Program-made: the position numbers and the translations under genes
Virus record (IMG/VR): IMGVR_UViG_2920580016_000002
Location: 26,285-90,284 of that record
Direction: 5' to 3' (one strand)
Length of the DNA: 64,000 bases
From: a virus
Taxonomy: Duplodnaviria; Caudoviricetes
The notes under the pieces: model-generated
Told to the model about the DNA's origin: nothing
The model's input: the letters and a program-made list of their open reading frames with translations, nothing else
Database searches by the model: none
Shown: positions 1 through 64,000 of the stretch, piece after piece
How the letters are laid out: each line of letters opens with the position of its first letter
Position numbering within the stretch: the first letter of the stretch is position 1

Positions 1-225
1 CTTCAATCCCATGAGTTTCAGTGACGCAACATATGCGAGCAGTTCGGTCATGTCGCGTCTGTCGTAGAAGCCTGGTCCGATCACGATGATCGCGTCTTGC
101 CCCACGCCCTGAAGCCGGGTCAAATCATGCGCGTAATCAGCGTGGTGGCCCAGCTCCTTGAGCTTCCTTATGGTGGGCTCGGCGTAGCGGTAACTGCCTG
201 CGATTATGACGAAGCGTTTGATCAC
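1..225 (-). CDS. Hypothetical protein, runs off left edge (MIKRFVIIAGSYRY...)
   Basis: GTG at 225 overlaps the stop of 222..548 (GTGA); open to position 1. Confidence 0.7.
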   Translation of the reverse strand, partial: MIKRFVIIAGSYRYAEPTIRKLKELGHHADYAHDLTRLQGVGQDAIIVIGPGFYDRRDMTELLAYVASLKLMGLK

Positions 226-548
226 TGGCCGGGCATCCGCATGTTCTGCATGATCTGCTGCGTCATGGCCTGCTCCTGAGAAGCTCGCGCAGCGGCCATC
301 ATGCCGTGGTGGACCTGCGCCGCCGTCTTCTGGGCCGCGATATCCGTGCGGGTGGTCGCGCACGCGCCGTCGATCTCATCAGCCGTCGGCTGGCGAACGG
401 GCTTGATCTTGTCAGCCAGCATCGACGGGTCATCCGTCGTGACCACCATGCCCTGCGGCGTCATTAGGGTGACGTACGCCCAGGTGACCTGAAGCTCCTC
501 GGTCTCCGGCCTCGTCTCGCCGATATTCGCAGCACCGCCAGTGTTCAT
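222..548 (-). CDS. Hypothetical protein
   Basis: ORF coupled to both neighbours, high-GC codon pattern. Confidence 0.8.
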   Translation of the reverse strand: MNTGGAANIGETRPETEELQVTWAYVTLMTPQGMVVTTDDPSMLADKIKPVRQPTADEIDGACATTRTDIAAQKTAAQVHHGMMAAARASQEQAMTQQIMQNMRMPGQ

Positions 549-898
549 CAGGCGTCACCTCCGGCGCTCGTGACGAGCTTGGTGTCCACCGGGAGACCCC
601 ACTCGGCGGCGACCAGCTCCCGAGCAGCAGCGTCGGAGAAGTCGGTCAGACGGCGGCGCAAACCGGCAGACTCACCACGGAGGTACGCGGCCTCCGCGTC
701 GGCCTTGTACTCCGGAGTCATCTGGAGCTGCTCAGCTCGTGCCCGCCAGCGACCGGTCTCCCTCTTGGCGGCCTCAGCCTCGCGGTAGGCGTTGTCACGA
801 TCGCGGTAGGCGGTGTCGCGAGCACCCTGAGCAATGGCCAGGTCGTAGCGCAGATCATCCACGATCCGTTCGTGCTTCGATTTCCTAATGAACCACAT
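548..898 (-). CDS. Hypothetical coiled-coil protein
   Basis: SD GGAG upstream; TGATG overlap with next gene. Confidence 0.8.
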   Translation of the reverse strand: MWFIRKSKHERIVDDLRYDLAIAQGARDTAYRDRDNAYREAEAAKRETGRWRARAEQLQMTPEYKADAEAAYLRGESAGLRRRLTDFSDAAARELVAAEWGLPVDTKLVTSAGGDA

Positions 899-907
899 AT
901 CTTGCTC

Positions 908-1399
908 CTATTCGTTGTAGTCGTAATACTTGGCCTTGTTGCGCCGCTGCTCGACGATCTGGTGGTAAGGGCAGAAATTGCAGAGGAAGGTGTTGGGCCG
1001 GTTCTTGTAGTCGAGCCCGGCTTCCTTGCGCTCAGCTCGGGTGTCCGGCAGAAGGCGCTTGCGGTCTGACATGTAGTCGCCGCAGTTCTTCGTCCTGTTG
1101 TGCTCTTTCCAGCACTTGCCAGCGTCTTCCTGGAAGGTGTTCTTCGAGTCGTAGAAGTGGTTGCCGAGACCCTCAGCGGTCCGGGCGTCGATTTGCTGGA
1201 TGATCTGCTGGCGGATCTGCGGATCGGCCCAGTGCTCCTCCTTGATGTCCCGAATCAGCAGCCCGCCACCGTGCTCAGCACCCGACGGGAAACGGTGGCG
1301 GGAAACGAGGACATCAAGGAGATGGTCACCCTCAACGGGGCCTTCGTAGTCCGGCAGCTCCTCCATGGAGCCGCATGTGCCGCAAAGCAGTAGACGCAT
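908..1399 (-). CDS. Cys-rich (likely Zn-binding) hypothetical protein
   Basis: CGTC, C..C and CNFC motifs; SD AAGGA. Confidence 0.8.
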   Translation of the reverse strand: MRLLLCGTCGSMEELPDYEGPVEGDHLLDVLVSRHRFPSGAEHGGGLLIRDIKEEHWADPQIRQQIIQQIDARTAEGLGNHFYDSKNTFQEDAGKCWKEHNRTKNCGDYMSDRKRLLPDTRAERKEAGLDYKNRPNTFLCNFCPYHQIVEQRRNKAKYYDYNE

Positions 1400-1419
1400 A
1401 GTGGTTCGGGTATTCCTTC

Positions 1420-2238
1420 TCAGGTGATGGGGGCGGTCCAGAAGAGGGGCCAGGTACGGGCACCAACGAGGCCGTCTGCCTTGACGCCCTTATCCGCCTG
1501 GAAGTCCATGACGATGGCCTTGGTCTGGGGGCCGAATTCGCCGTCAACGGTGATCTTCCAGCCGCGTTCCTTCAGCCGGGACTGGAGAAGCCGGATGTTC
1601 TTCTTGTCCACGGGCGTGGTGCCAGCGTGACATTCCGGAATGGCGGACTTGATGCCGAAATAGTGGCCGGAGGGAAGCGGAAACTTTGGCGCGGTCTTGA
1701 CGCTCGGCTTGTCATCCTTCGCAGGCTCGGGCTCGACCTGGCCGGGCTCCGCGTACGAGGGGTAGCCGAAGCCAACGATGTTTCGGTAGCTGCGGTAGAG
1801 CTTCCTGAAGCCGTTGCTGACGTTGCCCTCATAGGTGATGAGCAGGCCGTCAGAGGTCCTACCGGCGACGACGCCGACGTGGTCAATGGCGGAGATGCCC
1901 TTGCTCGCGCCCCAGTCGAAATAGACGAAGGCACCCTTCCGGGCCTGGGTGCCGAAACGGCCCTTCTTGGCGAACCACTGGGCATGCCACACGGTGTAGG
2001 CGAAACATCCGGCCTGCTTGAGGGCGTTCTCTGCGACCTGCTCGCCGCCCTTACGCCTGCCCGCCTCGTAGGCGATCCACGCGAGGCTCATGTCACACCA
2101 GGCGGCGGCGTCGAAGGCAGCGTTCGCGACGCGGTCCCCGTACCACTTGCCGTACTTAGTGACGCCGCCCTTACCTTCGGTCGTGCCGATCTGCTCCTTG
2201 GCCACGGCCAGGAATTCGGCGGAGCTGATGCCGATCAA
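1420..2238 (-). CDS. Endolysin, CHAP amidase plus C-terminal peptidoglycan-binding domain
   Basis: WCDMS Cys, DHVGVV His, EGN motif; DGEFGPQT...FQ...ADGLVG PG_binding_1 pattern. Confidence 0.9.
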   Translation of the reverse strand: MIGISSAEFLAVAKEQIGTTEGKGGVTKYGKWYGDRVANAAFDAAAWCDMSLAWIAYEAGRRKGGEQVAENALKQAGCFAYTVWHAQWFAKKGRFGTQARKGAFVYFDWGASKGISAIDHVGVVAGRTSDGLLITYEGNVSNGFRKLYRSYRNIVGFGYPSYAEPGQVEPEPAKDDKPSVKTAPKFPLPSGHYFGIKSAIPECHAGTTPVDKKNIRLLQSRLKERGWKITVDGEFGPQTKAIVMDFQADKGVKADGLVGARTWPLFWTAPIT

Positions 2239-2357
2239 TGCCGGTACTCCTCAACCCACTCAGGAAGCTCCAGCTCGTCCACGATGTGGATGGCCGGGTC
2301 GCGGTCGTGCTCGGTCAGGCCAGCGCCGTGCTTCGGCCGGACGGGGACGGGTTCCAT
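2235..2357 (-). CDS. 40-aa ORF coupled to endolysin (MEPVPVRPKHGAGLTEHDRDPAIHIVDELELPEWVEEYRH)
   Basis: SD AAGGAG; its TGA overlaps the endolysin TTG (TTGA). Confidence 0.7.
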   Translation of the reverse strand: MEPVPVRPKHGAGLTEHDRDPAIHIVDELELPEWVEEYRH

Positions 2358-2387
2358 GGGTGCTCCTTATCCCGGTTAGATAGACGG

Positions 2388-2543
2388 TCAGCGGACGCCG
2401 TAGCTGCGCCGGTAAGCGCGGAACTCGATGGCAGTGGGCGCGGAAACGGCACCATCGCGATTCGGCGTCGGGTCGTACTCAGCGCCCTCGCGCACGCCCT
2501 TAGCGAGGCTGGCGTTCATGGATCGCGGCTGCGGATAAGCCAT
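2388..2543 (-). CDS. Small hypothetical protein (MAYPQPRSM...)
   Basis: SD GAGG upstream of ATG 2543. Confidence 0.7.
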   Translation of the reverse strand: MAYPQPRSMNASLAKGVREGAEYDPTPNRDGAVSAPTAIEFRAYRRSYGVR

Positions 2544-2617
2544 GTCCGGTCCTCTTCCATTGCTGACGATGAAACGTACAAGCAATAGGTTATGGGGAGG
2601 AACCGGACTTTTTATAA
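2544..2617 (-). promoter_or_regulatory. TTATAAA motif plus hairpin sequestering the SD up to the ATG
   Basis: GTCCGGT(T)CCTC pairs GAGGACCGGAC; inner ATTGCT/AGCAAT; motif at 2611-2617. Confidence 0.7.
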
Positions 2618-2618
2618 T

Positions 2619-3125
2619 TCAGCCGAGACGCCAGCTCGGGAGAAACTCGGCCAGCCGGTGAGAGGTGTACTGACTGGTCGAGAACTTGTCTTCCTTCTTG
2701 CGCATTTCCACGGGGCCGAGAACTTCCGTCTTCCCGTTATTCACGAGGTGCTCTTCCGGTGCTCCCTTCGGAGCCCACTTCTTCCCCTGTGCCTGGTGTT
2801 CGAGCGACGTCGCCATATTGAAGTCGCTCGGCCAGTCGTAATCGTCAGGCGAGATCCGGATACCGGCATGAACACCAGTCGGCCCAGGCCGCGAGTTGAT
2901 CTTCAGCTTGACGCGGTCGAGCAGCCGGTCACCACGCCTGGACGGCACGTTGCCCAGATAGCCGTCCGGGTACTGGGCCTCCGGCGTACGCGGATCGTCA
3001 CCACTCCGGCGCGCGTCCAGGACGTCCCGCCAGTTGACGGGCAGGCTCCCGCCTCCGCCTGTGGCCAGAGCCTCACTCTGGCCCTGCGGGACGTACCAGG
3101 AGTTAGCGGAGTACTGGCGGGCCAT
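2619..3125 (-). CDS. Hypothetical low-complexity protein, possible virion component
   Basis: Coupled ORF in SpoVS-led unit. Confidence 0.8.
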   Translation of the reverse strand: MARQYSANSWYVPQGQSEALATGGGGSLPVNWRDVLDARRSGDDPRTPEAQYPDGYLGNVPSRRGDRLLDRVKLKINSRPGPTGVHAGIRISPDDYDWPSDFNMATSLEHQAQGKKWAPKGAPEEHLVNNGKTEVLGPVEMRKKEDKFSTSQYTSHRLAEFLPSWRLG

Positions 3126-3400
3126 CAGATCCAGATCGATCGCTGCTCGGTCTGCTGCGGCTGTTCAGGCTGTCCGCCGTTGCCGCCCAGGCTGCTGACG
3201 CCGCTGACGATGTTGCTGGTAGCCGAATTCGCGAACTCGCCGACGCGAGAAGCGGTTCCGGCCGACGCGCCCATGCGGGTAGCGCCGCTGGCAGCCGTAC
3301 GCGCGACTGCGCCACCGGCAGCACTGGCAACACCGCCAGCCTCACCAGCCAGCATGGGCAGCACACGAGAGGCGATTGCTGCGATTGCGGGAAGCGGCAT
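3125..3400 (-). CDS. Ala/Gly-rich small protein
   Basis: TAATG/TGATG coupling. Confidence 0.75.
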   Translation of the reverse strand: MPLPAIAAIASRVLPMLAGEAGGVASAAGGAVARTAASGATRMGASAGTASRVGEFANSATSNIVSGVSSLGGNGGQPEQPQQTEQRSIWI

Positions 3401-3723
3401 TACATCCCCTGCCCGTACTGGCGCTTCGCCCAGAAGTCGCGGTTGCCGACGGCCGACCGGACGATCCGGGTGTTACGCAGGTTTGCCGACTCGGCCGGGT
3501 CGTTGCCGACGACCATCTGAGCACGCGGAGCGTAGGTCGCGCCGTGACGCTCGTGGGTCTGACGCCGGACGCCCTCACTCAGCGCGGCCTCGATCATGCC
3601 GCCCTTGGCATTACCGGACTTCCGAACGGGCTTGGTGTACGAGGACGGAGCGCCGGAGACGTTGCGGACGTTGGCCGCCTCCGTACCCATGGTCGGGAAC
3701 TTGGTCGTGGTCTTGTCACCCAC
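3400..3723 (-). CDS. Small basic hypothetical protein
   Basis: SD GGAGG upstream of GTG 3723. Confidence 0.75.
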   Translation of the reverse strand: MGDKTTTKFPTMGTEAANVRNVSGAPSSYTKPVRKSGNAKGGMIEAALSEGVRRQTHERHGATYAPRAQMVVGNDPAESANLRNTRIVRSAVGNRDFWAKRQYGQGM

Positions 3724-3740
3724 GATTTCCTCCAAAACGG

Positions 3741-3959
3741 TTATTGGAACCAGAGCAGCTTTTGATACGTGGACTCTGATACGCCGTTTCTAGAGGGAAG
3801 CACTTGGCCCGGCAGGAGCCTGTTTCTCTCCGATTCCCCGAATCCCAGAGTGCTGGGCTGGATCTGCTCCAGCACCGAAGTAGGCCGGTAGCCACCCTGA
3901 TAAGGGCGCGTGCCAGACGACATGGCCGAAGATGCGAAGGCTTCGGTTCTGTTCTCCAC
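3741..3959 (-). CDS. Small hypothetical protein
   Basis: SD AAGGAG upstream of GTG 3959. Confidence 0.65.
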   Translation of the reverse strand: MENRTEAFASSAMSSGTRPYQGGYRPTSVLEQIQPSTLGFGESERNRLLPGQVLPSRNGVSESTYQKLLWFQ

Positions 3960-3995
3960 TGCGCTCCTTAGCAACGGGTCTCTATCAGCCTACGG

Positions 3996-4289
3996 TCAAT
4001 CGACGAGAATCTTGTAAACCAGCGCACTGACCTTGCCGTCCGCCATTTCTACCGTCGTGAAGCCGATCCTCGCGGCCAGCGTGATGCCGCGCGAGCCGAC
4101 GTACGACTGAGCGATGGCGATACCCTTCGAGGTCTGATTCACCGCACCCGCCCCAATGGCTCGAAGGCTGACCTGCTTGCCGTTGTAGATGGCGTGGGCG
4201 ATGGCGCTCGCAAGCTTCGCAGCGTCGCTGCTGGCAGACACGCGGAGCAGCACCGACTTGTCGTCATTCTCTTCAATCTCGGAAACCAT
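3996..4289 (-). CDS. spoVS: Stage V sporulation protein S (SpoVS) family protein
   Basis: LRVSASS...LASAIA...LRAIGAGAVNQ..KGIAIA matches the SpoVS signature. Confidence 0.88.
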   Translation of the reverse strand: MVSEIEENDDKSVLLRVSASSDAAKLASAIAHAIYNGKQVSLRAIGAGAVNQTSKGIAIAQSYVGSRGITLAARIGFTTVEMADGKVSALVYKILVD

Positions 4290-4295
4290 GTGTTT

Positions 4296-4363
4296 CTCCT
4301 TTTCGGGTTTCCCAATCTGAGCCGTCTGTTTCAGATTAGGGAAAAGGAGCGCAAGGTTTATAA
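4296..4363 (-). promoter_or_regulatory. TTATAAA motif plus SD-sequestering hairpin of spoVS
   Basis: CTCCTTTTC/GAAAAGGAG 9-bp perfect; inner CCTAATCTGA/TCAGATTGGG; motif 4357-4363. Confidence 0.75.
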
Positions 4364-4371
4364 CGAGAAAA

Positions 4372-4400
4372 GCCCCCGCCCGCTCAAGCGGGTCGGGGGC
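4372..4400 (-). terminator. Intrinsic terminator after RuvC-like gene
   Basis: GC stem followed by TTTTCT on minus strand. Confidence 0.75.
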
Positions 4401-4466
4401 CTCTCCCAGGGATCACCAACACACACAGAAAGGAAAGTGCATGACTCCAGTCCGATCTGTGTCCTA

Positions 4467-5015
4467 TTATGCCACACGTTCTGTGTGTAGCACTACCTCC
4501 TTGATTGCCCGAATTTCGTGGAGGCGGGCGTCAGAGCCGTATCCCTCGGTGAGATACTTAGCCATTCTGGCGAGAGTGTAGGAGTCGGCCTCGTTGTCGT
4601 TCTTGCACTCGATTCCCCACCTTTCCTTCACGCCGTCGATCACCTCCTGTTTGCTGGCGTTCCCCTTTCCGGAAGCAAAGAGTTTGACCTTGGTCGGAGC
4701 GATGATCGTGGGGTAGCAGGCTGGCTCGGGAAGGTGCCAGCGCAGTACCCGCTTTACCGCGTAGGCGAGAGATCCGGCCTCTTCCCGCCGGTTCTGGGAG
4801 TCGCGCGAGAATCCCTCCATCGCCACGTGAACCGGATACTCCGGCAGCAGACAGATCTGCTCCCCCAACCACCGTTCAACGTGCATGAGCCGGTCCACGC
4901 CCTTGCCGTACTTGGTCGCGGTGAATTTCACCACGGAGATATCGGCGTAGCCGTCGTACAGTCGCGTCAGGCCGAAGCCACCAAAGGACTGGTCGATCCC
5001 CAAAAAGAGGCTCAC
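4467..5015 (-). CDS. RuvC-like Holliday junction resolvase
   Basis: LGIDQS, VAMEG, K.FASGKGNA.K, NEADS. Confidence 0.85.
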   Translation of the reverse strand: MSLFLGIDQSFGGFGLTRLYDGYADISVVKFTATKYGKGVDRLMHVERWLGEQICLLPEYPVHVAMEGFSRDSQNRREEAGSLAYAVKRVLRWHLPEPACYPTIIAPTKVKLFASGKGNASKQEVIDGVKERWGIECKNDNEADSYTLARMAKYLTEGYGSDARLHEIRAIKEVVLHTERVA

Positions 5016-5617
5016 CAGGTCTCCACCAGCTCGGCCAGCTCACGCACCTTGAGCGGCATGTCGGACAGGTCAGTGGCCGAGAGGTCGAGCAGGTGGTCTT
5101 CCGTCCCTGGCGAGAAGTACTCGCTAACGTGATCGTTGACGGGTCCTACGCCATCGCGATGAACGCGAACCACCTTGAACTGACCGCGAAGCATGTGGAC
5201 ACGATCGCTCAGGGCCTTTGCCTCGTGGAGGAAGCGCACGTCGGAGATCACCACCCGCCCCGAGTTCGGGAGCTGCTCAAGTACCTGGCCAACCCAGACA
5301 TACGGGTTGATCAGGCTCTTGACGGCCTCCCCGGTGACCTGGAGCAAACGACGGACCTCCGGGAACTTGCGCTTGGCGTCGTCCCATCCGAGATCCTCTA
5401 CAAGATCGCTCACACGGCGGCAGGACCAGTCGAGCGGCACTCCACGGGTGTCCTCGAAGCCGGGAGCATCAATGATGGGGTCGATCTCCAGCAACAGCTC
5501 TTTGAGCCGGTCGGCGAAGGCAAACTTCCTGTAGCCGTGCTCACGGACCAGAAGGTCGGCTACCGTGTCCTTCCCCGCGCCCGCGTATCCGCTCAGGCCG
5601 ATAATCCGGAGACTCAC
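5012..5617 (-). CDS. Deoxynucleoside monophosphate kinase
   Basis: IIGLSGYAGAGKDT P-loop, FADRLK, RRLLQ.TG, SDVRF. Confidence 0.9.
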   Translation of the reverse strand: MSLRIIGLSGYAGAGKDTVADLLVREHGYRKFAFADRLKELLLEIDPIIDAPGFEDTRGVPLDWSCRRVSDLVEDLGWDDAKRKFPEVRRLLQVTGEAVKSLINPYVWVGQVLEQLPNSGRVVISDVRFLHEAKALSDRVHMLRGQFKVVRVHRDGVGPVNDHVSEYFSPGTEDHLLDLSATDLSDMPLKVRELAELVETW

Positions 5618-5937
5618 TTCGGCACCTCGTCATCAGGAATGCGCTGAATGCCGAAGTAACCGCTGCGCTTGACGACTCGCCACCACCCGACAACTACGCC
5701 CTTCCCGAGATAGATGTCCGGAAGCATCTTGTCGAAGTCGCTCCAGAACATCGGGAATTTGTGGCCGTTCCGGTCTTCCCAGAGAATCGAGAACGACGAC
5801 GTCCGCCGGTCATATCCGGCGTACATCAGAGTCGCCAGGAAAGGCGTGACAGTGCGGCGAGTGATTCCCTGTATCCAGGACGTATCACGCACCATGTTGC
5901 CCTTCGAGTCGAAAGGCACGTCTTCGAGAATCATCAT
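5614..5937 (-). CDS. Hypothetical protein
   Basis: Coupled ORF. Confidence 0.75.
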   Translation of the reverse strand: MMILEDVPFDSKGNMVRDTSWIQGITRRTVTPFLATLMYAGYDRRTSSFSILWEDRNGHKFPMFWSDFDKMLPDIYLGKGVVVGWWRVVKRSGYFGIQRIPDDEVPK

Positions 5938-6266
5938 CAGCCGCCCGAACCTCCGCGTCCGCCGCCACCGAATCCGCCCCGAGAAATAACCGTTCCGGAA
6001 CGGGTAGAGATGTTGGCGTTCGACGGCCGGATGGTGGTTCCGCCACGGACATATCCGCCATGGCTGGAGCCGCCGTAGATGTAGTAGAAAGCGCTGTGGC
6101 CTCTGTCGCAGTTCTCGTCAGCCACGATTCGATGCGTACCGTCCGGCTGCGGGGTACGTTCTACGCAGTCGGCGACCACGTCAGGTCCGGACGAGCAGGC
6201 CGTCATCACCAGGGCGGCAATGGTGGCGATGCTCGCGAGTTCGATCTTCTTGGAGGACTTTTTCAT
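5937..6266 (-). CDS. Lipoprotein with Gly-rich C-terminus (YgiB/DUF1190-like)
   Basis: Signal peptide, MTAC lipobox, second C..C pair, RGGFGGGGRGG tail. Confidence 0.7.
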   Translation of the reverse strand: MKKSSKKIELASIATIAALVMTACSSGPDVVADCVERTPQPDGTHRIVADENCDRGHSAFYYIYGGSSHGGYVRGGTTIRPSNANISTRSGTVISRGGFGGGGRGGSGG

Positions 6267-6613
6267 TCGCCCGACTTTCTGGAACGCGGCCCCGGTCCCT
6301 GTGCTCGCACAGCGAGTTGACGGAGCTTAATTTCAGCCTGGTCAGGGTGCGTTCTCATGACACTCCTGAAGTCATCGCTGAGCACGCACGCCACCAGATC
6401 GTTGATGGCCTTGCTCTGGCGCACCAGCTCCGGAGCGACCTCGCGCATGACCAGGTAGAAGGTGAGGTCTCGGCCGTATTCGTCGTCGGTCAGGCGCAGG
6501 CCGTCAGGGAAGCGCCTGGCGGTGAACTCCGGGTCTCCCGGCTTGCCGGGCCAGAAGTCCTGGACAACCTCATCCGCCAGCTTCTCCAGGTAATTGAGCG
6601 TCTCAGCGTTCAC
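6263..6613 (-). CDS. Hypothetical protein
   Basis: GTGA/ATGA coupling. Confidence 0.75.
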   Translation of the reverse strand: MNAETLNYLEKLADEVVQDFWPGKPGDPEFTARRFPDGLRLTDDEYGRDLTFYLVMREVAPELVRQSKAINDLVACVLSDDFRSVMRTHPDQAEIKLRQLAVRAQGPGPRSRKSGE

Positions 6614-7278
6614 GCCGCCTCCAACAGCAGGTTCTTGGCGCGGACCATGAGATTGGCCGCCTTGGCTTCCCAGCTCTGGTCACCGCTCGACCGCAGCCAT
6701 TCGCCGGAGGCCAGCTCCACGAGCAGGTCCAGCGTCGGCCGGTTCAGCTCGGCCTCGTACTGGGTGAGGAAGTCGCCGATCTCCTTGTTCCAGCGGGCGT
6801 CGTACAGCGCGTGGTGGACGATGCCCTGCTGGTCGGGGAGCTTCGGCCTTCCGAGCCTGCGGGCCTCCGTCATCAGGTCGTTCGTATACATGGGGACGTG
6901 CTTGGGAAGCTCCGCCATCGGCCCGAAAATCTGGGCCAGGCCGACGTGATCGTAAGCGCCGAAGTAGGCGAACAGCTCCGGGTGCGGCGTGTCGGCAACG
7001 AACTTGGAGACAGCCTCACGCATCTGGCTCTGGTACAGGACCTTGGACATGTCCTGGTGCTGGAAGTCCCAGCACTCCCAGCCGTCGGCCTCGGTCAGGC
7101 GCACTGGCAGGTGCGGGGCGACGTGCTCACGCAGGAACGCGTGCTCCTGGAGCGCGGTGTACGGCAGTTCTGCGCTGATCGCGTACAGTTCACGCCCATC
7201 GTCAGCGACCATGCCGATCGAGATCAGGTCGATCACGCGGCCGGAGTCGTAGAACTCCAGGTCGTAGTAGATCCTCAC
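6610..7278 (-). CDS. 3'-5' exoribonuclease (DEDD, Rv2179c-like)
   Basis: YYDLEF, LISIGMV, AYFGAYD.V.L.Q.FG.M, HHALYDARW. Confidence 0.85.
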   Translation of the reverse strand: MRIYYDLEFYDSGRVIDLISIGMVADDGRELYAISAELPYTALQEHAFLREHVAPHLPVRLTEADGWECWDFQHQDMSKVLYQSQMREAVSKFVADTPHPELFAYFGAYDHVGLAQIFGPMAELPKHVPMYTNDLMTEARRLGRPKLPDQQGIVHHALYDARWNKEIGDFLTQYEAELNRPTLDLLVELASGEWLRSSGDQSWEAKAANLMVRAKNLLLEAA

Positions 7279-7565
7279 GCGTCCTCTCCCTCTTTGGTAG
7301 ACGCGTCCTGCGGGAGGATGAAGCGGTCAGTGACGTCCACCCAGCCGGAAAGGCCGTAGTGGATCCCCGTCCATGTGGCGTACACCTTCGTCCTTTCCAG
7401 CTCGGCGTCCGACATGGCGTTGAGACGCTGGGTGAGGTGACCCTTGGTGGTGTAGGGCCGGTCGCGGTTGCTGCCAACGAGCAGGTAGATGGTCTTGGGG
7501 AGCTTCTCGTCCACGATGCGCGGGGAGCGGTCGAAGGGCGGGACGTCGAGAACGGTGTCAGACAC
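7275..7565 (-). CDS. Hypothetical protein
   Basis: SD AAGGA upstream of GTG 7565. Confidence 0.7.
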   Translation of the reverse strand: MSDTVLDVPPFDRSPRIVDEKLPKTIYLLVGSNRDRPYTTKGHLTQRLNAMSDAELERTKVYATWTGIHYGLSGWVDVTDRFILPQDASTKEGEDA

Positions 7566-7592
7566 AGGGATTCCTTTTAGAGTTCGAGTGAG

Positions 7593-7616
7593 AGGCCGCG
7601 CCGGGCGGCGCGGCCT
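7593..7616. terminator. 10-bp GC hairpin, possible terminator
   Basis: AGGCCGCGCC/GGCGCGGCCT, no U tract. Confidence 0.45.
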
Positions 7617-7626
7617 GCGGGGGTGG

Positions 7627-7950
7627 TCAGCCAACGACGGTGAGGTTCTCGATCCGAGAGATGGTCACGGTGTCGGCCTGGTAGTACCGACCGTTGCCAC
7701 GCGAGCGACGCTCCGGCTTGACGGTGACCTTGGTGACCGTCTTGTCGCTCTCCCAGGACCAGCCCTTCCGGGTGACGATCTTCGTGACCTCACCTTCGAC
7801 CATGGAGTAGGAGGATCCGTACTCGGAGGCGTAGAGGACCTTGCTGCCGACGGTGATGTCCCTACCGCGCCAGTCCTTGATCACGATGTTCACTTCGACG
7901 GTGGGCTCAGCAGCAGGGGGAGTGAGGTAGGAAGGCAGGAAGCTGTTCAT
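7627..7950 (-). CDS. Hypothetical protein (SH3-like beta fold possible)
   Basis: SD GGAG; D..G..I.VG..V.Y pattern. Confidence 0.75.
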   Translation of the reverse strand: MNSFLPSYLTPPAAEPTVEVNIVIKDWRGRDITVGSKVLYASEYGSSYSMVEGEVTKIVTRKGWSWESDKTVTKVTVKPERRSRGNGRYYQADTVTISRIENLTVVG

Positions 7951-7961
7951 TTCAGTTCTCC

Positions 7962-8651
7962 TTAGATGAGGTCCGCGAAGGCGGCCGAGTCGATTTCGGA
8001 CAGGACAGTGAGCGCCATACGCGCGAATTGCTGAATTTCGGCGTCGGCAGCGGGAGCGATGCGACGCTGGATGACCTCGCGCCAGGCCCGGAAATTGCCG
8101 GTGACGACCATTTCGACGGGCGTCATGTTCGGCAGGACGGCGCGGGCGGCTTCGCGCGCCTGCTTGCGCTTGAGGCCCTTGGAGATGAGTTCTGTGGCGA
8201 GGGAGTTGTACCAGCTCAGCATTTCCTCATAGCGAGCGGTAAGGGCCATGACCAGCTCGTGATCCCCGGCGATAGCGGGCGGAATGACCGGCTTGTCATC
8301 CGGCGCGCAGTAGCGCTGGCTGATGACGCTGAAGGACAGGTGCCGGTGTCTGGTGATCTCCGCCAGGAAGGCCCTGGAGACGTCCTGCACGTACAGCGTG
8401 GCGGAGGAGTGCTCCAGGATGGACAGGTGTCCCTGGGCGATGATGTGGGCGACGTAGTCGGCGTTCTTCTGCGTCGCCGGGTTCTTCTTCTCCCAGCTCT
8501 GGTAGCACAACCTTCCCGCGAATTCCGTCAGGGATTCGGTGTGGCCTGGCCAGCCGCCATCCGGCTTAGGATCGACTGGCAAGTACTTGAGCTTCTCATC
8601 CACGACCCTCCCGCCGTTGAGGCGAGTGGAGGCAATTACAGTGACTTCCAA
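7962..8651 (-). CDS. thyX: FAD-dependent thymidylate synthase
   Basis: RHRHLSFSVISQRY signature, AREAAR.VLPN, NFRAW. Confidence 0.95.
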   Translation of the reverse strand: MEVTVIASTRLNGGRVVDEKLKYLPVDPKPDGGWPGHTESLTEFAGRLCYQSWEKKNPATQKNADYVAHIIAQGHLSILEHSSATLYVQDVSRAFLAEITRHRHLSFSVISQRYCAPDDKPVIPPAIAGDHELVMALTARYEEMLSWYNSLATELISKGLKRKQAREAARAVLPNMTPVEMVVTGNFRAWREVIQRRIAPAADAEIQQFARMALTVLSEIDSAAFADLI

Positions 8652-8663
8652 ATTGTGCTCCGG

Positions 8664-9179
8664 TTAGTTGTTCCAGCGATTGTTTCTGGCCTCGCGATCG
8701 GCGCGGCCGGTCCTTCTGGTGAGTTCGCGGGAGACGAGGAAGACATCCCTTTCCAGGGCCTCGTAAACGGTCTCCGTGAGTTTCCGAACGGCGTAGGCGT
8801 TGGTCACGACCTGGCGGGCCTCTACAACGTCGGGGTCTTCATCGGCGGCGGCTTTTGCGGCGGAGACTGATTTCGCGGCTTTGCCGCTGATGAGAACCCG
8901 AGCCCGGCGCACGTCCAGCTCTGCCTCCGCGTCCTTCTCATCGATCGCCGCCAGACTGAGTTGGCCTCCGGCGTAGGCGACCCATGCGTTGAGCAGGGCG
9001 AACAGCTCCATCAGCTCGGCGTCCGCCAGCTCCGTCAGGTCCTTCGGCAGTCGCGGCCGGGACTCGTCGGGCTGCTCGGGCAGCTCCAGTCCGGCGGCTT
9101 CCAGCGCGAGCGTTGCTGCGCGACTTGCTTGGCTGGTCGGCTTCGTCTCGGACGTCTTGGTTCTGCTGATTCGGCGCAA
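8664..9179 (-). CDS. Coiled-coil protein, possibly UvsY-like recombination mediator
   Basis: SD GGAG before TTG 9179; helical, DEDPDV...Y...L pattern (function inferred). Confidence 0.6.
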   Translation of the reverse strand: MRRISRTKTSETKPTSQASRAATLALEAAGLELPEQPDESRPRLPKDLTELADAELMELFALLNAWVAYAGGQLSLAAIDEKDAEAELDVRRARVLISGKAAKSVSAAKAAADEDPDVVEARQVVTNAYAVRKLTETVYEALERDVFLVSRELTRRTGRADREARNNRWNN

Positions 9180-10167
9180 CGTCGCTCCAGCACTGGGAGA
9201 AGTAGGGGCAGGCTTTACAAGTGGAGGAATCGCGGTCGAATTCGCGCTCTGGGATCGTCCCGGTTTGGTAGACGGCATCCTTGATCGCGGTGGCCTTCTC
9301 CAGAAGAGGCTCTACGACGGACAGGTCCAGCGTGATCCCGAATTCCTTCGTCGCCTGGTTGGGCTTGAATTCGTAGATGAAGGAGCCGCGCCGGACCTCC
9401 AGGCCCATGAGGCGCATCGTGATGTAGAGGTATATCTGGAGCTGGCGGACATGGCTAGGCAGCGGCTCCTGAAGGTCGGCCCACAAGCCGTCCAGGTCGT
9501 AGAGCTTCTTGCCCGCCTCTTCGCTCTCGAAGTAGTACTTCTGGAGCAGCTTGGGCGCGTCCATGCGGAGGGTTCCCATGCCGATCGTCTTGATTTCGAT
9601 CAGCCGGGCCTTCTTCAGCAGCATGCCGTCGGAGTGGCCCTCAATCAGGAATTCCTTCTCGGCCCGAATCGGCACCTCGGCATACCGCACGGCCGGGGAT
9701 TTGCACTGTGGGCAGGTGACCGGGTCGAGCTGAATGCCGGTAAGCCAGCCGCAGTGCATGCACTTCCACTGGCCGTAGAGGTCGCCACCCAGTCGGAGCC
9801 AACCCTGCCATTTGTCGTGGAGCGCGTGTCCTGTGGCGAAAATGCCTTCCTGCTGGAAGTTGAACTCGCCCTTGGTCATCAGCTTACCGGCGCGGGCGTT
9901 CATGATCCGGTAGAAGGTGTTGCGGGCGCACCAGTCGTCCTTCGCCATCTCCGAGGGGTGGATGACGTCGGTACGGCGGTCGATCGGCTTGAGGTGCTCG
10001 GCGGCCAGGTCGTTGGAGATGTCCCCGAGAACGTCCCAGTGCGTTCCCTTGCGCTTGCTGATTTCGGCGAGAGTGCCGGTCAGCTTTACGGCAGGTCGTC
10101 GTCCTCGTCCGCTGCCTGCGCCAGGATTTCTTCCTCCGGCGCGTCCGGTTCCGTTGGCGGGTGCCAT
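8938..10167 (-). CDS. Cas4-like PD-(D/E)XK exonuclease with Fe-S/Zn cysteines
   Basis: HPSE..C, G..H, GHSDG, EIKT, QLQIY, C..CPY..QC; SD AAGGAGGTGA. Confidence 0.85.
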   Translation of the reverse strand: MAPANGTGRAGGRNPGAGSGRGRRPAVKLTGTLAEISKRKGTHWDVLGDISNDLAAEHLKPIDRRTDVIHPSEMAKDDWCARNTFYRIMNARAGKLMTKGEFNFQQEGIFATGHALHDKWQGWLRLGGDLYGQWKCMHCGWLTGIQLDPVTCPQCKSPAVRYAEVPIRAEKEFLIEGHSDGMLLKKARLIEIKTIGMGTLRMDAPKLLQKYYFESEEAGKKLYDLDGLWADLQEPLPSHVRQLQIYLYITMRLMGLEVRRGSFIYEFKPNQATKEFGITLDLSVVEPLLEKATAIKDAVYQTGTIPEREFDRDSSTCKACPYFSQCWSDVAPNQQNQDVRDEADQPSKSRSNARAGSRRTGAARAARRVPAATAEGPDGAGGRRADGAVRPAQRMGRLRRRPTQSGGDR

Positions 10168-10475
10168 TCCCAGTTCACCTCCTTCAGGGGAATCCCTGTG
10201 GCCTTAGCCTCTTGCCGCAATTTGTGCCGATCGTGGGGGAGCATTCCGCCCCACGTTCCGGCGCTTTCGTTGTTCACACAGGCGAATCTCAGGCAGTAGT
10301 CCCGAGCAGGGCAGGGGCCGTCGTAGACGTCGTTGCCGTTACAGACGCCCAGGACTTCCGGGTACTGCGCGGGGTCGAACCAAGGGTCGTCGTCGATATG
10401 TGGCCTGGCGTGGTGCACGCAACGAGCCCCGGCAGACCCCCAGTTGATCGATGGGATACGGAGACGCAGAACCAC
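10086..10475 (-). CDS. WhiB-family Fe-S transcription factor
   Basis: Four Cys (C..VC..CP...C) and GTWGG. Confidence 0.9.
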   Translation of the reverse strand: MVLRLRIPSINWGSAGARCVHHARPHIDDDPWFDPAQYPEVLGVCNGNDVYDGPCPARDYCLRFACVNNESAGTWGGMLPHDRHKLRQEAKATGIPLKEVNWEWHPPTEPDAPEEEILAQAADEDDDLP

Positions 10476-10777
10476 TACTCACCGACCATCTCGCGTAGAT
10501 CTTCGTCGGCGATGACGTCCCACTTTCGGCCGCACATTTCGATCTGGAAGACCATGGTTCTGCCGTCCATGAGCGCTATCTTCTCCGCTTCCCGCAATTC
10601 CTTGTCCGTGAGCCGGTAGGAGGCGGCGGAGGTGGTTTTGCATTCGATGGAGAAGCGCGCGGATCTGACGTCGTTTTTTCTGACCCAGCCGTTTCCAGAA
10701 CCCGAGTTTCGAGTGCCTTCCCACTGCTTGGCCGTCCGCTTCTCTTGGTTCTGAGAGGCTCGGTGTATCTTGCTCAC
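10475..10777 (-). CDS. Small PD-(D/E)XK nuclease (archaeal-type resolvase-like)
   Basis: QEKR.A, SGSG...KND, IECKTT; GTG 10777 in GTGA overlap. Confidence 0.8.
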   Translation of the reverse strand: MSKIHRASQNQEKRTAKQWEGTRNSGSGNGWVRKNDVRSARFSIECKTTSAASYRLTDKELREAEKIALMDGRTMVFQIEMCGRKWDVIADEDLREMVGE

Positions 10778-10986
10778 TTCTGCTGACTCCTGCGCATCAG
10801 CCGCTCGGTGAGCCAACCCATCATGATGACGAAGACGGCGAGGTTCTCGGCGATCCGCACCACATTCCACTGGAAGATCCCAGCGACGACCGCCATGGCA
10901 GCCCACATGGCCATGAACCCCAGAACAGCGGACACGAAATCGAGCTGGTCCAGCCAGGTGGCCAAGGTCATGAGACGCTTACGCAT
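10774..10986 (-). CDS. Small two-TM membrane protein
   Basis: Two hydrophobic segments; SD AAGGAGG. Confidence 0.75.
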   Translation of the reverse strand: MRKRLMTLATWLDQLDFVSAVLGFMAMWAAMAVVAGIFQWNVVRIAENLAVFVIMMGWLTERLMRRSQQK

Positions 10987-11221
10987 TAGCGGCCTCCTTC
11001 ACCCACGCCGCCGGAAGTTCGCCCTCGCGGGGCTTGCCCCAGAGGATCTGGTTGCCAGACGTGTGGAGGGCTTCCAGACCGACCTGTCTTGGCGGCCAGC
11101 ACTCGCCGCCCTTGTGGTGCACGTCGAAGGCCGTGATGCCAGTAAAGGTCCGGTGACAGCCGGAGCAGTGAGCGCGGGTTTCTCCGCCCCACTCAGCAGG
11201 GCAACCGCCGCAGGTAATCAT
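10979..11221 (-). CDS. FDXHR-type zinc-binding protein
   Basis: C..C...HC..CHRTF....AFD.H..G.C. Confidence 0.75.
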   Translation of the reverse strand: MITCGGCPAEWGGETRAHCSGCHRTFTGITAFDVHHKGGECWPPRQVGLEALHTSGNQILWGKPREGELPAAWVKEAANA

Positions 11222-11337
11222 CAGAGCACCACCAGCACAACAAACAGAGCGATGAGACCGAGGATGAGCGCGCCGACGCCTGCGAGGATCCACACCACGC
11301 CGTCTTCGACACGGCGATCTCTTCTGTGAGCGGACAT
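11221..11337 (-). CDS. 38-aa membrane peptide
   Basis: Read by hand: MSAHRRDRRVEDGVVWILAGVGALILGLIALFVVLVVL; coupled both ends. Confidence 0.65.
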   Translation of the reverse strand: MSAHRRDRRVEDGVVWILAGVGALILGLIALFVVLVVL

Positions 11338-11454
11338 TCAGCACTCCCCGTTTTCGCAGCGCTTGCGCATGTCCTCGTATGCGCTCCAGATGGCGTCAGC
11401 GGCCAGGAGGGTGAGCATTCCGGCCAGCAGGCCGAGACCGAGGATTACCTTCAT
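11338..11454 (-). CDS. 38-aa membrane peptide
   Basis: MKVILGLGLLAGMLTLLAA...; ATGA overlap. Confidence 0.65.
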   Translation of the reverse strand: MKVILGLGLLAGMLTLLAADAIWSAYEDMRKRCENGEC

Positions 11455-11717
11455 CGCGTGATCTCCCTGTGTGGGTGGGTCCAGTCGCAGGAGGGGCCAC
11501 CTGCGCGGTAGCCGTCGTAGATCACGCACGTCACGTACCAGCCGTCAGACAGCCGTATCTGTGTCTCGGCCCAGAAGTTTCCGCCTGTGTCCTCGTGCGT
11601 CCAGGAGTAGATCACTGGGGGGTTCTGCTGGGCCACAGCCGGGGTGTTGGTGCTGCATCCAGCCACGATGCCGACCACAGCGCCAGCGGCAGCGGCGATC
11701 AGCCAGCCGGGCCTCAC
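11451..11717 (-). CDS. Small lipoprotein
   Basis: VAGC lipobox after hydrophobic stretch. Confidence 0.7.
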   Translation of the reverse strand: MRPGWLIAAAAGAVVGIVAGCSTNTPAVAQQNPPVIYSWTHEDTGGNFWAETQIRLSDGWYVTCVIYDGYRAGGPSCDWTHPHREITR

Positions 11718-11812
11718 TAGTCTCTCCACATCTTCAGGCCGATCCACGCCATGCCGAGGAGGAAAGCGCAGAGGAGCAGCAATCGCAGGGTGTAGAAGAT
11801 CTCAGCAGCCAT
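11717..11812 (-). CDS. 31-aa membrane peptide
   Basis: MAAEIFYTLRLLLLCAFLLGMAWIGLKMWRD; TAATG coupling. Confidence 0.6.
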   Translation of the reverse strand: MAAEIFYTLRLLLLCAFLLGMAWIGLKMWRD

Positions 11813-12096
11813 TACTTGCCCACCTTCACCTGCGGCTTGGGCGGCTCCACCTTGGGAGGCGTGACGATCTTGGGCTGCGTCTGCACCTTCGGTGGGGTCA
11901 CTACCTTCGGCTGCGCCTGCGTCGGCCGGACTGGCACGTAGCGGGTGGCGGTGGGGCGGTGGTTGATGTCGAACTCGATCTCGACGCCACCATCTCCACT
12001 CGCGCCCGTGTCGGTGTAGCAGGCGTCATTCGACCCGCAGGCCGACAAGGTCAGGGCCGCCGCAGCGGCGAGACCGGCGATGAGAGGGCGATTCAC
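11812..12096 (-). CDS. Lipoprotein with Pro/Lys repeats
   Basis: LSAC lipobox; QPK(V/I)VTPPKV repeated twice. Confidence 0.75.
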   Translation of the reverse strand: MNRPLIAGLAAAAALTLSACGSNDACYTDTGASGDGGVEIEFDINHRPTATRYVPVRPTQAQPKVVTPPKVQTQPKIVTPPKVEPPKPQVKVGK

Positions 12097-12476
12097 TGGG
12101 GGTTCTCCATGATCTGGGTGAGTAGGTCGATTGCTTCGGCCCGAAATTCTTCAGTCTTGGTCGGCTCGCCGGAGGTCCACTGGAGCGTCTGGAGGTAGTC
12201 CCGCATCGCGCGGGCGTTGTGCTTCCAGACGATGTCCCGGCGGATACCTGTAAGCAGCCGGTCGGCCTGCTCCTGGGTCCGGCACACGGCGGCGAGGTAG
12301 CAGCCGGAGCAGCCCTCCAGGTTGACCACGCCGTACCGGCCTTTCGTGTCACGAAGAAGCAGACGGGTGTTTCCCCTGTAGAAGCCGTCTTCGACTCGGA
12401 GGAGTACTTCGTGGCCGAGAACCTTGATGAACTCCTCCAGGCCGCCGAATTCGTCGCTCCAGTCGAGTTCGCTCAT
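12093..12476 (-). CDS. Hypothetical protein
   Basis: Coupled ORF with GCSGC motif. Confidence 0.75.
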   Translation of the reverse strand: MSELDWSDEFGGLEEFIKVLGHEVLLRVEDGFYRGNTRLLLRDTKGRYGVVNLEGCSGCYLAAVCRTQEQADRLLTGIRRDIVWKHNARAMRDYLQTLQWTSGEPTKTEEFRAEAIDLLTQIMENPQ

Positions 12477-12574
12477 CGACTACCGATCATGTAAGCGAGC
12501 AGGACGTAGACAACAGCAGCGACGTAGCAAAAGCCGATGCCAGCGAAGATGTAGACGATGATGTCCCAGATCAT
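12473..12574 (-). CDS. 33-aa membrane peptide
   Basis: MIWDIIVYIFAGIGFCYVAAVV...; ATGA overlap with recA stop. Confidence 0.65.
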   Translation of the reverse strand: MIWDIIVYIFAGIGFCYVAAVVYVLLAYMIGSR

Positions 12575-13644
12575 TCGGATTCCTGCTCTCTCATGCGCTC
12601 GGAGTCGGGCTTTGCGGCCTCGATGAGAATCTTCGAGCGAAGCTCTTCTTGCAGGTCCAGCTCCTCGCGGATGCTGCCGAGAAGATCTTCCTTGCCCTTC
12701 CACTTCCGATCGCCGTAGGTGTAGATAGCACCGCCACGGCGGATGACGTCGTACAGAACGGCGTACACGAGGTATTCCTTGGCCAGGTCGTAGTCCCCCC
12801 GGAAATATCCGAGAAGGGGCGCGTCGGCGAAGTAGAAGTCCACGCTCGCGACCCGCTGCGGGGGAGCGCTCTTGTTCTTAACCGTCTTCGCCTTGATGAC
12901 CTGACCGACGCGCACCTTGCCCTTTCCGGGGCGGGCTTCGTCGATGAACTCGTCTCGTGTGATCTCGACCCGGCACCAGAAGGCGTAATTCTTGGCGTTG
13001 CCGCCGGGCGTTGTTTTCGGTGTTCCGCGCGGGCTGTATCCGCCGATCTGGTCGCGCCACTGGTTGATGAAGAAACAGGTGAGTGCCCTGTCGCTGCCAT
13101 CCATGCTGCGGATCATGGCCTCACCGACCTTGCGGAAGAACTTCCCGGTCAAGCGAGCGCCGACCGCCATGACGGCCTCGCTCATTTCCTTTTCCGACTC
13201 CTCAGAGGGAGTGAGGGCGGGGTAGGAGTCCAGGACTATGCAGTCAACGGTGCGCGAGGCCGCGAATTCCAAGATGGTCTGGTAGGCGAATTCCATCGCC
13301 TGCGTAGGGATGACGATTACTCGATCATTGTCTACTCCCAACTCTTCCGCGCGTTCGCGGTTGTAATGCTCGGCGGCTATCCAGAGGGTGGTGAATTCTG
13401 GGTTGAGAGCCTGGTTGGCCGCGATGGTCTTGAGGACGATCGTGGTCTTCCCGTGGCTTTCCTTCCCGATGATTTCGGTCCACTTGTTCGTGGGCCACCC
13501 GCCGCCGAGCATTACATCCAGCGCAAGGGACCCGCTGGTGATGTACTGCCCAGTCGCGATGTCGGAAGCGAGGGTGATCGAATTCTCCCCGTGCGTCTTC
13601 CGAACCTTGGCGATCAGCGCGAGTGCATCGCTATCGAGTCCCAT
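12571..13644 (-). CDS. recA: RecA/UvsX-family recombinase
   Basis: GSLALD..LGGG, EIIGKESHGKTT, IVLDS, FINQ.R, TPGG.A..YA. Confidence 0.93.
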   Translation of the reverse strand: MGLDSDALALIAKVRKTHGENSITLASDIATGQYITSGSLALDVMLGGGWPTNKWTEIIGKESHGKTTIVLKTIAANQALNPEFTTLWIAAEHYNRERAEELGVDNDRVIVIPTQAMEFAYQTILEFAASRTVDCIVLDSYPALTPSEESEKEMSEAVMAVGARLTGKFFRKVGEAMIRSMDGSDRALTCFFINQWRDQIGGYSPRGTPKTTPGGNAKNYAFWCRVEITRDEFIDEARPGKGKVRVGQVIKAKTVKNKSAPPQRVASVDFYFADAPLLGYFRGDYDLAKEYLVYAVLYDVIRRGGAIYTYGDRKWKGKEDLLGSIREELDLQEELRSKILIEAAKPDSERMREQESE

Positions 13645-13686
13645 GAGTGAGTTCCCTTTACTGACCATCGGCTTTGAACACGATCA

Positions 13687-13734
13687 ACGCTATTGGGTCC
13701 GCTCGCCCCGGTTCCACTAACCTAGTAACTGGTT
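13687..13734 (-). promoter_or_regulatory. AACCAGTTACTAGGTT box, 26-nt spacer, TAGCGT -10 upstream of recA
   Basis: Box 13719-13734; same box and spacing at 62485. Confidence 0.55.
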
Positions 13735-13743
13735 AAACGAGGA

Positions 13744-13771
13744 AATCCCCGCACCAACTGGCACGGGGATT
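13744..13771 (-). terminator. Terminator after RNR gene
   Basis: AATCCCCG/CGGGGATT followed by TCCTCGTTT. Confidence 0.65.
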
Positions 13772-13788
13772 CTCTGAGAAATGGCTAT

Positions 13789-15915
13789 CTACTGCACGTC
13801 GCAGCCCGCTGCGGAGCAGGCGTACTCCTGGCTGCCGGTCGTCATGTCGTCGAACTCATAGAAGCTGAGGTCGGCCCAGCGGACGGACGGCATGGCCGCG
13901 ACGGCGGCTTCGTACTCCTCCTTCGTGACCTCCTGGTAGGGGGCCTGCTTGTACGTGTGATCGGAGAAGGGGAGGAAGGAAACGCCGGACAGGTCGGCCC
14001 GGTGCTCCCAGACCCACTCCCGAACTTCGTCCCACTCGTAGGTGTAGGAGACCAGGGAGCGCATGAAGCTCAGAGCGTCGCCCTTGTCCGGGTCGTAGCC
14101 CTTGAGCAAGGCCGGGTTGTCACCGGCCATTCTCATGAGGGTGACCTTGTCTTCCAGCGTCAGGGCGTGAGCGATGAGCCGGAGTGCGAGGTCCTCGGGG
14201 AAGGGGCCGGGATCGGTGACCTTCGCGCCGCGAACCGAAACGGTGATGCTGGGCTTGTGCTCGCACCAGTACTTCTGGAACGCGAGCCACAGTTCGAGGT
14301 GCTCGATGGCGGTCATGTCCTTGCGGGTCAGTGCGCCCTTTGGAGCCCGCATGGGGAAGGTGAAGACCCAGTTGCTCGGCTGCATCACGTCGCGCTCGTG
14401 CGGAATCCCGGCGTCGATCATGAGAGCGGCCAGCGGGTCCTTCTCATCCGCCCGGACCGTGCGCAGGTAGTACGGCGCGTGGTAGGCGTGGATGCCAGCC
14501 GAGACGCCAGCGGCGGAGCTGGCGGTACCGGAGGGCTTGACACAGGTCGCGGCGGCGCTGGCCGGAATGCCGATCTCGTCGGCGAGGTTGAGGTTGACCC
14601 AGCGAACCGCGTCGCGGAGGTCCTCCAGCTCCGCCCAGGACCAAGGGTCGCCCTGACCGGCGGCCACGAAAGCGGGGCTGTTGACGATGCCCGTCTGGCT
14701 CACGCCCAGCAGGCGCTCATCTTCCGCGTTCTTCGTCCACTCCGGGCGCAGGATGTCGGTGTTGAACTTGGTCAGGGTGGACTGCCAGGTGCCGAGAATG
14801 GCGGCGATCCTGGCCTTACGCAGCAGGTCTTCGTGGGTGTCACGGCTCTGGACGACGACCTCGGACAGGTTGCACAGGCCATAAGGTCGCATAACAATTT
14901 CGCTACAAGGGTTGACACCATACTCAATATTGGGGTTACGGCGGCCCCAGCGGGAGGCGGTCCGGCGCAGAGCGTCACGGTTGATCAGGCCACGCTCACC
15001 GCTGCCGGAGGCGACCAGGTTGTCCCACTCCTTGTCGAATTGCTCGCGCGTGAGGCTGTCGTAGATGACGGCGGAGTTGTTGGCCAGGCTGCGGTGGGGA
15101 GCGACCGTCCACCACTCGCCCGACTTTGCCTTGGCCATGTCGGTGTCTTCGAGGTCGGACAGGCTGATCATCGCCGACCGGCGCACACCGCCCACGACGA
15201 CGACGCTGGCGATCTTGCAGGCCAGGTCGTGGACTTCGAGGGACGTGAGCTGGCGGCCCTGGGCCTCCCACAGCAGCTCGGCGGTGTACGCAAACAGCTC
15301 GGCCAGAGGTCCGGGGCCGGAGGCCCTGCCACCGAAGGTCTTCAGCCGCGCTCCGGCCGGGCGGATCAGCGACAGGTCCCAGCCCGGCTGCTTGCCCTCG
15401 ATCCACATGCTGCGCAGCAGCTCGCGGTAGGCGATGGCCCAGCCCTCCTTGGAGTCCTCCACGACGATCACGGTCTCTGGCGTCTCGAAGATCTCGGCCA
15501 CGGCCGGGAGCTGGGAGATGTAGCGGTGCTCGACGGAGAATCCCACACCCGTGCCACACATGAGGATGTAGAGGATCTCGTGGAAGGCGGCCAGGTCGGC
15601 GATGGGGAGATAGCTACAGTTGAAAGCCGCCATGTTCTCCCGCTGAAGCGCGGGGCCAGCCGTCATGAGCGCTCTCATGGACGGCAGGACTTCCATCTCG
15701 CGAATCGCCTCGCGAACCTCGGCGTAGGTGTCAGCCGGAATCTCATAGGCGAACTTCTCGGCGAGGTGACCGCGCATGAAGTTCATGTAGCGGTCTACGG
15801 TCTCGGCCCACGTCTCGCGACGGCCTTCCTCCTCCAGCCACCTGGCATAGCGGGAAAGGACGATGTAGTTGCGAAACGGGTCCTTGAGGGAACCATCGGG
15901 GTTAAGAATGGTCAC
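13789..15915 (-). CDS. nrdJ: Class II (B12-dependent) ribonucleotide reductase
   Basis: PSMRALM, FNC, VVGGVRRSA, NPCSEI, CNLSE, CVKPSGT, terminal C.A..C. Confidence 0.95.
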   Translation of the reverse strand: MTILNPDGSLKDPFRNYIVLSRYARWLEEEGRRETWAETVDRYMNFMRGHLAEKFAYEIPADTYAEVREAIREMEVLPSMRALMTAGPALQRENMAAFNCSYLPIADLAAFHEILYILMCGTGVGFSVEHRYISQLPAVAEIFETPETVIVVEDSKEGWAIAYRELLRSMWIEGKQPGWDLSLIRPAGARLKTFGGRASGPGPLAELFAYTAELLWEAQGRQLTSLEVHDLACKIASVVVVGGVRRSAMISLSDLEDTDMAKAKSGEWWTVAPHRSLANNSAVIYDSLTREQFDKEWDNLVASGSGERGLINRDALRRTASRWGRRNPNIEYGVNPCSEIVMRPYGLCNLSEVVVQSRDTHEDLLRKARIAAILGTWQSTLTKFNTDILRPEWTKNAEDERLLGVSQTGIVNSPAFVAAGQGDPWSWAELEDLRDAVRWVNLNLADEIGIPASAAATCVKPSGTASSAAGVSAGIHAYHAPYYLRTVRADEKDPLAALMIDAGIPHERDVMQPSNWVFTFPMRAPKGALTRKDMTAIEHLELWLAFQKYWCEHKPSITVSVRGAKVTDPGPFPEDLALRLIAHALTLEDKVTLMRMAGDNPALLKGYDPDKGDALSFMRSLVSYTYEWDEVREWVWEHRADLSGVSFLPFSDHTYKQAPYQEVTKEEYEAAVAAMPSVRWADLSFYEFDDMTTGSQEYACSAAGCDVQ

Positions 15916-15948
15916 AGAAAGCGGCTTTCTCTGCGAAATTGCGGGGGG

Positions 15949-16383
15949 TTAGCTGACCGATCCGTTCGGTCCGATGTGCGCGAATACGTTGCCGAAGCTG
16001 AAATTGTTCGCGGTGCTGACCTGTCGAGCGGGCGCGACTGGCGCTCCAGGCTCGGTCGGCACATGCATGCCGGACGTGGAGTGCTCCACGGGATAGCCAC
16101 AGGCGGTGCAGCGCGGCCGGATGTTGGGCTGGCCGGGCACTGGCAGGAGCGTGTCCTTGTAGCAGGACGGGCAGGTGGTCTCAGCCTGCGCGCTCTTGGC
16201 CTGGTGAGGCTTGTACTCCTGCGGCTGCTCAGGCTGATGCTGGGGCTGAGGAGCTGGGACGGGCTGCGGGCGCTGGGGGATGCCCTGCTGCCACCATGCC
16301 TGGCTTGCGGCCTGGGCAGGCTGAGCGGCCGGTGCCTGCTGCGGCCGGGCCTGGGCGAGACGCTGCTTCCAGAAGTCGCTCAC
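15949..16383 (-). CDS. Gln/Pro-rich protein with zinc ribbon
   Basis: CPSC...RCTACGYP. Confidence 0.75.
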   Translation of the reverse strand: MSDFWKQRLAQARPQQAPAAQPAQAASQAWWQQGIPQRPQPVPAPQPQHQPEQPQEYKPHQAKSAQAETTCPSCYKDTLLPVPGQPNIRPRCTACGYPVEHSTSGMHVPTEPGAPVAPARQVSTANNFSFGNVFAHIGPNGSVS

Positions 16384-16781
16384 TTCTGCATGCCTCCCTT
16401 GCGGACCATGGAGCGAAGTCCGGACGCTTCGTCGGCCATGAGGTTGCCGATGATCGCCGACGAGCAGATGGAGATGATCTGCGTGTAGCTGGCCTTGAGG
16501 GCGGCGAGCTGCTCGGGCTCCAGGTCCTCCAGGTCGGAGGGGTCCAGCACCTTCATGAGGATGATGTCCGTGCAGATCTGGGACATCAGCTCGATGCGCG
16601 GCTCGTAATGCTCGACGGCCTCGGACCGGGCATGGGAGTGGGCGTGCTCCATGTCGGCGGTGTCGCCGGACGGGGGAGTCAGACCCATGGCGATCATGCC
16701 CTGCACGGCCTCGTCACACGGGAGCAGGTCATATGCGAGGCGCGTCTGGTACATGGGCTTGGCGTTGATGTAAGCGGTCAT
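16380..16781 (-). CDS. Hypothetical protein
   Basis: ATGA/GTGA coupling. Confidence 0.75.
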   Translation of the reverse strand: MTAYINAKPMYQTRLAYDLLPCDEAVQGMIAMGLTPPSGDTADMEHAHSHARSEAVEHYEPRIELMSQICTDIILMKVLDPSDLEDLEPEQLAALKASYTQIISICSSAIIGNLMADEASGLRSMVRKGGMQK

Positions 16782-18733
16782 TTGGCTTCGCTCCAGCGGT
16801 CTACGACTTTAGTGTCTGATTCAAGGGGGACGGATATGAGGTTCTTGATTCCCTCGCCAAGCATTCCCTCGTGGATTGCCACGCGAGCTTCTTCGATAAG
16901 GGTGTCGGGTACTAGTGTGACCAATTCGTCGTGAACAGTGAGAATGAGCTTCGCTCCCTCGGGCAGAAGCGAGTGTGTTCTCACCATCGCGATTTTGATG
17001 ATGTCGGCAGCGCTGCCCTGAATGTGGCTGTTAATGATCTGCCGCTCTGCCTTCTGCCGAATCCACTTCGTGGGAGAGATCACATCCGGTACCCGGCGGA
17101 TGCGGCCGGTGAGAGTGCGGATGTGCGGCGGGTTGCGCGAGCGCGCGACAGATAGCAGCTTCTTCTTGTAGGCGTAGATCTCCGGGAAGCTCGCCTCGTG
17201 CTGTCCAATGATGTTCTGGGCCTCGGTCAGCGGGATTTTCGCGACTTCGGCGAGGAGGTGTTCGCCTCCGCCGTATCCGATGAGGAAGTTGATTCTCTTC
17301 CCGTAGTCGGTGCGCTGCTCGCCAGTAACCTGGTCGTGCGGCAGATTAAGGATCCCGGCGGCGGTAATAGTGTGCGGGTCAATGCCGTCCAGGAAACCTT
17401 GATGCAGTGCGCCAGGTCCAGCGAAGTGAGCCAGAATGCGCAGCTCAATCTGTGAGTAGTCCGCTACGATGAGCTTGTAGCCGGGCGGCGCGATAAATAG
17501 CCCGCGAATACGCTTGCCGAGATCAGTACCGGGCCTAGGGATGTTCTGAAGGTTCGGCTCGGAGGAACTGAAGCGGCCAGTGACCGTCCCGTACTGTTTG
17601 AAATTCGTGTGAATCTTGCCGGAGTGGATCTGGCAGGGCCGGTCCTTGGCCGTGGCGTCGCCCAGGTAGCCGTAGACGTACGTGGACAAGAGCTTGCTGG
17701 ATTCCTTGAAAGCCAGCAGAGCGTCCACCACCGGATTGCCTGCGGCCTTCTCCAGTGCATCGGCGTCCGTGGTGTAGTCCAGGAAGGTGACCCTCTCGCC
17801 CGCCTGCTTCTTCTTCTTGCCTCCGGCCGTGAGCTTGGTGGGCTTGATGCCCTGACCGCCCTTGGCCTTGGGGGAGTAGAGGACCTCGGCGACCTGGCGC
17901 GGGGCGTTGAGGTTGAACGCCTTACCGGCGCTCCGATAAACGTCCGCCTCCTGCTGCTCGATCAGCTTCTCCAGGTGGTCCTTGAGGCTGTGGAGCGCGG
18001 GAACGTCGAGAGGTGCTCCCTCCATGCCCATGGAGAGCAGGACTTCGAGGACGTCCATCTCCAGCCGGAAAACAGGGAAGAGACGCTGATCTTCGAGCCC
18101 CTTGAGGTTGCGGTTGCGCAGCCAGCGCGTGAAGCGGGTGTCGAGCAGGTTGTAGCGGGCGACGTCGTTGAAGAGGGTGGTGGCGATGTGCTTGCCGGTC
18201 TTGCCCTGGTCGTAGTCGGAGCCGAATTCCTCCCGGACGCGGGGCTTCAAGCCGTTCAACCGGTTCTCGTCAAGGAGCCACGAGGAGACCAAGGTGTCGT
18301 GGAACGGGGGCTTCGGCAACGAGCCGCCACGGTGCTTGGCGATCGAGATGGCGTCAAAGGTCAAGTTCTGGGCGACCTTCTCCCGGTCGCTCTCGAACAG
18401 CTCGTACGTCTCCTCGAAGACGATTGACGGGCGGAGCTGGGGAGGCGGCTCGTCCCATACAGGAACGCGGAAGTTCCGAACCTTGCCGTTCTTGTCGGTG
18501 CGCGGTTCCTTGCGCTCCCCGATGATCTTGTTGCCGATCGGGTGGCGCATGGGGATGACGGCGTCCACGCCGGGCGCGGAGAACGCGATCCAGGCGACAT
18601 CATTTCGGATGGGCGTGGTCGCGTACTCGCCGATGGTCTCGATGTCCCACGCAAAGTGGTCGTGTCGGGAGATCTCCTTGACGACGTGCCGCAGGTGCTC
18701 GACGTCGGAGACGATGTGTCGTGCCAGGCGCAT
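16778..18733 (-). CDS. Family A DNA polymerase with 3'-5' exonuclease
   Basis: DIET exo I, TGRFSS.EPNLQNIP, ADYSQIELR, K.INF..GYG, IQGSAAD, VHDE. Confidence 0.95.
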   Translation of the reverse strand: MRLARHIVSDVEHLRHVVKEISRHDHFAWDIETIGEYATTPIRNDVAWIAFSAPGVDAVIPMRHPIGNKIIGERKEPRTDKNGKVRNFRVPVWDEPPPQLRPSIVFEETYELFESDREKVAQNLTFDAISIAKHRGGSLPKPPFHDTLVSSWLLDENRLNGLKPRVREEFGSDYDQGKTGKHIATTLFNDVARYNLLDTRFTRWLRNRNLKGLEDQRLFPVFRLEMDVLEVLLSMGMEGAPLDVPALHSLKDHLEKLIEQQEADVYRSAGKAFNLNAPRQVAEVLYSPKAKGGQGIKPTKLTAGGKKKKQAGERVTFLDYTTDADALEKAAGNPVVDALLAFKESSKLLSTYVYGYLGDATAKDRPCQIHSGKIHTNFKQYGTVTGRFSSSEPNLQNIPRPGTDLGKRIRGLFIAPPGYKLIVADYSQIELRILAHFAGPGALHQGFLDGIDPHTITAAGILNLPHDQVTGEQRTDYGKRINFLIGYGGGEHLLAEVAKIPLTEAQNIIGQHEASFPEIYAYKKKLLSVARSRNPPHIRTLTGRIRRVPDVISPTKWIRQKAERQIINSHIQGSAADIIKIAMVRTHSLLPEGAKLILTVHDELVTLVPDTLIEEARVAIHEGMLGEGIKNLISVPLESDTKVVDRWSEAK

Positions 18734-18756
18734 GTGTGAGGACTCCGGGGGTGGCG

Positions 18757-18824
18757 AGGCCCCCACGACCTACCGTCCGGCTGGGGGGTTACCGGGCGGA
18801 AAAGGGTTTGGGTCGTGGGGGCCT
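18757..18824. other. Intergenic 14-bp perfect inverted repeat with nested 8-bp stem
   Basis: AGGCCCCCACGACC 18757-18770 / GGTCGTGGGGGCCT 18811-18824. Confidence 0.7.
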
Positions 18825-18843
18825 GGTTGTGTGGAAGAGCTGA

Positions 18844-19680
18844 CTAGGCCGCGAGTCCTTCGGCCAGCTCTTCCAGGTCCTCTACGGGGTCGATGCGGAC
18901 GGTGCCCTCAGCGTCGAACAGGTTCTCCATCAGCTCGTCGCGCTCCGCCTGGGTGAGCGGATCGATGTCCCACTCTTCCGCCAGGTCACGGGCCTTGACG
19001 GGGACGATGCTGTAGTCATACTTCGTCTGGCCGCCCGACTTCTTTTCGATGCGCTTGATGGCCCAGTACAGGTCCGGCTTGCCGTCGGCGTCGTCGAAGC
19101 GGTTGATGGGGCTGGTCTTCTCGCTGGTGGCCCAGTCGTGGATCAGGTCAGAAAGCTGCACGCCAGCGCGGAGGATGACGACCTTCGGGTCCCCGTCGTC
19201 GAAGGTCACGACGTTGAAGAGAACCCGTAGTGCGGGCTTCTTGTCCGTGACCTCGCACAGCGGACAGACGTTAACCTCCTTGCCCTTGGAGTCCCGCTCC
19301 GTGCCGTGGCAGGTGAACGACTGGCGGCCCTCCTGCTTGATCCAGTGCTCGCGGTAGACGGCGAACGGTTCGTCCTCCAGGAAGGCGATGATCTTGGGCT
19401 CGGAGCCGACCTTCAGGTTCTCACCGAAGGACTTACCGCCCTTGGCCTTCTCCTCGTTGTATCCGCCCCAGCCGCCAGCAGCGGAGGGGCCGACGTTGCG
19501 CTTCCCCTTGCTGGTGGCGCGCGGGGCCTCGTCGTCGGCGGAGCGGTTGATCTTACGGAAGGTGGGGCGCTGGGGCTTGGCCTCGGGGCTCTCGTGCTGC
19601 TCGTCGGTGTCGGGCTCGGGGGTGTACTGGCTGGCAGTGGGGGTGCTGGTCGCGCTACGGCGGGAAATGGAACGTGCCAT
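18844..19680 (-). CDS. Single-stranded DNA-binding protein (gp32-like)
   Basis: FL.DEPF..Y.EHW, C....CPLC, acidic C-terminus, next to polymerase. Confidence 0.75.
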   Translation of the reverse strand: MARSISRRSATSTPTASQYTPEPDTDEQHESPEAKPQRPTFRKINRSADDEAPRATSKGKRNVGPSAAGGWGGYNEEKAKGGKSFGENLKVGSEPKIIAFLEDEPFAVYREHWIKQEGRQSFTCHGTERDSKGKEVNVCPLCEVTDKKPALRVLFNVVTFDDGDPKVVILRAGVQLSDLIHDWATSEKTSPINRFDDADGKPDLYWAIKRIEKKSGGQTKYDYSIVPVKARDLAEEWDIDPLTQAERDELMENLFDAEGTVRIDPVEDLEELAEGLAA

Positions 19681-19700
19681 GGTTGGGGGTGTTGCCTCTC

Positions 19701-19937
19701 TCAGGCTGCTTCTTGGTCGTGAACGTGGGAGCGGTTGATGGCCAGGTCGCGGAGCCGGATGATGTCGTCGGCCAGGAACGTGTTGACGATGTTCTTGGCG
19801 CGGTTCAGAAGCTCTTCGGCGGTCAGGTCGCTCTCGTCCGGGAAGTCGGTGTCGGCCAGCTTGACCTGGCCCCCGTTCTCCTCCCACTCGAACTGACCGA
19901 GATTCGTGCGGATGACGCGGCGGTAGCTGACTTCCAT
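19701..19937 (-). CDS. Hypothetical protein
   Basis: Coupled ORF. Confidence 0.7.
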   Translation of the reverse strand: MEVSYRRVIRTNLGQFEWEENGGQVKLADTDFPDESDLTAEELLNRAKNIVNTFLADDIIRLRDLAINRSHVHDQEAA

Positions 19938-19938
19938 G

Positions 19939-20370
19939 TCAGGCGGCCACCTTCTGTGCCAGGGCGGCTTGCGCCGCGTCGAAAAGGGCTTGAACGCGGC
20001 GAGTGAAGGCCGTGCGTGTGATCTGGACGTTGTAGCGCTCCAGGACGCCCTCTTCGCGGGCGATGCGCACGATGCCGAGCATCATGTCTTCGCTGTAGTA
20101 GTAGCGGATGCCGTGCTTGGAGCCGGTGGCCGTCGTGGCGATGTTCTGCCAGAACGGAGAGCGCGGGAGCGTGCCGTTGGATCTCCAGAGGCGGATGACG
20201 CTGGGCTTGCGGTTGAGCATCTCGGCCAGAGCCGCGATCTCCCAGAACTTGATGGTCTTCGTAACGCCGCGCACCGTGACTTCCCGCTCGATGTAGGGAA
20301 GCTCGTACAGGCGGGCGCGGTCTTCGTCGGCCGGAAGGGCAGACCAGAGAGGGCGACCAGGGTGTTCCAT
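19939..20370 (-). CDS. MerR-like HTH DNA-binding protein
   Basis: IAALAEMLNRKPSVIRLW...G.LP. Confidence 0.75.
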   Translation of the reverse strand: MEHPGRPLWSALPADEDRARLYELPYIEREVTVRGVTKTIKFWEIAALAEMLNRKPSVIRLWRSNGTLPRSPFWQNIATTATGSKHGIRYYYSEDMMLGIVRIAREEGVLERYNVQITRTAFTRRVQALFDAAQAALAQKVAA

Positions 20371-20377
20371 GTGCGGC

Positions 20378-20836
20378 TCAGATCCTCTTGATCGTGTACG
20401 TAGTGGAGCTGGTGAAGAGCGATTGCAGCTCTTCGCGGGTGATCAGCCCTTCCTGCTGGAGGGCGAAGAGGGCGTCCTGGTCGATCTCCTCGATCTCGAC
20501 CTTGCGGATGACCCGGTCCAGGAGGCCCTTCTCCTCTGCGAGGTCGTAGACGGCGTCCTCATCCAGGCGGATGCTCTCGCTGCGCTGGCGGACGAAGCCC
20601 TTGACCTGCTTCCCGCCGATTTCGATGGGCTCGGAGAAGCGGACCCTGCGGTGACCTTTGGCGTCAGTAACCCCCGCCTTGGCCGCGTAGGCGTCCATCG
20701 CATCCCGCAGGGTCTTGACCCGCTCCCCGAGCCTCTTGACGTCCTCGTCGAGGGCGAACTTCTGCCGTGCCGTCACCGTGATCTCCTCCAAGCTCGGCAG
20801 CGGCGCTGAGCTGGTCGGATTGCGGCGGATGGGCAT
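20378..20836 (-). CDS. Hypothetical protein (Gam/Gp157-like coiled coil possible)
   Basis: SD GAGGA; helical N-half. Confidence 0.75.
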   Translation of the reverse strand: MPIRRNPTSSAPLPSLEEITVTARQKFALDEDVKRLGERVKTLRDAMDAYAAKAGVTDAKGHRRVRFSEPIEIGGKQVKGFVRQRSESIRLDEDAVYDLAEEKGLLDRVIRKVEIEEIDQDALFALQQEGLITREELQSLFTSSTTYTIKRI

Positions 20837-20897
20837 GGGGGTCGTCCTCGTAGGGCTCGTCGGCAGAAACTATTAGAAATCTACCCCGATATTGCCC

Positions 20898-20948
20898 CAG
20901 TTACTTAACCCCCACCGGTAACGATCCGGACATCGAGGTTAGTAACTG
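20898..20948. promoter_or_regulatory. Inverted pair of CAGTTACT(T)AACC boxes
   Basis: CAGTTACTTAACC 20898-20910 and GGTTAGTAACTG 20937-20948. Confidence 0.55.
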
Positions 20949-20954
20949 TCCAGA

Positions 20955-22586
20955 TCACCCGGCGGCTGCCTGCTCAGCATGCCGGGACAGGCTTCCGACC
21001 AGCGCAGACACGCTGCCGTCGGCGTCGGCTCCGTGACCATCCACGATGGCTGAGGCAACCGTGCCCTTGACTTGGAGCCGGTCGTACTGCCGGATCTCGA
21101 TCGTGTCCAACGTCGGCACATCCACGATCGTCACGGTCTCATGCTTGCTGCTCGCCCGGCGGATCCGACCGTTGATTTGGATACGCTGACCTGCGGAAAG
21201 AGGCGGGTCGTAGTTGATCAGATGGGAGCCTCCGGGCAGGTCAACGCCATAGGCTCCGGCGTGACTCATCAAGATCACCCGAGTATCGGGGTCGCGATTG
21301 AAGGCATCAGCGGCCTCCTCTTTAGCTGCCTCCGACAGCTCCCCGTGGTACGCGACGATTCCGATATCAGGCCCGATATTGGACCGGAAAATCTGCTCCA
21401 TACCCCGGTACCTACTGACAATCACCACCTTGTACGCCGGGTCAGCCGCCAAGATCTCCCGAACCTTGGTCGTGACCAGGTCCAGCTTGGGCGAGCTGGC
21501 CAGCTCCTTCAGGTGGTAGGCGGTGGCGAACTTCGCGGCGTACGCGGAGCCGGGAAGGTCCTTGGGGACCTTGCCTCCGGCCTCCTTCCTCGCCTGTGCC
21601 TGCTCGTACTCAAAAGCCGACGTCACCACCAACTGCGGGTGGTTGATGAGCATCTGCATCGTGCTGTAGACGGCCATCGCCTTACCGGCCTTGGAGGTCT
21701 CGTCGTAGCCGCCGTAGTAGGCCGCCAAGTCAAAGTCGCCAGAGCCGCTGACCTGCGCCAACTCGTAGGACAGGTCGGCCGCCGCCTGCCCGTACAAGGT
21801 GCGCGTCGCAACGTCCATGGTCACTGGCCACGTCTCGTAGAGCGTCTTGGGCATGTACGCGGCGACATCGGGGTCCTCGATCCGCAGCCGGATCATGGCC
21901 GGGGAGAGCTTCCGGTGCAGCGTCGGCAGGTTTCTGTACCGCCTCGGCCGTCCCCAGTGATCACGGACAATGTACGCCTTGTCGAAGTCTGAAGCGTCTC
22001 CAAGCAGCTTGTCGTCTACCCACTCCATGATCCCGAAAATGTTCTCCGGCCGGTGCTCCACAGGAGTCGCCGTCAGTGCCAACCGGAAGGCGGCCTTGAC
22101 CGTGCGCAGCCGCTTTGCCCGTGTGGAGGTACGGCTGGACAGGACCGTGGCCTCATCGAGAATCACCATGTCGGCCAGGTGCTTGAACTTCCTGATGTCG
22201 CGGGCAACCGTCTCGTAACCGGCGATGACGTACTGCGGGCGGCGCTCGATCACGTCGGCGATCTGCCGCTTGCGCTGCTCGGGTGTGCCGCCGACGATTA
22301 CGCACCACCGGTCGGTCGGGACGGTGATCTCGCGCTTGCCGACCTTCTTCGTGGTGGTCTCCACGTCGGTGTGCTCGGCGATGGCGCGAGCCCACTGGAG
22401 CCGGAGAGAAGCCGGGCAGATGATCAGGACCAGCGTGTCGTTACCGGCCTCCAGGATCTTCTCTGCCATGGCGATGCTCGTGACGGTCTTGCCCAGACCG
22501 GTGTCATAGGCAAGCAAGAGATTTCCCCGATCGGAAAAGCGGGGAACAGCGGGAGCTTGGTAGGGAAACAGGTGTGTGAGAAGCAT
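20955..22586 (-). CDS. SNF2/SF2 helicase
   Basis: DTGLGKT, ICPASL, DEAT, LTATP, Q..GR..R; start trimmed to ATG 22586. Confidence 0.9.
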   Translation of the reverse strand: MLLTHLFPYQAPAVPRFSDRGNLLLAYDTGLGKTVTSIAMAEKILEAGNDTLVLIICPASLRLQWARAIAEHTDVETTTKKVGKREITVPTDRWCVIVGGTPEQRKRQIADVIERRPQYVIAGYETVARDIRKFKHLADMVILDEATVLSSRTSTRAKRLRTVKAAFRLALTATPVEHRPENIFGIMEWVDDKLLGDASDFDKAYIVRDHWGRPRRYRNLPTLHRKLSPAMIRLRIEDPDVAAYMPKTLYETWPVTMDVATRTLYGQAAADLSYELAQVSGSGDFDLAAYYGGYDETSKAGKAMAVYSTMQMLINHPQLVVTSAFEYEQAQARKEAGGKVPKDLPGSAYAAKFATAYHLKELASSPKLDLVTTKVREILAADPAYKVVIVSRYRGMEQIFRSNIGPDIGIVAYHGELSEAAKEEAADAFNRDPDTRVILMSHAGAYGVDLPGGSHLINYDPPLSAGQRIQINGRIRRASSKHETVTIVDVPTLDTIEIRQYDRLQVKGTVASAIVDGHGADADGSVSALVGSLSRHAEQAAAG

Positions 22587-22588
22587 GA

Positions 22589-23596
22589 TCACCAACGCAT
22601 GAGGGAGAAGGGCATGGCTCGTTCGAGCTGGGCATGGATTTGCTTGGAGGTGAGGAGGACGGTGTTGCCGTCGGCGTCCTTGTAGCCGCCGGGATCGCAG
22701 CCCCAAGGCAAGTCCTCGTGGGTGACGACGGCGACGGAGGTGTAGCGCTTGTGCAGCTCCCAGCCGACGTATTCGGCGGAACGCCAGCCCGCCTCGTCGT
22801 TGTCCATCCAGACAATGACCCGCCGGAACCTGCTCAGCAGGGCGATCTGAGCGGCGGAGACCTTCGCTCCGAACGTCGCCACGGGGTACTCCACACCGAA
22901 CGTCGCCAGGACAGCGCAGTCCAGCGGGGATTCGATCAGGACGCCGGTACCCGGCACAGGCGGCGTCAGATGCAGACCGAAGACGGTTTCGCTCTTCTTG
23001 ACGCCGTACGGCCGGTTGCGCACGTAGCCGGACGACTTGGTCTGCCAGCCCATGAGCCTGCCGGAGACGTCGCGGATGGGGGTGATCCACGCGGAGTGCT
23101 TGGGGTCCCAGAGGATCCCGAATTTCCGGGCCGCCTCCAGGAAGATGCCGCGCTTGTCCAGCTCGTCAGCCGGTGGATCGACGTACAGCGCGAGCGAGGC
23201 TTCGCTGATCTTCTTGCGCTCCGGCTCCGGCTCGCGCTCTTCGTACATGCGGGTGACGGCGGCCACGGTGCCTTTGCTGCGGATCCACGCGACGGCCTGG
23301 CCGTGCTCGACCCCGAGTACATAGGCGACCAGCTCGGCGAAGCGGCCGGAGAAGCCGCACGAGAAGCAATTGAACTTCCCATGATCGGCGTTGACCGAGA
23401 AGGACGGGTTCCGGTCCTCGTGGCCGAGACGCTCCAGGTGTGCTGGGCAGCGGGCGGAGACCTCGCCGTACTCCTCGCTGAGGATCTCCAGGCCAAGGGC
23501 TCCCATGGCAGCGGCCACGTCTCCGGGTACGACGTCGGCGAAGGCGTCCCAGCCCTTCGCGATCTTTTCCCGGTTAGGTAGACGGTTAGAAGCCAT
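22589..23596 (-). CDS. DNA primase (CHC2 zinc finger + Toprim)
   Basis: CP.H..HEDRNPSFSVN..CFSCG; IESPLD; DNDEAG. Confidence 0.9.
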   Translation of the reverse strand: MASNRLPNREKIAKGWDAFADVVPGDVAAAMGALGLEILSEEYGEVSARCPAHLERLGHEDRNPSFSVNADHGKFNCFSCGFSGRFAELVAYVLGVEHGQAVAWIRSKGTVAAVTRMYEEREPEPERKKISEASLALYVDPPADELDKRGIFLEAARKFGILWDPKHSAWITPIRDVSGRLMGWQTKSSGYVRNRPYGVKKSETVFGLHLTPPVPGTGVLIESPLDCAVLATFGVEYPVATFGAKVSAAQIALLSRFRRVIVWMDNDEAGWRSAEYVGWELHKRYTSVAVVTHEDLPWGCDPGGYKDADGNTVLLTSKQIHAQLERAMPFSLMRW

Positions 23597-24839
23597 GGTT
23601 GTCGTCCGCGTCATCGTCGTCGCCGAAGGGGTTGTGCTCCAGCTCGTAGAACTTGCCTTGGACCCAATTCCGGTAGAACCAGAAGTCCATCGGGCTACCG
23701 TTGCGGCAGGCCAGGATCTTGATCATGGCAATGATCGGGTCCTCGGTCACCTGCACACCGATGAGCACGTCCGCCCACTGCTGGAAGCCGGAGGAGTAGC
23801 CGAAGCTGGCGAGGGTGACTTCCTCGCCATGCATCTTGGACTGGAGCATCTGGGTTGAGGCCAGGATGGGGATGTTCCGCCGCATCGCCCCGAATTTCAG
23901 GTGGGCGCAGATGTGACGCAGGGCCTTGTCCGAGCCGACATCCTCCCCAAGATCGTCCTGCATCATGTAGAGCCCGTCCACGACAATCAGGTCCGGCTTG
24001 AGCATGTCGGCCATGGCCAGGATCCCACTCGGGGTCGTGGAAGTATCAGGGTCGGTCGCAAGCCAGAAGTTCGGGAACAGCTCCATGCCCCTGACAGCGC
24101 GTTCGACCTTGCGGAATTCCTTGAGAGCGAGCGAGCCGTCCCGCAAGGCGTTATGAGCAACCATGGCCTCGATGGCGTCCAGGCGCTCTTCCTGCTCCTC
24201 GCGCGACATCTCGAAGCCGACGAACAGGATCTTCTTGCCCGCCTTCCACGCGGCAATGGCCGCCAGCAGCAGGAACGTAGACTTCCCGCTCTTGGGCCTG
24301 CCACCGAAGACGACGAAGTTCCCTCCACGCCAACCGCCGATGGCCTCGTTGAGCAGTTGGAACCCGGTAGTGATGCCCTTGAGCGCACCGTCATGGTCGC
24401 GGAGTTCCTGGTAGCGGTCCAAGCGCTCTTGGCCGTTTGCGGTGACGTCCACAGCCACCGACGTGGGCACGTCGGCCATCACGCCCGCCACGGCGGCGGC
24501 CAGGCCCTTGAGCGCCCCTTGGGTGTTGCCCGCCTGAAGGTCGTGAGCGGCGCGGTAGACCGCTGTGTCGAGCAGGAACCCCGTCCGCTTGTCGCGGGCC
24601 TGCTCCAGGACGTACTCCAGCGGCTCCAGCTCGGAGTCCAGCTCGTAGTTCGGGTACTCGCTGGCGAAGACGCGCTGGGAAGGAACCTTCCCGTAGCGGC
24701 CGTAGTACTCCAGGATGAAGTCCCAGGCGTCCTGGGCGGCGGGATCGGCGAACCATTCGCGCTTGACCCCGGCGTCCACGGCGGCCTTGAGGCCGTCGGC
24801 CCAGACGGTGTGGCTGATGATCTGCCGGAAGATGTCCAT
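23586..24839 (-). CDS. DnaB-like replicative helicase
   Basis: GRPKSGKS, FEMS, VVDGLYM, STQ. Confidence 0.92.
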   Translation of the reverse strand: MDIFRQIISHTVWADGLKAAVDAGVKREWFADPAAQDAWDFILEYYGRYGKVPSQRVFASEYPNYELDSELEPLEYVLEQARDKRTGFLLDTAVYRAAHDLQAGNTQGALKGLAAAVAGVMADVPTSVAVDVTANGQERLDRYQELRDHDGALKGITTGFQLLNEAIGGWRGGNFVVFGGRPKSGKSTFLLLAAIAAWKAGKKILFVGFEMSREEQEERLDAIEAMVAHNALRDGSLALKEFRKVERAVRGMELFPNFWLATDPDTSTTPSGILAMADMLKPDLIVVDGLYMMQDDLGEDVGSDKALRHICAHLKFGAMRRNIPILASTQMLQSKMHGEEVTLASFGYSSGFQQWADVLIGVQVTEDPIIAMIKILACRNGSPMDFWFYRNWVQGKFYELEHNPFGDDDDADDNHGF

Positions 24840-25277
24840 TCAGAATGCCCCGAGAAATTGCTTGTTGTGGCTGGTCACGATGCGGGTCCGGTTGCCGTAA
24901 GTGAACTGGCGGACAGGATCGCCGTCGTAGACAGCGCTGACGTACGGCATGTAGGCGAGCTGGCGGGCCAGGGCCTCCGGGCTGTCGGCTGCCCAGGCAG
25001 TACGGGCTGGGAAGTTCTGGGTACGGAGCACTTCCCGGATGCTGGAAGCGACTTCCTCCCCCATGAAGGTCACGAGTTCCACGTTGACGTCGGCCCGGAG
25101 GGTGAGCCGCCACAGCGCGGCCTCTGCCGTCTGGTCCCAGGCGAAGGCGTCGGCGGCCGGAGGCTTGGCCTTGCGCCAGCGGCGCGTGGGACCGGCGGCC
25201 GGAGGCGTGGCGATCACGGTCTCGAAGACCACGAGGACGGTCGGCAGCACCTCCGACGAGAGGTCACCGCCCTGCAT
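24840..25277 (-). CDS. Hypothetical protein
   Basis: Coupled ORF in replication module. Confidence 0.75.
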   Translation of the reverse strand: MQGGDLSSEVLPTVLVVFETVIATPPAAGPTRRWRKAKPPAADAFAWDQTAEAALWRLTLRADVNVELVTFMGEEVASSIREVLRTQNFPARTAWAADSPEALARQLAYMPYVSAVYDGDPVRQFTYGNRTRIVTSHNKQFLGAF

Positions 25278-25503
25278 CGTCGTCCATCTCCAAGATGGTG
25301 CCGGTGAAGGTCACCGTGATGTGGATGTGGTCGCCTTTCGGCGCGTGGAAGATCTCGCCCTGGGCGTTGTGAAAGCCCTCACTGGCGGCCTTCTCGTACA
25401 GGTAGCGGCCCATGTTCGCCTGCACAACATGGAAGTTCTCCAGGTCAAGCCAGCGCGGGAGGGTGGCTGTGGCGGTGAAGACCTTCCGGGTGATCTTAGG
25501 CAC
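25264..25503 (-). CDS. Hypothetical protein
   Basis: GTG 25503 next to DnaC stop. Confidence 0.65.
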   Translation of the reverse strand: MPKITRKVFTATATLPRWLDLENFHVVQANMGRYLYEKAASEGFHNAQGEIFHAPKGDHIHITVTFTGTILEMDDDAGR

Positions 25504-26116
25504 GGCGCATGTCCTTTCCGGCGAGATGGATGATCGTGAAAGCCTGGTGGGCGAAGGACGACATGCTGGCGTCATACATCTCGTCCCACTTCTCCAGCTT
25601 CTCGTTGGTGCTGGCCACGGTGGGCAGGCCGTCTTCGTACCGGCCGCGAATCAGGTCGGTGATCTGGGAACCGACGTAGCCAGATTCGGTGCGGTACTCC
25701 TTGCCGACGTCATCGATCACCAGCAGGCCGACCGTCCGCAGGCGCTTGATCCGCTTGGCGATCTTCGGCCCGGCGGTGCCAGCCACGACGGCGCGCATGT
25801 CGGAGAGCATGCGGCTGGCCTTGTAGTACAAGATCGTGTTGTCGTGCGTCCAGTGCACTTCGCTGGCGGTCATGCAGGCGAGCGTGGTCTTGCCGGTGCC
25901 GTGGGAGCCGATGAGGAGGATCCCCTTGCCGACGCGCGAGCGGTCCGTGGACGTCCGGCCGTAGTGCTGGTCGAAGTCGGCCGCGAACTTGGCGCAGGTG
26001 GCGATGGCCTGCTCGCTGGACGGGTTGTGGATCTTCCAGTCGTCGAAGCCTCGTCCCCGGCATTCGTGGGGGATCTGCGCGGTCTCCCAGCGCCAGGCGT
26101 AGTCAATGGGCAGCAT
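25496..26116 (-). CDS. DnaC/IstB-like AAA+ helicase loader
   Basis: GSHGTGKT Walker A, LLVIDDVGKE Walker B, STN. Confidence 0.9.
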   Translation of the reverse strand: MLPIDYAWRWETAQIPHECRGRGFDDWKIHNPSSEQAIATCAKFAADFDQHYGRTSTDRSRVGKGILLIGSHGTGKTTLACMTASEVHWTHDNTILYYKASRMLSDMRAVVAGTAGPKIAKRIKRLRTVGLLVIDDVGKEYRTESGYVGSQITDLIRGRYEDGLPTVASTNEKLEKWDEMYDASMSSFAHQAFTIIHLAGKDMRRA

Positions 26117-27116
26117 TGGCGGCCTCCCGTTCGGCCTTGAGTTCGGCCCAGGTCTTGGGGGTGTCGTATTCGGTGACGTCGTCTTGGCTCAGGCCCCAGC
26201 TCTCGGCGTAGCCGTCGGCGGCCGGGTTGAAGTGGGTGTCGGCCTCCTCCTGCGCCTGGAGGCGCTCGGCCAGCGCGGCGCGGCGAGCCAGGAAGGAGAC
26301 CCAGGCGACGCGGCCCCTGAGGTGGAGGCTGGGGTCGCTGGCGTAGATGTCGATCATGGCCCGGATCTGGTCCGGCGTGACGCCTGCCTGCTTCCAGCCG
26401 TTCAGGCTCTTAGCCAAAGCCGGAAGATTGACCGTGCCAACCTTGGCGGCGAGGTCGTCGCTGGCGCGCATGGTCTTCTGGAAGTAGTGGGCGAGGCCCA
26501 GGCCGGTGTCTGGGTTGATGAGCCGGTCCTTGGGAGCCGGTACGACCTCGGTCATCGGGAAGAGGCCCAGGGCCTTAGCCGGGTCACGCTCCGAGTCGCT
26601 CTCCCGGTTAGGGAGACGGTCCTTGGACCGGCTTCCCTTCGCCGCTCGCGCGGAGCGCGAGTGTGTGTTCTTACTACCTTCAGTACTTGGTACAACTCCG
26701 TAATTACTAAGGCCCGGATTTCCCGGATCCGGGTTTCCCGTATCCGGCTTTTCAGGACGTCGGCTCTGACCTGCGGTTTCTTGGGTGGGTTCCACGGGGA
26801 ACTTGCCCTCGTTGTCGCAGAGCATCCTGTAGAGCTTGCGCGGGCGCTTGGTGGTCTCGTCGTACACGTTCTCGATGGCCATGTATCCGGCGTCTACCAG
26901 CTCCTTTAGTGCCGTGTAGATGGCGTCGCGACCCTCGACGAATCTGTTCATGAGGTCGCTCACCCGGCAGACCCAGTTGTCAGGGCGGGTCACGAGGTAG
27001 ACCAAGATGCCGTAGGCGCGGGCGGAGATGATCCCGTCTTCGAGCAGGTCGTTCGCGAGAACTGTGTAGCCGCTGCGGCGGCGGCCAATGCGGATCTCGG
27101 AGGAGGCGTCAGCCAC
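26103..27116 (-). CDS. Replication initiator (N-terminal HTH)
   Basis: YTVLAN......IS..A.G...YL...PD.W; GRDAI..AL.EL...GY; upstream of DnaC. Confidence 0.85.
   Translation of the reverse strand: MADASSEIRIGRRRSGYTVLANDLLEDGIISARAYGILVYLVTRPDNWVCRVSDLMNRFVEGRDAIYTALKELVDAGYMAIENVYDETTKRPRKLYRMLCDNEGKFPVEPTQETAGQSRRPEKPDTGNPDPGNPGLSNYGVVPSTEGSKNTHSRSARAAKGSRSKDRLPNRESDSERDPAKALGLFPMTEVVPAPKDRLINPDTGLGLAHYFQKTMRASDDLAAKVGTVNLPALAKSLNGWKQAGVTPDQIRAMIDIYASDPSLHLRGRVAWVSFLARRAALAERLQAQEEADTHFNPAADGYAESWGLSQDDVTEYDTPKTWAELKAEREAANAAH
26666..26753. repeat. Three 15-bp iteron-like repeats plus AT-rich tract; candidate origin
   Basis: Minus strand GAAAAGCCGGATACG, GGAAACCCGGATCCG, GGAAATCCGGGCCTT (26709-26753) then AT-rich 26666-26710. 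Confidence 0.65.
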
Positions 27117-27233
27117 GTGTGGTGCTCCAGGAGTTTGAGCTTGAATATCGGCCTCGATATCTAAAGATTAGCTTGCGCTTGGCCGATTTATCCGGTAATG
27201 TCCGGATTGTTGATGGAGACAACACCTTGCCTT

Positions 27234-27269
27234 AGCGGGGGTCCCTTTCCTTGATCGGGGACCCCCGCT
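27234..27269. terminator. 12-bp perfect stem, terminator-like
   Basis: AGCGGGGGTCCC/GGGACCCCCGCT. Confidence 0.7.
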
Positions 27270-27278
27270 TCGTGCTTT

Positions 27279-28304
27279 CTAGGCGGCCTCGTCCGCCAGC
27301 AGGTTCAGCTCCTCGGCCTCGGTGCGGCTGATCTGCACCTTCTGCGCGCCCCTGGGCAGGCGGCCCGGCTTGAGCCGCGCGTAGCTGCCGTCCGCCTTGC
27401 GGATCACGGTGACCATGTCCTCGGCGGCGCGCGGCTTGCCGGGAGCGGTGTTGGCGGCGATGACCTCCTCGCGCTTTTGGGCCTCCTGACGCTGCGCCTC
27501 CCGGCGGTCCAGCTCCCTGGTCACGCGCTCGGCCACGATGGCGTCCACCATGCGGTAGAAGTCCACGATCACGTCGGCGGCCAGGTTGGTGATGCCGTCC
27601 TCGGTAGCCGTCAGCGGGCGCTCGGTCTGCGCTTCGTCCGGAGCGGCCCTGGGAGCCTCGATCTCGGGCTGGGGGTCCTCCGATACCGGGGACGGGCTGT
27701 TCTCCTCTGAGATTTTTGCGGTGCGAGCGTTTCGGGGCATCTCCGGCTCGTCCTCTTCCTCGGTTTCGGGTGCTTCCTCCTCGGCCGGAGCTTCTTCCTC
27801 CTCGTCGAACTCGATGTCGTCCAGGCCGGTGCTGCTCAGGGCCTTGACCTTGATGCCCCTCCCGGCCGCCTCGGTGGCGATCTCCTCCATGGGGCCGTCG
27901 TCGGTACCCTCCTCCCACAGCAGGATGAGCCAGCGGTCGGCCTCGCCCAGCTCAGTGTTGACGAGCTGGTCCAGCAGCTCGGAGACCAACGTCGAGCCGT
28001 CGATCTCGACTACCTGTTCGGCGCTCTCCGCGATAGCTCGTCCGCGCACGCCGAGCGTCTTGCTGGCCACAGCGCGGCGGATGTCGTTCTCGGTGCTGAA
28101 GTACTCGGCGACGGCGGCGACGCCGGGCGTGGTGTAGGTCCGGTCGGCAGGCAGCCAGACGTGGACCTGGACGTCGGCGTCCTCCGGTGCGATGGAGTCG
28201 ATCCAGTCGGTGAGGGCCTGGTCGATGAGTTCCTGCTTCGGGTTGGCGGTTCCGAGCACGCCAACGGCAAGGGTGTAGTCAGACAAAGGGGATCCTCGAC
28301 TCAT
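27279..28304 (-). CDS. Hypothetical protein: alpha/beta N-domain, acidic linker, basic C-tail
   Basis: Long ORF with phage codon pattern; start may be TTG about 7 codons in. Confidence 0.8.
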   Translation of the reverse strand: MSRGSPLSDYTLAVGVLGTANPKQELIDQALTDWIDSIAPEDADVQVHVWLPADRTYTTPGVAAVAEYFSTENDIRRAVASKTLGVRGRAIAESAEQVVEIDGSTLVSELLDQLVNTELGEADRWLILLWEEGTDDGPMEEIATEAAGRGIKVKALSSTGLDDIEFDEEEEAPAEEEAPETEEEDEPEMPRNARTAKISEENSPSPVSEDPQPEIEAPRAAPDEAQTERPLTATEDGITNLAADVIVDFYRMVDAIVAERVTRELDRREAQRQEAQKREEVIAANTAPGKPRAAEDMVTVIRKADGSYARLKPGRLPRGAQKVQISRTEAEELNLLADEAA

Positions 28305-28427
28305 GTGGTCGGATTGGGCACGGACAGTTCTACCCTCTCAGCGATGCATTTGGAAAGTCACCACGATATCGATCGTGAAACTGCGAAGCCCCCGGCGCAG
28401 GGCACCAGGGGCTCACGGGGCAGGTGA

Positions 28428-28706
28428 TCAGGGCATGCGGGTGGTAGGCCGGATCATGACGGGACGCTCGGTTCGCTCGACCCAGACTGATGCCAGACGC
28501 AGCACCGCCACGAGAGCGGCAACAGTGCCCGTGTCCATCACCAGGGGCCACGGGCACCAGAGCAGGCCGACCGCCACGGCGATCACGAGAAGCGACTGCA
28601 CGATGGTGGGAAGTCGGGAAGTTCCCGCAGCTAGGAGAACTTCCCAGACGACCCAGCACGTCAGCGCGGCCTGCGCTAGCGTGAGAAGATCAGCTTCAGG
28701 CGGCAA
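28428..28706 (-). CDS. Membrane protein, possible second holin/antiholin
   Basis: 2-3 hydrophobic helices, overlaps holin stop. Confidence 0.6.
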   Translation of the reverse strand: MPPEADLLTLAQAALTCWVVWEVLLAAGTSRLPTIVQSLLVIAVAVGLLWCPWPLVMDTGTVAALVAVLRLASVWVERTERPVMIRPTTRMP

Positions 28707-29013
28707 GGTCCTGCCGGTCCTTCACGAGCGAGTTCTTGGCCCAGTCAGACACGCCGGTCGGCTTCCACAGACCGAAGTGCGAAGCGACCGCGCCGACGAA
28801 GGCCGTGAAGGCGGTGATGAGCGCGCTCCGCCAGTCCCAAGCGACGCCAGCGTTGACGGCGTCCAGGGCGCTGGCGACGACACCACCGGCCACCGACAGC
28901 AGCGCGAGCAGGACGGCGCGCGTGCCGCCGCTCACGCTGGCCTTGGTGACCAGGCCGACCAGGACCGGAAGGACAGTGGAAATGGCAACGGTGAGAAGCT
29001 GGACGGTATACAC
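28696..29013 (-). CDS. Holin
   Basis: Three TM segments, LPVLVGLVT and ..HFGLWKP motifs, follows tail fibres. Confidence 0.75.
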   Translation of the reverse strand: MYTVQLLTVAISTVLPVLVGLVTKASVSGGTRAVLLALLSVAGGVVASALDAVNAGVAWDWRSALITAFTAFVGAVASHFGLWKPTGVSDWAKNSLVKDRQDLAA

Positions 29014-29020
29014 CTGACTC

Positions 29021-31276
29021 CTAATTGTCGAGGTACGGGATCTTCCCGAATTCCGGGAACTCGACGATGACTCCTGTTGGCGCGGATTCGTCGAGCGCCT
29101 GCTTCAGAATGTAGCTGCGGCGCGCGAAGTCTTTGTAATGGAATGTGCCGCCGGAAGCGTCGGTGTATCCGTATCTGCGCCAGAGGTCGATGTTGCCTTC
29201 CTTCCAGAAGAAGTACGGTTCCATCGCGATTCCCTCTTCGAGAAGATGGCCTGCCACGAGGAAGTCTTCATCCCCTATCTGCGGCTGGGTGATCTGCGGT
29301 TCCCACAGCATGCGAACTCCGCCGTCCGCAGGTGCCTGGAAGACGGTGACAATGCGCTTCCACCCTTCCCCGGCTTCCGGAGCATCGATGCCGTCGGCGT
29401 AGGAAGCGGTCTTCCCGAGCTGCGCGCCCGTGGCCGGGTTGTAGACCTTCAGGTGCAGATCATCCATCCCCTCTGACTTGTAGATGTAGGCGGAGACGGT
29501 GTACCAGGCGTTGCCGCGCAGAATGTCGTAGGAGGTGAAGATCTGCTGTTGGACATCGAGCGGGCATACCACCCATTGAGCAGACTGCGTGTCATCAGGG
29601 AACGGAGACGGCACGTCGAAAGAACTCGACTCCACGCCGTCAGCACTGATACGCAGATCGGTAGCGGCGATGTTCAACCGGTCCGGGTACACGTACGGGA
29701 CCAGCGAATTGGCCATGCGATAGAGCGTCGGTCCATTCGGGCCGGAAACTTGGACCTGGTACATGGTGAACTGCTGCCAGTTCGTGGCCGCGACATTATC
29801 GAATCGGATACCTGGTACGACGTAGGCGGCGCGCTTCCACAGGGTGCCGTCGGAGGTCGTAACGTCCTCGGGCGCGACGAAATCGCAGTAGATCCTCACC
29901 CACTCAGCGCCGTTCGCGCCCGTATTGGTGCCGCCATTGGAGCGGGCACGGACTGACAGGAGCGGGTCCGTCTCGGTCACCCCGAAAACCGCGAAGTCAG
30001 CGAAAGCGCCAGGCGGAATTGCCTGCCCCAGGTCCAGGCTTCCGGAGGAAGACCCGATGCCATGCCCGGCCGTCTGCCCAGCGATGGCGGCGGTCAGATC
30101 ACCCGTGGAAGAGCTGGTGCCGCTGGCCTGAAGCTCGGGCGGGAAGGTGAGTTCCGCACTTCCCGTGCTGCTTCCCGTGCCGGACAGCGAAATCGGGTAG
30201 GTGATGTCCAGCATCAAGCCGCCGTCGGAAGTTCCGTCGCCGACTGCGCCGATGTAGATCACCGGGTAGGCGTCGAGGCTTCCGACGGAATCGGCGCTTC
30301 CGCTGGCACCCATGGGGCCGTACGGCCACAGTGCGAGCTTTCCAGTGGAGGAGGCCGTCCCCTTGGCTTCCATGCCGACAAGATCGCCGTCCAGGGAGCC
30401 GGTGGAAGAGGCGGTGCCTGCCAGGGTCGGCAGCAGCACTGTGAAGGTATCGAGGCTTCCTGTGGAGTTGGCAGTGCCGGAAGCCTGGGCATAGGCGATG
30501 CCCAGAGTGGCCGACGCGTGCGGGGTGCCTGACCATACGTGGCCAGGCGAGTCGCCATCCACATACGCCGTCTCGACACTCCCGCGTTCGAGCTGGAGGG
30601 CGTCAAGCCAGCCGTTCGCGGTACCGCCGTTGACCTCGGGAGACCACGTTAGCTCGTAGTACGTGACCTCGTAGTATCCGGTTCCGTCGCCGGATGGGCC
30701 GACGGAACCGTAGCCGTTGATAGTGGAGTTGTACTTCGAGTTCGCGAAGCTTGTGGTGGCAGACCAATGCGATTCGTAGTCCGGGTAGTCGCTGCCGTAG
30801 AAGCGGCGGTAGTAGGGGCCGGTCTGTACCCACTCCCCGGCCTTGAAGTACGTGTTGCCCATCGCCAGCCGCGCGACCAGGCGGTTAGCTCCCGCGCGTG
30901 GGGTCAGGTTGCGCAGCGCCCATCGGCCGGTCGCCGTGACCGTGAGCGTGCCGACCTGCTGCCGCTGGGCGTTGGTCTCCTCGGGCAGCATGTCGTAGAC
31001 GGTGACGATCAGCCTGTTGTAGGTGGCACCGTTGGCGGCGGCGCGCGTGATCAGGTAGCCGCTCAGGGTGAGCGGCGCGGTTCCAGGGTCGATGGCGACC
31101 GTGGTCTCCATGCCCTTGGTCTGCGTGCTCGTCGTCGAGACGGAGAGCTGGAGGCCGTAGGAGCCGATCTGCTTCTGCGTGGTGCCGCGTGTCAGGGTCG
31201 CGCCGTCGCTGCTGGCCCAGCTCGTGGTGTTCGTCTCGAAGCTGGGGTTAGTCAGATAGTTCGCGTAGACGGTCAC
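29021..31276 (-). CDS. Tail fibre/receptor-binding protein with carbohydrate-binding modules
   Basis: N.L.NPSFE CBM-like start, D.LQLE.G..T.Y.DG motif, S/T/G-rich linker. Confidence 0.75.
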   Translation of the reverse strand: MTVYANYLTNPSFETNTTSWASSDGATLTRGTTQKQIGSYGLQLSVSTTSTQTKGMETTVAIDPGTAPLTLSGYLITRAAANGATYNRLIVTVYDMLPEETNAQRQQVGTLTVTATGRWALRNLTPRAGANRLVARLAMGNTYFKAGEWVQTGPYYRRFYGSDYPDYESHWSATTSFANSKYNSTINGYGSVGPSGDGTGYYEVTYYELTWSPEVNGGTANGWLDALQLERGSVETAYVDGDSPGHVWSGTPHASATLGIAYAQASGTANSTGSLDTFTVLLPTLAGTASSTGSLDGDLVGMEAKGTASSTGKLALWPYGPMGASGSADSVGSLDAYPVIYIGAVGDGTSDGGLMLDITYPISLSGTGSSTGSAELTFPPELQASGTSSSTGDLTAAIAGQTAGHGIGSSSGSLDLGQAIPPGAFADFAVFGVTETDPLLSVRARSNGGTNTGANGAEWVRIYCDFVAPEDVTTSDGTLWKRAAYVVPGIRFDNVAATNWQQFTMYQVQVSGPNGPTLYRMANSLVPYVYPDRLNIAATDLRISADGVESSSFDVPSPFPDDTQSAQWVVCPLDVQQQIFTSYDILRGNAWYTVSAYIYKSEGMDDLHLKVYNPATGAQLGKTASYADGIDAPEAGEGWKRIVTVFQAPADGGVRMLWEPQITQPQIGDEDFLVAGHLLEEGIAMEPYFFWKEGNIDLWRRYGYTDASGGTFHYKDFARRSYILKQALDESAPTGVIVEFPEFGKIPYLDN

Positions 31277-33732
31277 TATGCCTCCACGGCGATGCCGAAT
31301 TTGGTATTGGCCTGGTTGAAAGTGCTTGTCGCCGTGGCGACCTGCACGCCGTTGCGAAGCACGGTGATCGACGTACCGCTAGCCTTGACGGTCAGCCGGT
31401 CGCCGTCCTTGACCGGCGTGGAGTAGGTGACGAGGTCCGTGATCGCCGCGCCGTTGACCGTCTGTACCTTGGTCCTGGTCGCGCGGATGTAGCTCGTGGT
31501 GCTGGCGGCCCGGAGGATGAGCGCCTGCACCATGCCCGTGGGTGCGTTGGTGGAGAAGGTGGCGGCCACCGTGGCGTTACCGCTGCCGTAGTCGAGCAGG
31601 GCAAAGGATCGCGCGGCCGGATCGGTGGGGCGGACGACGCCGTACAGATAGGAGTCGCGCTGGAAGCCGAGCATGCCATCGCCCACACTCCAGACCTTGC
31701 TGCCGTACTCGGTGGTCCGCCCGGACAGACGGCTGAGGGCTGAGATACCAGTGGGAGTGATCTTCATGCTCGGTGCGGAGGCATGGCCGATGGTTGAGCT
31801 GAGGGCCAACGTACCGCCATAGGTCATGTGCCAGTTGCCCACGCCGCTGGAGAAGGTGCTGTTGGGGTTGATCGGCACCGTGGGCGCGGCGGTGGTGGCG
31901 AGCTGGATCTCATCGACGTAGAGCGGCTGCGTCTGGACCGCGCCGCCCTTGTAAATGATCACCATCTCGGCCTGTGCGGCTCCGGCCGGTGCGTTCACTG
32001 ACCCTGTGGTGACCTGTGTCCACGTCGCCAGCGCCGGAGTGATACCGACGATCGTGGAACTGATGTAGCCGCCCGCGCTGGTGAGCCAGTTGATGAACAG
32101 CTCCAGGTACAGGGAGCTGGACGGCTGGTAGAGCCACGCGGTTCCGGTGTAGGCGGTGCCTGCGGTGACAGGGAATCGGTCACAGACAACCATGGTGGTG
32201 TCGGTGACATGGTGGGTGGTGAAGGTGTCCAGCACGCGAGTGTCCGTCGCCGCCCCGAATTCGCGGCCCAGGAATGCGCCGCGCTCGTCGTAGAACTCCG
32301 CGTACACCTGTGCCGGGTTTACCGGCTTCGAGGTCGCCGTGTGCGGCTGGTGGGTGTAGGCGCTCAGGGTCAGCCTGACGCGCGTGTCGGTGCCGACCAC
32401 CTGCCAGCGGTCGGAGATGCGCGGCGCGACGCCGAGACGGCCAGGCCGCACAGCCGTATACAGCCGTCCCTGGAAGGTCACCAGAGAGCCAGCCGGATAC
32501 TCAGTCGTGGCGTCCCATGGCTGCGGCTTGGGGATGGGGATGCCGTGCGTGATCGCCGTCAGCGGCTTGACGGGCTGCCCGGCCGCCTCGGGCAGGCAGC
32601 GAGCGCCGATGTTGGCAGCAGCCGTGTGGTTGTTCTTCACTGTCACGGCATTGATGCTCAGGTGGGTTTCGAGCGGCTTTGGAGCGCCCAGCACCAGTTC
32701 CGTGGCGATCTTGTCATCTGTCGTCACGCTGAACGCCTGTGGTGCCCATCCGTGCTGGGACCGGCTGGTCGGATCGTAGGCCGCCGTCGCTGCGTCGAGC
32801 ACGAGCAGCGGGTCCCACCAGGTGTTGCTCACGCGCTCGCCAGCGGGCGGCATCTGCGCATATCCGGTGGCTCCGGCGACCTTGCAGACGAAGTGCGCGC
32901 CCTCCAACTCAACGCGGTCGCCTACCTTGTAGATGATCGTCGGGTCCCACTCGCGTGGGCGGGGGTTGAGCATCTGGGAGCGGTCGGCCGTGAGCATGAG
33001 ATTCGGTGACGGGCGCAGGGCGAGATCCCAGCCGGACGCGGCTCGCGCCTCGGCGATCATCGCGTCCATGGTGCCGCGCCGGGCCAGAAGGCTTGCGGCG
33101 TCGCGGACGAAGGCTCGCTTGCGTGCGCCGGACAGGCCGGGATAGGCGGGCAAGCCGAACTGCTGGATGAGAAGGTCGATACTTCCGATGTGCGCGAACG
33201 CCGGGTCCTGGCTGCGCCATGCGGCGGCGAAGGACGTGCGGACCTTATCCAGGCCCCACCCGATCAGCCCCAGATACCGCATGAGGGTCGAGTTGGTGTC
33301 GGCTTCGAGGTCGAGCCGGTTTCCTCGCATGATCTGGTAGTGGATCGGCAGACGCGACCACAGCCATGCCGCGCTCTTCATGTCGGCGATGTGCAGGCAT
33401 GAGGCTGTGGCCGCCCACATCCACTGCCCGCCGAGCTGGAGGAACGCGGAGTAGTAGACGAAATGGCCGGGGGCTACGTAGATGTCGTTGTAGGAGTTCT
33501 CCGGTGTTTCCGAATCGAGCAGGATTTCGCCGTCGATCTCCGAGACGGGGTAACCCCACCGGTTCTTCAGCAGCCGGAAGCGCGTGAACTCGCCGGTTGG
33601 CGGATCCCAGGTGATGTGAACGGTCCGGTAGTCGCGGCTGTAGGCGATGAAGGAGTCCGGATTGAAGTTCGGCAGGTCCGGCTCAGGGCCGTAAAACCTG
33701 GTGCCGTAGTTATGCGTTAGATAGATGGCCAA
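31276..33732 (-). CDS. Baseplate wedge/tail protein I-like with CBM modules
   Basis: L.RYL...G..LD; R.GT..A; two WD....Y..G..V CBM5/12-like units. Confidence 0.75.
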   Translation of the reverse strand: MAIYLTHNYGTRFYGPEPDLPNFNPDSFIAYSRDYRTVHITWDPPTGEFTRFRLLKNRWGYPVSEIDGEILLDSETPENSYNDIYVAPGHFVYYSAFLQLGGQWMWAATASCLHIADMKSAAWLWSRLPIHYQIMRGNRLDLEADTNSTLMRYLGLIGWGLDKVRTSFAAAWRSQDPAFAHIGSIDLLIQQFGLPAYPGLSGARKRAFVRDAASLLARRGTMDAMIAEARAASGWDLALRPSPNLMLTADRSQMLNPRPREWDPTIIYKVGDRVELEGAHFVCKVAGATGYAQMPPAGERVSNTWWDPLLVLDAATAAYDPTSRSQHGWAPQAFSVTTDDKIATELVLGAPKPLETHLSINAVTVKNNHTAAANIGARCLPEAAGQPVKPLTAITHGIPIPKPQPWDATTEYPAGSLVTFQGRLYTAVRPGRLGVAPRISDRWQVVGTDTRVRLTLSAYTHQPHTATSKPVNPAQVYAEFYDERGAFLGREFGAATDTRVLDTFTTHHVTDTTMVVCDRFPVTAGTAYTGTAWLYQPSSSLYLELFINWLTSAGGYISSTIVGITPALATWTQVTTGSVNAPAGAAQAEMVIIYKGGAVQTQPLYVDEIQLATTAAPTVPINPNSTFSSGVGNWHMTYGGTLALSSTIGHASAPSMKITPTGISALSRLSGRTTEYGSKVWSVGDGMLGFQRDSYLYGVVRPTDPAARSFALLDYGSGNATVAATFSTNAPTGMVQALILRAASTTSYIRATRTKVQTVNGAAITDLVTYSTPVKDGDRLTVKASGTSITVLRNGVQVATATSTFNQANTKFGIAVEA

Positions 33733-34724
33733 TGGATTCCGCTTTCTACAACGTTATCGGCAGTTGTCCAGGCTCCGCGCCAGCCGGTCATCTGGTACCA
33801 CAGCTCGTCCCGGTATTCCATGACCTCGTCCAGCGTCGAGAATTCCGGGTGCGGGGACAGGTCGTAGAACCGATGCGAGTTGTCGATGATCTGAATCCGC
33901 GACAACGCCGAACCGCCTCGCGCGATATCAACGCGAGGAACCTGCCGCAATCCCTCGTATGTGCAGTACACGGTGTAGCGGCATTCGTCCGGCGGCGGGA
34001 TGGGGATGCAGACTGGTGGTCGATCGCCCGGCACCTGGTCGGGCAGTGGGTCAAAAGGGACCGACTCACCCTCTCCCTTGTACTCGTTGCACCGGACCAG
34101 ATGGGCTCGCAGATAGCAGTGCGCATCCAGCTCGCGCGTGGACGCATTCAGGTTCGTGCGGATTCCCATGCTGATCCGCGTGCCCTTGTCGAGCGTCTCC
34201 GTCCACGTGATGTGCTGGTGCAGGGCGCTGCGGTTATGGCTGCCCTCTTCCAGGACATGGCGCACGCCGATGTCATTGCCGTTGACTTCCAGGCGCAGCA
34301 GCCGGATCGCCTCATAGCGCTGTGTATCGTTGTTGGCCTGCCAGTCAACTTTGATGGTGAAGCACCACAAGCCGGATTCATTGAGCCGAATTCCGGTGCC
34401 GGTGCTCATGCCGAAAGGATCTTCGTCGGCGCGCAAGGTCGGCCGCTGCCAGATGTTCGGAGTCACGTCGAACTCGCGGATGCTTCCCCGGAAGTAGGGA
34501 ACGTGCTCGCCTCGCGCCACTGACTGAATGCGGGCAGCGACAGTCCCGTGATCCGGCGTGAGGCCGCCAGGGTTGTTCGTGGCGCGCTGCGGCACGATTC
34601 CAAGCGTTCGCTGAATCGCCTCGATTTCTTCCTGGACGCGATTCATGTGGTCGGCCCACACGATATCGACGTAGTTGCGCTTGGTCGTCCATACGGGGAT
34701 GGACTGTGGGTATGAAGCGGTCAC
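33717..34724 (-). CDS. Minor tail/fibre protein (paralog A)
   Basis: YP......TK.N..D...A.H.N..Q.EI.AI..TLG anchor motif. Confidence 0.75.
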   Translation of the reverse strand: MTASYPQSIPVWTTKRNYVDIVWADHMNRVQEEIEAIQRTLGIVPQRATNNPGGLTPDHGTVAARIQSVARGEHVPYFRGSIREFDVTPNIWQRPTLRADEDPFGMSTGTGIRLNESGLWCFTIKVDWQANNDTQRYEAIRLLRLEVNGNDIGVRHVLEEGSHNRSALHQHITWTETLDKGTRISMGIRTNLNASTRELDAHCYLRAHLVRCNEYKGEGESVPFDPLPDQVPGDRPPVCIPIPPPDECRYTVYCTYEGLRQVPRVDIARGGSALSRIQIIDNSHRFYDLSPHPEFSTLDEVMEYRDELWYQMTGWRGAWTTADNVVESGIHWPSI

Positions 34725-34733
34725 AGTGCTTTC

Positions 34734-35711
34734 CTAAAAGCCGTAATGGACATAGCCGGGGAACCCCGTACGGAGATCGATATTGGAGTGCGTCCCGTCC
34801 CACCTGCCCGAATAGAGTGTGCCAGCGTTGGGAGACCTGTGGATTTCTACGACATTGCCGCACGAGTCGTAGGTGGCGCTGGTATTCAGATAGGGATGCC
34901 ATCGAATGCTGTAGGGCTGCCCACATGGCCCTTGCGGCTGATAGCCGGTGTGATTGAGGCAGCCGTCATCCGGATAATGCTCCTGGCATCCGTCATCTGG
35001 AGGAGGCGGCGGAGGAGGCGGCGGATCAGGATCGAAGTTCGGGTTGGGCAGGCCAGGCCCACCCTGTCTCAGGCATCGCACCAAATGCGCGCGAAGATAG
35101 ACGTTGACCGGCTCCACGATGCGCTCGGTGTCGGCGAGAATCGCGTGCAACGCAACGGTGATATCCGTGCCCTCCACGAGGTTTTCTTGCCACGTGACCG
35201 TGGTGGTCATGGAGTCGCGGTTTTTGTCGCTCTCCAGGAGAACGTCACGCAGGCCAACATCGCGCTGATTGATCTCCAGCGACAGCATGCGGGAGGTGAT
35301 CTGCCGCTGGGACGCTGAGGTGGCCAGCCAGTCAGCTTTGGCCGTGATCATCCAATAGCCCGTCTGGTTGATCCGGAAGCCCGTGTTGTGCGCCATGCCG
35401 TGGGTGTCTTCAACGGCGGTGAGGCGCGGCCGGAAATACTCGTTGGGGATCACTTGAGCGCCGATGTGTGTTCCCCGGTAGGCGATCATCGGCTCGCCAC
35501 GGGCGGAGGCCAGGATGCGAGCGGTCACCGTGCCGTAGTCGGGCGTCCTGCGGGCCGGGTTGTTGGTGGCCCGCTGCGGCATCAGGCCCAGCGTCCGCTC
35601 AATCGCCGCCAGCTCGTCTTGCGTCTGGTTGAAGTTCGCGGCGAAGATCGGATCCTGGAAGTCCCTCTTCGTGCTCCAGCCGCGCAGCGCTGCGGGATAG
35701 GTGGCTGGCAT
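34734..35711 (-). CDS. Minor tail/fibre protein (paralog B)
   Basis: Same N-terminal motif; poly-Pro linker. Confidence 0.75.
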   Translation of the reverse strand: MPATYPAALRGWSTKRDFQDPIFAANFNQTQDELAAIERTLGLMPQRATNNPARRTPDYGTVTARILASARGEPMIAYRGTHIGAQVIPNEYFRPRLTAVEDTHGMAHNTGFRINQTGYWMITAKADWLATSASQRQITSRMLSLEINQRDVGLRDVLLESDKNRDSMTTTVTWQENLVEGTDITVALHAILADTERIVEPVNVYLRAHLVRCLRQGGPGLPNPNFDPDPPPPPPPPPDDGCQEHYPDDGCLNHTGYQPQGPCGQPYSIRWHPYLNTSATYDSCGNVVEIHRSPNAGTLYSGRWDGTHSNIDLRTGFPGYVHYGF

Positions 35712-37174
35712 CAGACCACCCCGCCCGAGGTCGCCATGGTGATGGTGCCGAGCTGGGGCAGCTCGTAGGCGGCCATGACCGCGTCGGCCAGCACCGTCTG
35801 CGCGGCGTCGTGCCTGGCCAGTACCGGGATGGTGATGTTGACGACGCCGGGGATCGCGGTGAGCGCGCCGTAGACCTCGCCGATCGTGATCCGGCTGCCG
35901 AAGCCGTTGTCCGGGCTGTTGACCAAGCTCGTGAGGGTGTTGCGGACGTTGGTCTCCACCTGGAAACGGCGGTATGTCGGGGCCACGGTGAGCTGCATCG
36001 GAGTCGCCTCCGACCCGAAATTGACCTTGATGATCGTCGGGCCTTGGACGTTGACGCGCACACCGGCCGCGCTCGCGGAGGTGAGCTGCGCCGTCACGGA
36101 GTTGATCAGATCCACGCTCGGGGTCGTCCGGCCAGGACCGGCGATGTAGACAACCACGGAGCTGCTGACGTTGCTCACCGCATTGGCCGCGCTGACGCCG
36201 GGTACCGTGAGCGCGATCTTGCTGTAGTCGGCCAGCGTGATCGCACGGCCGAAAGCCGCATACGCGAGCGAGGCGTTACGCCGGATCTCCTCGATATCCT
36301 CGCGGTCGCCGCCGCCGACCATGGCCGTGGAGATCGGCGCACCCGCCGTGTCCGTGGCGATCGTGACGCCGTCAACGCCATCGGACATGGTCCAGATCTG
36401 GCCTGCGCCGAGATTTCCGTTGCGGCCCTCGCCGCTTCGATAGGTGGCGTAGACGCGGCTGCCGAGCGGAGGAATCATGCCGTTGACGCCGTCGCCGAAG
36501 TAAATGCTGGTGGTCCCCTCAGGGTCCGGCCGGACTGTGAAAACGGGGTCAGTCGGGCCGGAGTAGATCATCCGGGCGACGTAGGTCCACTCGATATCCG
36601 CGTACGGCGCTTCGACGTGGACGCGGATGCTGCCGTCGATCACCCCGATATTTGGGATGGCGAATCGCTGAAGCTCGGTGCCGTCCGAGGCTCCGAGCAG
36701 CAGCTTGGTCGTGGTCCGGCCTTCGGCCACGGGGACCTGGACCGTGCCGCCGTTGGCGGGAACGGTGACGTCCTGCGTGGACTCGAAGCGCAGGACGCCG
36801 TCGATCGCCTCCAGGTAGCGTGACGCGAAGCCTGTGCCTTTGGGGACGGTGACGGCCGGGCCGTCCGGATCGGTGACGAGAGTGACAGTGCCGGTGGCGG
36901 GAGTGGCGTTGTGCGCGACATAGCCGAGCACGTCGGCGATGGTCATGACCGCGTGCATCGTGGTCGCCGTAGGCAGGTAGCTCTCCGCCAGCAGGCGATC
37001 GATGCTGTAGTTGTTCAGGTCGGCGGCATGCGAGAACAATTCCGCCAACACAACGCCAAAGTCTGCCTCTGACCTGCTGGTCCATTCCGGGAGCAGGATC
37101 TCGGCGTGCCGCAGGAGGTCTCTCTTGATCTCCTGGTAGTCGGCGCTGGTGTAGTCGATGGGGACGTCAGCCAC
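35711..37174 (-). CDS. Baseplate J/gp47-like protein
   Basis: IDYTS.DY, PEWT.RSEADFG, GG.D.E, RA.T..DY, VPGV. Confidence 0.92.
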   Translation of the reverse strand: MADVPIDYTSADYQEIKRDLLRHAEILLPEWTSRSEADFGVVLAELFSHAADLNNYSIDRLLAESYLPTATTMHAVMTIADVLGYVAHNATPATGTVTLVTDPDGPAVTVPKGTGFASRYLEAIDGVLRFESTQDVTVPANGGTVQVPVAEGRTTTKLLLGASDGTELQRFAIPNIGVIDGSIRVHVEAPYADIEWTYVARMIYSGPTDPVFTVRPDPEGTTSIYFGDGVNGMIPPLGSRVYATYRSGEGRNGNLGAGQIWTMSDGVDGVTIATDTAGAPISTAMVGGGDREDIEEIRRNASLAYAAFGRAITLADYSKIALTVPGVSAANAVSNVSSSVVVYIAGPGRTTPSVDLINSVTAQLTSASAAGVRVNVQGPTIIKVNFGSEATPMQLTVAPTYRRFQVETNVRNTLTSLVNSPDNGFGSRITIGEVYGALTAIPGVVNITIPVLARHDAAQTVLADAVMAAYELPQLGTITMATSGGVV

Positions 37175-37586
37175 GCAGGCGCTCCCGCAGTCGGCCGCGC
37201 GAGTCGATCGACGCGGTATGGATGGAGCGCGCCAGCCCGTCAGGGGAGTCGGGCGCGTCGGTGCGCGTGTAGCGGATGTCGATGACGGCGATGCTCTGCT
37301 GGTCGGCCTTCGGGATCGGCTTGACGTCGTTGACGATCACGCCGGGTTCCCACATCGCCATCTGCGCCTTCGTGCGTTCGGTCAGCTCGACCGCGACCAG
37401 GCCGCCGCCCGGCTCGAAGATGTAGTCGTTCACGGGCACGCCGAACTGAGGCAGCATCACCCTCTCCTCGGGCTCAGTGCCGACGACCGTGACGATCCTC
37501 TGGACGATCTGCTTGGCCGGGTCATGGGTGGTGGCGATGCCGCCGTCCGCGCCGATCCGGAAGGGCAAGTCCATCGCTACCGGCAT
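37167..37586 (-). CDS. gp25/GPW-like baseplate wedge
   Basis: T.P.ERVM.P.FG, WEPG. Confidence 0.9.
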   Translation of the reverse strand: MPVAMDLPFRIGADGGIATTHDPAKQIVQRIVTVVGTEPEERVMLPQFGVPVNDYIFEPGGGLVAVELTERTKAQMAMWEPGVIVNDVKPIPKADQQSIAVIDIRYTRTDAPDSPDGLARSIHTASIDSRGRLRERLRG

Positions 37587-37816
37587 CAGGACGCCCCGTA
37601 CTGACCCCAGCCGATAGCCTCTCCCGGTTTGGGAGACGCATCCTGGCCAGGAGCGGACTCCGCTGGACGGTACAGGAGCACGAGCGTCTCCAGCTCGCGA
37701 ATCCGCGCGTGCGCGGTCCGCAGCCGAGCTTCGGTCACCACGGCGCGATCTTCGGCCGCGATGCGCGCCTGACGCTGAGCCTCCGCGTAGTCGGCCATAT
37801 TCAGGGCCTCGTCCAC
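37586..37816 (-). CDS. Small coiled-coil hypothetical protein
   Basis: GTG 37816 (or ATG 37798); TGATG coupling to gp25. Confidence 0.6.
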   Translation of the reverse strand: MDEALNMADYAEAQRQARIAAEDRAVVTEARLRTAHARIRELETLVLLYRPAESAPGQDASPKPGEAIGWGQYGAS

Positions 37817-37821
37817 GATTT

Positions 37822-37878
37822 CACCCGCTTTACAACTGGAAATCCGATTCGTACGTTTTCCAGTGTATTTGGGTGTTA
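37822..37878 (-). promoter_or_regulatory. TAACA motif plus hairpin covering GGGTG SD
   Basis: CACCC/GGGTG and ACTGGAAA/TTTCCAGT. Confidence 0.5.
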
Positions 37879-38604
37879 TCCGCCCTTTAGAATTTCGATT
37901 TCGGCCTGAAGTTCTTCGACCTTGCGCGAGAGCTGATCGACCGCCGCCCACAGCACGCCGATCATCGCTGTCGGGGACACGAACTTCCCGTCCTGGAGAA
38001 CGAAGTCAGGAAGCGTCTCCGCCAGTGGGCCGACGCGCGTCTGTTGCTCCCGGTCGAACTCCTCCCGGTAGTTCCACATGCGCGACGGAGCATCTCGGAC
38101 GATCTGCTCGGGGTCGAAATCCAGGGCTCGGATGTTCTCCTTGAAATCGGCGCTGGACATGTCCACATGAGTGGTCGCATATGAGTTGACGTAGCCGCTG
38201 GCGTCCTTGCCCCGATGGTGGACTCCACCGCCGGACAGATGGACCGATGAGCTGGAGCCGGAGAGATAAGCGGTGCCCTTCGGAGCGCGAATCCTGATCG
38301 GGTTCTCCGGATGCGTCAGCTCCAGCTCGGTCTCATCGTTGACCAGGTAAGCGAATTCCTTAATGTTGTGCGGGATGAAGTACTGCGGGTATCGCAGGTC
38401 CGAGTGCAGGAATCGGATCCAGACCTTCTCCCCGACTTTCAGCTTGGAGATCGTCATAGAGCCTGGCTCGGCCCACTCAGAGATGGTCTTACCGAGCACA
38501 TCGGGTACGCGCACCTGAATGCGTCGCTTGTTCTTCGGGTCCTTCGTGGAGACCACGATTCCCCAGAAATAGCCCTCGTGGACCGGGCGCTTGTCCTCGC
38601 TCAC
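37876..38604 (-). CDS. Baseplate spike (gp5/VgrG OB-fold) with C-terminal S74-like chaperone domain
   Basis: GIVV...DP....RIQVRVP, G..VW..F...D..YP; S...K.NI, GPLAE, terminal coiled coil; GTGA start 38604. Confidence 0.8.
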   Translation of the reverse strand: MSEDKRPVHEGYFWGIVVSTKDPKNKRRIQVRVPDVLGKTISEWAEPGSMTISKLKVGEKVWIRFLHSDLRYPQYFIPHNIKEFAYLVNDETELELTHPENPIRIRAPKGTAYLSGSSSSVHLSGGGVHHRGKDASGYVNSYATTHVDMSSADFKENIRALDFDPEQIVRDAPSRMWNYREEFDREQQTRVGPLAETLPDFVLQDGKFVSPTAMIGVLWAAVDQLSRKVEELQAEIEILKGG

Positions 38605-39758
38605 AGGATCACCTCCTGCATCTGCGACGAACGCCATTTGCCGCCGCCCTCCGTGCACGCGTCGTTGAGCAGGGGAGCGGTCTGGTCTCGGTAGTTGTAG
38701 GTGTCCGGCGCATTCCTGGCCAGCTCTACATACGTCGTGAAGTCGATCTTCGCCATACCTGCCGACGGCGCGTTGATCGGAGCGCGCAGAGTGTGTGTCG
38801 TCGCCGTGATCACCCAGTCGCCTTTCAGCCGCTCGGCCATGGCGTCGCCCTTGAGCTTGATCGGCTGGCCGGGCTGAAGTCTCGTCGAACCCTTCAGCAT
38901 CCCTTGAGCGGTCAAATAGTCCTGGGTGGTGACCTGTGCGCCGTCCAGCGTGAAGTCCAGCTCGCCCTGACTGTCGAGTCGCGTATCTGTGATGACCTCC
39001 TGCCGGGCCTTGCTGTCGCCTTGCGTGTTGAAGATCATGCGCTCGGATTTGAAGTCCACGCCGTAGGCCGCGTGCTCGATTTTCCGGCCGGTGGGATCGG
39101 GCATGTCGTCGCCGACGAACGCCCTGAACTGGTCGATGTGGTACCACTTGTTGCCGGACTTGTGGATCTCGAACTCCGGCGCGGTCGCTTTACGCGCGGC
39201 AGCCCAGGCGGCCGGATCCACGAAGTAGAGCACACCGTTATCGACCCAGCAGCGGCGGCCCGAGGCGGCGGCCCGCTCCTGGAGGAACGCGTAATCAGTC
39301 TTCCGGTCCTGGTAGACGTAGGTGTGCACGCGCTTGGTCCGGTGGGCGACGAAAGAGAGCCCGTGCTTGCGAGCTATCTCTTTGGCAATCGCGCTATCGG
39401 TCATGTTGCGCCAATCCTTCGTACGGGTGACCGAAAGCGCCTGCCCGTTGCCGACGAGCACATAATCCACCTGGACGTTCTGCTTCCGGATCGGCGATTC
39501 GGAGATGTAGTCGGCGTGGTGGATGTAGCCGTAGAAGGTGTGCAGATCGTCAGGCTCCCAGCCCCATTTCACCTCAACCAGGCTGTTCTCCTTATACACC
39601 TTGGGCTTGATGACGAACTGGCCATCCATCGGATAGTGGATGGATATATACATCAGCGTGTGCTCGGCGATCCGCTGCTCGATCCGAACTTCCAGCGCAG
39701 GTGGTGACACCTTCTGTCCACCGACCTTGAAATTAAGAAAGGGCTTACGCCAGTACAT
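38601..39758 (-). CDS. Baseplate hub / late control D (gp27-like)
   Basis: IA..HGL, Q...TDY.FL...A...G, G..L.PG, W.I...TH. Confidence 0.85.
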   Translation of the reverse strand: MYWRKPFLNFKVGGQKVSPPALEVRIEQRIAEHTLMYISIHYPMDGQFVIKPKVYKENSLVEVKWGWEPDDLHTFYGYIHHADYISESPIRKQNVQVDYVLVGNGQALSVTRTKDWRNMTDSAIAKEIARKHGLSFVAHRTKRVHTYVYQDRKTDYAFLQERAAASGRRCWVDNGVLYFVDPAAWAAARKATAPEFEIHKSGNKWYHIDQFRAFVGDDMPDPTGRKIEHAAYGVDFKSERMIFNTQGDSKARQEVITDTRLDSQGELDFTLDGAQVTTQDYLTAQGMLKGSTRLQPGQPIKLKGDAMAERLKGDWVITATTHTLRAPINAPSAGMAKIDFTTYVELARNAPDTYNYRDQTAPLLNDACTEGGGKWRSSQMQEVIL

Positions 39759-40017
39759 GCGGCAACCTCAGCATCATCCCAGGAGAGATCGACATCCAAT
39801 CCAGAATCTCGGGGTTGGCGTCAGCGATCATGTACCACAAGCCCACATCCCCGTAATTCCGGTAGGCAATCAGATCGATCCGGTCACCTTCCTTCACGAT
39901 GTACTGAGTGAAACGGAAAGCCCACGCCTTGTTTGGCCGAAGCTCCCGGCCGCGCACCAACTGCCCGCGTCTCTTGGTGTAGACGCTCCGCATGCCCTCG
40001 TATCTGCTGTCGGCCAT
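39745..40017 (-). CDS. LysM/tail X-like baseplate protein
   Basis: Y.V.EGDRID.IA...YG....W..IADANP. Confidence 0.88.
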   Translation of the reverse strand: MADSRYEGMRSVYTKRRGQLVRGRELRPNKAWAFRFTQYIVKEGDRIDLIAYRNYGDVGLWYMIADANPEILDWMSISPGMMLRLPHVLA

Positions 40018-40727
40018 CAGTTCGGCACCTCCCGAAGTCGTTCCAACGCTGAGTTGTTACCGAAGTCGTGCAGCGGATCCGGGTTGTAGCCGTTATCGCC
40101 ACCCGCCGAACCCGAAAATTCGACCGTGTCCGGGATCAACGCCACCGTCATCTCGACCGCACACCGCGTCGGCACCATGAGGTGAGTCCAGTGCGTGTAC
40201 TCCACCGAGAATTCCGTGATCGAGCCGAAATACCGCAGGGAGTTAGCCGACGTCCCGAAATAGAAACGCATCGGCACGAACACGGGCACGCCCGTTCCGG
40301 TCGTCTTCAGCGTTTCGGTGTTCCCGCCGTTATCCCGGTCCGTGGTGAAGTTCTGCGCCGTCTCCATGCCGGTCATAACCTTGAGCTGGTTGATGTCCAC
40401 GTTGACACCATTGGCCCCCGCGCCACCGCCGACCGCTTCCGCCCACCTGTCGAAGAGCAAGCTGAAGGAGAGAATCTGGTTGGTGACGCCACGGAAAAGG
40501 CCGGGCGCGGTCGGATCCACACCCGACGACACCGCGATATTGCCCTCATAGCTCGGGTACGTCACGCGGACCGTGGAGGGGTTGAACAGGAACTTGAGGC
40601 CCTGTTTCCCCTGCCCCGGCATCGCCTTGTCCTGGACGATGTAGCCCCGGACCACGGTCTGCGTCTGCCCGTCCGGCCCGTAGGTCGCTTGGAGAGCAGC
40701 GTCAAAATCCGGATTGAACTGAACCAC
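40017..40727 (-). CDS. CIS tube-initiator-like protein
   Basis: FLFNPS.V, L.FD, F.G.IT.FSV.YT.W...M.P.R..V. Confidence 0.75.
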   Translation of the reverse strand: MVQFNPDFDAALQATYGPDGQTQTVVRGYIVQDKAMPGQGKQGLKFLFNPSTVRVTYPSYEGNIAVSSGVDPTAPGLFRGVTNQILSFSLLFDRWAEAVGGGAGANGVNVDINQLKVMTGMETAQNFTTDRDNGGNTETLKTTGTGVPVFVPMRFYFGTSANSLRYFGSITEFSVEYTHWTHLMVPTRCAVEMTVALIPDTVEFSGSAGGDNGYNPDPLHDFGNNSALERLREVPN

Positions 40728-43700
40728 TTAACGCCCCTTCGATACACGCTTGGCCCGGTTGATGCGCTCCAGCTCCGCCGCGAATTCGGCAGCGGTCTGC
40801 CGTGCAGAGGCAGCGTTAGCGCCAGCCCCGACATGGAGCTGAATCGACCCAGGCCCGAAATTGAACGTCAACCCGCCGCCACCGCCGCCACCGGCCACGC
40901 GTTCGGCCAGTGCGTTCGGCGCGGTCGCTTCCTTCAACAGCGCGTCTCGGATCTTCTCGGCAGGGTTGCGCGGGATGACCATCTCGCCCTTGTGCAGCGT
41001 CGCCTGGTGCTCGTCCTCGGGAATCTCCCACGCGCCGTCGCGGTACCAGTGCCCGACATCCTTGCCGTTGATCTTCTTCTTGGAGTTCCAGAACGACCAC
41101 GCCCCGAGCGGGGTCTTGTAACGCTGCTTGATGTAGCCCAGGCCCCACTCAATCTGGGTGGCCGGATTGGTGGCCCAGTCCTTGCCCGCGCTGGCCATCT
41201 TGCTGCCGGGGAGCGCCTGCGGAATGCCGTACGCGTCGCTAGTCGGGTTGTCCGCCTTGTGGTTCCAGCCGGACTCCCGCTGCCACAGAGCCTCCAGGGC
41301 CTTCCACTGCTTGCCCGTCCAGCCCATCTCGGCCGCCATCTGCTTGCCGATCTTCTTGTTGCTCTCGGCCGTGCCGGAGCCCTTGGGCACGGACGGGACT
41401 TTGACGTTGTTTCCCTGCTTGGTCTGCGGGTCCTTGGCCTCGGTAGCTGTGGCCGGATCCTCGCGTGCCTCCTTGATCGCCAGTTCGTTCTGCGCCTGCT
41501 CGATGTCGGAGGATCCCGTGGTGTTGGCGGCGAAGAACGCCTTGATCGCGTCTACTTCCTCCACCGACCCGAGCTGGTTGGCCACGGCCGTGCTGGGCGA
41601 GCCGGTACCGCCAACACTGGTTGAGCCGTCGCCGACGGGTTCCTTCTTGCCGCTGCTTGGCCCCGACCCTTCGACCTGACCAGGGCGTGGCCCTGGTTCT
41701 TCGCCCTGCGGTTGCCCTTCGCGGACGTCGCCCTTCTTCGGGATGTCACTCAGCGATACGCCGGAGCGCGGCCCCTTGAGCCACGACTTGATCATGACCG
41801 CGCCAGCGAAGGGGTTCGACCTGACGACCTGGATCTTCTTGCCCGTTCTGGGTGCGTGGACGAACGCGTTCCGGCTAATCATCATCCGCACGTGGCCGCC
41901 GCCGGAGGTGTAGATCAGGTCACCGGGACCGGCTTCCTTGGCAGAGACTCTGCGGCCCTTGGGGTCGTTCATCTGCGACCACGTGTCACGCGGGATCTTG
42001 ATGCGCGCACCCTGCCAATAGGCGTACTGCACGAGGCTGGAGCAGTCGAAACCGACGGTGTTCCGGCCCTGCTGCGTGCCTCGGGTCGGACCCTTGATGT
42101 TGCCGCCGCCCCACGAGTATGGGAGGCCGACTTGGCTGAGCGCCGCTTGGATGACACCGGACGCGACGTTCGGCGAACTCTTCGACTCCTTCTTGGCCTC
42201 GGCCTTCGGCCCCTTGCCTGGAGTGGGATCCGGCGACGAAGACGAGCTTGCCTCTGTTGCCGGACCGGCCGGAGGGAGGATGGAGCCCAGCAGCGATTTG
42301 ACATTGCTGCCGCCCGGCAGGCTGTCCAGGAGGCTGCCGCCGATGTTCAGGCCGGACTGGACAGTCGGGTTGACCGTGGAGACATACCCGGAAATGCGGA
42401 CGAGCCACTGACCGAAGGCCGACTTGAAGAGGTTGTTGAACGCCTTGTTGAACAACGTCAGATGCTCGGTCGCGTCCTTCATGCCCTTCATGAAGGGTTC
42501 GTTCGTGTTCGCGTCCTTGGCGTTGGTGACGGCCTCGCGCCGCTTCAGGGTGTTGATCGTGTCGTCGGCGAGCCCGGCCTTCTTGAGCTTCTCCTGCGCC
42601 GCCGAGATCTTCTCGGAGTTGCCCGCAACTGCATCGTCGAGCGTCAGGTCAGCGAGCGCCTTCTTGTAATCCTCCTGGCCCATGCCGTGTTCGCTGACGG
42701 TGACGATGGCGTCGAGCTGGGCGCGGACGTTGGCCTTCATCTCCTCGTCCATGCCCTGCGTGTAATTGTCGAAGGACGCGGCGGCGAGCTGGCCAGGGCG
42801 CATGGACTTCATGAAGCCCTTCATGCCGACCTTCTCGCCGCCCCACGGTCCGTAGACGGCATCGAGGTAGCCGTAGAGGTTGTCGATGGTGCCGCCGTAC
42901 TTGCCGCCGCCCTCGTAGGTGTCGCCGATACCCATCCGCAAGGACCTCATTTGGAACTGCGGGCTTCTCATGAAGGCTTCGAGGTTGGCCGTGCTCGTGG
43001 CCGACGCGTACGGGTTGGCCGCCGCCAGGGAGGTGAAGTCCTGCCACTCCTGCTTAGCGCTCGGGGAGCTGTTGAAATCGCGGGTTCCGACAAGGCTGCC
43101 CATCAGCCAGTTGGCGTTCTGGGCGTCCTGGTGGTTATAGGCCCAGAAGGAATAGGAGCTGGTCGCGTCCTGCCCGAAAATCTGCTGGCGGATGGCGTCG
43201 GCCTGGCTGACCGAATCACCGCCGTAGGACGTTGCAGGCATCTGCCGCGCCGCCCTGCGAGCGTAGGCGTGCATCTCCTGCATCTTGGTGGCCTTGGAGT
43301 CGCCGTAGGCGGCGGCGAAGTCCCATCCGAAGCTGAGCAGGCCGCTGAGCTTCGACGGGAGCTTGACTTCCTGCGCGGTAGGCCGCTGCGTCGGGGGGAT
43401 GGAGGAGAACGGATTTCCGGGAACCATGCTTCCGGAGCCGCCCGGCGGGACGCCGCCGTTGTTGTACCCGCCTCCGCCGGTCGCGGCCAGCCCACCGCCA
43501 CCACCAGAGCCGCCGCTGGAGTGACCGCCGTTGTTGTAGCCGCCGCTCGGCGGGGGAGTGCCACCACCGCCTCCGCCACCACCGCCGTTGCTCTGGCCAG
43601 AGCCTCCGCCGCCCCCTGCGGTCTGTGCGTTGCCATTGACGTAGCCGGTGCTGTAGGTCGGCGGCGTGAAGCCCTGCGGCATGACGTTGCCGAGAATGTA

Positions 43701-43961
43701 GCCGCCTGATGCCTGCTGCTGGCCAGGTGCCGCCTTGGCGGTGGGCAGATAGGAGCCTTGCCGGGAAGGCAGATACGACTGTTGGGCTAGGGGAACGGTG
43801 TTGTAGCTGCTCGTACCTGCGGAGAGACTGAAGCCGCTGCCGGTGCGCGACAACAGAGACAGGACCTTCTCAAAGGTCCGCTGGACCTCGATCAGGGTCT
43901 TGGTGTTGTCCCGCAGGTTCTTCGCGAGGTCGTTGCCCTCCAGCAGGTACGTCTCAGCCAT
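40728..43961 (-). CDS. Tape measure protein with NlpC/P60 and lytic transglycosylase domains
   Basis: GLPYSWGGG..GFDCSSLV..GH; L..LW.RESGWN..A.NP.S.AYGIPQALP. Confidence 0.9.
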   Translation of the reverse strand: MAETYLLEGNDLAKNLRDNTKTLIEVQRTFEKVLSLLSRTGSGFSLSAGTSSYNTVPLAQQSYLPSRQGSYLPTAKAAPGQQQASGGYILGNVMPQGFTPPTYSTGYVNGNAQTAGGGGGSGQSNGGGGGGGGGTPPPSGGYNNGGHSSGGSGGGGGLAATGGGGYNNGGVPPGGSGSMVPGNPFSSIPPTQRPTAQEVKLPSKLSGLLSFGWDFAAAYGDSKATKMQEMHAYARRAARQMPATSYGGDSVSQADAIRQQIFGQDATSSYSFWAYNHQDAQNANWLMGSLVGTRDFNSSPSAKQEWQDFTSLAAANPYASATSTANLEAFMRSPQFQMRSLRMGIGDTYEGGGKYGGTIDNLYGYLDAVYGPWGGEKVGMKGFMKSMRPGQLAAASFDNYTQGMDEEMKANVRAQLDAIVTVSEHGMGQEDYKKALADLTLDDAVAGNSEKISAAQEKLKKAGLADDTINTLKRREAVTNAKDANTNEPFMKGMKDATEHLTLFNKAFNNLFKSAFGQWLVRISGYVSTVNPTVQSGLNIGGSLLDSLPGGSNVKSLLGSILPPAGPATEASSSSSPDPTPGKGPKAEAKKESKSSPNVASGVIQAALSQVGLPYSWGGGNIKGPTRGTQQGRNTVGFDCSSLVQYAYWQGARIKIPRDTWSQMNDPKGRRVSAKEAGPGDLIYTSGGGHVRMMISRNAFVHAPRTGKKIQVVRSNPFAGAVMIKSWLKGPRSGVSLSDIPKKGDVREGQPQGEEPGPRPGQVEGSGPSSGKKEPVGDGSTSVGGTGSPSTAVANQLGSVEEVDAIKAFFAANTTGSSDIEQAQNELAIKEAREDPATATEAKDPQTKQGNNVKVPSVPKGSGTAESNKKIGKQMAAEMGWTGKQWKALEALWQRESGWNHKADNPTSDAYGIPQALPGSKMASAGKDWATNPATQIEWGLGYIKQRYKTPLGAWSFWNSKKKINGKDVGHWYRDGAWEIPEDEHQATLHKGEMVIPRNPAEKIRDALLKEATAPNALAERVAGGGGGGGLTFNFGPGSIQLHVGAGANAASARQTAAEFAAELERINRAKRVSKGR

Positions 43962-44118
43962 TGGCGTTTCTCTGCCTCTCCAGACGCCACTTGGCGAGCG
44001 CCACGTAATACCGGCGCTCGCGCACGGTCAGAGCGCGTGCGTCACCGACACTCCACCCGTAGGTGAGGACAAGGTCAGAGTCGGTGTCCACCACGCGCTG
44101 CCAATCAATTCCAGCGAA
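43954..44118 (-). CDS. Tail assembly chaperone C-terminal extension (DUF6760/GpE'-like), probably reached by frameshift
   Basis: YGWS.....L...ERRYY motif; no clear SD; +1 frame to upstream ORF. Confidence 0.65.
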   Translation of the reverse strand, partial: FAGIDWQRVVDTDSDLVLTYGWSVGDARALTVRERRYYVALAKWRLERQRNANG

Positions 44119-44956
44119 ACAGGGCAGCCAGGGTGACCTGCACCTTCTGCTCGTGGCCGCAGCCCGCGCAGGTGATGGGCACGCCCTCCTCGTCCGGGCC
44201 GACACGGCGGGTACGCAGCTCGTCCAGGATGGCGGCGCGGTCGGCCAGGCCCATCTCGCGCATGGCGGACTCGGCGGTTGGGTGACCAGCGACCGGGCGC
44301 ACGTTACCCGTCGGGCCAGTCAGGGAGATGACCGTGCGCGCCAGGAGCAGCGTGTCGGCCTCGGCCACCGTCAGGTCCTTGTCACGGGTGGCCGCGACCA
44401 CCTCGTTTTGGTCCTTGCCCCGGATCATGCGCACCTGCGCAGTGACGCCGCGCCTCAGGGACACCACGAACTCCGTGACTCCGGGCTCCGGGCTCTTAGT
44501 GATGGGGATCTCTTCCAGGCCCACGGTGACGCCGAGCTTCTGCTTGCAGCCCTGGCACGTCAGCTCATAGGTCAGCTTGTCGCCGTAGGTCGCCTTGCGG
44601 ATCCCGAGCAGCAGTATGTCGCGATCACCCACGACGAGCTGGTTGAGGAGGTCCTGCGTCGCGGGCCGGTCGCCGATGAAGGCCGTGCCTCGCTCCAGCA
44701 AGGTACTGACGAACGCCTCCGGCGCGCTGGACAGGGCGGCTCGGGAGATGGCCTCCTCATCCGCGCCGGTCAGCTCCCGCACACGAGCGGTCCGAACTAC
44801 TTGGCCGTCCAGGGTCAGGCCGCAGGCCAGCTCCACGACATCATCAGTGGGCGGCTCAGGCTGCGGCATGGGGTCTTCCAGCGCACGCCGTATCTCGGCT
44901 GCTGCCGTCGGATCTGTGACGGGATTGCGGTAGTGAATACCCGAGTTCTGGTCCAA
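44105..44956 (-). CDS. Tail assembly chaperone (T4 gp26-like, Cys pairs)
   Basis: VRELTG.DEE, DRD.LL..IR.ATYG, C..C twice; between tube and TMP. Confidence 0.85.
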   Translation of the reverse strand: MDQNSGIHYRNPVTDPTAAAEIRRALEDPMPQPEPPTDDVVELACGLTLDGQVVRTARVRELTGADEEAISRAALSSAPEAFVSTLLERGTAFIGDRPATQDLLNQLVVGDRDILLLGIRKATYGDKLTYELTCQGCKQKLGVTVGLEEIPITKSPEPGVTEFVVSLRRGVTAQVRMIRGKDQNEVVAATRDKDLTVAEADTLLLARTVISLTGPTGNVRPVAGHPTAESAMREMGLADRAAILDELRTRRVGPDEEGVPITCAGCGHEQKVQVTLAALFRWN

Positions 44957-45031
44957 GGCGGTAATTCTCCTTCGATATGCGACGGGTTCGTCTTACATAA
45001 CGTTAGGAGAATTACCGCCTCAGATATTAAC
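44956..45031 (-). promoter_or_regulatory. GTTAATA motif plus 16-bp perfect hairpin sequestering SD and first base of TTG
   Basis: AGGCGGTAATTCTCCT (45005-45020) / AGGAGAATTACCGCCT (44956-44971). Confidence 0.85.
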
Positions 45032-45032
45032 G

Positions 45033-45629
45033 TCAGCCCGAGCTTGAGAACTCGGCCGCGTTACCGGTCGGCGAGTTCGGGGCCAGACTGAACCCGAATC
45101 CCTCGTGGACCAGCGTCATCTGATTGACGATGATCTGATTGGAACCGGCATCCAGGTCCGAGAACGAAACGGTCGTCGGCCACGCGTTATAGAGCTTGAA
45201 ACGCGCCCGGACATCGCCGTCGCCCTCCATGACCGGGTGAGACAGGACCATGATCTCCACGTCCACCCGGAAATCGTAGCCCTGCGTGGCCGGAGCCGAT
45301 CCAAGACCCGAGTCGCCACCCGAGGAAACGGCCATGACGGTACGCATCCAGCGCATCATGAATCCGCCATCCTCGCCCACGACCAGGCCCTTGCTAAAGG
45401 TGACGGGCTGGAAATCCGTCTGGCCCGGAAGCTTGTGCGGACTGGTCGAATACCCGCCCTCACGGTAAGGGATGACATCGGTGTTGACGGAAAGTCCGGA
45501 GATGGACATGAATCCCGCGTTGACGGGCGTCTCCACACCGGAGGTGCCATTAGCGCCGCCCCGGCTGAATGCCACCTTGAACTTGAAGTTCCGCAGCGGG
45601 TCAGACGTCAGAAGGTGCCCAGTAGGCAT
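45033..45629 (-). CDS. Tail tube protein (T4 gp19/eCIS type)
   Basis: DPLRNFKF, GF..ISGL, YREGG, KLPG, NAWP, L.HEG. Confidence 0.93.
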   Translation of the reverse strand: MPTGHLLTSDPLRNFKFKVAFSRGGANGTSGVETPVNAGFMSISGLSVNTDVIPYREGGYSTSPHKLPGQTDFQPVTFSKGLVVGEDGGFMMRWMRTVMAVSSGGDSGLGSAPATQGYDFRVDVEIMVLSHPVMEGDGDVRARFKLYNAWPTTVSFSDLDAGSNQIIVNQMTLVHEGFGFSLAPNSPTGNAAEFSSSG

Positions 45630-45647
45630 TGCTCGCAGACCTCTCTC

Positions 45648-47189
45648 TTAGAAGTTTTCCTCGACGCTGGACTGTCCGTCCCACTGGCCGACCTTGATGA
45701 CGATGAATTCGGCGGGATACCTGAGGGCCACCCGCACATCGACATTCACGCGACCCGCGTTGATGGTCTGCGGAGTGTTGTTCGCATCCGAACAGACGAC
45801 GTTGAACGCTTCGCTTTCATTGCGTCCCGCAAGAACGCCCTGGCGGAGCAGATGCAGCAGATAGCGGTCGATCGTCATCTTGATGACCTGCCACAAGTCA
45901 GGTCCGTTCGGCTCGAACACGGCGAACTTCGAGATATCGACGAGCTGCTTCCGCAGCATGATGAGCGTGCGCCGGACAGGCACATACCGGTCGGGGAGTT
46001 CACGCTTCAACGTGCGCGAGCCCATGATGCAGATCCCGTTTCCGGGCACCAGTCGAATGACGTTGATGTGGTGATCCGCGAGGTCGTCCAGCTCGGCCGG
46101 AGTGAACTTGCACTCGGCGGCGAGAACGCCTTCCAGCTTGGTTTCCGTACCGGCCGGAGCCTTGGCCACATGCCGCACGCTGTCATTGCGCGCGAAACGC
46201 CCGAGAATAACGCCGCCCGGAGGCAGGAGCTTGACCGCGCCGTACATATTCGTCGCCGGGTCGCTGCACATCAGCCACGGCCCATAAACCGCCCCGTACG
46301 AGGTTGCGCGGTACGGGTCGGAACCCGTCACCAGGCCCGTGTAACCGGCGGCGATCTGAGAAGACGTCGCACCCTCGGCACCGCGCGGCCCGTCGATGAC
46401 GACAAACACCTTGCCCGTGGACTCGGCCCATTCCAGAACCGGGTTGATGATGCTGTCGCTGATGACGCCCGGAATGTTGAGGTCGATGTTGTCGTCCAGG
46501 TCGCCCAGCGTCTTGGCCGCCGCAACCATGTCGTAGGGGGCAACACCGTCACTACCCGTGCCGAGAAACGCGTCCGTCGCCGGAATGACGTCATTGGTCG
46601 GGTGGTAGACGTACGTCTCGGAAACCTTCAGGTTCGCCAGCCGCACAACGAGCGAGCCCGCCCACGAGGAATTGACGATCGTGATGGCGTAGCGCGAGTC
46701 GTTGGGGTTGGACGACAGGTCCTCGAAACGCTCCACCTCGCGCCCGCTATTGCGGATGATCAGCGTGAAACGCCCAGCCGGAGCACCGGTCGGCACCACG
46801 TGAACCGACAGGGTGTTACCACCCACGCCAGGCGACATCGCGGTGACCTTGATGGCATCCTGGGGACCGCCAGAACCAGCCGGACGCGAGTCCTTGAGCG
46901 TCACCGTGGCGTACGTCGCGTCCGAGCGCGCCGACCTGACGATGTAGCACTGGCCGCCGCCATTCTTGTAGAACATGTAGACGGCGTAGGGAAGGTAACT
47001 GCCCTGCGCGGCGAAGCCACCGAAAAGAGTGACGAACTGCGCCCACGACTTGATCTTCGTCGGCAGCGCCGGACCCTTCTCGGTGATGCCGACAAATGCC
47101 GCGACGGCACGCGCATCACCGTAACCAGCAGCCCCGCGCGGCGACAGATCCTCTTCGATGTATACGCCTGGGGTTAGGTACTCGGCCAC
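45648..47189 (-). CDS. Contractile tail sheath
   Basis: PGVYIEE, FVG.T.KGP, YGPW, PP.G...G, APAG, SRTL, FEPN. Confidence 0.95.
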   Translation of the reverse strand: MAEYLTPGVYIEEDLSPRGAAGYGDARAVAAFVGITEKGPALPTKIKSWAQFVTLFGGFAAQGSYLPYAVYMFYKNGGGQCYIVRSARSDATYATVTLKDSRPAGSGGPQDAIKVTAMSPGVGGNTLSVHVVPTGAPAGRFTLIIRNSGREVERFEDLSSNPNDSRYAITIVNSSWAGSLVVRLANLKVSETYVYHPTNDVIPATDAFLGTGSDGVAPYDMVAAAKTLGDLDDNIDLNIPGVISDSIINPVLEWAESTGKVFVVIDGPRGAEGATSSQIAAGYTGLVTGSDPYRATSYGAVYGPWLMCSDPATNMYGAVKLLPPGGVILGRFARNDSVRHVAKAPAGTETKLEGVLAAECKFTPAELDDLADHHINVIRLVPGNGICIMGSRTLKRELPDRYVPVRRTLIMLRKQLVDISKFAVFEPNGPDLWQVIKMTIDRYLLHLLRQGVLAGRNESEAFNVVCSDANNTPQTINAGRVNVDVRVALRYPAEFIVIKVGQWDGQSSVEENF

Positions 47190-47198
47190 TGAACTCCT

Positions 47199-47834
47199 CT
47201 AATCCTCGTCGCCTTCGTAAAGAAAGTCGAAATGCTCTGTCTCTTTGTCGTCGCGCAGGGGCCGAAGTGTCCCGGCGACGTGATCGGGATAAGTGAGCCG
47301 TTCGATTTCCCAAGGCGTCATCTCAGAGAAGACGCGGACCAAGTAGTAAGTCTCGAATATCCGCTTGTTGTCGGAGTCCAGACGGGACGAGAACGTCGGC
47401 CCTGCCTGCACATCCATGGACACTTCCACCCCGATTTCCGGGATGAGCAGCGTGCCCGCCCGATGCGGGATCCTCGCCTCTTTGCCCAGCTCAACCGTCA
47501 GAAGCGTCTGATGCTCCTGCATCCTGGTGTAGACGCTGATCTGATAGTCGATGTCGAAAGGGATCGGAAACCCCGCGTAGTAACCCCAGCGCGCCCCAGC
47601 AGGAACCGGATCCTTTCCCTCGGGCGTGTACGGGATTCGCACACGGCCTCGGTGCTCGCGATCCGTTGCCTGATAGACACCTGTCCGAGTTAGTATCAGA
47701 ATCGGGAAAGTCATATCAGCCGCTTCGGGCTCGGGCTGCGAAAACCGCACAGGAACAGGCTCTCCGAGACCAGGCAAACTGATCCCAGAGAGCCGCGCCT
47801 TTATCGCGCGATCCTCACGCAGAACCCACGGCAT
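47199..47834 (-). CDS. Tail terminator/completion protein (Pvc16-like)
   Basis: Upstream of sheath; P.P.DIDYQI..Y.R pattern. Confidence 0.65.
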   Translation of the reverse strand: MPWVLREDRAIKARLSGISLPGLGEPVPVRFSQPEPEAADMTFPILILTRTGVYQATDREHRGRVRIPYTPEGKDPVPAGARWGYYAGFPIPFDIDYQISVYTRMQEHQTLLTVELGKEARIPHRAGTLLIPEIGVEVSMDVQAGPTFSSRLDSDNKRIFETYYLVRVFSEMTPWEIERLTYPDHVAGTLRPLRDDKETEHFDFLYEGDED

Positions 47835-47882
47835 AGCTGGTTACGCGCCCCAGCCAATCGCGCCGAAAACAATCACAATGAA

Positions 47883-47942
47883 CCGCCCTTACAAGAAACG
47901 ACTACACAATTAGAGTAAGGGCGGAAGCGCAAACGTTTATAA
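47883..47942 (-). promoter_or_regulatory. TTATAAA motif plus 10-bp hairpin
   Basis: TTATAAACGTTTGCGCT resembles TTATAAACCTTGCGCT at 4357; CCGCCCTTAC/GTAAGGGCGG. Confidence 0.6.
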
Positions 47943-47953
47943 AACGGGCTCCG

Positions 47954-48496
47954 TCACGGATTCTCCGGCAATTCCGGCTGAGCTTCCGTCGTGTACCACT
48001 TCGAGAACTGGGCATCGCCCCTCAAGTCCTCGGGCTTGAGCTGTATCGCGTCGATACCGGCGACGAGATCGTGCCTGCGTATCTGACCGAGCACGGAAAT
48101 CCGGGTAACGCGGTAGACGCGGTCGTCGTACACCAACCTGTCCCTGACGTACTGACCGTGCTTGACGTCCATCGCCGCCAGCCCCGCCAGCTCCAGGCCA
48201 GCGACCGGCACCGTCACGTGCAAACTGTCCGTCCAGTAGAGACCTCCCTGCATCCTGTCCGGGTTGCCTTCCTCACGAATGAGGCGGATCACGGGAATCC
48301 GGATCGGGCCAGTGAAGACCCGACCGCCGGACGACGGCTCGTCATAGACGGGGTGGTAAGCCGACTCTGTGCGGCTGTAGCGGTAGTACTCCGCCCAGTC
48401 GCCCCACACGTCCTGGTGATCCACCATGGCGTCGTCGGCCAGGCCGCCTTCGTAGACGTGATCGAAGCGACCGCGCTTCCTGTCGAGACGGCTCAT
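47954..48496 (-). CDS. Head-tail connector/stopper protein
   Basis: Position; DRLVYD..VYRV..I. Confidence 0.7.
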   Translation of the reverse strand: MSRLDRKRGRFDHVYEGGLADDAMVDHQDVWGDWAEYYRYSRTESAYHPVYDEPSSGGRVFTGPIRIPVIRLIREEGNPDRMQGGLYWTDSLHVTVPVAGLELAGLAAMDVKHGQYVRDRLVYDDRVYRVTRISVLGQIRRHDLVAGIDAIQLKPEDLRGDAQFSKWYTTEAQPELPENP

Positions 48497-49305
48497 CAGT
48501 AGCCAAAGCCTCCCCAGACCGGGGACGGGATGCCGGACTCGTCCTCGTCAGGGATGTCACGGTCAGGGAGCTGGCGGATGGGCAGGCCGTGCTCGTCGTA
48601 CTCTCTCGCGGCGAAGACGGGGACGTAGCGGCCGGTGAGGTAGGAGACACGGCGTAGCGTGCCCTGCTCGATCTTGTAGAGGCCGACGTTGAGCTGCTTG
48701 CACAACTGCTTGTAGCGGTCGGTCAGCACGTCGATCGTCCGCATGATCTGCGCCCAGCGCTGGCCGCGCGGCAGATGCGTGCCCTCGGCCGTGGAGATGT
48801 CCATGTCGGAGCTGGCGTCCGTGAGCATGGTCCACAACGCCTCGATCGTCGCCAGGATCGCAACGCAGTCGATCTCGATAGCAGGCAGGTTGGCCAGAGT
48901 CTTCTTCTCGCGCCGGATCTTGATGAAGCCTGTGCCCTCCTCGCGGAAGCGCGTCTGGAGGAACTGGCCGTGGCAGTGCTGCCGGGCTGCCGTGTCTACG
49001 AAGCGCGTGATCTCCGAATCGGCGAACATCGAGTACGCGGTACCGGACACTGCGAGGCGCGAGCCGACCGGCACCGGATCCACCAGCGTCAGCAGCCCCG
49101 TGCGCGTGTCCAGCAGGAAGAGCGCGGGATCGATCGGCGCTGGCACGCCATTGGTGACGATGCGAACCTGGACCGTCGCCGGGTCGATGTTGCGGACACC
49201 GACCTCATAGGAGTCATGGCCGCCGTCGAAAGACTTGAGGAAGCTTGCGCCCAGGTCGCCGATTTCAGTCCGTACCCGAGCGATGAAGTCAGCAGTAGTG
49301 GGCAC
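48496..49305 (-). CDS. Head-tail adaptor
   Basis: RVR.EIGD, FADSEI, position after capsid genes. Confidence 0.7.
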   Translation of the reverse strand: MPTTADFIARVRTEIGDLGASFLKSFDGGHDSYEVGVRNIDPATVQVRIVTNGVPAPIDPALFLLDTRTGLLTLVDPVPVGSRLAVSGTAYSMFADSEITRFVDTAARQHCHGQFLQTRFREEGTGFIKIRREKKTLANLPAIEIDCVAILATIEALWTMLTDASSDMDISTAEGTHLPRGQRWAQIMRTIDVLTDRYKQLCKQLNVGLYKIEQGTLRRVSYLTGRYVPVFAAREYDEHGLPIRQLPDRDIPDEDESGIPSPVWGGFGY

Positions 49306-49336
49306 GCTTCTATTCTCGGCTCTGCCCGATTTCTTT

Positions 49337-49373
49337 TGTTAATGACGAAGGCCCCCGAGAGATTCGGGGGCCT
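49337..49373 (-). terminator. Terminator hairpin followed by ATTAACA motif
   Basis: AGGCCCCCGA/TCGGGGGCCT 49349-49373; motif 49337-49343. Confidence 0.65.
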
Positions 49374-49409
49374 CGCCAACCATCCTCAGGGTAGCGATTC
49401 TGAGGAAGC

Positions 49410-49829
49410 CTAGGACTCGCTGATGGACAGCTTTGCGACGGCGATCTGAAGCGCCTGCCCATTGACGGGCTGCTGCGGGCTGTCCAACTGCCACTTGTAG
49501 AGCACCTTGCCGCTGGTGCCCACCGGAACCGTCACCAGCACCGCGTGGGTAATCGGCACCGTCACATCCTGGGTGACCGGGCCGAAGGTGATGATGCCGC
49601 TGTTGGAAATGACGCTCGGCCGGGCCAGCGTCGCATCCGTCCACGTGACAACCTGCCGCGAATAGCCCGGCGTGGTCAGCTCCGGGAGCGAGGTCATCTC
49701 GACGTTATCGGCCACATTGGCGGTCAGCAGCGCGAGATACGTGGAGAAGGTACCGGTGTACTCCAGGTTCTTCCCGACGTAGTAATTAAGCTTCGTCCGC
49801 GCCCCGTGCGCGGTGGGGTTACCTGGCAT
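49410..49829 (-). CDS. Virion structural protein (phage tail-fibre-like small domain)
   Basis: Y.AL.TA..., GYSRQ.V.W, I.FG, G..L pattern. Confidence 0.7.
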   Translation of the reverse strand: MPGNPTAHGARTKLNYYVGKNLEYTGTFSTYLALLTANVADNVEMTSLPELTTPGYSRQVVTWTDATLARPSVISNSGIITFGPVTQDVTVPITHAVLVTVPVGTSGKVLYKWQLDSPQQPVNGQALQIAVAKLSISES

Positions 49830-49832
49830 TGC

Positions 49833-50084
49833 TTACGACACCTTCTGGAACATGACGACGAACTCGGGAACAGGGAGGGCGAGGAAGCGAATGCACCCAT
49901 CGATGCACGTGTACTGGAAGAGAACGGAGTCATATTCCGAGTAACCGATGCCGGGAGTACCGGACGGGTAGATGCCGAGGATCTCCACCTCAGTACCGGC
50001 AGGCAGCGCGCCGGGGCCAACGCCCCAGTCGTCAATGAGCCGCCAGGTCTCGCCTACCTCAGGAATGATCGTGGGGTCGCTCAT
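49833..50084 (-). CDS. Hypothetical protein
   Basis: TAATG coupling. Confidence 0.7.
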   Translation of the reverse strand: MSDPTIIPEVGETWRLIDDWGVGPGALPAGTEVEILGIYPSGTPGIGYSEYDSVLFQYTCIDGCIRFLALPVPEFVVMFQKVS

Positions 50085-50458
50085 TAATGCCAGACCAGGC
50101 CCTTCTGCTCCAGAATCAGAGCGACATGACTGGGGACGCGGTAGACGACACCGCGCTTGAAGTCATAGGACGTGCCCGGACCCACGGTCATCTGCTCGAT
50201 ATCGCTGTTCACCCGAATCTTGCGAGATGCCTCGCCGGTAGCGGAGCCGATCTGAATCTCGCCCGCGTCGGCCGCGACGGGCTCGGCAGGCTTGGTGTAA
50301 TCGACCTCGGTCTCCTCATCCGCATTCAGCGGAACAGTGCCGGTGATGGTCGAGAGCTGACCGGCGCGAGCCGCCAGCTCCTCAGCGTGCTTCTCCGCCA
50401 GTTCTTCAGCGATACGCCCAGTGACGTCTTGCGGATTCTTGCGCGGACGTCCAGCCAC
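50084..50458 (-). CDS. Head-associated hypothetical protein
   Basis: SD GGAG before GTG 50458; IRVN.D.E.MT.G, F..G..Y.VP..VA..L..KG.VWH. Confidence 0.8.
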   Translation of the reverse strand: MAGRPRKNPQDVTGRIAEELAEKHAEELAARAGQLSTITGTVPLNADEETEVDYTKPAEPVAADAGEIQIGSATGEASRKIRVNSDIEQMTVGPGTSYDFKRGVVYRVPSHVALILEQKGLVWH

Positions 50459-50461
50459 AGT

Positions 50462-50527
50462 TTCTCCAAAACGTTGACGACGACTAGTCACATCAAGTTT
50501 GGAGAACGTCCCCGAAAAAGTGTTAAT
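50462..50527 (-). promoter_or_regulatory. ATTAACA motif plus SD-sequestering hairpin
   Basis: TTCTCCAAA/TTTGGAGAA plus inner TTGA/TCAA and GAC/GTC. Confidence 0.7.
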
Positions 50528-50579
50528 GTCCGATTCTCGAAGATAGCTGTTTTGCTTGGTATGCAATCTGATGAAGAGT

Positions 50580-50616
50580 TTGACGTCATAGCCCAGAAGC
50601 GTGTACCTTTGTCCGC
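50580..50616 (+). promoter_or_regulatory. Housekeeping-sigma promoter, probably leaderless mRNA
   Basis: TTGACG-N18-TACCTT, 7 nt before ATG 50617, no SD. Confidence 0.75.
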
Positions 50617-51234
50617 ATGAAGTTCCCGGACGGGAAAGAATGCCCGACCTGTCACGAAACCAAGACCGACTTCCGAGGCGACGACTGCCAAGCCTGTTAC
50701 CGGCGAGCGAGGCGGCGGGAGGCGGGTCTGAAGCGAGACCCCGACAAGCCGCCAATGAGCGCGGAAGTCCTCACCGCCAACACGAAACGACTGAAGGCTC
50801 CTGCCGGTGCCTTCCTCCAGAAACCGTGTCTCGAATGGACCGGCCCGGTGGACAGCAAGGGCAATCCCCGCTACTGGGACTCCTCGCTGTACGTCGAAGG
50901 TGAGAAGAACAGCGGGCATGTGAACGTTCGCCGCTGGGTCGTCGCCCAGCGCGGCCCGCTCGCAGACGACGAACTCGTCAGGCTCATGTGCGGTAACCCC
51001 CTCTGTCTGGAGGAGAGCCACACAACGATCACCAACAAGTCGCAGGCTGCCAGGGACCGCAACACCAAGCGCGGCCAGAAGAATCGGGCCGAAGAGCTGG
51101 TTGAGCAGCTCCGCCTGATCATCCCCGAGAATCACGAGCTGGACGACGTGGGCACTGCCGACGCCTACAAGTTGACTCGTATCTATGAACTCCTGTGGGG
51201 CAAGCCCCACCCTCAAGCATCGGAGATCCAGTGA
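50617..51234 (+). CDS. Degenerate HNH/His-Cys-box protein with N-terminal Zn finger
   Basis: CLEWTG..., CGNPLC..SH; catalytic His/Asn positions substituted. Confidence 0.7.
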   Translation: MKFPDGKECPTCHETKTDFRGDDCQACYRRARRREAGLKRDPDKPPMSAEVLTANTKRLKAPAGAFLQKPCLEWTGPVDSKGNPRYWDSSLYVEGEKNSGHVNVRRWVVAQRGPLADDELVRLMCGNPLCLEESHTTITNKSQAARDRNTKRGQKNRAEELVEQLRLIIPENHELDDVGTADAYKLTRIYELLWGKPHPQASEIQ

Positions 51235-51803
51235 AGCTCTTCGTCAACAGCCACACGTTTCTGCCTGTCGAGTGGTCCAAGGCCGTAGGCCAGACGCATG
51301 TGCACAACAGCGCGCACCTGGTAGTCATCGCTGCGCGCAAGAGCGAAGGGCAGGCCATGCTTGTCGAGCGTGGACAGTCCGAAAGCCTGATGGACGCTAC
51401 CAAGCTCGTCAGCCACAGCAGGCTCAGCACAGACCTGAAGCTTCTCACCGGGGCCGGAGTGATCGATCTGGAGACTCCCGCCGTCTACATCTTCAACCGT
51501 GGCGTGAAGAATGATCCGGTGTTCCGCGTCGAGCCCGACGGCACCCTCACCCCCGTGGCCTACTTCCGCTATGAGTCCAAGGTCGGCGGACGTGATCTGT
51601 TCATCGAGCCTGTTACGCCGCGCATGCTGGCGCGCGAGCGAGTGAAGGCGTTCCTGGAGGCTCGCGCCTTCGTCACCCAGGGGGGTCGGCACAGCACCAT
51701 GGACAAGAATGTCGTCGCCGCCGCCGGTAACAAGGACGGCGAGGTGGTAGAGCTTCTGCGGGCCGATCTGGAGCTGCTGGTTTCGGAGGATCAGGCCGAG
51801 TGA
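51231..51803 (+). CDS. Hypothetical protein
   Basis: GTGA coupling. Confidence 0.75.
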   Translation: MKLFVNSHTFLPVEWSKAVGQTHVHNSAHLVVIAARKSEGQAMLVERGQSESLMDATKLVSHSRLSTDLKLLTGAGVIDLETPAVYIFNRGVKNDPVFRVEPDGTLTPVAYFRYESKVGGRDLFIEPVTPRMLARERVKAFLEARAFVTQGGRHSTMDKNVVAAAGNKDGEVVELLRADLELLVSEDQAE

Positions 51804-52237
51804 AGCTGCGGTTCAGGTGTGAGATCCGGGTTGACCGCGACCGCTGGATGGACTGGCACGCCGACGGCAAGGAAGATCTGGATATCGCCATTGGCCACTA
51901 CATCAGTGCCGGGATCGACTACCTCCCCGGATTCTGCGACACCGACGCCATCATCCGGCGCTGGGGCGGCTCCAAGCCGCAGACGTACGAGTGGACGCTG
52001 GAGGTCAGCGCAGCGAGCTGGGAGAGCTGGGCAGGAATCCGGCCCGGCCGGACGCGCCGAGACATCATCGACTACACGACGTACGCCATCCCCTGGATGT
52101 TCGCCGGGCTGGAGCAGACCAAGGCCGATGTCATCTGGCACGGCGTGACGCCCGTGGACTACTCCACGCCGGAGAAGCGGCACGAGCTGCTGTGGCGCTG
52201 GCCAACGTCGCGTTCGTGCGACTGCTGGGGCTCGTAG
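51800..52237 (+). CDS. Trp-rich hypothetical protein
   Basis: GTGA coupling. Confidence 0.7.
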   Translation: MKLRFRCEIRVDRDRWMDWHADGKEDLDIAIGHYISAGIDYLPGFCDTDAIIRRWGGSKPQTYEWTLEVSAASWESWAGIRPGRTRRDIIDYTTYAIPWMFAGLEQTKADVIWHGVTPVDYSTPEKRHELLWRWPTSRSCDCWGS

Positions 52238-52251
52238 CAGAGGATGAGTGA

Positions 52252-52464
52252 GTGATGGACGAAGAGCAGTGGATTCTGGAGTACACCGACCACGGCGTCT
52301 TCTGGCGTGAAGATGCCGGAGAGTCTCGTAGACAAGCCCTCGCCTATGCCGACTTCCTCATGGTGGAGCGAGGCGCTTCCCTCGCCAGGCTGCTCCGGCC
52401 AGATGGCACAGTCGAGCTGGAGGACAAGGCGCTGGACGAGGCGGCTTTCAACTCAGGTGAGTAG
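52252..52464 (+). CDS. Small acidic hypothetical protein
   Basis: SD GAGGA. Confidence 0.65.
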   Translation: MMDEEQWILEYTDHGVFWREDAGESRRQALAYADFLMVERGASLARLLRPDGTVELEDKALDEAAFNSGE

Positions 52465-52483
52465 CCGTCTCTCAAACAGGGGC

Positions 52484-52522
52484 AAGCCCCCAGCTCCCAC
52501 GCGCGGAGTTGGGGGCTTCTTC
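52484..52522 (+). terminator. Terminator closing the inverted cassette (possibly bidirectional)
   Basis: AAGCCCCCAGCTCC/GGAGTTGGGGGCTT then CTTC. Confidence 0.7.
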
Positions 52523-52586
52523 ATGCCCCAGTTAGACGTCCCAGAATCGCTCTGGTAGTCTCTGATACAGGGGTTGAACTGGAAGA

Positions 52587-53678
52587 TCAGTTCGTCTCGA
52601 TCAAGACCACGGACTGGTCCGTAATGAGACCCAGACCCCAGATAGCGTACCAGGCCAGGAGGTGCTCTCGGCCGAAGTCCTGGATGCCGCCGTCCCTCAG
52701 TTCGACCGGCAGCGAGATGGCGTGCCCGAAAGCGTTGTCACCCAGAACGACCGCCTGGTACACTGACTGGCCTGCGGGAACGTCGATCGCCTTGCCGAGA
52801 GAGACGTCCTCGTACTTGCCGCCGATCTCCGCCCGAGTGGCGGTCGTCAGCTTCGAGACCTGCGTGCTCTCGATGAACACGACGTCATCGATCCTGCCGA
52901 TCTCGCCGATCTGGAAGTTCCCTGGGGACGCGTACTGGGTCATGTTGATCCAGTTCGGGTCGTCCCGGAGTCGGCGGGACTGGTGCGGATGTACGAAACA
53001 CACGTACGAATCGCCCAACCTGGGTGTGTTTTTCGTACTCAGGGTCTCGACTGCGTCCTTGATCGCGGAGACGGTCAGGTGGTAGTTGCCGGTCAGGCCC
53101 ATCCGCATGGAGAGCGTGCCCGCAGCCTCGCCCGGAACCTGGGTCGCGGTCGGCAGCGTGCCCAGATCGAACGGCGACATCCTCGTCTGCGGCGAGGTGG
53201 ACATGATCTTGTCGTAGCCGTACAGGTGCGAGGTGGCCTGGAGGAGCGTGTTCCTCGCGCTCTCATCCAGGTAGGTCGCCATGTTGCGCCCGAGCAGGCG
53301 GCTGGCGGTGGCCATGACGTCGTCGAACGAGGCGTTCAGCAGAAGCTCGGTGACGCCGATCGCGTAGCCGTGCTCACTGACAGTAATCGAGAACTGGGTG
53401 GCGGTGAGCGCGGCGGTCTGCATCCGCACACCTTCAACGAGCTGGCTCGCCTTGCCCAGGTTGTTGTAGCGCGTAAAGTTGATCGAAAGTCCGGGCTGGA
53501 CGCCAAGTTCAGTCTTCTTTACGGCAAATTGTTCGAATTTTAGCACCGGCATGGCCTGGAACAAGATCTCCTTGCTCCAGATGGTCTGGATGACCGGCGA
53601 CAGCATAGAGTTAGCACCACCCGTGTACGCCGTCGGCGTGGCCGACAGGTTGGGGGTACCGGTGATTGCACTAGGCAT
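52587..53678 (-). CDS. Major capsid protein (N4-gp56 family)
   Basis: IQTIWSKEILFQAMP.L.FEQFAVKKTELG, GEIGR, ELRDGG..DFGREH..AWY.IWG. Confidence 0.92.
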   Translation of the reverse strand: MPSAITGTPNLSATPTAYTGGANSMLSPVIQTIWSKEILFQAMPVLKFEQFAVKKTELGVQPGLSINFTRYNNLGKASQLVEGVRMQTAALTATQFSITVSEHGYAIGVTELLLNASFDDVMATASRLLGRNMATYLDESARNTLLQATSHLYGYDKIMSTSPQTRMSPFDLGTLPTATQVPGEAAGTLSMRMGLTGNYHLTVSAIKDAVETLSTKNTPRLGDSYVCFVHPHQSRRLRDDPNWINMTQYASPGNFQIGEIGRIDDVVFIESTQVSKLTTATRAEIGGKYEDVSLGKAIDVPAGQSVYQAVVLGDNAFGHAISLPVELRDGGIQDFGREHLLAWYAIWGLGLITDQSVVLIETN

Positions 53679-53693
53679 GAAGAGACGTACTTC

Positions 53694-54449
53694 CTATCCG
53701 AAGATTCCACGGTTGGAAGCCGACGCTCCGATGACCTGGCCACGGATCTTGGCCCACTCGGAGATCGGCATGTCGTTTAGCTCGGCGTTGGAGTACGTCT
53801 TCGTGTTCAGAGAGTTGTCCATGGGGCCATCCATCGGGGTGTATCCGTAGGGAGACACGCCCTGCTGCTCGGCAGCCAGCGCAGTCTGCGCCGCTGCCAG
53901 CTCCGAAGTGATGGCGTCGGTCTTGGCGATCATCGTGGCGATGGACGCCTCGACCTCTTCGGGGCTGTTGCCGGTGATCAGGTCGAGGAGCTGGGGCGCG
54001 ATGCGCTCCCTCTCCTCGTTCACTCGGGTCTGGATATAAGCCTGGAGCTGAGCCATCTCCTTCTCCTTCTGGAAAAGGACCCGCTCCCGCTCGCGCTCAG
54101 CCTCGATCGCGGCAAGCTTGGCCTCGAACTCGGCCTTCTGCTGAAGGACGAGATCCCGTACGGACATCTCCTCCTCAGCCTTCTGGCGCTCGGCCTCGGC
54201 ACGCTGCCTCTCGGCTTCGGCCTTGGCGTCGTCCTCGGCCTTACGCGCGGCCAGCAGCTCCTCAAGCTGGGACTGCATCGTGCGCGTTCGCTCCTCGGCC
54301 TCCGTCAGGCGACCGTAGAGCTTGTCCTTCTCCTGCTGCCTCGCCCGCTGAATGTCCTCGGCGGTGTAGCGGCTATCAGAAGTCGGGGCCGGGGAAACCG
54401 GAGCGTCCACGACGTCTCCGGGCTGCTCACTGAAAATCTGGTCGGGCAC
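53694..54449 (-). CDS. Capsid scaffolding protein
   Basis: Coiled coil; R.QEKDKLY; position between portal and MCP. Confidence 0.8.
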   Translation of the reverse strand: MPDQIFSEQPGDVVDAPVSPAPTSDSRYTAEDIQRARQQEKDKLYGRLTEAEERTRTMQSQLEELLAARKAEDDAKAEAERQRAEAERQKAEEEMSVRDLVLQQKAEFEAKLAAIEAERERERVLFQKEKEMAQLQAYIQTRVNEERERIAPQLLDLITGNSPEEVEASIATMIAKTDAITSELAAAQTALAAEQQGVSPYGYTPMDGPMDNSLNTKTYSNAELNDMPISEWAKIRGQVIGASASNRGIFG

Positions 54450-54462
54450 TTAGCTCGAATCC

Positions 54463-56155
54463 TTAGAATTTGTTTTCCGGATTCTGGCGTTCAGGCGTCT
54501 TAGCGCCGTATGCCTGTGTCACGAGTTCGGTCATCAATGCTTCTTCGGCACCTGCCATGACTGCCGGTTGCCCGATAGCCGTGGGAGGCGTGTTGCCCGC
54601 AGTATCCGAATTCGTGGTCCCAGTGAGCGGGGCCGGGGCACCGTCACCCGTAGGTGACATCCCCGTCATTTGGAGAATAGCAGAAGCGATTTGCGCAGTA
54701 ATAAGGTCCAGGGCTCCCTGTTCCTTAGCGTCGCGCACCTGCTCTTCAAACAGCTCTTGCAACTTCTCGTCGGCGAATTCCTCGCCCATATCCTTGAGAG
54801 CGCCGCGCTTGGACTCCAAGCCAAGGCCCATACGGAGCTGGATTTCGTTGAGCTTGATGAGGTTGTCCACCGGCAGCGGCGGAGGCCACTCACAAGCCGT
54901 CTGGTAAACGAGCGGGTCGCGAGGGTCAATGACCAACGGCTGACCGTCCTGGATGATGCCGTCGGTGTCCGGGTCGTACTTCAGAGTTTCAGGCTCGAAG
55001 AGAAACAATGTCCTCAAGATCAGCTCGTTGATACGCCGAAGACCCTGCGTGTACTGCCGCTTTTTTGCGTTGTATCTCTGCATCATCGGGAACATTTGCA
55101 GAGCGAGGGCAACGCCGGAGGTATTGGAGATCGGCTGGGCCTGACCCAAGGAACTCTCTGGGACGCCCATCATCTCATGCATGGCGCGCTTTAGCGTCTC
55201 CATCCATTGGAGAGGCCATTGCAGATCTACGCCGTTTTCGAGGTTGAAGACCTTGGCGTCCGGCGGCAAGCCACCCCAGATCTTCCGCGCGCCCTTCTCC
55301 AGGTTGTTCACGCGAGCGCCAGTGATCACCGTGACAGGTGCCGAGTGGTAATTGATGATGTCACAGATGGCTACGGCAAGCTCGTTGTACTGCTGGTTCA
55401 GGGGGATGATGTCCTCGATGTCCGACAGCCCCCACGGCGATCCCGAGACGGAAACATTGGGGATGTGGACGATCGGGATGACACCCAGAGGGTTCTTCCG
55501 CCGGTTGATGAGCTGGTCATCCACCCACTCTTCTATAAGGTCCTCGGTGATGATCTCCTGGTAGGTGAAGACCTTCCTGGTCCCATCATTCGTGGTGGCC
55601 CAGAATTTGTAGCGAAGGCGGAAGCGCACGAGCCTCTCGCGGTCGTGCGGATGCCATTCTGGGAAGCAATGCGCCGCGTTGAGCGGAAGCACACGCACAC
55701 GACCCGCGTGCCAATTCCGGGCACGATCGACGTACGGCTTCTCGTACGCGATCTTCACGAAGCAGTCACCGCTTACCGAGCCGTTCTCGCCCATCTCGGC
55801 CAGCACGGTCGGCTTGTCGTTGTCCACCTCCCACACGCGGTTCAAAAGCGCGGGAATGATGTGTTCGTACTGCTTGGCAGACGTGAAGTGGACGCCACGG
55901 GAGAACGTGAAGTCGTTTACGAATCGGGTAAGCGCCCGAACGTAATTGAAGGTAAGCTGCGGCTCACCATATTCTCGACGGCTAGCCCAATGCCAGCCGA
56001 GATAGAAGGCCCAGTTCCGCGCATAAGTAGCGGTTGAGACGCGGACCGCTCACCTCCCATTCCTGGTCCGACAGTTCGACAAGACCAAGCGGGGAGATTG
56101 ACACGGTCAGCCCGCTAGCCTGCTGGCTCGGACTGTAAAAATTGAAGCCGCTCAA
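54463..56155 (-). pseudogene. Portal protein (SPP1-like), split by a 4-nt shift at 56024-56029; recoded gene or pseudogene
   Basis: Frame 1: TTG 56155 to TAG 55982 (57 aa); portal body is in the +1 frame from TAT 56025, with no start codon until TTG 55845. Confidence 0.85.
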
Positions 56156-56158
56156 CCT

Positions 56159-56238
56159 GGCATCACCTCCTCACGCAAATAGCCCGAATTGCTCACACAA
56201 TTCAGGCTATTTGAGTTGATGTGAAGAGTTGTAATGCC
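56159..56238 (-). promoter_or_regulatory. 80-nt hairpin sequestering portal SD GAGGAGGTGA
   Basis: GGCATTAC/GTGATGCC, CTCTTCAC/GTGAGGAG, AAATAGCCTGAATTG/CAATTCGGGCTATTT; G-U pairs work only on the coding strand. Confidence 0.8.
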
Positions 56239-56780
56239 TAACCGAGCGCGACCAGCGGAACGCGATGGTCGAGCTTCATTCCCGCGAAATCGAGGTAGGG
56301 CGGAAGCGCCACCTTAGTGCCAAGGACGGACGAATACACATCGCCCGACCCGTACCGTTCGTCCCAGACGTAAGGCTGTACGGCAGGGATCTGCACTGCC
56401 ATGGGGTCCGTGAACTCCACCATCAGCCAGGCCGTCCACTCACTGGAGCGTGCGGGGAGAGTACGGGGGAAGTCCATGTAGGTCCAGCCAGCTCCCTCCG
56501 TGTTGAGCGTGACCCCGTAGGAGACCCCGAGTGGAAGGAGCTGTGCATCCCCCGCCTCATTCTCCGGCGTGCCGTAGACGGCAGCTCGAACGCGGCCCTT
56601 GACATTGGTCTTGCGTACCAAGGCGATTGCCGCCCCACGAACGTCCTGACCAGCGGGCACCTGCATGCGAATGGCCCAGGTGCTAAGGAACTCGGGGTCC
56701 ATGACGGCGGCGTTGGTGGCCCAGGACGGCGCGCTCTGCACCGGATACCTGTAGCCGACTCCGACTGGAGTATCAGGCAA
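56238..56780 (-). CDS. Hypothetical protein (possible virion beta-sandwich)
   Basis: SD GAGG before TTG 56780. Confidence 0.7.
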   Translation of the reverse strand: MPDTPVGVGYRYPVQSAPSWATNAAVMDPEFLSTWAIRMQVPAGQDVRGAAIALVRKTNVKGRVRAAVYGTPENEAGDAQLLPLGVSYGVTLNTEGAGWTYMDFPRTLPARSSEWTAWLMVEFTDPMAVQIPAVQPYVWDERYGSGDVYSSVLGTKVALPPYLDFAGMKLDHRVPLVALG

Positions 56781-56809
56781 AGGGACCTCTCTTCTTGAGT
56801 AGGGGGTGA

Positions 56810-57019
56810 TCAGGCGGAGCGGGCGATGGCCGCGTTGCCCCACATCATCGTCTCTTCGAGATGAGTGATCGCCAGAGCCTTCTCCCGGCTTTCCGGGAGA
56901 AGCTCGTTCAGCGACCCGGCCAGATTCCGGCAGAGGCGGCGGATGGTCTCGTGGGCCACCACCGCCTTCTCATCCGGCTTGTGGTAGTTGAAGCGGTTGT
57001 CGAGATCGCCGGGCGTCAT
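56810..57019 (-). CDS. Acb2/Tad1-like hairpin-domain protein (candidate immune-signal sponge)
   Basis: RFNYHKP...L...L.ELLPESREKALAITHLEETMMWGNAAIAR. Confidence 0.8.
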   Translation of the reverse strand: MTPGDLDNRFNYHKPDEKAVVAHETIRRLCRNLAGSLNELLPESREKALAITHLEETMMWGNAAIARSA

Positions 57020-57021
57020 GA

Positions 57022-57432
57022 TCAGTCGTTGACCTGAGCCGGGTTGGTCCGCATGTAGTGGCCACCCGAGCGAGTGACCTGCTCGAACTCGCGCTCGCCG
57101 TGGTTGCCCAGGCCGCCATGCGCGAACTCGCCCAGGTAGGTCGGAGCCTCCACCCACGCGGCGCTGCCGACGTGCGCCCGCTGCTGGAGCGTCTTCTCCG
57201 GCGGCTGGACCCAGGTCGGGGTGACACGGTTCGGGCGGCCGGGAGCCGTCACGTACCCGTTGTTGACGCCGAGCTGGAAATCCGACGGGACATCGGTGTC
57301 GCTGGCGATCCCCTCCTCGAAACGAAGAGGACCACGCCGCGCCTGGTTGGCGGCCATCTTGCGCTCATAAACCGGCGTGATCCGCTCGGGGATGTGCGGG
57401 GCCGGAGAGAGCGGCGAAACGTTCTCTGCCAT
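57022..57432 (-). CDS. Hypothetical protein, likely virion-associated
   Basis: SD AAGGAG; RGPLRFEEG.A.DTDVP, RAHVGSAAWVEAP. Confidence 0.8.
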   Translation of the reverse strand: MAENVSPLSPAPHIPERITPVYERKMAANQARRGPLRFEEGIASDTDVPSDFQLGVNNGYVTAPGRPNRVTPTWVQPPEKTLQQRAHVGSAAWVEAPTYLGEFAHGGLGNHGEREFEQVTRSGGHYMRTNPAQVND

Positions 57433-57434
57433 TG

Positions 57435-57501
57435 ATGAAACTCCTTGAAAGCCGTAGCGCTACATTTCCAGGCTAGGATCAGAGAAGTTTCATTTGTTAA
57501 T
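57435..57501 (-). promoter_or_regulatory. ATTAACA motif plus SD-sequestering hairpin
   Basis: ATGAAACTTCT/AGGAGTTTCAT (11 bp, one G-U); motif includes terminase TAA. Confidence 0.7.
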
Positions 57502-59065
57502 AGAAGGGGTTGTTCGCCACTTCCATCACGGGCATCTGCGTCTCCTGCGTCAAAACACAGGCGAGCGCCAAACTATCGGCGTAGTCGTCGAAAGCGCCAG
57601 TTTCATTCGGAGCTTCCGCCATCATGTTCGGACCCTTGAATTCGACCTGGAGATCCTCCATCTGCTGCACGAAGCGCCGGTAAGTCCGCAGCCGCCGAGT
57701 CTTCGCATGCGCAGGCCAGCCGATCATCCGGCGTTCAAGGAGCTGGTTGAGATGCTTCCACCGCTTGCTCTGGTCACCGGCCATGGACCCCAGCTCCACG
57801 ATATTCGCGCGAGGCATCAGGACCTTCAGGCGCGAGGCCACCGCGTCACCTACGCCGCCGACGTCGATGCCGATGGCGAAGATGTTGTAGTTCGAGAGAA
57901 ATTCGGTGATGCGGTAGTACTGGCTCTCCCAGTCCATGCCTTCCAGATCGAGCCAGTTCAAGATCCGATGCTCATACATCCCGAATTCGTCGGGGCGATC
58001 CCAGTCCACCCAGACCACCGTCACAATGGTCGAGTCCTGCTTTCTGGCGGGGTCGATTCCGACGACCACGGGCGTCTGATGCCAGTACTTGACGGCCTCC
58101 ATGCTCTTGTCGCCCAGAGAGTCCAGGACTTCGCGGGTCGTGAACATTCCCTTTTCGAGAAGCCACATCAGCCTGAAGGACAGCTTGAACTCGTCGGAGT
58201 CCTCGCCGACCCGCAAGATCTCCTTCTTGACGTATTTCCCGTAGCGAGGGTTCGCCTTCGCCGCCGCTTTCCAGTCGGCCTCGAAGTGATTGCACCTTGC
58301 GCCTCGACGGCTAGCCAGTCTCTTGTTGAGCTGGATCGCCTTGTAGAACACGCCCTTCTCATAGCTCGGAGTGCCGGTGAAGACCATGGTCGCGTTGGTG
58401 CTCGCGCCCATGGGGGCGATTGACTTGTTGACCATCCGGTCATCCGCGCCTTGGCACTCGTCAATCAGGATCAGGTGGTAAGTCCGGCCTTCAATGATGG
58501 CTCGCGGGTGACAGGTCTGCCGACGCACCAGGGAACCCGAGCGAAGCGTTACTGTCCGGCCCTTTCCCTTGAGCGCGTCATTGATTTCGGGCTCGGCCAT
58601 GATTTCCACCGCGCGCTCGCTTGTGAGACGACTCACAATACGCGAGAAAAGGGTGTCCGCCTGGTCATCGACCGGCGCGAAAGCACCCACCCAGAGCCCC
58701 TCCTTGAAGTGCCCGAGAAGATCTGGGTAGATGCGCGCGAGGACCGGCAGCATAATCATCAGAGCGGCGACAACATTGGCGACAGTTTCAGATTTTCCGG
58801 ACTGCCTGGAAAATAGGGCAGTGATCGTCGCGCCATCCCCGATAATCACAGACTCGATCAGCCGCCGAGCGAAGGGACGCTGATAGTGATACAGCGGATG
58901 GCCACTCAGAGTATCGACCACGACCATCAGCTTGTCCACGAGCATGGCCACAAACTCGGCCGTCAGCTCGTCCAGCTCGACTTCCGTATCAAGACGAGCC
59001 TGCCGCTCGGTCTCGGTCTCGTCCGTCAGCTCTTCATCAAGATATTCGTCGTCTACCAGTTCCAC
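57497..59065 (-). CDS. terL: Terminase large subunit
   Basis: SRQSGKSE Walker A, LIDECQ, TGTP, GIDPAR..DST, DDYADS. Confidence 0.95.
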   Translation of the reverse strand: MELVDDEYLDEELTDETETERQARLDTEVELDELTAEFVAMLVDKLMVVVDTLSGHPLYHYQRPFARRLIESVIIGDGATITALFSRQSGKSETVANVVAALMIMLPVLARIYPDLLGHFKEGLWVGAFAPVDDQADTLFSRIVSRLTSERAVEIMAEPEINDALKGKGRTVTLRSGSLVRRQTCHPRAIIEGRTYHLILIDECQGADDRMVNKSIAPMGASTNATMVFTGTPSYEKGVFYKAIQLNKRLASRRGARCNHFEADWKAAAKANPRYGKYVKKEILRVGEDSDEFKLSFRLMWLLEKGMFTTREVLDSLGDKSMEAVKYWHQTPVVVGIDPARKQDSTIVTVVWVDWDRPDEFGMYEHRILNWLDLEGMDWESQYYRITEFLSNYNIFAIGIDVGGVGDAVASRLKVLMPRANIVELGSMAGDQSKRWKHLNQLLERRMIGWPAHAKTRRLRTYRRFVQQMEDLQVEFKGPNMMAEAPNETGAFDDYADSLALACVLTQETQMPVMEVANNPFY

Positions 59066-59070
59066 TATTC

Positions 59071-59100
59071 ATACCCTCGAAACCCCCTTTTCGAGCGTAC
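59071..59100 (-). promoter_or_regulatory. Hairpin overlapping terminase SD
   Basis: CTCGAAA/TTTCGAG extended by GTAC/GTAT. Confidence 0.5.
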
Positions 59101-59109
59101 AAATAGAAA

Positions 59110-59133
59110 AAGCCCGGATATGAATCCGGGCTT
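59110..59133 (-). terminator. Intrinsic terminator upstream of terL
   Basis: AAGCCCGGAT/ATCCGGGCTT then TTTCT. Confidence 0.8.
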
Positions 59134-59134
59134 C

Positions 59135-59413
59135 TTATGAGCCGTACGGTATCTGGCCCGGTGGTCGTCTCGGGATCCCAAGCTGGCGCAGCACGCGGGT
59201 CACCTCCGAGCGCTCCATGCCGAACATCTCCCCGAGCTTCGTTGTGGGGAGCTGGCGCACGTCATACAGATAACCAATGATCCGATTGCGCGCCTCCTGG
59301 CGGCTGATCGTGCCGCGCAGGTACTTGCAGGCCGCGCTACAGGAGACCGCCACTCGCTTGTCGGCGTAGGCGACGAAGGAGCCGCAGCCCTTGCAGTACA
59401 GGATCTCGCTCAC
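59135..59413 (-). CDS. Zn-finger plus HTH regulator
   Basis: CKGC...CSAAC; TTKLGEMFGMERSEVTRVL. Confidence 0.75.
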   Translation of the reverse strand: MSEILYCKGCGSFVAYADKRVAVSCSAACKYLRGTISRQEARNRIIGYLYDVRQLPTTKLGEMFGMERSEVTRVLRQLGIPRRPPGQIPYGS

Positions 59414-59652
59414 CGCAGATGGCGCTTCTTGATGAGCTGGAGGGCGGTGATCACGTCGTCGATCGCTTCCAGGGGGACGATCGCGCCCGCGCCGTAGGGC
59501 TCGCGGCCGGGAGCCGGGTTGGTGACGTAGTCGATGATCTCAGCCACACGCTCGCCGGTCGCAAGGATCTGGGTGTCGCAGACGTGGATGGCCCGTGAGC
59601 CGAAGGAGATCTGCGCTATGACTGAGCGCTCCACAACCGGCTCGTCCGACAC
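59410..59652 (-). CDS. Small protein, possibly PC4-like ssDNA binder
   Basis: SD GGAGG; G.G..VPLE.IDDVI.AL (family inferred). Confidence 0.6.
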   Translation of the reverse strand: MSDEPVVERSVIAQISFGSRAIHVCDTQILATGERVAEIIDYVTNPAPGREPYGAGAIVPLEAIDDVITALQLIKKRHLR

Positions 59653-59845
59653 CGCTCCTCCAATGTGTGTGTAACTGGCCCAACGCTACAACAATCGAAA
59701 TCTGTCGGAGCGCTGCGGTACCGTCGTCCTAGGTCGCTTGAGGGCGGCCTGTGGCAGCCTCCGGGCTGAGCATTGAAACGCACTGACGCCGCACGCCCTG
59801 CGCTGCGTGTGGCGCTTCCTGTCATGCCGACGAAGGAGAGGTGCG

Positions 59846-60241
59846 ATGCCCGAGACCATGCCCGCCGCCGAAATTTGGGGCCGGATGGCGGCGCTGCTGG
59901 CCAGGAACCTGCCGACAGGCTTCAACGCGGACAAGATGCTGGACCGATGGCTCCCCAATCCCGCAGCCCAGTTCGCCTACCTCAACAGGTACGTCAAGTG
60001 GGCCAGAGGTAGGAAGCGCGTCACACGGCAAGCCATAGGCAAGGACAACAGGACCGACCTCATCTGGTCGCTTCACGCGGGGTCGCCCACGACGGCCGAC
60101 GAGAAGACTTACCTAGAGCTGGCCGAGCTGCTCGACAAGGACAAAGATGCCCCGCCAGCTCGTCCGATGACGATGCTCGAAGAGGAGCAGTTCTGGCGCG
60201 GCGTCTACGCGGTCAAGTTCGAGGAGGCGGAGGGCTCTTAG
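59846..60241 (+). CDS. Hypothetical protein
   Basis: SD AAGGAG/GAGGTG before ATG 59846. Confidence 0.75.
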   Translation: MPETMPAAEIWGRMAALLARNLPTGFNADKMLDRWLPNPAAQFAYLNRYVKWARGRKRVTRQAIGKDNRTDLIWSLHAGSPTTADEKTYLELAELLDKDKDAPPARPMTMLEEEQFWRGVYAVKFEEAEGS

Positions 60242-60254
60242 CCCCAACCCGATC

Positions 60255-60320
60255 TTTACAAACAAAACCGCCATTCCACCTAATCTGGGAAAGAGTTCCC
60301 TGTACCGGAATGGCGGTTTT
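60255..60320 (+). promoter_or_regulatory. TTTACAAA motif plus 14-bp perfect hairpin burying ATG 60310
   Basis: AAAACCGCCATTCC 60264-60277 / GGAATGGCGGTTTT 60307-60320. Confidence 0.75.
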
Positions 60321-60624
60321 TGTGTTCATCGCAGCTCTCGCGGTCCTCGCAGCGGAAGACCCAGGTCTCTCGCTCGCGAATCCCATTGTGCTCGGCCCTA
60401 TCGCCGGGTTCATCTTCGCCGTTTTCGTGTACGAGGTCATCGTGCCGGGCAAGACCTTCCGGCGCGAGCAGGAGGAAAACGCCCGGCTCCGCGAGCTGGT
60501 CGAGACCGTCATTCCCCTCACGGCGAAACTGGTAGAGGTATGCGAACAGAACACCGAACTGATCACGCGGAATACCGAAGCGTTTCACGAGGTGACGGCG
60601 CTCCTGCGGACCAGGGACCAGTAA
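60310..60624 (+). CDS. Membrane protein with C-terminal coiled coil (holin-like)
   Basis: Two hydrophobic segments, VVPG.T..R motif. Confidence 0.7.
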   Translation: MAVFVFIAALAVLAAEDPGLSLANPIVLGPIAGFIFAVFVYEVIVPGKTFRREQEENARLRELVETVIPLTAKLVEVCEQNTELITRNTEAFHEVTALLRTRDQ

Positions 60625-60733
60625 CGGACGTCGATATCATCGAGACCCACAAGCGCACTATGCAAGCGCACCTGGCGACCCTCGATGAGATTCTCGGCAA
60701 CAATGCGCGGCTGCTGAGGGCTTGGAAGTTCTG

Positions 60734-60877
60734 ATGTATCGAGAGATGTGCGTCATCAAGGACGGGTACCACTACGGCCCCGAAAACTGCTACCACACGC
60801 AGGAGCGGGACGAATTCGGCGAGATCAAGCCGTGGGGCTGGACCGTACAACAAGAAATCGCGCCGGAAACGCCATAA
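60734..60877 (+). CDS. 47-aa hypothetical protein
   Basis: Read by hand; TGATG overlap with upstream ORF. Confidence 0.55.
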   Translation: MYREMCVIKDGYHYGPENCYHTQERDEFGEIKPWGWTVQQEIAPETP

Positions 60878-60915
60878 TGGGACAGGTACGTACCTTCCCT
60901 TTGAAAGGCGAATAA

Positions 60916-61143
60916 GTGGCTAAGACCATTGACGGCGACGAAGCTTCGATCGGCTGGACCGTCCAGTCCCCTTTCCCGAAGCCCGATGACGTGGATCACC
61001 GCGTCGGCAACACCTTCACCGCCGACCAGCTCCCCGACCCCGAGGCCCAGCGCGCCGCCGGTATCGACCCCGACCAGTGGAAGCGCGGCATCGTCTTCGA
61101 GGCCGTGGAGCCCGCTGAGGCGGCCGACGAGGCTGGCGAGTAG
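60916..61143 (+). CDS. Small acidic hypothetical protein
   Basis: SD AAAGG; followed by hairpin. Confidence 0.7.
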   Translation: MAKTIDGDEASIGWTVQSPFPKPDDVDHRVGNTFTADQLPDPEAQRAAGIDPDQWKRGIVFEAVEPAEAADEAGE

Positions 61144-61158
61144 CCAGACACCCCACAC

Positions 61159-61182
61159 GCCCCCAGGCGCGCTCCTGGGGGC
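61159..61182 (+). terminator. 9-bp GC hairpin
   Basis: GCCCCCAGG/CCTGGGGGC. Confidence 0.5.
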
Positions 61183-61206
61183 TATGGAGCACCGAGAGGA
61201 GTACCC

Positions 61207-61740
61207 GTGGCCGAAGAGCGCCGAGAGCCCATCCCTTCGTGGGACGACCTAGCGCGCTACGCGAAAAGCAAGGCCGACGAGTGGTCAAGGGAATTCCTCT
61301 CCCCGCCGCCCCGCGACGAGGACGGCAACGAGCTTCCCCGCATCGACCCCAGGGTTCGGACCCGATTCGGCCAGGACCAATGGGACCACATTGAATGGGC
61401 CGAAGACCAGGATGAAGACGACCTCCTGCCGTACCGGCCCACCCCCAGCTCCTTCCCGCCGCGCCCGAGAACCCAGGCGGCCGGATACAGCCGCAGGCGG
61501 AAAGAGCTGCGCGTCCAGTTCCGCGACGGCTCGCGCTACGTCTACTACCAAGTTCCTCCGAACGTGTGGAAGAACTTCAAGCGCGTCAAGTCGCCCGGCA
61601 GATTCATCAACCGCGTGCTGAACCATTACAGCTACGAGCGGGAAACCGAGCCGCTGATCGATGACCGCATCTACGATCGGTTCCGCACGAAGGGGTATCG
61701 CACGGCCAACCCCAGCACCTATCGCAGGCGCACGCGTTAA
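61207..61740 (+). CDS. KTSC-domain protein
   Basis: AGY.....EL.VQFRDGSRYVYY.VP..VW..F....SPGRFIN. Confidence 0.88.
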   Translation: MAEERREPIPSWDDLARYAKSKADEWSREFLSPPPRDEDGNELPRIDPRVRTRFGQDQWDHIEWAEDQDEDDLLPYRPTPSSFPPRPRTQAAGYSRRRKELRVQFRDGSRYVYYQVPPNVWKNFKRVKSPGRFINRVLNHYSYERETEPLIDDRIYDRFRTKGYRTANPSTYRRRTR

Positions 61741-61773
61741 CAAATCGGGCAGCAGTCTCAATAGGCTTCCGAC

Positions 61774-62109
61774 ATGCCCCAGACCTTCGACTTCGGCCCG
61801 AAACAGGAATCTGAGTTCGGCATGCAATACCGCAAGTACTTCGCCCATTGGATCCGGCTGAACCGGCTCGGTCCCGTCTTCGAGCGGCGCACCACCCTTA
61901 CCCAGGAGCCGCCCTACCTCGTCGGCCGCAGCGCCATCCTCCATCTGTGGGGCACGAAAATCGGGCTGGTCGTCGGCAAGTGGACCGGAGAACGCCTAGA
62001 CGAGGATAACGCCCTCCTCGCGGCGCTCAACTGCATCGACAAGGAAGAACTCCCGAAACTCGGCGAGAACGACACCGACTGGGAAGACGATGAGCCAGCC
62101 GGAGCATGA
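61774..62109 (+). CDS. Hypothetical protein
   Basis: ORF in plus operon. Confidence 0.7.
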   Translation: MPQTFDFGPKQESEFGMQYRKYFAHWIRLNRLGPVFERRTTLTQEPPYLVGRSAILHLWGTKIGLVVGKWTGERLDEDNALLAALNCIDKEELPKLGENDTDWEDDEPAGA

Positions 62110-62218
62110 GCCGTACTTGCGCATCATCGAAGACACGATGCGCACACTCCTCGCCGAATTCGCCGACGGCGACCCCGACATTGAGTGGCACCTGCTGAAT
62201 GAGATGGAACTGACATGA
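62090..62218 (+). CDS. 42-aa acidic protein (MSQPEHEPYLRIIEDTMR...)
   Basis: Read by hand; ATGA coupling to next gene. Confidence 0.6.
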   Translation: MSQPEHEPYLRIIEDTMRTLLAEFADGDPDIEWHLLNEMELT

Positions 62219-62469
62219 GCCTCTTCAAGCGCAAGCCCAAGACGCCGACACCCGAGCACCGCGACGAGATCCGGGAGAAGGCCGCCCAGCGCATGGCCCA
62301 GCTCACCCCAGCCGAGATCACGCACTACGCGGAGGAGTACCTGGGACTGACCTGGAAGTGCCTCGATGCCTACAAGCGCGAGGCTGACACCGCGTACCTG
62401 GTGGAGTTCCTGACGAACCTCTCCACGCTCGACGGCATCGCCGACGCCCTCGCCGTCCACCACGTGTGA
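62215..62469 (+). CDS. Hypothetical helical protein
   Basis: Coupled ORF. Confidence 0.7.
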   Translation: MSLFKRKPKTPTPEHRDEIREKAAQRMAQLTPAEITHYAEEYLGLTWKCLDAYKREADTAYLVEFLTNLSTLDGIADALAVHHV

Positions 62470-62484
62470 CCTACGCCACAAGTC

Positions 62485-62538
62485 AACCAGTTACTGGGTT
62501 AGAAGAGGCCAAGAGCCACCAACGGCCACGATTAACCC
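62485..62538 (+). promoter_or_regulatory. AACCAGTTACTGGGTT box, 26-nt spacer, CACGAT, likely leaderless xis
   Basis: 15/16 match to the recA box with identical spacing; 6 nt to ATG. Confidence 0.55.
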
Positions 62539-62784
62539 ATGGCGACACGCAAGACCACCACCAAGACACCGAGAGACGTCATGTGGGACGTCCCCACCAT
62601 CGCGGCCTTCATCGGCAAGGGCGAGCAGTGGGTCTACCGCAGCGCCCGCGCCCACGGCCTGAACCTCTTCGACATCGGCGGCAACAACCTCCGCGCCCTA
62701 CGCAGCGACGTCCTCCAGTGGGCCTTCCGCAACGCCGACGACCCAGACAAGTGCATCCAAGCCGTCCTCCAAGAGGCAGCCTGA
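62539..62784 (+). CDS. Excisionase-like HTH protein
   Basis: WDVPTIAAFIGKGEQWVYR wHTH; adjacent to integrase. Confidence 0.75.
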   Translation: MATRKTTTKTPRDVMWDVPTIAAFIGKGEQWVYRSARAHGLNLFDIGGNNLRALRSDVLQWAFRNADDPDKCIQAVLQEAA

Positions 62785-62797
62785 GACCAGGCACCAC

Positions 62798-62830
62798 GAA
62801 GGCCCCAGCCCATCACGGACTGGGGCCTTC
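62798..62830. terminator. Bidirectional terminator between xis and int
   Basis: GAAGGCCCCAG/CTGGGGCCTTC. Confidence 0.7.
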
Positions 62831-62839
62831 AGGCATCTC

Positions 62840-64000
62840 CTACGCAGCCACAGGCCGCCCGGCCTCCAACGCCGACCCGATGAGTACGCCACCCTTCCGC
62901 TTCTGATCCGCGATCAGGTGGTAGTAGCGCTTGAAGGTCGTGTTGATGTCGTCATGCCCCATGAAGATCGCCACAGCGGCGATGTCCTGGAGTTGGATCG
63001 TCATGTGCGTCCCGAACCAGTGCCGTAGCCCGTGCGGGATCAGCTTCTCATTCCCCACCCGGATCGAGGCCATCTGGAAGGCGTCCTGGAAGCTCGAACG
63101 ACCCACGGGAAGTCCCGGCCTGCGAGGCGATGGGAAGAACGGGCCTTTGAGGATCCCGAAGGTCTCACAGTGCCGCTCGATCTCCTCTCTCAGGGTGTCG
63201 CAGATCGGAATCTCCCGGAACTCGCCTTCCCGCTTGCCCTTCGGCGGCGCGTACTTGGAAGCGGTAGTCCACTGCCTGGAGACCCGGAAGACGCCTTCCC
63301 TCCGCACGCACTCAGTTCCCGCCGCGCAGATCTCCCCGGCGCGAAGTCCCGCCAGACTTCCCAGGAACACCGCCAGCCGGTACTTCTCAATGATCTTGTC
63401 GGCCAGCTCCCAGACTTCCAACGTCTCAGGAAGATAGGCCACGGCATCGGGAACCGGCTCCAGCTCGACTTCCCGCGCCGGGTTGTCGAACCGGAAGTCC
63501 TCCTTGATCGCCGCGTCTAAGATCCCGCCCAGAATCGCGGACACGATCATGTCCACGTTCCCCTTGTTCACATCCTCGGCGTAGAGCCGGGTAGCGAGCT
63601 TCTCTACATCCGCCTTGTTGATCTTCCCGACCGGCTTCTTCTGGAACTCGGGGATGAGCTGGTTGGCGATCTTCGACCGGTAGGTGACCTTCGACCCCTC
63701 AGCGAGATCCCTACGGTTCTCCAGCCACTCCCAGGCGAACTCGTCGAAGGGCGGGCTCTCGCCCTTGAGATAGCCAGGGATCCGGCCCTGTGACTTCTTC
63801 AGGTCATTGATCTTGGTCCGCATGTCCGACGCCTCTTTGTACGTCTTGTACCGGCGCTCGAACTGGTTCCCGTTCTCATCCTGGATCTGGAGGCGGTAGA
63901 CGCAGTTGCATCGTGACTTACCATGGGGGCAGTCGGTAACCCCGCGCTTGGGCAGGATCTTCCGAATCGTTCCTTCGCCCCAATTTACGCGGGCCATCAT
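62840..64000 (-). CDS. int: Tyrosine integrase
   Basis: GLRAGE (R), PPKGK (K), HGLRH, MGH, RYY catalytic Tyr. Confidence 0.95.
   Translation of the reverse strand: MMARVNWGEGTIRKILPKRGVTDCPHGKSRCNCVYRLQIQDENGNQFERRYKTYKEASDMRTKINDLKKSQGRIPGYLKGESPPFDEFAWEWLENRRDLAEGSKVTYRSKIANQLIPEFQKKPVGKINKADVEKLATRLYAEDVNKGNVDMIVSAILGGILDAAIKEDFRFDNPAREVELEPVPDAVAYLPETLEVWELADKIIEKYRLAVFLGSLAGLRAGEICAAGTECVRREGVFRVSRQWTTASKYAPPKGKREGEFREIPICDTLREEIERHCETFGILKGPFFPSPRRPGLPVGRSSFQDAFQMASIRVGNEKLIPHGLRHWFGTHMTIQLQDIAAVAIFMGHDDINTTFKRYYHLIADQKRKGGVLIGSALEAGRPVAA

Follow-up and report, generated by a model that had tools for sequence, protein, structure and literature searches.

Phages transcribe their structural genes together although the proteins are required in widely differing quantities, and to our knowledge the mechanism that sets their ratios is known for few phages. 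The window analysed here, the whole 64,000-nucleotide (nt) stretch of DNA, covers a contractile-tailed prophage of ~60 kb whose genes point nearly all leftward, from packaging, head and tail through replication to spoVS (whose product matches Pfam PF04232) and lysis. A sequence-only reading had proposed that about nine late genes are riboregulated by hairpins over the Shine–Dalgarno sequence (SD) or the start codon. Are these hairpins real, and what would they do to translation? Our analysis shows that the stem-loops are real, selected RNA structures that occlude ribosome-binding sites (RBSs), at about ten genes: terminase, portal, a hub-like gene, spoVS and several small genes. Phages are already known to control translation in this way, and no new principle emerges; what the stem-loops offer is a well-defined collection of cis elements, open to experimental testing, from GC-rich contractile-tailed phages of a clade that has received little study.

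Stem-loops over ribosome-binding sites at ten genes

A stem with the SD or start codon in its 3′ arm is present at all nine sites originally named, and a tenth RBS hairpin lies outside that list, at 3729-3796 on the minus strand. When the mRNA strand is folded locally, its most stable structure pairs the SD, the start codon or both at each of the ten sites, weakly so at 37816. The usual architecture is two-tiered, with a 5′ arm that is the anti-SD and a 3′ arm that holds the SD with or without the start codon; this 3′ arm ends 0-6 nt before the start codon, or over it, at every site. Each of the nine named segments folds better than its 200 dinucleotide shuffles (z -3.4 to -9.6).

The most tightly closed start is that of gene 44105-44956, which follows the tail tube gene. 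Its hairpin (44952-45024, minus strand; minimum free energy (MFE) -43 to -44 kcal/mol, z -8.6 to -9.6) has 16 perfect base pairs, or 20 with G-U, and encloses AGGAG and the TTG start, which is ATG in the relative L012. The opening energy of 28.9 kcal/mol exceeds that of all ~1570 control sites. The perfect 16-bp stem had been recognized correctly but assigned to a tail chaperone, whereas the gene matches T4_baseplate and baseplate hub models; we refer to it as the hub. The portal gene (start TTG 56155) has an 80-nt hairpin at 56159-56238 (minus strand) in which 33 bp form three stacked helices over GAGGAGG (MFE -47.5, z -7.0; host percentile 99.5), with the sense strand at -44.0 versus -31.7 for the antisense. 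Before the 51-amino-acid gene 2388-2543, a two-tier hairpin (2544-2608, minus strand; MFE -27.1 kcal/mol, z -4.8) combines an outer stem of 7 + 4 bp, pairing CCUC with GAGG, with an inner hairpin, and the stem ends at the ATG; opening it would cost 20.9 kcal/mol, at host percentile 99.4. The added site at 3729-3796, before gene 3400-3723, similarly joins an outer stem (CCUC...GGAGG) to an inner hairpin. Its SD-pairing z is 3.25 and its opening energy 18.9 kcal/mol (host percentile 97.9); the MFE of its 89-nt context alone is not significant (z -0.66).

The remaining hairpins are more modest or more varied. Gene 50084-50458 has a 9-bp stem at 50462-50506 (minus strand; MFE -16.5, z -3.4; host percentile 95). 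That of terL (gene 57497-59065) has 17 bp at 59065-59106 (minus strand), directly behind a separate terminator, with MFE -19.5 versus -12.2 for the antisense, z -7.8 and host percentile 86. At spoVS (3996-4289), UCCUUUUC pairs with GAAAAGGA around a 10-bp inner stem (4297-4348, minus strand; MFE -21.3, z -5.1), again with the sense strand the stabler, and the opening energy of the start is merely average (host percentile 43). The same is true of gene 57022-57432 (host percentile 59), whose 11-bp hairpin at 57435-57493 (minus strand; MFE -21.4, z -3.7) begins 3 nt after the terL stop. The weak hairpin at 37822-37875 (minus strand; z -4.6, host percentile 25) has five outer base pairs, CACCC/GGGUG, plus an inner stem, with its 5′ arm immediately 3′ of the upstream stop codon; the GTG start at 37816 is corroborated by comparison with a relative. 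On the plus strand, a perfect 14-bp stem (60264-60320) covers the ATG at 60310 and is followed by UUUUU.

How unusual are these starts? Scored by an in-house pairing-score alignment, strong SD pairing (z>=3.2) occurs at 7 of 85 window starts versus 7 of 420 host starts (odds ratio 5.3, p 0.0038). Opening energies of the same 85 starts were compared with 628 host starts, 328 internal sites and 617 internal SD-like sites, and as a whole they are not shifted (mean 10.3 kcal/mol, versus 10.4 for host starts and 10.6 for internal mock sites). Because there is no population shift across the 85 starts, we reject the description of the riboregulation as genome-wide; the enrichment is confined to the tail of the distribution, about 6-7 sites. 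Six of the ten hairpin sites lie at or above the 95th host percentile in opening cost and terL at the 86th, and spoVS, 57432 and 37816, at 25-59, are closed no more tightly than the average host start. By raw MFE in a sliding 70-nt frame, the hairpins could not be told apart from GC-rich coding sequence. The expectation that G-U pairs favour the mRNA strand was largely borne out, with the sense strand stabler at 6 of 9 sites and the two strands about equal at 3.

Conservation among relatives

The closest comparison is with an 80%-identical relative (G061), in which third codon positions are 35-39% changed. Changes affect 34 of 402 stem positions (8.5%) versus 27 of 125 loop positions (22%; Fisher p 1.7e-4). 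Among the changed stem pairs, 14 still pair and 13 are broken, near the neutral expectation for mostly one-sided transitions. Double compensatory changes were found in the arms at the hub, portal and 2543, in covariation drawn from only two or three relatives and hence of low power. The hub hairpin in L012 carries three such pairs around a completely different loop. In G061, the hairpin at 2544-2608 has one double change and two further changes that retain a G-U pair, and a pairwise alignment of the portal read by eye gives two compensatory changes (A-U to G-C in the inner stem and U-A to C-G in the anti-SD helix), of which an automated count recovers one. As judged from these comparisons, the stem-loops are under purifying and partly compensatory selection.

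Other sites are conserved to differing degrees in G061. The spoVS stems are identical, with three apical-loop bases different and a heavily diverged upstream flank; the stem at 57435-57493 is longer; and the hairpin at 50462-50506 is partly eroded, with four pairs broken and CUCC/GGAG retained. At terL and 60310, the altered positions can still pair on the mRNA strand alone, as G-U, the alterations at 60310 being two 5′-arm changes that pair on the plus strand only. Synteny with G061 starts at 60248, just 5′ of this stem.

For terL, the core helix is conserved in sequence in A2, with zero double changes, so support there rests on relatives that cannot be aligned. Four of these (L029, L033, L036 and L067) have SD-burying stems of unrelated sequence, with per-lineage p values of 0.003-0.26 for L033, L036 and L029. 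The portal of the L098 group likewise has a separate hairpin of its own that buries both SD and start. Only three close relatives have the hub hairpin; 29 distant hub homologs and G007 lack it, and the terL and portal hairpins are absent from low-GC relatives. Searches for further relatives gave little: a megablast against a phage database and a scan of genome contigs for the tube protein returned no match, a metagenome scan yielded nothing new besides L012, a genus-wide search of 110 genomes found two distant relatives only, and among spoVS relatives G061 alone was close enough for comparison. An Rfam search gave no family match.

Candidate roles in translation

On balance, we favour the explanation that the RBS hairpins are cis-acting translation throttles or gates that limit how often ribosomes load de novo on selected cistrons, namely terL, portal, spoVS, small genes and the hub-like gene, which follows the highly expressed tube gene. 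They would set low, fixed initiation rates for low-copy proteins and would silence their target cistrons on read-through transcripts from upstream. Conserved SD-burying stems are found at the terminase, portal and baseplate-hub-like genes, and the abundant tube and sheath genes are without them.

Some of these gates may be opened by translation itself. In coupling of the MS2 coat-replicase or Escherichia coli atpHA type, the downstream RBS stays closed until the ribosome of the upstream cistron unwinds the 5′ arm. If the anti-SD must lie no farther than about 13 nt from the stop codon of the upstream gene, the geometry would allow such coupling at 37816, at 57432 and, in part, at the portal, where the 5′ arm begins 0, 3 and 0 nt past the stop, respectively; a terminating ribosome would melt the anti-SD and hand translation on. 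At the hub and 2543, by contrast, the arm begins 8 and 10 nt past the stop and the anti-SD is beyond the ribosome's reach, so that the earlier suggestion of relief by ribosomes finishing the upstream gene could apply to the former sites and not to these two. At terL, spoVS and 50458, too, the anti-SD is out of reach or there is no adjoining cistron. These five genes would depend on leaky expression or on late transcript starts, and since a perfect stem of 20 bp would all but prevent initiation, the hub still requires relief of some kind. Stop-start coupling had been thought to take the place of hairpins in most replication genes; about half of the genes in the replication module are indeed coupled, but so are about half in the late module.

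A tentative alternative, to which we give a minor share of our confidence, is a temporal gate of the T4 type, in which the hairpins silence cistrons only on early or read-through transcripts, and late transcripts lose enough of the 5′ arm to free the SD by starting at an AT-rich motif immediately before that arm or within it. In the T4 genes e, soc, 49 and I-TevI, a local helix occludes the RBS on early or read-through transcripts (PMC3014915). Searching for TTA[AT][ACT]A[ATC], we found eight coding-strand matches, seven of them at gene boundaries (binomial p 2.6e-7 against the 8.6% non-coding share): six are in spacers and one, at 57494-57500, overlaps the terL stop codon. The copy at 2611-2617 (minus strand) reads TTATAAA, and others lie at 4357-4363, 45024-45030, 47936-47942, 49336-49342 and 50520-50526. 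Both G061 and L012 retain this candidate late-promoter motif, which precedes the 5′ arm by 0-14 nt at five hairpin sites and resembles the T4 late promoter TATAAATA in sequence and placement (PMC3014915). The two systems are alike, too, in pairing the SD and/or start codon within a local helix, in having a promoter-like AT-rich motif beside the 5′ arm, and in affecting late or dangerous functions (PMC3014915). Terminators ahead of the spoVS and 49305 motifs are as separate late units would predict. By their coordinates, transcripts starting 5-8 nt past the motif would lose the anti-SD or have it clipped at best at 57432 and spoVS. At the hub, 50458 and probably 2543, however, 10-14 nt separate the motif from the anti-SD, which would remain in the transcript. 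In most cases the motif does lie upstream of the anti-SD, and the claim that the anti-SD arm would be retained probably holds for these three sites and is doubtful for 57432 and spoVS. Late transcripts would thus often keep the lock, unlike those of T4, and packaging and tail genes are the targets here. Moreover, terL, portal, 37816 and 3723 have no copy of the motif, and our analysis identified no late sigma-like factor.

It is unlikely, in our view, that the stem-loops are mainly elements of mRNA processing or stability, that is, 5′-terminal protective hairpins, RNase III sites of the T7 intercistronic type, or both, with inclusion of the SD secondary or undone by cleavage, as happens in the leaders of lambda N and T7 0.3. 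The T7 intercistronic RNase III hairpins and the lambda N leader, where cutting can free an RBS, resemble our elements in that long duplexes with interruptions lie between the cistrons of a phage operon. The near-perfect duplexes of hub (20 bp) and portal (33 bp) have the length that RNase III requires (about 20 bp or more), but most of the stems do not reach two helical turns, and each specifically pairs the SD. The two-tier shape with internal loops, the location right behind a promoter-like motif, the hub hairpin following the abundant tube gene, and the motif at 47942 followed by a 10-bp hairpin with no gene start after it would all suit processing. So would the replication spacers, which hold equally strong, conserved hairpins at 18757-18824 (minus strand; 14 bp, upstream of the DNA polymerase gene), 27234-27269 and 7593-7616. 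These form a contrast class that leaves the SD open, unlike the late-gene set: they lie 25-115 nt from gene starts, and the DNA polymerase start is very open (3.6 kcal/mol, host percentile 2). Early untranslated regions thus contain comparable hairpins, but with a free SD. Against processing as the main role stand the constant placement of the 3′ arm at the start codon in 10 of 10 sites, the complementarity of the 5′ arm to the SD itself, and the terL relatives, in which stem sequence varies and SD coverage persists.

It is very unlikely that a phage-encoded trans factor (a small RNA, SpoVS or a Zn protein resembling Com) opens the set late, or that all ten hairpins belong to a single late translational regulon under such a factor, for instance the Alba-like SpoVS encoded behind one of them. 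If they did, a Com-like switch would extend to genes for packaging, tail and lysis, and might act in concert with the portal frame break. Several stems are indeed too stable to open spontaneously (the hub above all), and Mu Com offers a precedent: in Mu mom a stable hairpin likewise occludes the translation start of a late gene, and Com acts through a defined site beside that one hairpin. Here, by contrast, ten dissimilar hairpins, unlike in architecture and in depth of conservation, share no convincing sequence in arms or loops (a 9-mer common to the spoVS and 60310 loops is within chance), no Rfam family matched, and the only matches of the 59135 protein, to UPF0175 and MarR, fall below threshold. 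We found nothing pointing to the trans-acting opener that had been thought implied.

Chance pairing in GC-rich DNA, selected by eye, is highly improbable as a general explanation: although an average start in this genome already costs ~10 kcal/mol to open, 9-bp stems with G-U are expected near many starts, and 37816, spoVS and 57432 are unremarkable in opening energy, chance is refuted for the six or seven strongest sites by shuffle z-scores, covariation, stems that change more slowly than loops and enrichment over host starts, and may account for 37816. RNA thermometers of the ROSE or fourU type have marginally stable, mismatched SD helices that melt near 37-42 °C; stems of -16 to -44 kcal/mol with long perfect runs do not fit that description.

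Terminator-like hairpins beside the stem-loops

Intrinsic terminators, like the RBS hairpins, are GC-rich stems in spacers; nine of the ten RBS hairpins differ in having no U tail and in their large, structured loops. The exception at 60264-60320, with its UUUUU, looks like an intrinsic terminator with the full signature. Terminator-like hairpins adjoin two of the RBS hairpins. One, with a U-rich tail, lies just upstream of the spoVS unit (4364-4408, minus strand; MFE -38.5, z -6.5) and shows one double and two one-sided pair-keeping changes in G061. Further terminators of the phage, each with a U tail, are found at 13743-13772 and 49343-49378. The other adjoining hairpin, predicted by folding and with a U5 tail, is directly 5′ of the terL hairpin (59107-59136, minus strand), and the order of terminator then hairpin at terL recurs in relatives.

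Hairpins over translation starts

The window (G000:C1:681234-745233) lies in a 12.4-Mb source genome of 63% GC, and a codon log-odds gene caller, with the genome itself as training set, predicts 86 genes in it, nearly all on the minus strand. With functions assigned from Pfam and PHROGs and the order read leftward, terL (57497-59065, minus), an SPP1-type portal gene (54463-56155), sheath (45648-47189), tube (45033-45629), a baseplate-hub-like gene (44105-44956, minus; hereafter hub) and tape measure (40728-43961) precede a replication and nucleotide module (about 27100-4470; initiator, DnaC, DnaB, primase, helicase, family A polymerase, RNR, UvsX, exonuclease, ThyX, RNase H, dNMP kinase and RuvC), SpoVS (3996-4289) and an endolysin (1420-2238). 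The gene after tube had been labelled a tail chaperone; it instead matches T4_baseplate (PF12322, E 7e-10) and PHROG 150, baseplate hub. Between terL and portal sits a gene (56810-57019, minus) for a 69-residue protein with the Acb2/Tad1 hairpin domain (PF24729, E 8e-21), likely an anti-CBASS or anti-Thoeris sponge.

All of the stems over ribosome-binding sites (RBSs) or start codons named in the sequence-only reading are present, on the minus strand at the 2543 gene (2544-2608), spoVS (4297-4348), the 37816 gene (37822-37875), hub (44952-45024), the 50458 gene (50462-50506), portal (56159-56238), the 57432 gene (57435-57493) and terL (59065-59106), and on the plus strand over the start codon of the 60310 gene (60264-60320). 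Against 200 dinucleotide shuffles each, these segments fold with z-scores of -3.4 to -9.6. A tenth RBS hairpin, absent from that list, precedes the 3723 gene (3729-3796, minus). They share an outer helix, in which an anti-Shine-Dalgarno (anti-SD) 5′ arm pairs with the SD or start codon, around a large loop that mostly contains a hairpin of its own; between the 3′ arm and the start codon lie 0-6 nt, or the arm spans the codon. Only the 60310 hairpin has a U tail. Ordinary terminator-like hairpins, with a short loop and U-rich tail, occur at 4364-4408, 13743-13772, 49343-49378 and 59107-59136; the RBS hairpins of spoVS and terL each have one of these immediately on their 5′ side.

The start-site hairpins are RNA, not DNA, structures. 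The claim that G-U pairs favour the mRNA strand holds for six of nine hairpins, in which the sense fold is more stable than the antisense (portal, -44.0 versus -31.7; terL, -19.5 versus -12.2); the two are about equal in the other three. At 60310, the 80%-identical relative G061 carries A-to-G and C-to-U changes in the 5′ arm, and pairing survives solely as coding-strand G-U.

Opening energies of late and early starts

Measured over a 140-nt context as the cost of unpairing positions -15 to +4, opening energy averages 10.3 kcal/mol at window starts (n = 85), 10.4 at host starts (n = 628), 10.6 at internal mock sites (n = 328) and 11.7 at internal SD-like sites (n = 617). Riboregulation had been proposed to be genome-wide, and no such population-level excess is seen; the window differs from the controls only in the tail of the distribution. 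The hub start, at 28.9 kcal/mol, exceeds all of the approximately 1570 controls. A score for pairing of the SD window with the preceding 80 nt is at z ≥ 3.2 for 7 of 85 window starts versus 7 of 420 host starts (odds ratio 5.3, Fisher p 0.0038). With corrected gene starts, opening energy falls at host percentile 100 for hub, 99.7 for 60310, 99.5 for portal, 99.4 for 2543, 97.9 for 3723, 95.1 for 50458, 86 for terL, 59 for 57432, 43 for spoVS and 25 for 37816. The truly unusual sites therefore number six or seven, and three are visually striking yet energetically ordinary for this GC-rich genome.

The proposal also supposed that early-gene leaders would not fold equally well. Conserved hairpins do occur in replication-module spacers (18757-18824, minus, upstream of the polymerase; 27234-27269; 7593-7616), but their 3′ ends lie 25-115 nt ahead of the start codon and the SD is left open; the DNA polymerase start is at percentile 2. 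The polymerase hairpin, a perfect 14-bp stem plus an inner stem with no U tail and the SD uncovered, is kept in G061 despite loop indels, with one compensatory change. Among genes with spacers of at least 30 nt, 7 of the 17 late- and lysis-block genes have an opening energy of 14.5 kcal/mol or more, versus 1 of the 12 replication-block genes (hand-computed one-sided hypergeometric p about 0.06), which is only suggestive of more closed late and lysis starts. Stop-start coupling, said to prevail instead in replication genes, is about equally frequent in both blocks.

Conservation among related phages

G061 (IMG/VR record IMGVR_UViG_2935054407_000001) is collinear with window positions 218-59611 at approximately 80% nucleotide identity. 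Across the nine originally listed hairpins, 34 of 402 stem positions have changed versus 27 of 125 in loops (p 1.7e-4); third codon positions of tube and terL have changed at 35-39%. Changed pairs comprise 12 still paired after a one-sided change, 2 after a double change and 13 broken, a ratio that by itself differs little from neutral expectation, which leaves the slow change of the stems as the main signal.

Compensatory change, sought as support for the stems in a set of three sequences, is clear at three places: hub, 2543 and portal. The hub hairpin is also present in a further relative (L012, 74% tube identity), with three double changes (A-U to G-C, U-A to C-G and A-U to G-C) around a loop of unrelated sequence; 98% of its cells are paired, versus 43-54% with the partner arm slid by 1-3 columns. 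It is absent from the relative G007 and from 29 non-redundant hub homologs (33-43% identity), and is young. The 2543 hairpin has one compensatory G-C to A-U change. At portal, reading of the alignment gives two compensations, split between the inner stem and the anti-SD helix, and the automated count gives one. Relatives of terL at 60-71% protein identity have a terminator followed by an SD-burying stem of differing sequence (ACCCUCGAAUU/GAUUCGGGGGU in L029, UCCUAGUGU/ACACUAGGA in L033, a stem of 12 bp in L036; shuffle p by lineage 0.003 to 0.26); this stem is absent in L034 and every low-GC relative examined. One portal group (L098) has a separate hairpin of its own burying SD and start, and the low-GC portal relatives examined have none.

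The 60310 element is best read as a terminator-like hairpin that overlaps the 5′ end of an ORF resembling a membrane protein. It lies on the border of a module located elsewhere in G061. Collinearity ends at 59611-60248, with an AT-rich stretch and this hairpin immediately to the 3′ side; the plus-strand block from 60248 corresponds to G061 3085-5353, approximately 100 kb away in opposite orientation.

The portal gene itself is split across two frames at 55982-56155 (minus; G061 103780-104417). Only a +1 shift after TAC, ahead of the rare codon TTA, connects its N-terminus (TTG 56155 ... GPRLNRY) to the body (ARNWAFYLGWHW...). G061 is in frame there and has 4 extra nt approximately 25 nt downstream (TAT-TGAC), so that its +1 shift has to take place at a TGA stop codon that follows one for Tyr. 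That the two related phages need +1 shifts at different sites argues against a simple pseudogene. In over 40 portal relatives at greater distance, a single frame runs through.

AT-rich motif and proposed control of initiation

The motif TTA[AT][ACT]A[ATC] has eight coding-strand matches in the window, seven at gene boundaries (p 2.6e-7, with a non-coding share of 8.6%). Five copies lie 0-14 nt 5′ of an RBS hairpin (2543, spoVS, hub, 50458 and 57432), another, at 49342, follows a terminator, and the motif is kept in G061 and L012. It resembles, in sequence and placement, the T4 late promoter as positioned for e, soc, 49 and I-TevI (PMC3014915).

The RBS-occluding hairpins belong to an already known kind of control; their presence is confirmed, and the interpretation placed on them is supported in part. 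The favoured reading is that occlusion in cis throttles initiation on selected cistrons, and where an arm abuts a stop codon, a ribosome terminating on the upstream gene could relieve it. Such relief, as had been proposed, is possible at 37816, 57432 and part of portal. A T4-type gate, in which late promoters would govern access to the start, is a live rival, but transcription beginning 5-8 nt past the motif would retain the anti-SD arm at hub, 50458 and probably 2543, as the sequence-only reading had anticipated for several sites. A role in RNA processing or stability is likewise a live alternative, and both may coexist with throttling. The suggested trans-acting opener finds no support: the loops hold no convincing shared motif (a single 9-mer common to two of them is within chance), Rfam gives no match, and the 59135 protein has sub-threshold matches only.

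Apart from the start-site hairpins, one further boundary copy of the AT-rich motif (TTATAAA at 47942, in the stretch 47890-47942, minus) has a 10-bp hairpin (CCGCCCUUAC/GUAAGGGCGG) 13 nt beyond it that precedes only an 11-codon mini-ORF, not ATG 47834, which fits a 5′-leader hairpin independent of an RBS. Three spacers (about 13717-13734, minus; 20894-20913, minus; 62485-62506, plus) share an approximately 16-nt CCAGTTACTNGGTTAG-like motif, which may be an operator or the promoter of another gene class.

Follow-up and report, generated by a model that had tools for sequence, protein, structure and literature searches.

A candidate 4 nt translational bypass at a UUA codon in the portal gene of an actinomycete prophage

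Natural translational bypassing is, to our knowledge, confined to very few systems: gene 60 of phage T4 and its homologues, the byps of yeast mitochondria and, as a candidate, the terminase gene of phage phiHau3. A 2016 review describes natural bypassing as rare, with no natural in-frame stop-hop known (PMC5009743). UUA-mediated bypassing in the phiHau3 terminase was proposed by Smith et al. (2013, J Bacteriol 195:4924; as cited in PMC10732093) and was tested by Antonov et al. (2023), who obtained the full-length product in S. coelicolor and, when UAA replaced UUA, identified the junction peptide by mass spectrometry in E. coli (PMC10732093). Only three of 100 terminase genes are affected, and bypassing is described for those of phiHau3 (with two 10 nt gaps) and of the StrepC.1 and S. 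catenulae prophages (PMC10732093), and sensing of host development through the bldA tRNA is a published hypothesis for phiHau3. Since a UUA bypass has already been published for this phage, the idea of such a hop is not itself new; no account of a bypass in a portal gene emerged from full-text literature searches. What is new here is the portal gene, the phage and host family, the minimal size of the gap and a family series in which stop codons, AGA and AUA replace UUA.

The DNA analysed (the window, 64,000 nt) corresponds to C1:681234-745233 of a 12.4 Mb host genome of 70.3% GC. It lies inside an island of ~113 kb and 63% GC, at about C1:633-748 kb, which is a BRock-like prophage of the myovirus type. 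The best portal relatives carry the names Streptosporangium, Nonomuraea and Streptomyces, with Streptosporangium and Nonomuraea the closest, and the host is a member of the Streptosporangiaceae and not a Streptomyces. The isolated relatives are the Streptomyces phages BRock, pSt2308, GiJojo, Alone3 and LuckySocke (~113–116 kb). In the window the neighbours of the portal gene are the large terminase, an Acb2/Tad1-like gene, the capsid and the tail sheath, and the portal is the sole split gene of the virion-gene region. The features of the portal locus are as follows.

56159..56242, minus strand: 5′ leader from the stop of the upstream gene to the portal start, predicted to form a very stable stem-loop that pairs with the Shine–Dalgarno region
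56166..56172, minus strand: Shine–Dalgarno sequence GAGGAGG, 10 nt ahead of the start codon, as read from the sequence
56027..56155, minus strand: portal codons 1–43 in frame 0, from the TTG to the take-off codon, encoding the conserved N-terminus MSGFNFYSPSQQASGL..ISPLGLVELSDQEWEVSGPRLNRY (translation)
56050..56052, minus strand: TGA closing the body frame upstream (sequence and translation)
56027..56029, minus strand: candidate take-off codon TAC (Tyr43); GTA is the genome's sole tRNA-Tyr anticodon
56024..56026, minus strand: candidate blocking codon TTA, in the A site; the sole TTA of the portal reading frames (sequence and codon count)
56023..56025, minus strand: candidate landing triplet TAT (Tyr), 4 nt past the take-off codon and overlapping the last two bases of the TTA (sequence; mirrored in locus L049)
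56023..56026, minus strand: coding gap TTAT, missing from all uninterrupted homologues (DNA alignments)
54463..56022, minus strand: portal body, 519 codons and a stop, read from GCG (Ala) onward; the predicted hop product has 43 + 519 = 562 aa (translation, PF05133, phrog_64)
55982..55984, minus strand: TAG ending the 57 aa product if the TTA is decoded normally (sequence and translation)

A preliminary description had reported the portal gene as split at TAC-TTA-T, and all of its coordinates hold against the sequence and the translations. The TTG at 56155 (56155-56153) opens a frame of 57 codons that ends at the TAG at 55984-55982. In this frame the gene reads MSGFNFYSPSQQASGLTVSISPLGLVELSDQEWEVSGPRLNR-TAC (56029-27)-TTA (56026-24)-TGC..., the residues before TAC being ...GPRLNR. 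The portal body lies in the +1 frame and runs from TAT (56025-23) through GCG-CGG-AAC-TGG (Y-A-R-N-W-A-F-Y-L-G); its earliest possible start is the TTG at 55845, which follows the TAT by 60 codons without a start. Upstream, the body frame meets the TGA at 56052-56050, from which it is open down to 54463. As this TGA closes the frame, the body is unreachable from any upstream start in its own frame. Profile matches identify the body as an SPP1-type portal (PF05133, E = 2e-23; phrog_64, E = 3e-38). It is 81–87% identical to P0005 and P0003 (81% to P0005, which is uninterrupted and 562 aa long), and codons 1–43 are 79–81% identical to the N-terminus of P0005. Uninterrupted homologues such as P0005 have MTAFNFYPPGQQASGL..ISPLGLVELSDQEWEIHGPRLNRYSRNWAFYLG in a single frame, reading ...GPRLNRY-S/A-R-NWAFYLG, and the 57-codon frame therefore carries the true portal N-terminus. 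Relative to these homologues, DNA alignments give the window a surplus of exactly 4 nt (NRY[TTAT]ARNW), which the frameshift-aware alignment places at consensus residue 43. The order of codons is CGC-TAC-TTA, with the UUA directly 3′ of the last in-frame codon, and the junction that a hop would produce, GPRLNRYARNWAFY (LNRYARNW), matches exactly what the closest relative, L001, encodes without interruption at the same site.

These comparisons make it likely that the portal of the window is expressed by programmed translational bypassing, in the form of a UUA-triggered 4 nt hop from UAC to UAU that yields a product of 562 aa. Ribosomes would initiate at the TTG at 56155 and read 43 codons before pausing, with UAC in the P site occupied by peptidyl-tRNA-Tyr and the A site presenting the very rare UUA. 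This tRNA would then unpair, the mRNA would slip by 4 nt and the same tRNA-Tyr (anticodon GUA) would re-pair on UAU. Decoding would resume at GCG, giving a 562 aa portal with the normal junction ...LNRY-ARNW..., and decoding of the UUA would instead give a dead-end peptide of 57 aa. The occurrence of the hop, its efficiency and any regulatory use are what we infer from the locus and its relatives. The premise that one tRNA-Tyr serves both UAC and UAU is borne out by the host genome, in which GTA is the sole tRNA-Tyr anticodon; a single gene for tRNA-Leu(TAA) is present, on contig C8. The aligned portal codons of the window contain no further in-frame TTA.

The configuration resembles that of phiHau3 in that a short non-coding block, opening with UUA right behind the take-off codon, splits a late gene essential to an actinomycete phage, the conserved junction is restored by landing on a cognate codon and the host is of high GC content with a single UUA-reading tRNA. 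The differences are that the phiHau3 gene encodes the terminase, whereas here it encodes the portal of a ~113 kb BRock-like prophage in a Streptosporangiaceae host, that the gap of the window is only 4 nt long with a landing triplet overlapping the UUA, and that relatives of the window also use stop codons, AGA and ATA. In addition, the 5′ stem-loop and internal Shine–Dalgarno signals proposed for phiHau3 were not convincingly found in the window: a GGGAGG occurs 23 nt ahead of the take-off codon, and no significant RNA structure was detected around the take-off site (local hairpin, z = −1.9; wider fold, z = −0.2). T4 gene 60 likewise makes one protein from two frames of a phage gene, but has a 50 nt gap and a UAG stop, together with a stem-loop at the take-off site, a signal in the nascent peptide and a linked homing endonuclease (mobE), none of which was found in the window; the window has a gap of 4 nt headed by a sense codon, and its hairpin is not significant.

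The 5′ leader is predicted to be strongly structured. The fold of 56159..56242 has a minimum free energy of −45.5 kcal/mol (z = −7.6), an equal fold occurred in none of 200 shuffled sequences, and the fold recurs with changed bases in L001. The portal ribosome-binding site is predicted from this modelling to be buried in a very stable, conserved leader hairpin.

A total of 183 related portal loci from genomes, IMG/VR and metagenomes were assembled with the window (184 loci) and aligned to the family consensus using our own frameshift-aware dynamic program, on which script the event counts rest. The loci were collected via peptide patterns, one of which falls within the hot region described below, so that the true gap frequencies may be higher. 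Short gaps are present in 21 of the 184 loci, the window included, and comprise 24 distinct designs of 4–25 nt. The recurrence of matched-codon and UUA sites in related portals, which the preliminary description had proposed as a check, was thus found, with 12 of the 24 gaps headed by TTA. The common design is a take-off codon, a rare or stop codon, 0–19 more bases and a landing triplet, after which the conserved frame resumes in every case and the number of residues stays unchanged. All 24 gaps open with TTA, TAG, TGA, AGA or ATA immediately behind the take-off codon; together with TAA, these account for 4.1% of all triplets across these genes. The landing triplet is synonymous with the take-off codon in 19 gaps, differing at most at the wobble base, against a background of 5.8%. 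Four of the five non-synonymous landings match at codon positions 2 and 3 (TAT to GAC, TAT to AAC and, twice, CGA to AGC), and the fifth (CAT to CTC in L063) matches at position 1 only. Given these five, which include the TAT-TGA-C of L001, either the landing rule is not strict or some of the copies are no longer functional. We settled on the set of blocking codons partly after viewing the data, and the gap events are not all independent, but the effect is far too large for either to matter. Most gaps (21 of 24) fall in residues 28–55. Examples of the designs are given below.

Headed by TTA: GAG-TTA-CC-GAG; GAG-TTA-T-GAG (L018); CTT-TTA-C-CTC; CAC-TTA-C-CAC; GAA-TTA-(16 nt)-GAA
Headed by AGA or ATA: CGA-AGA-CC-CGC; GAG-AGA-CCCGCCGGTC-GAG; TTT-ATA-GG-TTC
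Headed by a stop codon: GAG-TAG-CTCCGCTT-GAG; TAT-TGA-A-TAC; TCT-TAG-CG-TCC; TTC-TGA-CGA-TTT (L132)

One relative, L049, is the exact mirror of the TAC-T-TAT of the window, reading TAT-T-TAC (TAT-TTA-C) at another Tyr codon. Two loci, L010 and L022, have three gaps each and share two of them. The gaps are scattered on the tree and sisters differ, as in the window versus L001 and in L016 versus the gapless L021 (93% nucleotide identity). The exact TTAT gap of the window is known in one genome only; it was not found elsewhere in a search of 401 genomes of the host's family, only three of which have the portal. No gap of bypass anatomy was found among the IMG/VR loci for the terminase (51) or the capsid (80) of the family, the few alignment events there being artefacts around large insertions.

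The series invites comparison with two further systems. As summarized in the 2016 review (PMC5009743), the byps of Magnusiomyces capitatus (Lang et al. 2014) are likewise many short inserts in conserved genes with a rare or unused sense codon in the A site, a relaxed match between take-off and landing and several copies per gene, as in L010 and L022. They are, however, 27–55 nt long, mitochondrial and apparently mobile, whereas the gaps described here are 4–25 nt long, bacterial and clustered within 30 codons of a single gene. The stop-hops and hungry-codon hops of E. coli (Weiss et al. 1987; Gallant and Lindsley), as the same review outlines them (PMC5009743), are also short matched-codon hops without elaborate signals; those are low-efficiency events in synthetic or overexpressed genes, whereas the portal configuration is natural, recurrent and, to judge from substitution rates, under selection.

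The substitution rates are those of pairs of gapped genes, for which dN/dS is 0.03–0.1 at a dS of 0.8–1.0 on both sides of the gaps and between them. Such values indicate that the gapped portal genes are under strong purifying selection and are not dead genes. The choice of blocking codon also tracks codon usage. The 30 portal genes of 60–65% GC contain no in-frame TTA in ~17,000 codons, and TTA heads most of their gaps; in the two gapped relatives of 41–44% GC, where TTA is common (8–19 per gene), the blocking codon is TGA or TAG.

The closest portal relative, L001 (Streptosporangium sp.; dS of 0.87 from the window), is uninterrupted at the gap site of the window, where it reads AAC-AGG-TAC-GCA-AGA-AAT-TGG, and has a different 4 nt gap of its own 24 nt downstream, TTC-TAT-[TGAC]-CTG (TAT-TGA-C). 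It has an ATG at the position of the TTG start. Of the 23 genes in its virion region, 20 have a counterpart in the window (the other three have no match), and in both these 20 are intact, free of frameshifts and stops; the identities are 94% for the terminase, 96% for the capsid and 88% for the sheath. The anatomy of the gap, its recurrence in relatives, the selection on gapped genes and the intact neighbours are matters of observation. Taken together, the 24 distinct analogous gaps, the L049 mirror, the purifying selection and the intact neighbours strongly support the hop from UAC to UAU over UUA.

Four other explanations of the gap were weighed. The first is a programmed +1 frameshift in which, while the UUA stays unfilled, an abundant Tyr-tRNA binds the overlapping UAU (out-of-frame A-site decoding of the Ty3 kind), giving a portal of 563 aa with the sequence NRYYARNW. 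A hungry A-site codon is the classic trigger of such events (PMC5009743). The trigger is also shared with the +1 shifts of prfB (CUU-UGA-C) and yeast Ty3, in which the slow A-site codon is a stop or a rare codon; for a 4 nt gap the products of hop and shift differ by one residue only, and a shift could explain the gaps without a matching landing triplet (L001, L148 and L026). A shift of the prfB type requires the P-site tRNA to re-pair in the +1 frame, however, and this is impossible for tRNA-Tyr on UAC, which when shifted by +1 gives ACU and cannot pair with the anticodon GUA. The homologues also argue against a shift, as none among the 184 has an extra residue at this junction, and across residues 8–298 residues are gained only in the variable loops at 142, 148 and 218 (L148, L051 and L054), where the additions are natural and in frame. 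In the longer gaps a shift would insert 2–8 residues into the most conserved part of the protein. The 25 nt gap of L017 contains a TGA in the resumed frame, and a simple +1 shift at its TTA therefore cannot work; a jump would be needed. For phiHau3, the same argument together with mass spectrometry favoured bypass (PMC10732093). On this evidence a frameshift is an unlikely explanation for the window.

The second explanation, a recent inactivating 4 nt insertion that left the portal dead and the prophage unable to make particles, with the hop-like anatomy of this one locus a coincidence, also has little probability. Single lethal mutations are frequent in prophages, the exact gap occurs in a single genome, the isolated lytic relatives are gapless and some gapped copies in the family whose landing match is poor may be dead. 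Set against this is our estimate from codon frequencies that a random 4 nt insertion would give the full anatomy and an unaltered protein in roughly 1 of 1000 cases, or in about 1 in 10,000 for TTA specifically. Moreover, twenty neighbouring genes are intact, the sister prophage L001 has an independent gap of the same size within the same 30-codon stretch, and long-term tolerance of such gaps is evident from the family pattern and the purifying selection.

A sequencing or assembly error, in which case the true portal gene would be continuous, is highly improbable. One relative, L019, does show a 1 nt loss in a C run that is typical of long-read error, but the extra TTAT of the window is in non-repetitive sequence with no change in homopolymer length, an error would not be expected to place the rarest codon between matched Tyr triplets, and analogous gaps are found in assemblies from many projects and platforms. 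The preliminary description had kept sequencing error as an alternative; given the anatomy of the gap, we regard decay or error as very unlikely. Its other alternative, the footprint of a TA-duplicating transposon of the IS630/Tc1 type in a dead prophage, is hardly credible: TA-CT-TA could represent a TA duplication separated by 2 nt, but the 24 family gaps share neither TA flanks nor a footprint (GAG-TTACC-GAG, CGA-AGACC-CGC and TTT-ATAGG-TTC, for example) and the repeats in them keep to the reading frame, consisting of synonymous codons with a different wobble base.

If the portal is expressed by the hop, a regulatory role may be considered. The hop probably keeps portal output low or dependent on the supply of UUA-reading tRNA, in addition to the leader hairpin. 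Some regulatory use is favoured by the distribution of the gaps, which are frequent among the prophages of cultured actinomycetes (12 of 23 loci) yet absent from isolated phages: all five BRock-like Streptomyces phages have an uninterrupted portal gene, and no plaque-forming phage with a gapped portal is therefore on record. The preliminary description had gone further and proposed a developmental switch in which full-length portal would be made only when bldA tRNA is scarce. This idea is somewhat weakened by our analysis. The rarity of TTA that it supposed is real, TTA being the rarest leucine codon by crude ORF calls (0.54 per 1000 codons in the host and 0.9 in the prophage), but ~23 other crude ORFs of the prophage have an in-frame TTA and so would need the UUA-reading tRNA. 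In relatives TAG, TGA, AGA and ATA occupy the same hot spot, which suggests that any slow codon serves. A switch strictly specific to bldA is thus opposed by the other blocking codons of the relatives, by the other TTA-containing ORFs and by a host that is not a Streptomyces.

A broader reading of the series can be offered tentatively. The first ~55 portal codons of BRock-like temperate actinophages might be a hot spot of evolvable, possibly recombining bypass elements that use the slowest codon of the host (UUA, AGA, AUA or a stop) and gate virion assembly on the translational state of the host. Among them would be natural in-frame stop-hops, the first of their kind, as in the TTC-TGA-CGA-TTT of L132, and the UAC-UUA-U of the window would be their minimal 4 nt form.

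The locus would provide a second essential virion gene, in another phage and host family, with a bypass logic like that of phiHau3, and it is relevant to the question of whether a rare tRNA lets temperate actinophages sense the physiology of their host. The 24 designs form a natural mutational series that varies take-off codon, block, gap length and landing match, with a compact 4 nt model site, and the rules of short hops are therefore directly testable with reporters. Annotation pipelines label genes of this kind as truncated or broken, so that intact prophages are mis-scored as defective.

A link to a homing endonuclease was also considered; upstream of gapped and ungapped portal genes alike the ORFs gave no Pfam match, and the ORFs flanking the portal in the window have no nuclease domain. 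A screen of the whole ~113 kb prophage for a second TTA-type gap gave 30 loose candidates and no second gap; the best of them, CAC-TTA-C-CAC at C1:672713, is a false positive, as the real gene reads ACT-TAC in another frame. In the existing annotation, the gene call for the portal of the window begins 68 codons late and that of L001 begins in the wrong frame.

The related portal loci show a minor second hot spot for gaps (short extra blocks following a take-off codon) in the portal body, at consensus residues 173 and 174, and in two further loci the gap is in frame and contains a stop codon:

L017, consensus residue 173: 25-nt gap, CGA-TTA-CCCCTCGGGGTGATCAAAC-CGC
L018 and L022, consensus residue 174: 5-nt gap, CGA-TTA-GC; no landing triplet matches
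L132, about 1590-1610, consensus residue 33: TTC-TGA-CGA-TTT, in frame, containing a stop codon
L063, consensus residue 55: CAT-TAG-CTC, in frame, containing a stop codon

The L017 gap has a hairpin inside it and, read in the resumed frame, also a TGA. In L132 the Phe codons are matched at both ends and 9 nt are used for one residue, and this arrangement is a candidate for a natural in-frame stop-hop, of which none was known according to a 2016 review (PMC5009743).

Synonymous divergence between L010 and L022 is 0.23 in the 5' 55 portal codons versus 0.8-1.7 in the remaining gene, and that between L011 and L012 is 0.41 versus 1.0-1.2. The CTT-TTA-C-CTC gap is moreover identical in the distant lineages of L006 (Actinomadura) and L010 (Streptomyces). 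The low 5' divergence, together with the sharing of one gap between distant lineages, hints that gapped 5' portal segments are spread by recombination.

The portal leader in the window (56159-56242, minus strand) is predicted to form a very stable fold (-45.5 kcal/mol, z of -7.6) in which the Shine-Dalgarno region pairs with bases just 3' of the stop codon of the upstream gene. The fold is retained in the leader of the closest relative, L001, despite base changes. It may provide a second control on portal translation, acting through coupling or occlusion.

Gene callers treat both of these portal genes wrongly. For that of L001 (L001:4793-6466) the annotation begins further upstream, at an out-of-frame ATG, giving a protein (P0003) with an unrelated N-terminus, and the call for the window (P0004; 54463-55845, 457 aa) starts 68 codons too late. 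Similar gaps may be hidden in many database portals that begin M-(N/T/S)-R-Y. The sole deletion-type frameshift in the set, the loss of one C from a C run at consensus residue 169 of L019, is in a long-read, pilon-polished assembly and is most likely an assembly error rather than recoding.

The whole window (1-64000) lies within an island of ~113 kb and 63% GC (about 633000-748000 of the host contig C1) inside a 70-74% GC chromosome. The island is a BRock-like prophage. Many of the relatives are carried on contigs of 95-113 kb, and within the host's family the portal is present in only three of the 401 genomes searched. The following gene is located between terminase and portal:

56810-57019, minus strand: Acb2/Tad1-like gene, 69 aa, hairpin domain PF24729 (E 8e-21)

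L001 also carries this gene, the product of which is, from its domain match, likely to be a sponge for cyclic-nucleotide defence signals.

In another relative the major capsid gene is broken near its 5' end by an insert of about 530 nt (L241:401-939). The group I intron model RF00028 matches this insert twice, at 48.4 and 38.7 bits, just below the gathering score of 50. This locus and the gapless portal L024 are on one contig.

Follow-up and report, generated by a model that had tools for sequence, protein, structure and literature searches.

The locus lies in a prophage with a GC content of approximately 62%, carried by a host genome of 12.4 Mb and 70.3% GC. In the 64,000-nucleotide stretch of DNA that was analyzed (here called the window), the minus strand carries, in this order, the genes for the large terminase (TerL), a 136-amino-acid (aa) open reading frame (ORF), an Acb2/Tad1-like gene, a 201-aa ORF, a hairpin, the portal gene, a 251-aa ORF, and the gene for the major capsid protein. 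The features that frame the hairpin are as follows.

59065-57497, minus strand: gene for the large terminase, TerL
56810-57157, minus strand: Acb2/Tad1-like anti-defence gene (Pfam PF24729, 3e-20)
56238..56843, minus strand: upstream ORF of 201 aa, without a family match, ending in a TAG stop codon at 56240-56238
55982..56155, minus strand: N-terminal frame of the portal gene, 57 codons, ending at a TAG at 55984-55982
54463..56022, minus strand: portal body in the +1 frame, SPP1-type (Pfam PF05133, 2e-23; PHROG 64, 3e-38)

The 251-aa ORF between the portal and major capsid protein genes also had no family match. The nearest cultured phages are Streptomyces phages of 112 to 116 kb, for example GiJojo and BRock, with a portal identity of approximately 55%, and phages of this type likewise carry a run of small genes between the terminase and the portal.

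A folded leader upstream of the portal gene

RNA folding places a long hairpin directly upstream of the portal gene, with the following elements.

56159..56238, minus strand: three-helix hairpin (P1, P2, and P3), 80 nt
56242..56248, minus strand: 5' strand of P0, a 7-bp helix, within the last codons of the upstream ORF (folding of 56300-56100)
56176..56213, minus strand: inner stem P3, 17 bp with a 4-nt loop, AT-rich, -24.2 kcal/mol alone
56162..56172, minus strand: extended portal Shine-Dalgarno sequence (SD), with 11 predicted pairs to the 3' end of the host 16S rRNA
56153..56155, minus strand: TTG start codon of the portal gene, paired in P0, from which the N-terminus aligns with those of relatives

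In the fold of positions 56240-56159 of the minus strand, P1 (8 bp) pairs 56238-56231 with 56166-56159 and is separated by a 2-nt bulge from P2 (8 bp), which pairs 56228-56221 with 56174-56167; a 7/1 internal loop then leads to P3, which pairs 56213-56197 with 56192-56176. Pairing starts with the G of the TAG that ends the upstream ORF (56238). The first-pass annotation of this DNA had proposed three stacked helices that bury the portal SD and whose 5' arm begins on the last base of that stop codon, and folding bore this out. In the longer context P0 appears as well, its partner strand (56155-56149) consisting of the TTG start and four bases.

The minimum free energy of this fold is -44.2 kcal/mol, and the corresponding structure makes up 75% of the ensemble. 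Against 200 dinucleotide shuffles (mean, -17.5; standard deviation, 2.8 kcal/mol) the hairpin has a z score of -9.6, with none of the 200 as stable, and its GC-corrected excess stability ranks first among 15,980 82-nt windows taken from both strands of the 64 kb (residual, -29.2 kcal/mol; standard deviation, 4.7). The antisense strand folds to -32.9 kcal/mol, 11 kcal/mol less well than the sense strand, because three G·U pairs turn into A·C; this strand specificity through G·U pairs argues for a structure that works as RNA, on the mRNA strand. A DNA operator for a dimeric protein is unlikely, as the loop length differs by 3 nt among lineages and the G·U pairs make the DNA palindrome imperfect. 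A repeat or mobile element was rejected, since no half-site is repeated in the window and the sequence has no second copy in the 12.4-Mb host genome. A search of Rfam 15 gave no family at the gathering threshold, the sole match being to a spurious miRNA precursor (26.7 bits versus a threshold of 74).

The portal SD occupies the 3' strands of P2 and P1, where its pairing partner, a pyrimidine tract lying upstream, mimics the anti-SD of the 16S rRNA. The host 16S rRNA gene is actinobacterial looking and has the usual 3' end, ...GAUCACCUCCUUUCU. The duplex of the portal SD with the anti-SD amounts to -19.4 to -19.6 kcal/mol, the strongest among 26 prophage genes compared, of which the next reaches -15.8 kcal/mol and most lie at -4 to -11 kcal/mol. 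In the dominant fold, the SD has a probability of 0.007 of being unpaired and the start codon one of 0.09; the accessibility of the initiation region (0.04) is the second lowest of the 26 genes, for which values of 0.2 to 0.55 are typical. The outer helices are worth -20 kcal/mol (the full -44.2 minus the inner -24.2) and the SD duplex -19.4 kcal/mol, so that the two are in balance.

Distribution of the leader among related phages

Portal-based and pattern-based scans found the hairpin in only three related lineages: L005, an isolate-derived viral contig whose portal is 87% identical to that of the window; L006 and the equivalent L007, with 81% portal identity; and L119, which is one base off L006. 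All have the same architecture, with z scores of -6.4 to -8.2. Pattern scans of viral and metagenome sequences returned these lineages only, the other 70-odd palindrome matches being unrelated; 400 genomes of the host family gave chance matches only, and 50,697 phage records gave none.

In all three lineages the SD is placed in the 3' arm and faces a complementary 5' arm of its own, the pairings being CUCUUCAC/GUGAGGAG in the window, ACUUCCC/GGGAGGU in L005, and UCCCCCU/AGGGGGA in L006, in which the GTG start is paired too. L119 has one uncompensated change within the 5' arm. P3 hardly varies: one pair changes in a compensatory way from A-U to G-C, a U·G is kept in all, and the sequence of the stem is better conserved than clamping alone would call for. 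With three lineages to compare and outer helices in different registers, formal covariation by column is sparse, at 3 of 25 consensus pairs. Conservation of the stem in relatives had been named beforehand as a check on the proposed structure; the stem is kept in three lineages, and its arms co-vary with the SD.

Homology among the three lineages starts exactly at the hairpin, where identity is 0.85 and 0.75, whereas the upstream gene has an identity of 0.4 to 0.6 or none across these lineages. The upstream protein is 41% identical in L005 and unrelated in L006/L007, which have a 69-aa, weakly Acb2-like ORF at this place. As homology begins at the element and the upstream gene has diverged, the hairpin is part of the portal side of a mosaic junction. 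Between terminase and portal, the variable cassette contains an Acb2/Tad1-like sponge gene in all three hairpin-bearing lineages (window 56810-57157; L005:2883-3227; and, as a weak match at 5.8e-4, L007:3587-3796).

The leader structure is absent from some relatives, namely G050, L008, L014, and the Streptomyces phage GiJojo (z = +0.9). In a group of Streptomyces prophages with intact portals (the L009 group), an unrelated leader buries both the SD and the start codon (accessibility, 0.06 to 0.14; z = -4.5) and is preceded by a canonical terminator. The hairpin of the window is a real, conserved leader that hides a ribosome-binding site, a type of device that is already well known.

The interrupted portal reading frame

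The portal gene of the window is interrupted near its N-terminus, and codon alignment revealed three independent inserts of length 3n+1 within 15 codons of one another in portals of this group.

56023..56026, minus strand: 4-nt insert TTAT, after codon 43 (TAC, 56029-56027), placed by alignment with eight intact relatives
L005:4035-4060: insert TGAC of L005, seven codons downstream of the window's insert site
L023:1860-1885: insert TAGTGAA of the L023 group (L023, L035, and L048), eight codons upstream of the window's insert site

A slow codon (TTA, TGA, or TAG) opens each insert. Two of them offer matching codons for take-off and landing (UAC to UAU and GAA to GAA), and a hop between these codons restores the sequence of intact relatives exactly. 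The insert TTAT shifts the portal body to the +1 frame and creates the portal's TTA, which is the only one in frame: none occurs in the 8,361 codons of 23 other prophage genes. This absence covers 623 Leu codons in 23 minus-strand genes (window 29021-59065), despite the 62% GC content. Only one tRNA-Leu(UAA) is encoded in the host genome.

The three members of the L023 group are identical over the initial 108 nt of the portal gene and differ by 13 to 24% in their portal bodies, with mostly synonymous changes downstream of the insert. The body of L023 is 98.7% identical to that of the intact L026, all changes being synonymous, and its first 108 nt have 28 synonymous-site differences from L026, with the insert as the break point. 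A full HNH gene abuts the portal start in L035 only, and the other two members carry HNH remnants. The portal start of this group together with HNH looks like a mobile cassette (L035:3224-3865 with L035:3861-3975; L023:1700-1880; L048:3749-3975), resembling mobA with gene 60 in phage T4. The window contains no detectable HNH homologue; a 17-nt identity with the HNH/portal junction of L035 was considered as a remnant and rejected, as it consists mostly of the SD, the start, and a Ser codon. The window has a mini-ORF, AUG CCA GGU UGA, in the 3' arm of the hairpin (56150-56163), with a stop that overlaps the portal TTG (UUGA). Its counterpart in L005 and the L023 group is AUG CCA UGA overlapping an ATG start, and in L035 these are the final codons of the HNH gene.

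When 5.8 billion proteins were searched for short fragments of the portal N-terminus, one match emerged, a portal with an in-frame TAA and no frameshift. This low-GC metagenomic homologue (L184:1558-2199) has its TAA at about codon 78, after which the same frame resumes; it could be a pseudogene, a case of readthrough, or the product of an alternative code. On the evidence of the three inserts and the lone in-frame TTA, we favor recoding over decay as the explanation of the break in the portal gene.

The first-pass annotation had gone further and taken control of one gene both at initiation and at codons 43-44 as an argument for a frameshift that is regulatory and not a sign of decay. The hairpin does not carry that argument: the intact 562-aa portals of L006, L007, and L119 have the same hairpin; L023, L035, and L048, whose portals are interrupted, show little occlusion of the initiation region (accessibility, 0.30 to 0.52); and a different lock precedes the intact portals of the Streptomyces prophages. 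The lock predates the interruption of the portal gene and is independent of it, and the hairpin is uninformative on whether the break is deliberate.

The strength of the SD does follow the interruption. Among 55 distinct relatives, the five interrupted portals have the five strongest SDs, with duplexes of -18.5 to -22.7 kcal/mol (core, GGAGGUGAU), whereas the other 50 lie at -14.9 kcal/mol or weaker; a perfect SD of at least 9 nt is found in 5 of the 5 interrupted portals and in 0 of the 50 others. This suggests that initiation strength is tuned to pay for an inefficient hop.

Possible roles of the leader and comparison with known systems

Most likely the hairpin is an ordinary translation brake, predicted to lower synthesis of the portal. 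We tentatively read it as a cis-acting leader that hides the portal ribosome-binding site and so keeps a low-copy head protein low and dependent on upstream traffic, for which the RNA hairpins that sequester ribosome-binding sites in the leaders of T4 genes e, soc, 49, and I-TevI are a precedent (PMC3014915). The folded leader would bar a free 30S subunit, and ribosomes finishing the upstream ORF would unzip P0 and P1, which would expose the start codon and leave the five 3'-most bases of the SD available as a toehold. Starting there, the long duplex of SD and anti-SD could then displace P2. P3 would keep the two arms joined and may also play a separate, sequence-specific part.

It had been proposed that ribosomes terminating on the upstream gene melt the 5' arm, and in modeling this was true of part of the structure. 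A ribosome placed on the upstream TAG has P0 and P1 within its footprint and P2 outside it. P0 and P1 open, and the start codon is freed, its probability of being unpaired rising from 0.09 to 0.55-0.66, but P2 stays closed and that of the SD rises from 0.007 to only 0.17-0.26. With a ribosome likewise modeled on the stop in L005 and L006, SD accessibility is just 0.08 to 0.23. The stop codon that abuts the helix is weak support for coupling, as a compact mosaic junction would look alike.

Two more junctions of the prophage bury a downstream SD or start, and a further strong stem lies inside a coding region.

44957-45024, minus strand: second lock, a 20-bp perfect stem whose 3' arm holds the SD of the TTG-started 283-aa gene at 44956
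59063-59137, minus strand: TerL leader, a canonical terminator and then a hairpin of 10+7 bp in which the TerL SD and the bases just ahead of the GTG start are paired
47735-47816, minus strand: 18-bp perfect GC-rich stem inside the 5' coding region of a 211-aa gene starting at 47834

The 283-aa gene directly follows a putative tail tube gene, and the stem before it is kept almost base for base in the L005 phage (L182:1715-1850). A canonical terminator lies at the stop of the ORF upstream of TerL and is immediately followed by the 10+7-bp hairpin. The stem at 47735-47816 folds to -47.5 kcal/mol (82 nt) and its 121-nt context (47720-47840) to -66.2 kcal/mol. At the two other locks, approximately 9 nt and over 40 nt separate the upstream stop from the helix; termination is therefore not a general key, and this keeps alive the alternative that the hairpin is a site for RNase III.

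RNase III sites separate messages in phage T7 and open the lambda N leader. Here, cleavage of a coaxial duplex of approximately 33 bp would separate the portal and accessory messages, remove the 5' arm, and free the SD. The helices are long and near perfect (the 17-bp P3 and two of 8 bp) and exceed the duplex length of approximately 20 bp that such a site calls for; the junction at 44956 similarly has a perfect stem of 20 bp, which is kept in the L005 phage and carries the SD in the 3' arm, and a terminating ribosome cannot fully open either the hairpin or that stem. However, such a model does not require the energy balance between the SD duplex and the outer helices, and we regard cleavage as an unlikely alternative to a leader opened by ribosomes.

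An extension of the ribosome-opened leader would tie the lock to the interrupted frame as a gate with two inputs. The lock would time entry, and the TTA gap together with a bldA-type tRNA-Leu(UAA) would decide between hop and stop. The slow TTA is 126 nt, or about four ribosome footprints, from the first base of the start codon, and ribosomes queued behind it would reach the initiation region and hold the lock open; the long SD, present in the interrupted portals only, would link the two inputs. This extension, too, appears unlikely to us.

Somewhat less probable is an intrinsic terminator or insulator, in which P3 and the following UAUUUG end transcription of the accessory cassette and shield the head genes, burial of the SD being incidental. 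The hairpin does lie exactly where the variable cassette gives way to the conserved portal block, AAAUAGCC...GGCUAUUU-type hairpins are frequent elsewhere (77 metagenome matches, most of them unrelated), and the L009-group relatives have a canonical terminator ahead of their portal leader. NusG, moreover, can aid suboptimal terminators in actinobacteria, but actinobacterial RNA polymerase requires a U-tract (PMC3993855), and only three U follow the stem. The hairpin does not fit the pattern of a GC-rich stem followed by at least 5 U in 8, and the terminator scan misses it yet finds the one before TerL. Termination would also starve the capsid genes downstream and leaves P1, P2, and their co-variation with the SD unexplained.

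More doubtful still is a switch of the T4 gene e type, in which read-through transcripts from the accessory cassette are locked and a promoter in the 5' arm yields armless, translated transcripts, as in the T4 precedent (PMC3014915). Two boxes in this region, TTACAA and TAGCCT, are invariant and exactly 19 nt apart in three lineages with a variable spacer between them; TAGCCT fits the actinobacterial TANNNT form of the -10 element, and the Acb2/Tad1-like anti-defence gene in the upstream cassette might call for a different timing. The -35 match is poor, though, and the spacer long; the two boxes are absent from the output of a sigma-70 scan, the only other two-box match in the window points into a convergent gene, and the two other locks have no such boxes. 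Pairing and P3 also account for the conservation of the boxes.

The least probable reading is that of a relic, a hairpin inherited without present function by a prophage defective through its frameshifted portal: the portal is interrupted in both the window and L005 and the window's version is known from one genome, but every pair is intact and the interruption looks selected, with three independent 3n+1 inserts that each open with TTA, TGA, or TAG, matching take-off and landing codons in two of them, and mostly synonymous changes downstream of the insert in the L023 group.

As a ribosome-hiding leader, the hairpin provides a clean, conserved case of sequestration of a ribosome-binding site in a poorly studied group of temperate actinophages, and at least two further junctions of this prophage carry similar locks. 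In this clade, portal synthesis would be held down at initiation in several independent ways, and initiation control is separate from recoding. The value of the hairpin lies mainly in the context that it gives, as part of a multiply controlled portal gene.

The closest likeness is to the leaders of T4 e, soc, 49, and I-TevI and of Aeh1 mobE, in which upstream RNA pairs with the SD and/or the start, translation of long transcripts is poor, and the structures are kept among related phages, as is this hairpin (PMC3014915). The key to the T4 leaders is a late promoter inside the 5' arm, whereas the hairpin before the portal has no convincing promoter and differs further in its three to four stacked helices, its sequence-conserved inner stem, and its exceptionally long SD.

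In the RNA phage MS2, translation is coupled through long-range pairing, and translation of the coat gene opens the replicase and lysis starts. There, as here, a downstream start is closed by pairing with sequence that ribosomes traverse, which in the portal leader comprises P0 and the base of P1; in contrast to MS2, just these basal helices, and not P2, are within reach of upstream ribosomes. Intrinsic terminators resemble the hairpin in being stable stem-loops that immediately follow a stop codon, with a run of A on one side and a run of U on the other, but have a U-tract of 7 to 9 nt in place of three U, and the AT-rich stem and the outer helices, which have no role in a terminator, set the hairpin apart (PMC3993855).

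For the interruption of the portal frame, the closest published case is the UUA-linked translational bypass in the terminase gene of the Streptomyces phage phiHau3 (PMC10732093), and T4 gene 60 with mobA offers a parallel of bypass with a mobile gene (cited in PMC5009743). The likeness consists in a 3n+1 noncoding insert that starts with a slow codon in an essential late gene of an actinophage. These systems act on elongation, unlike the hairpin, which precedes the take-off codon by more than 130 nt and is present also in portal genes that have no insert.
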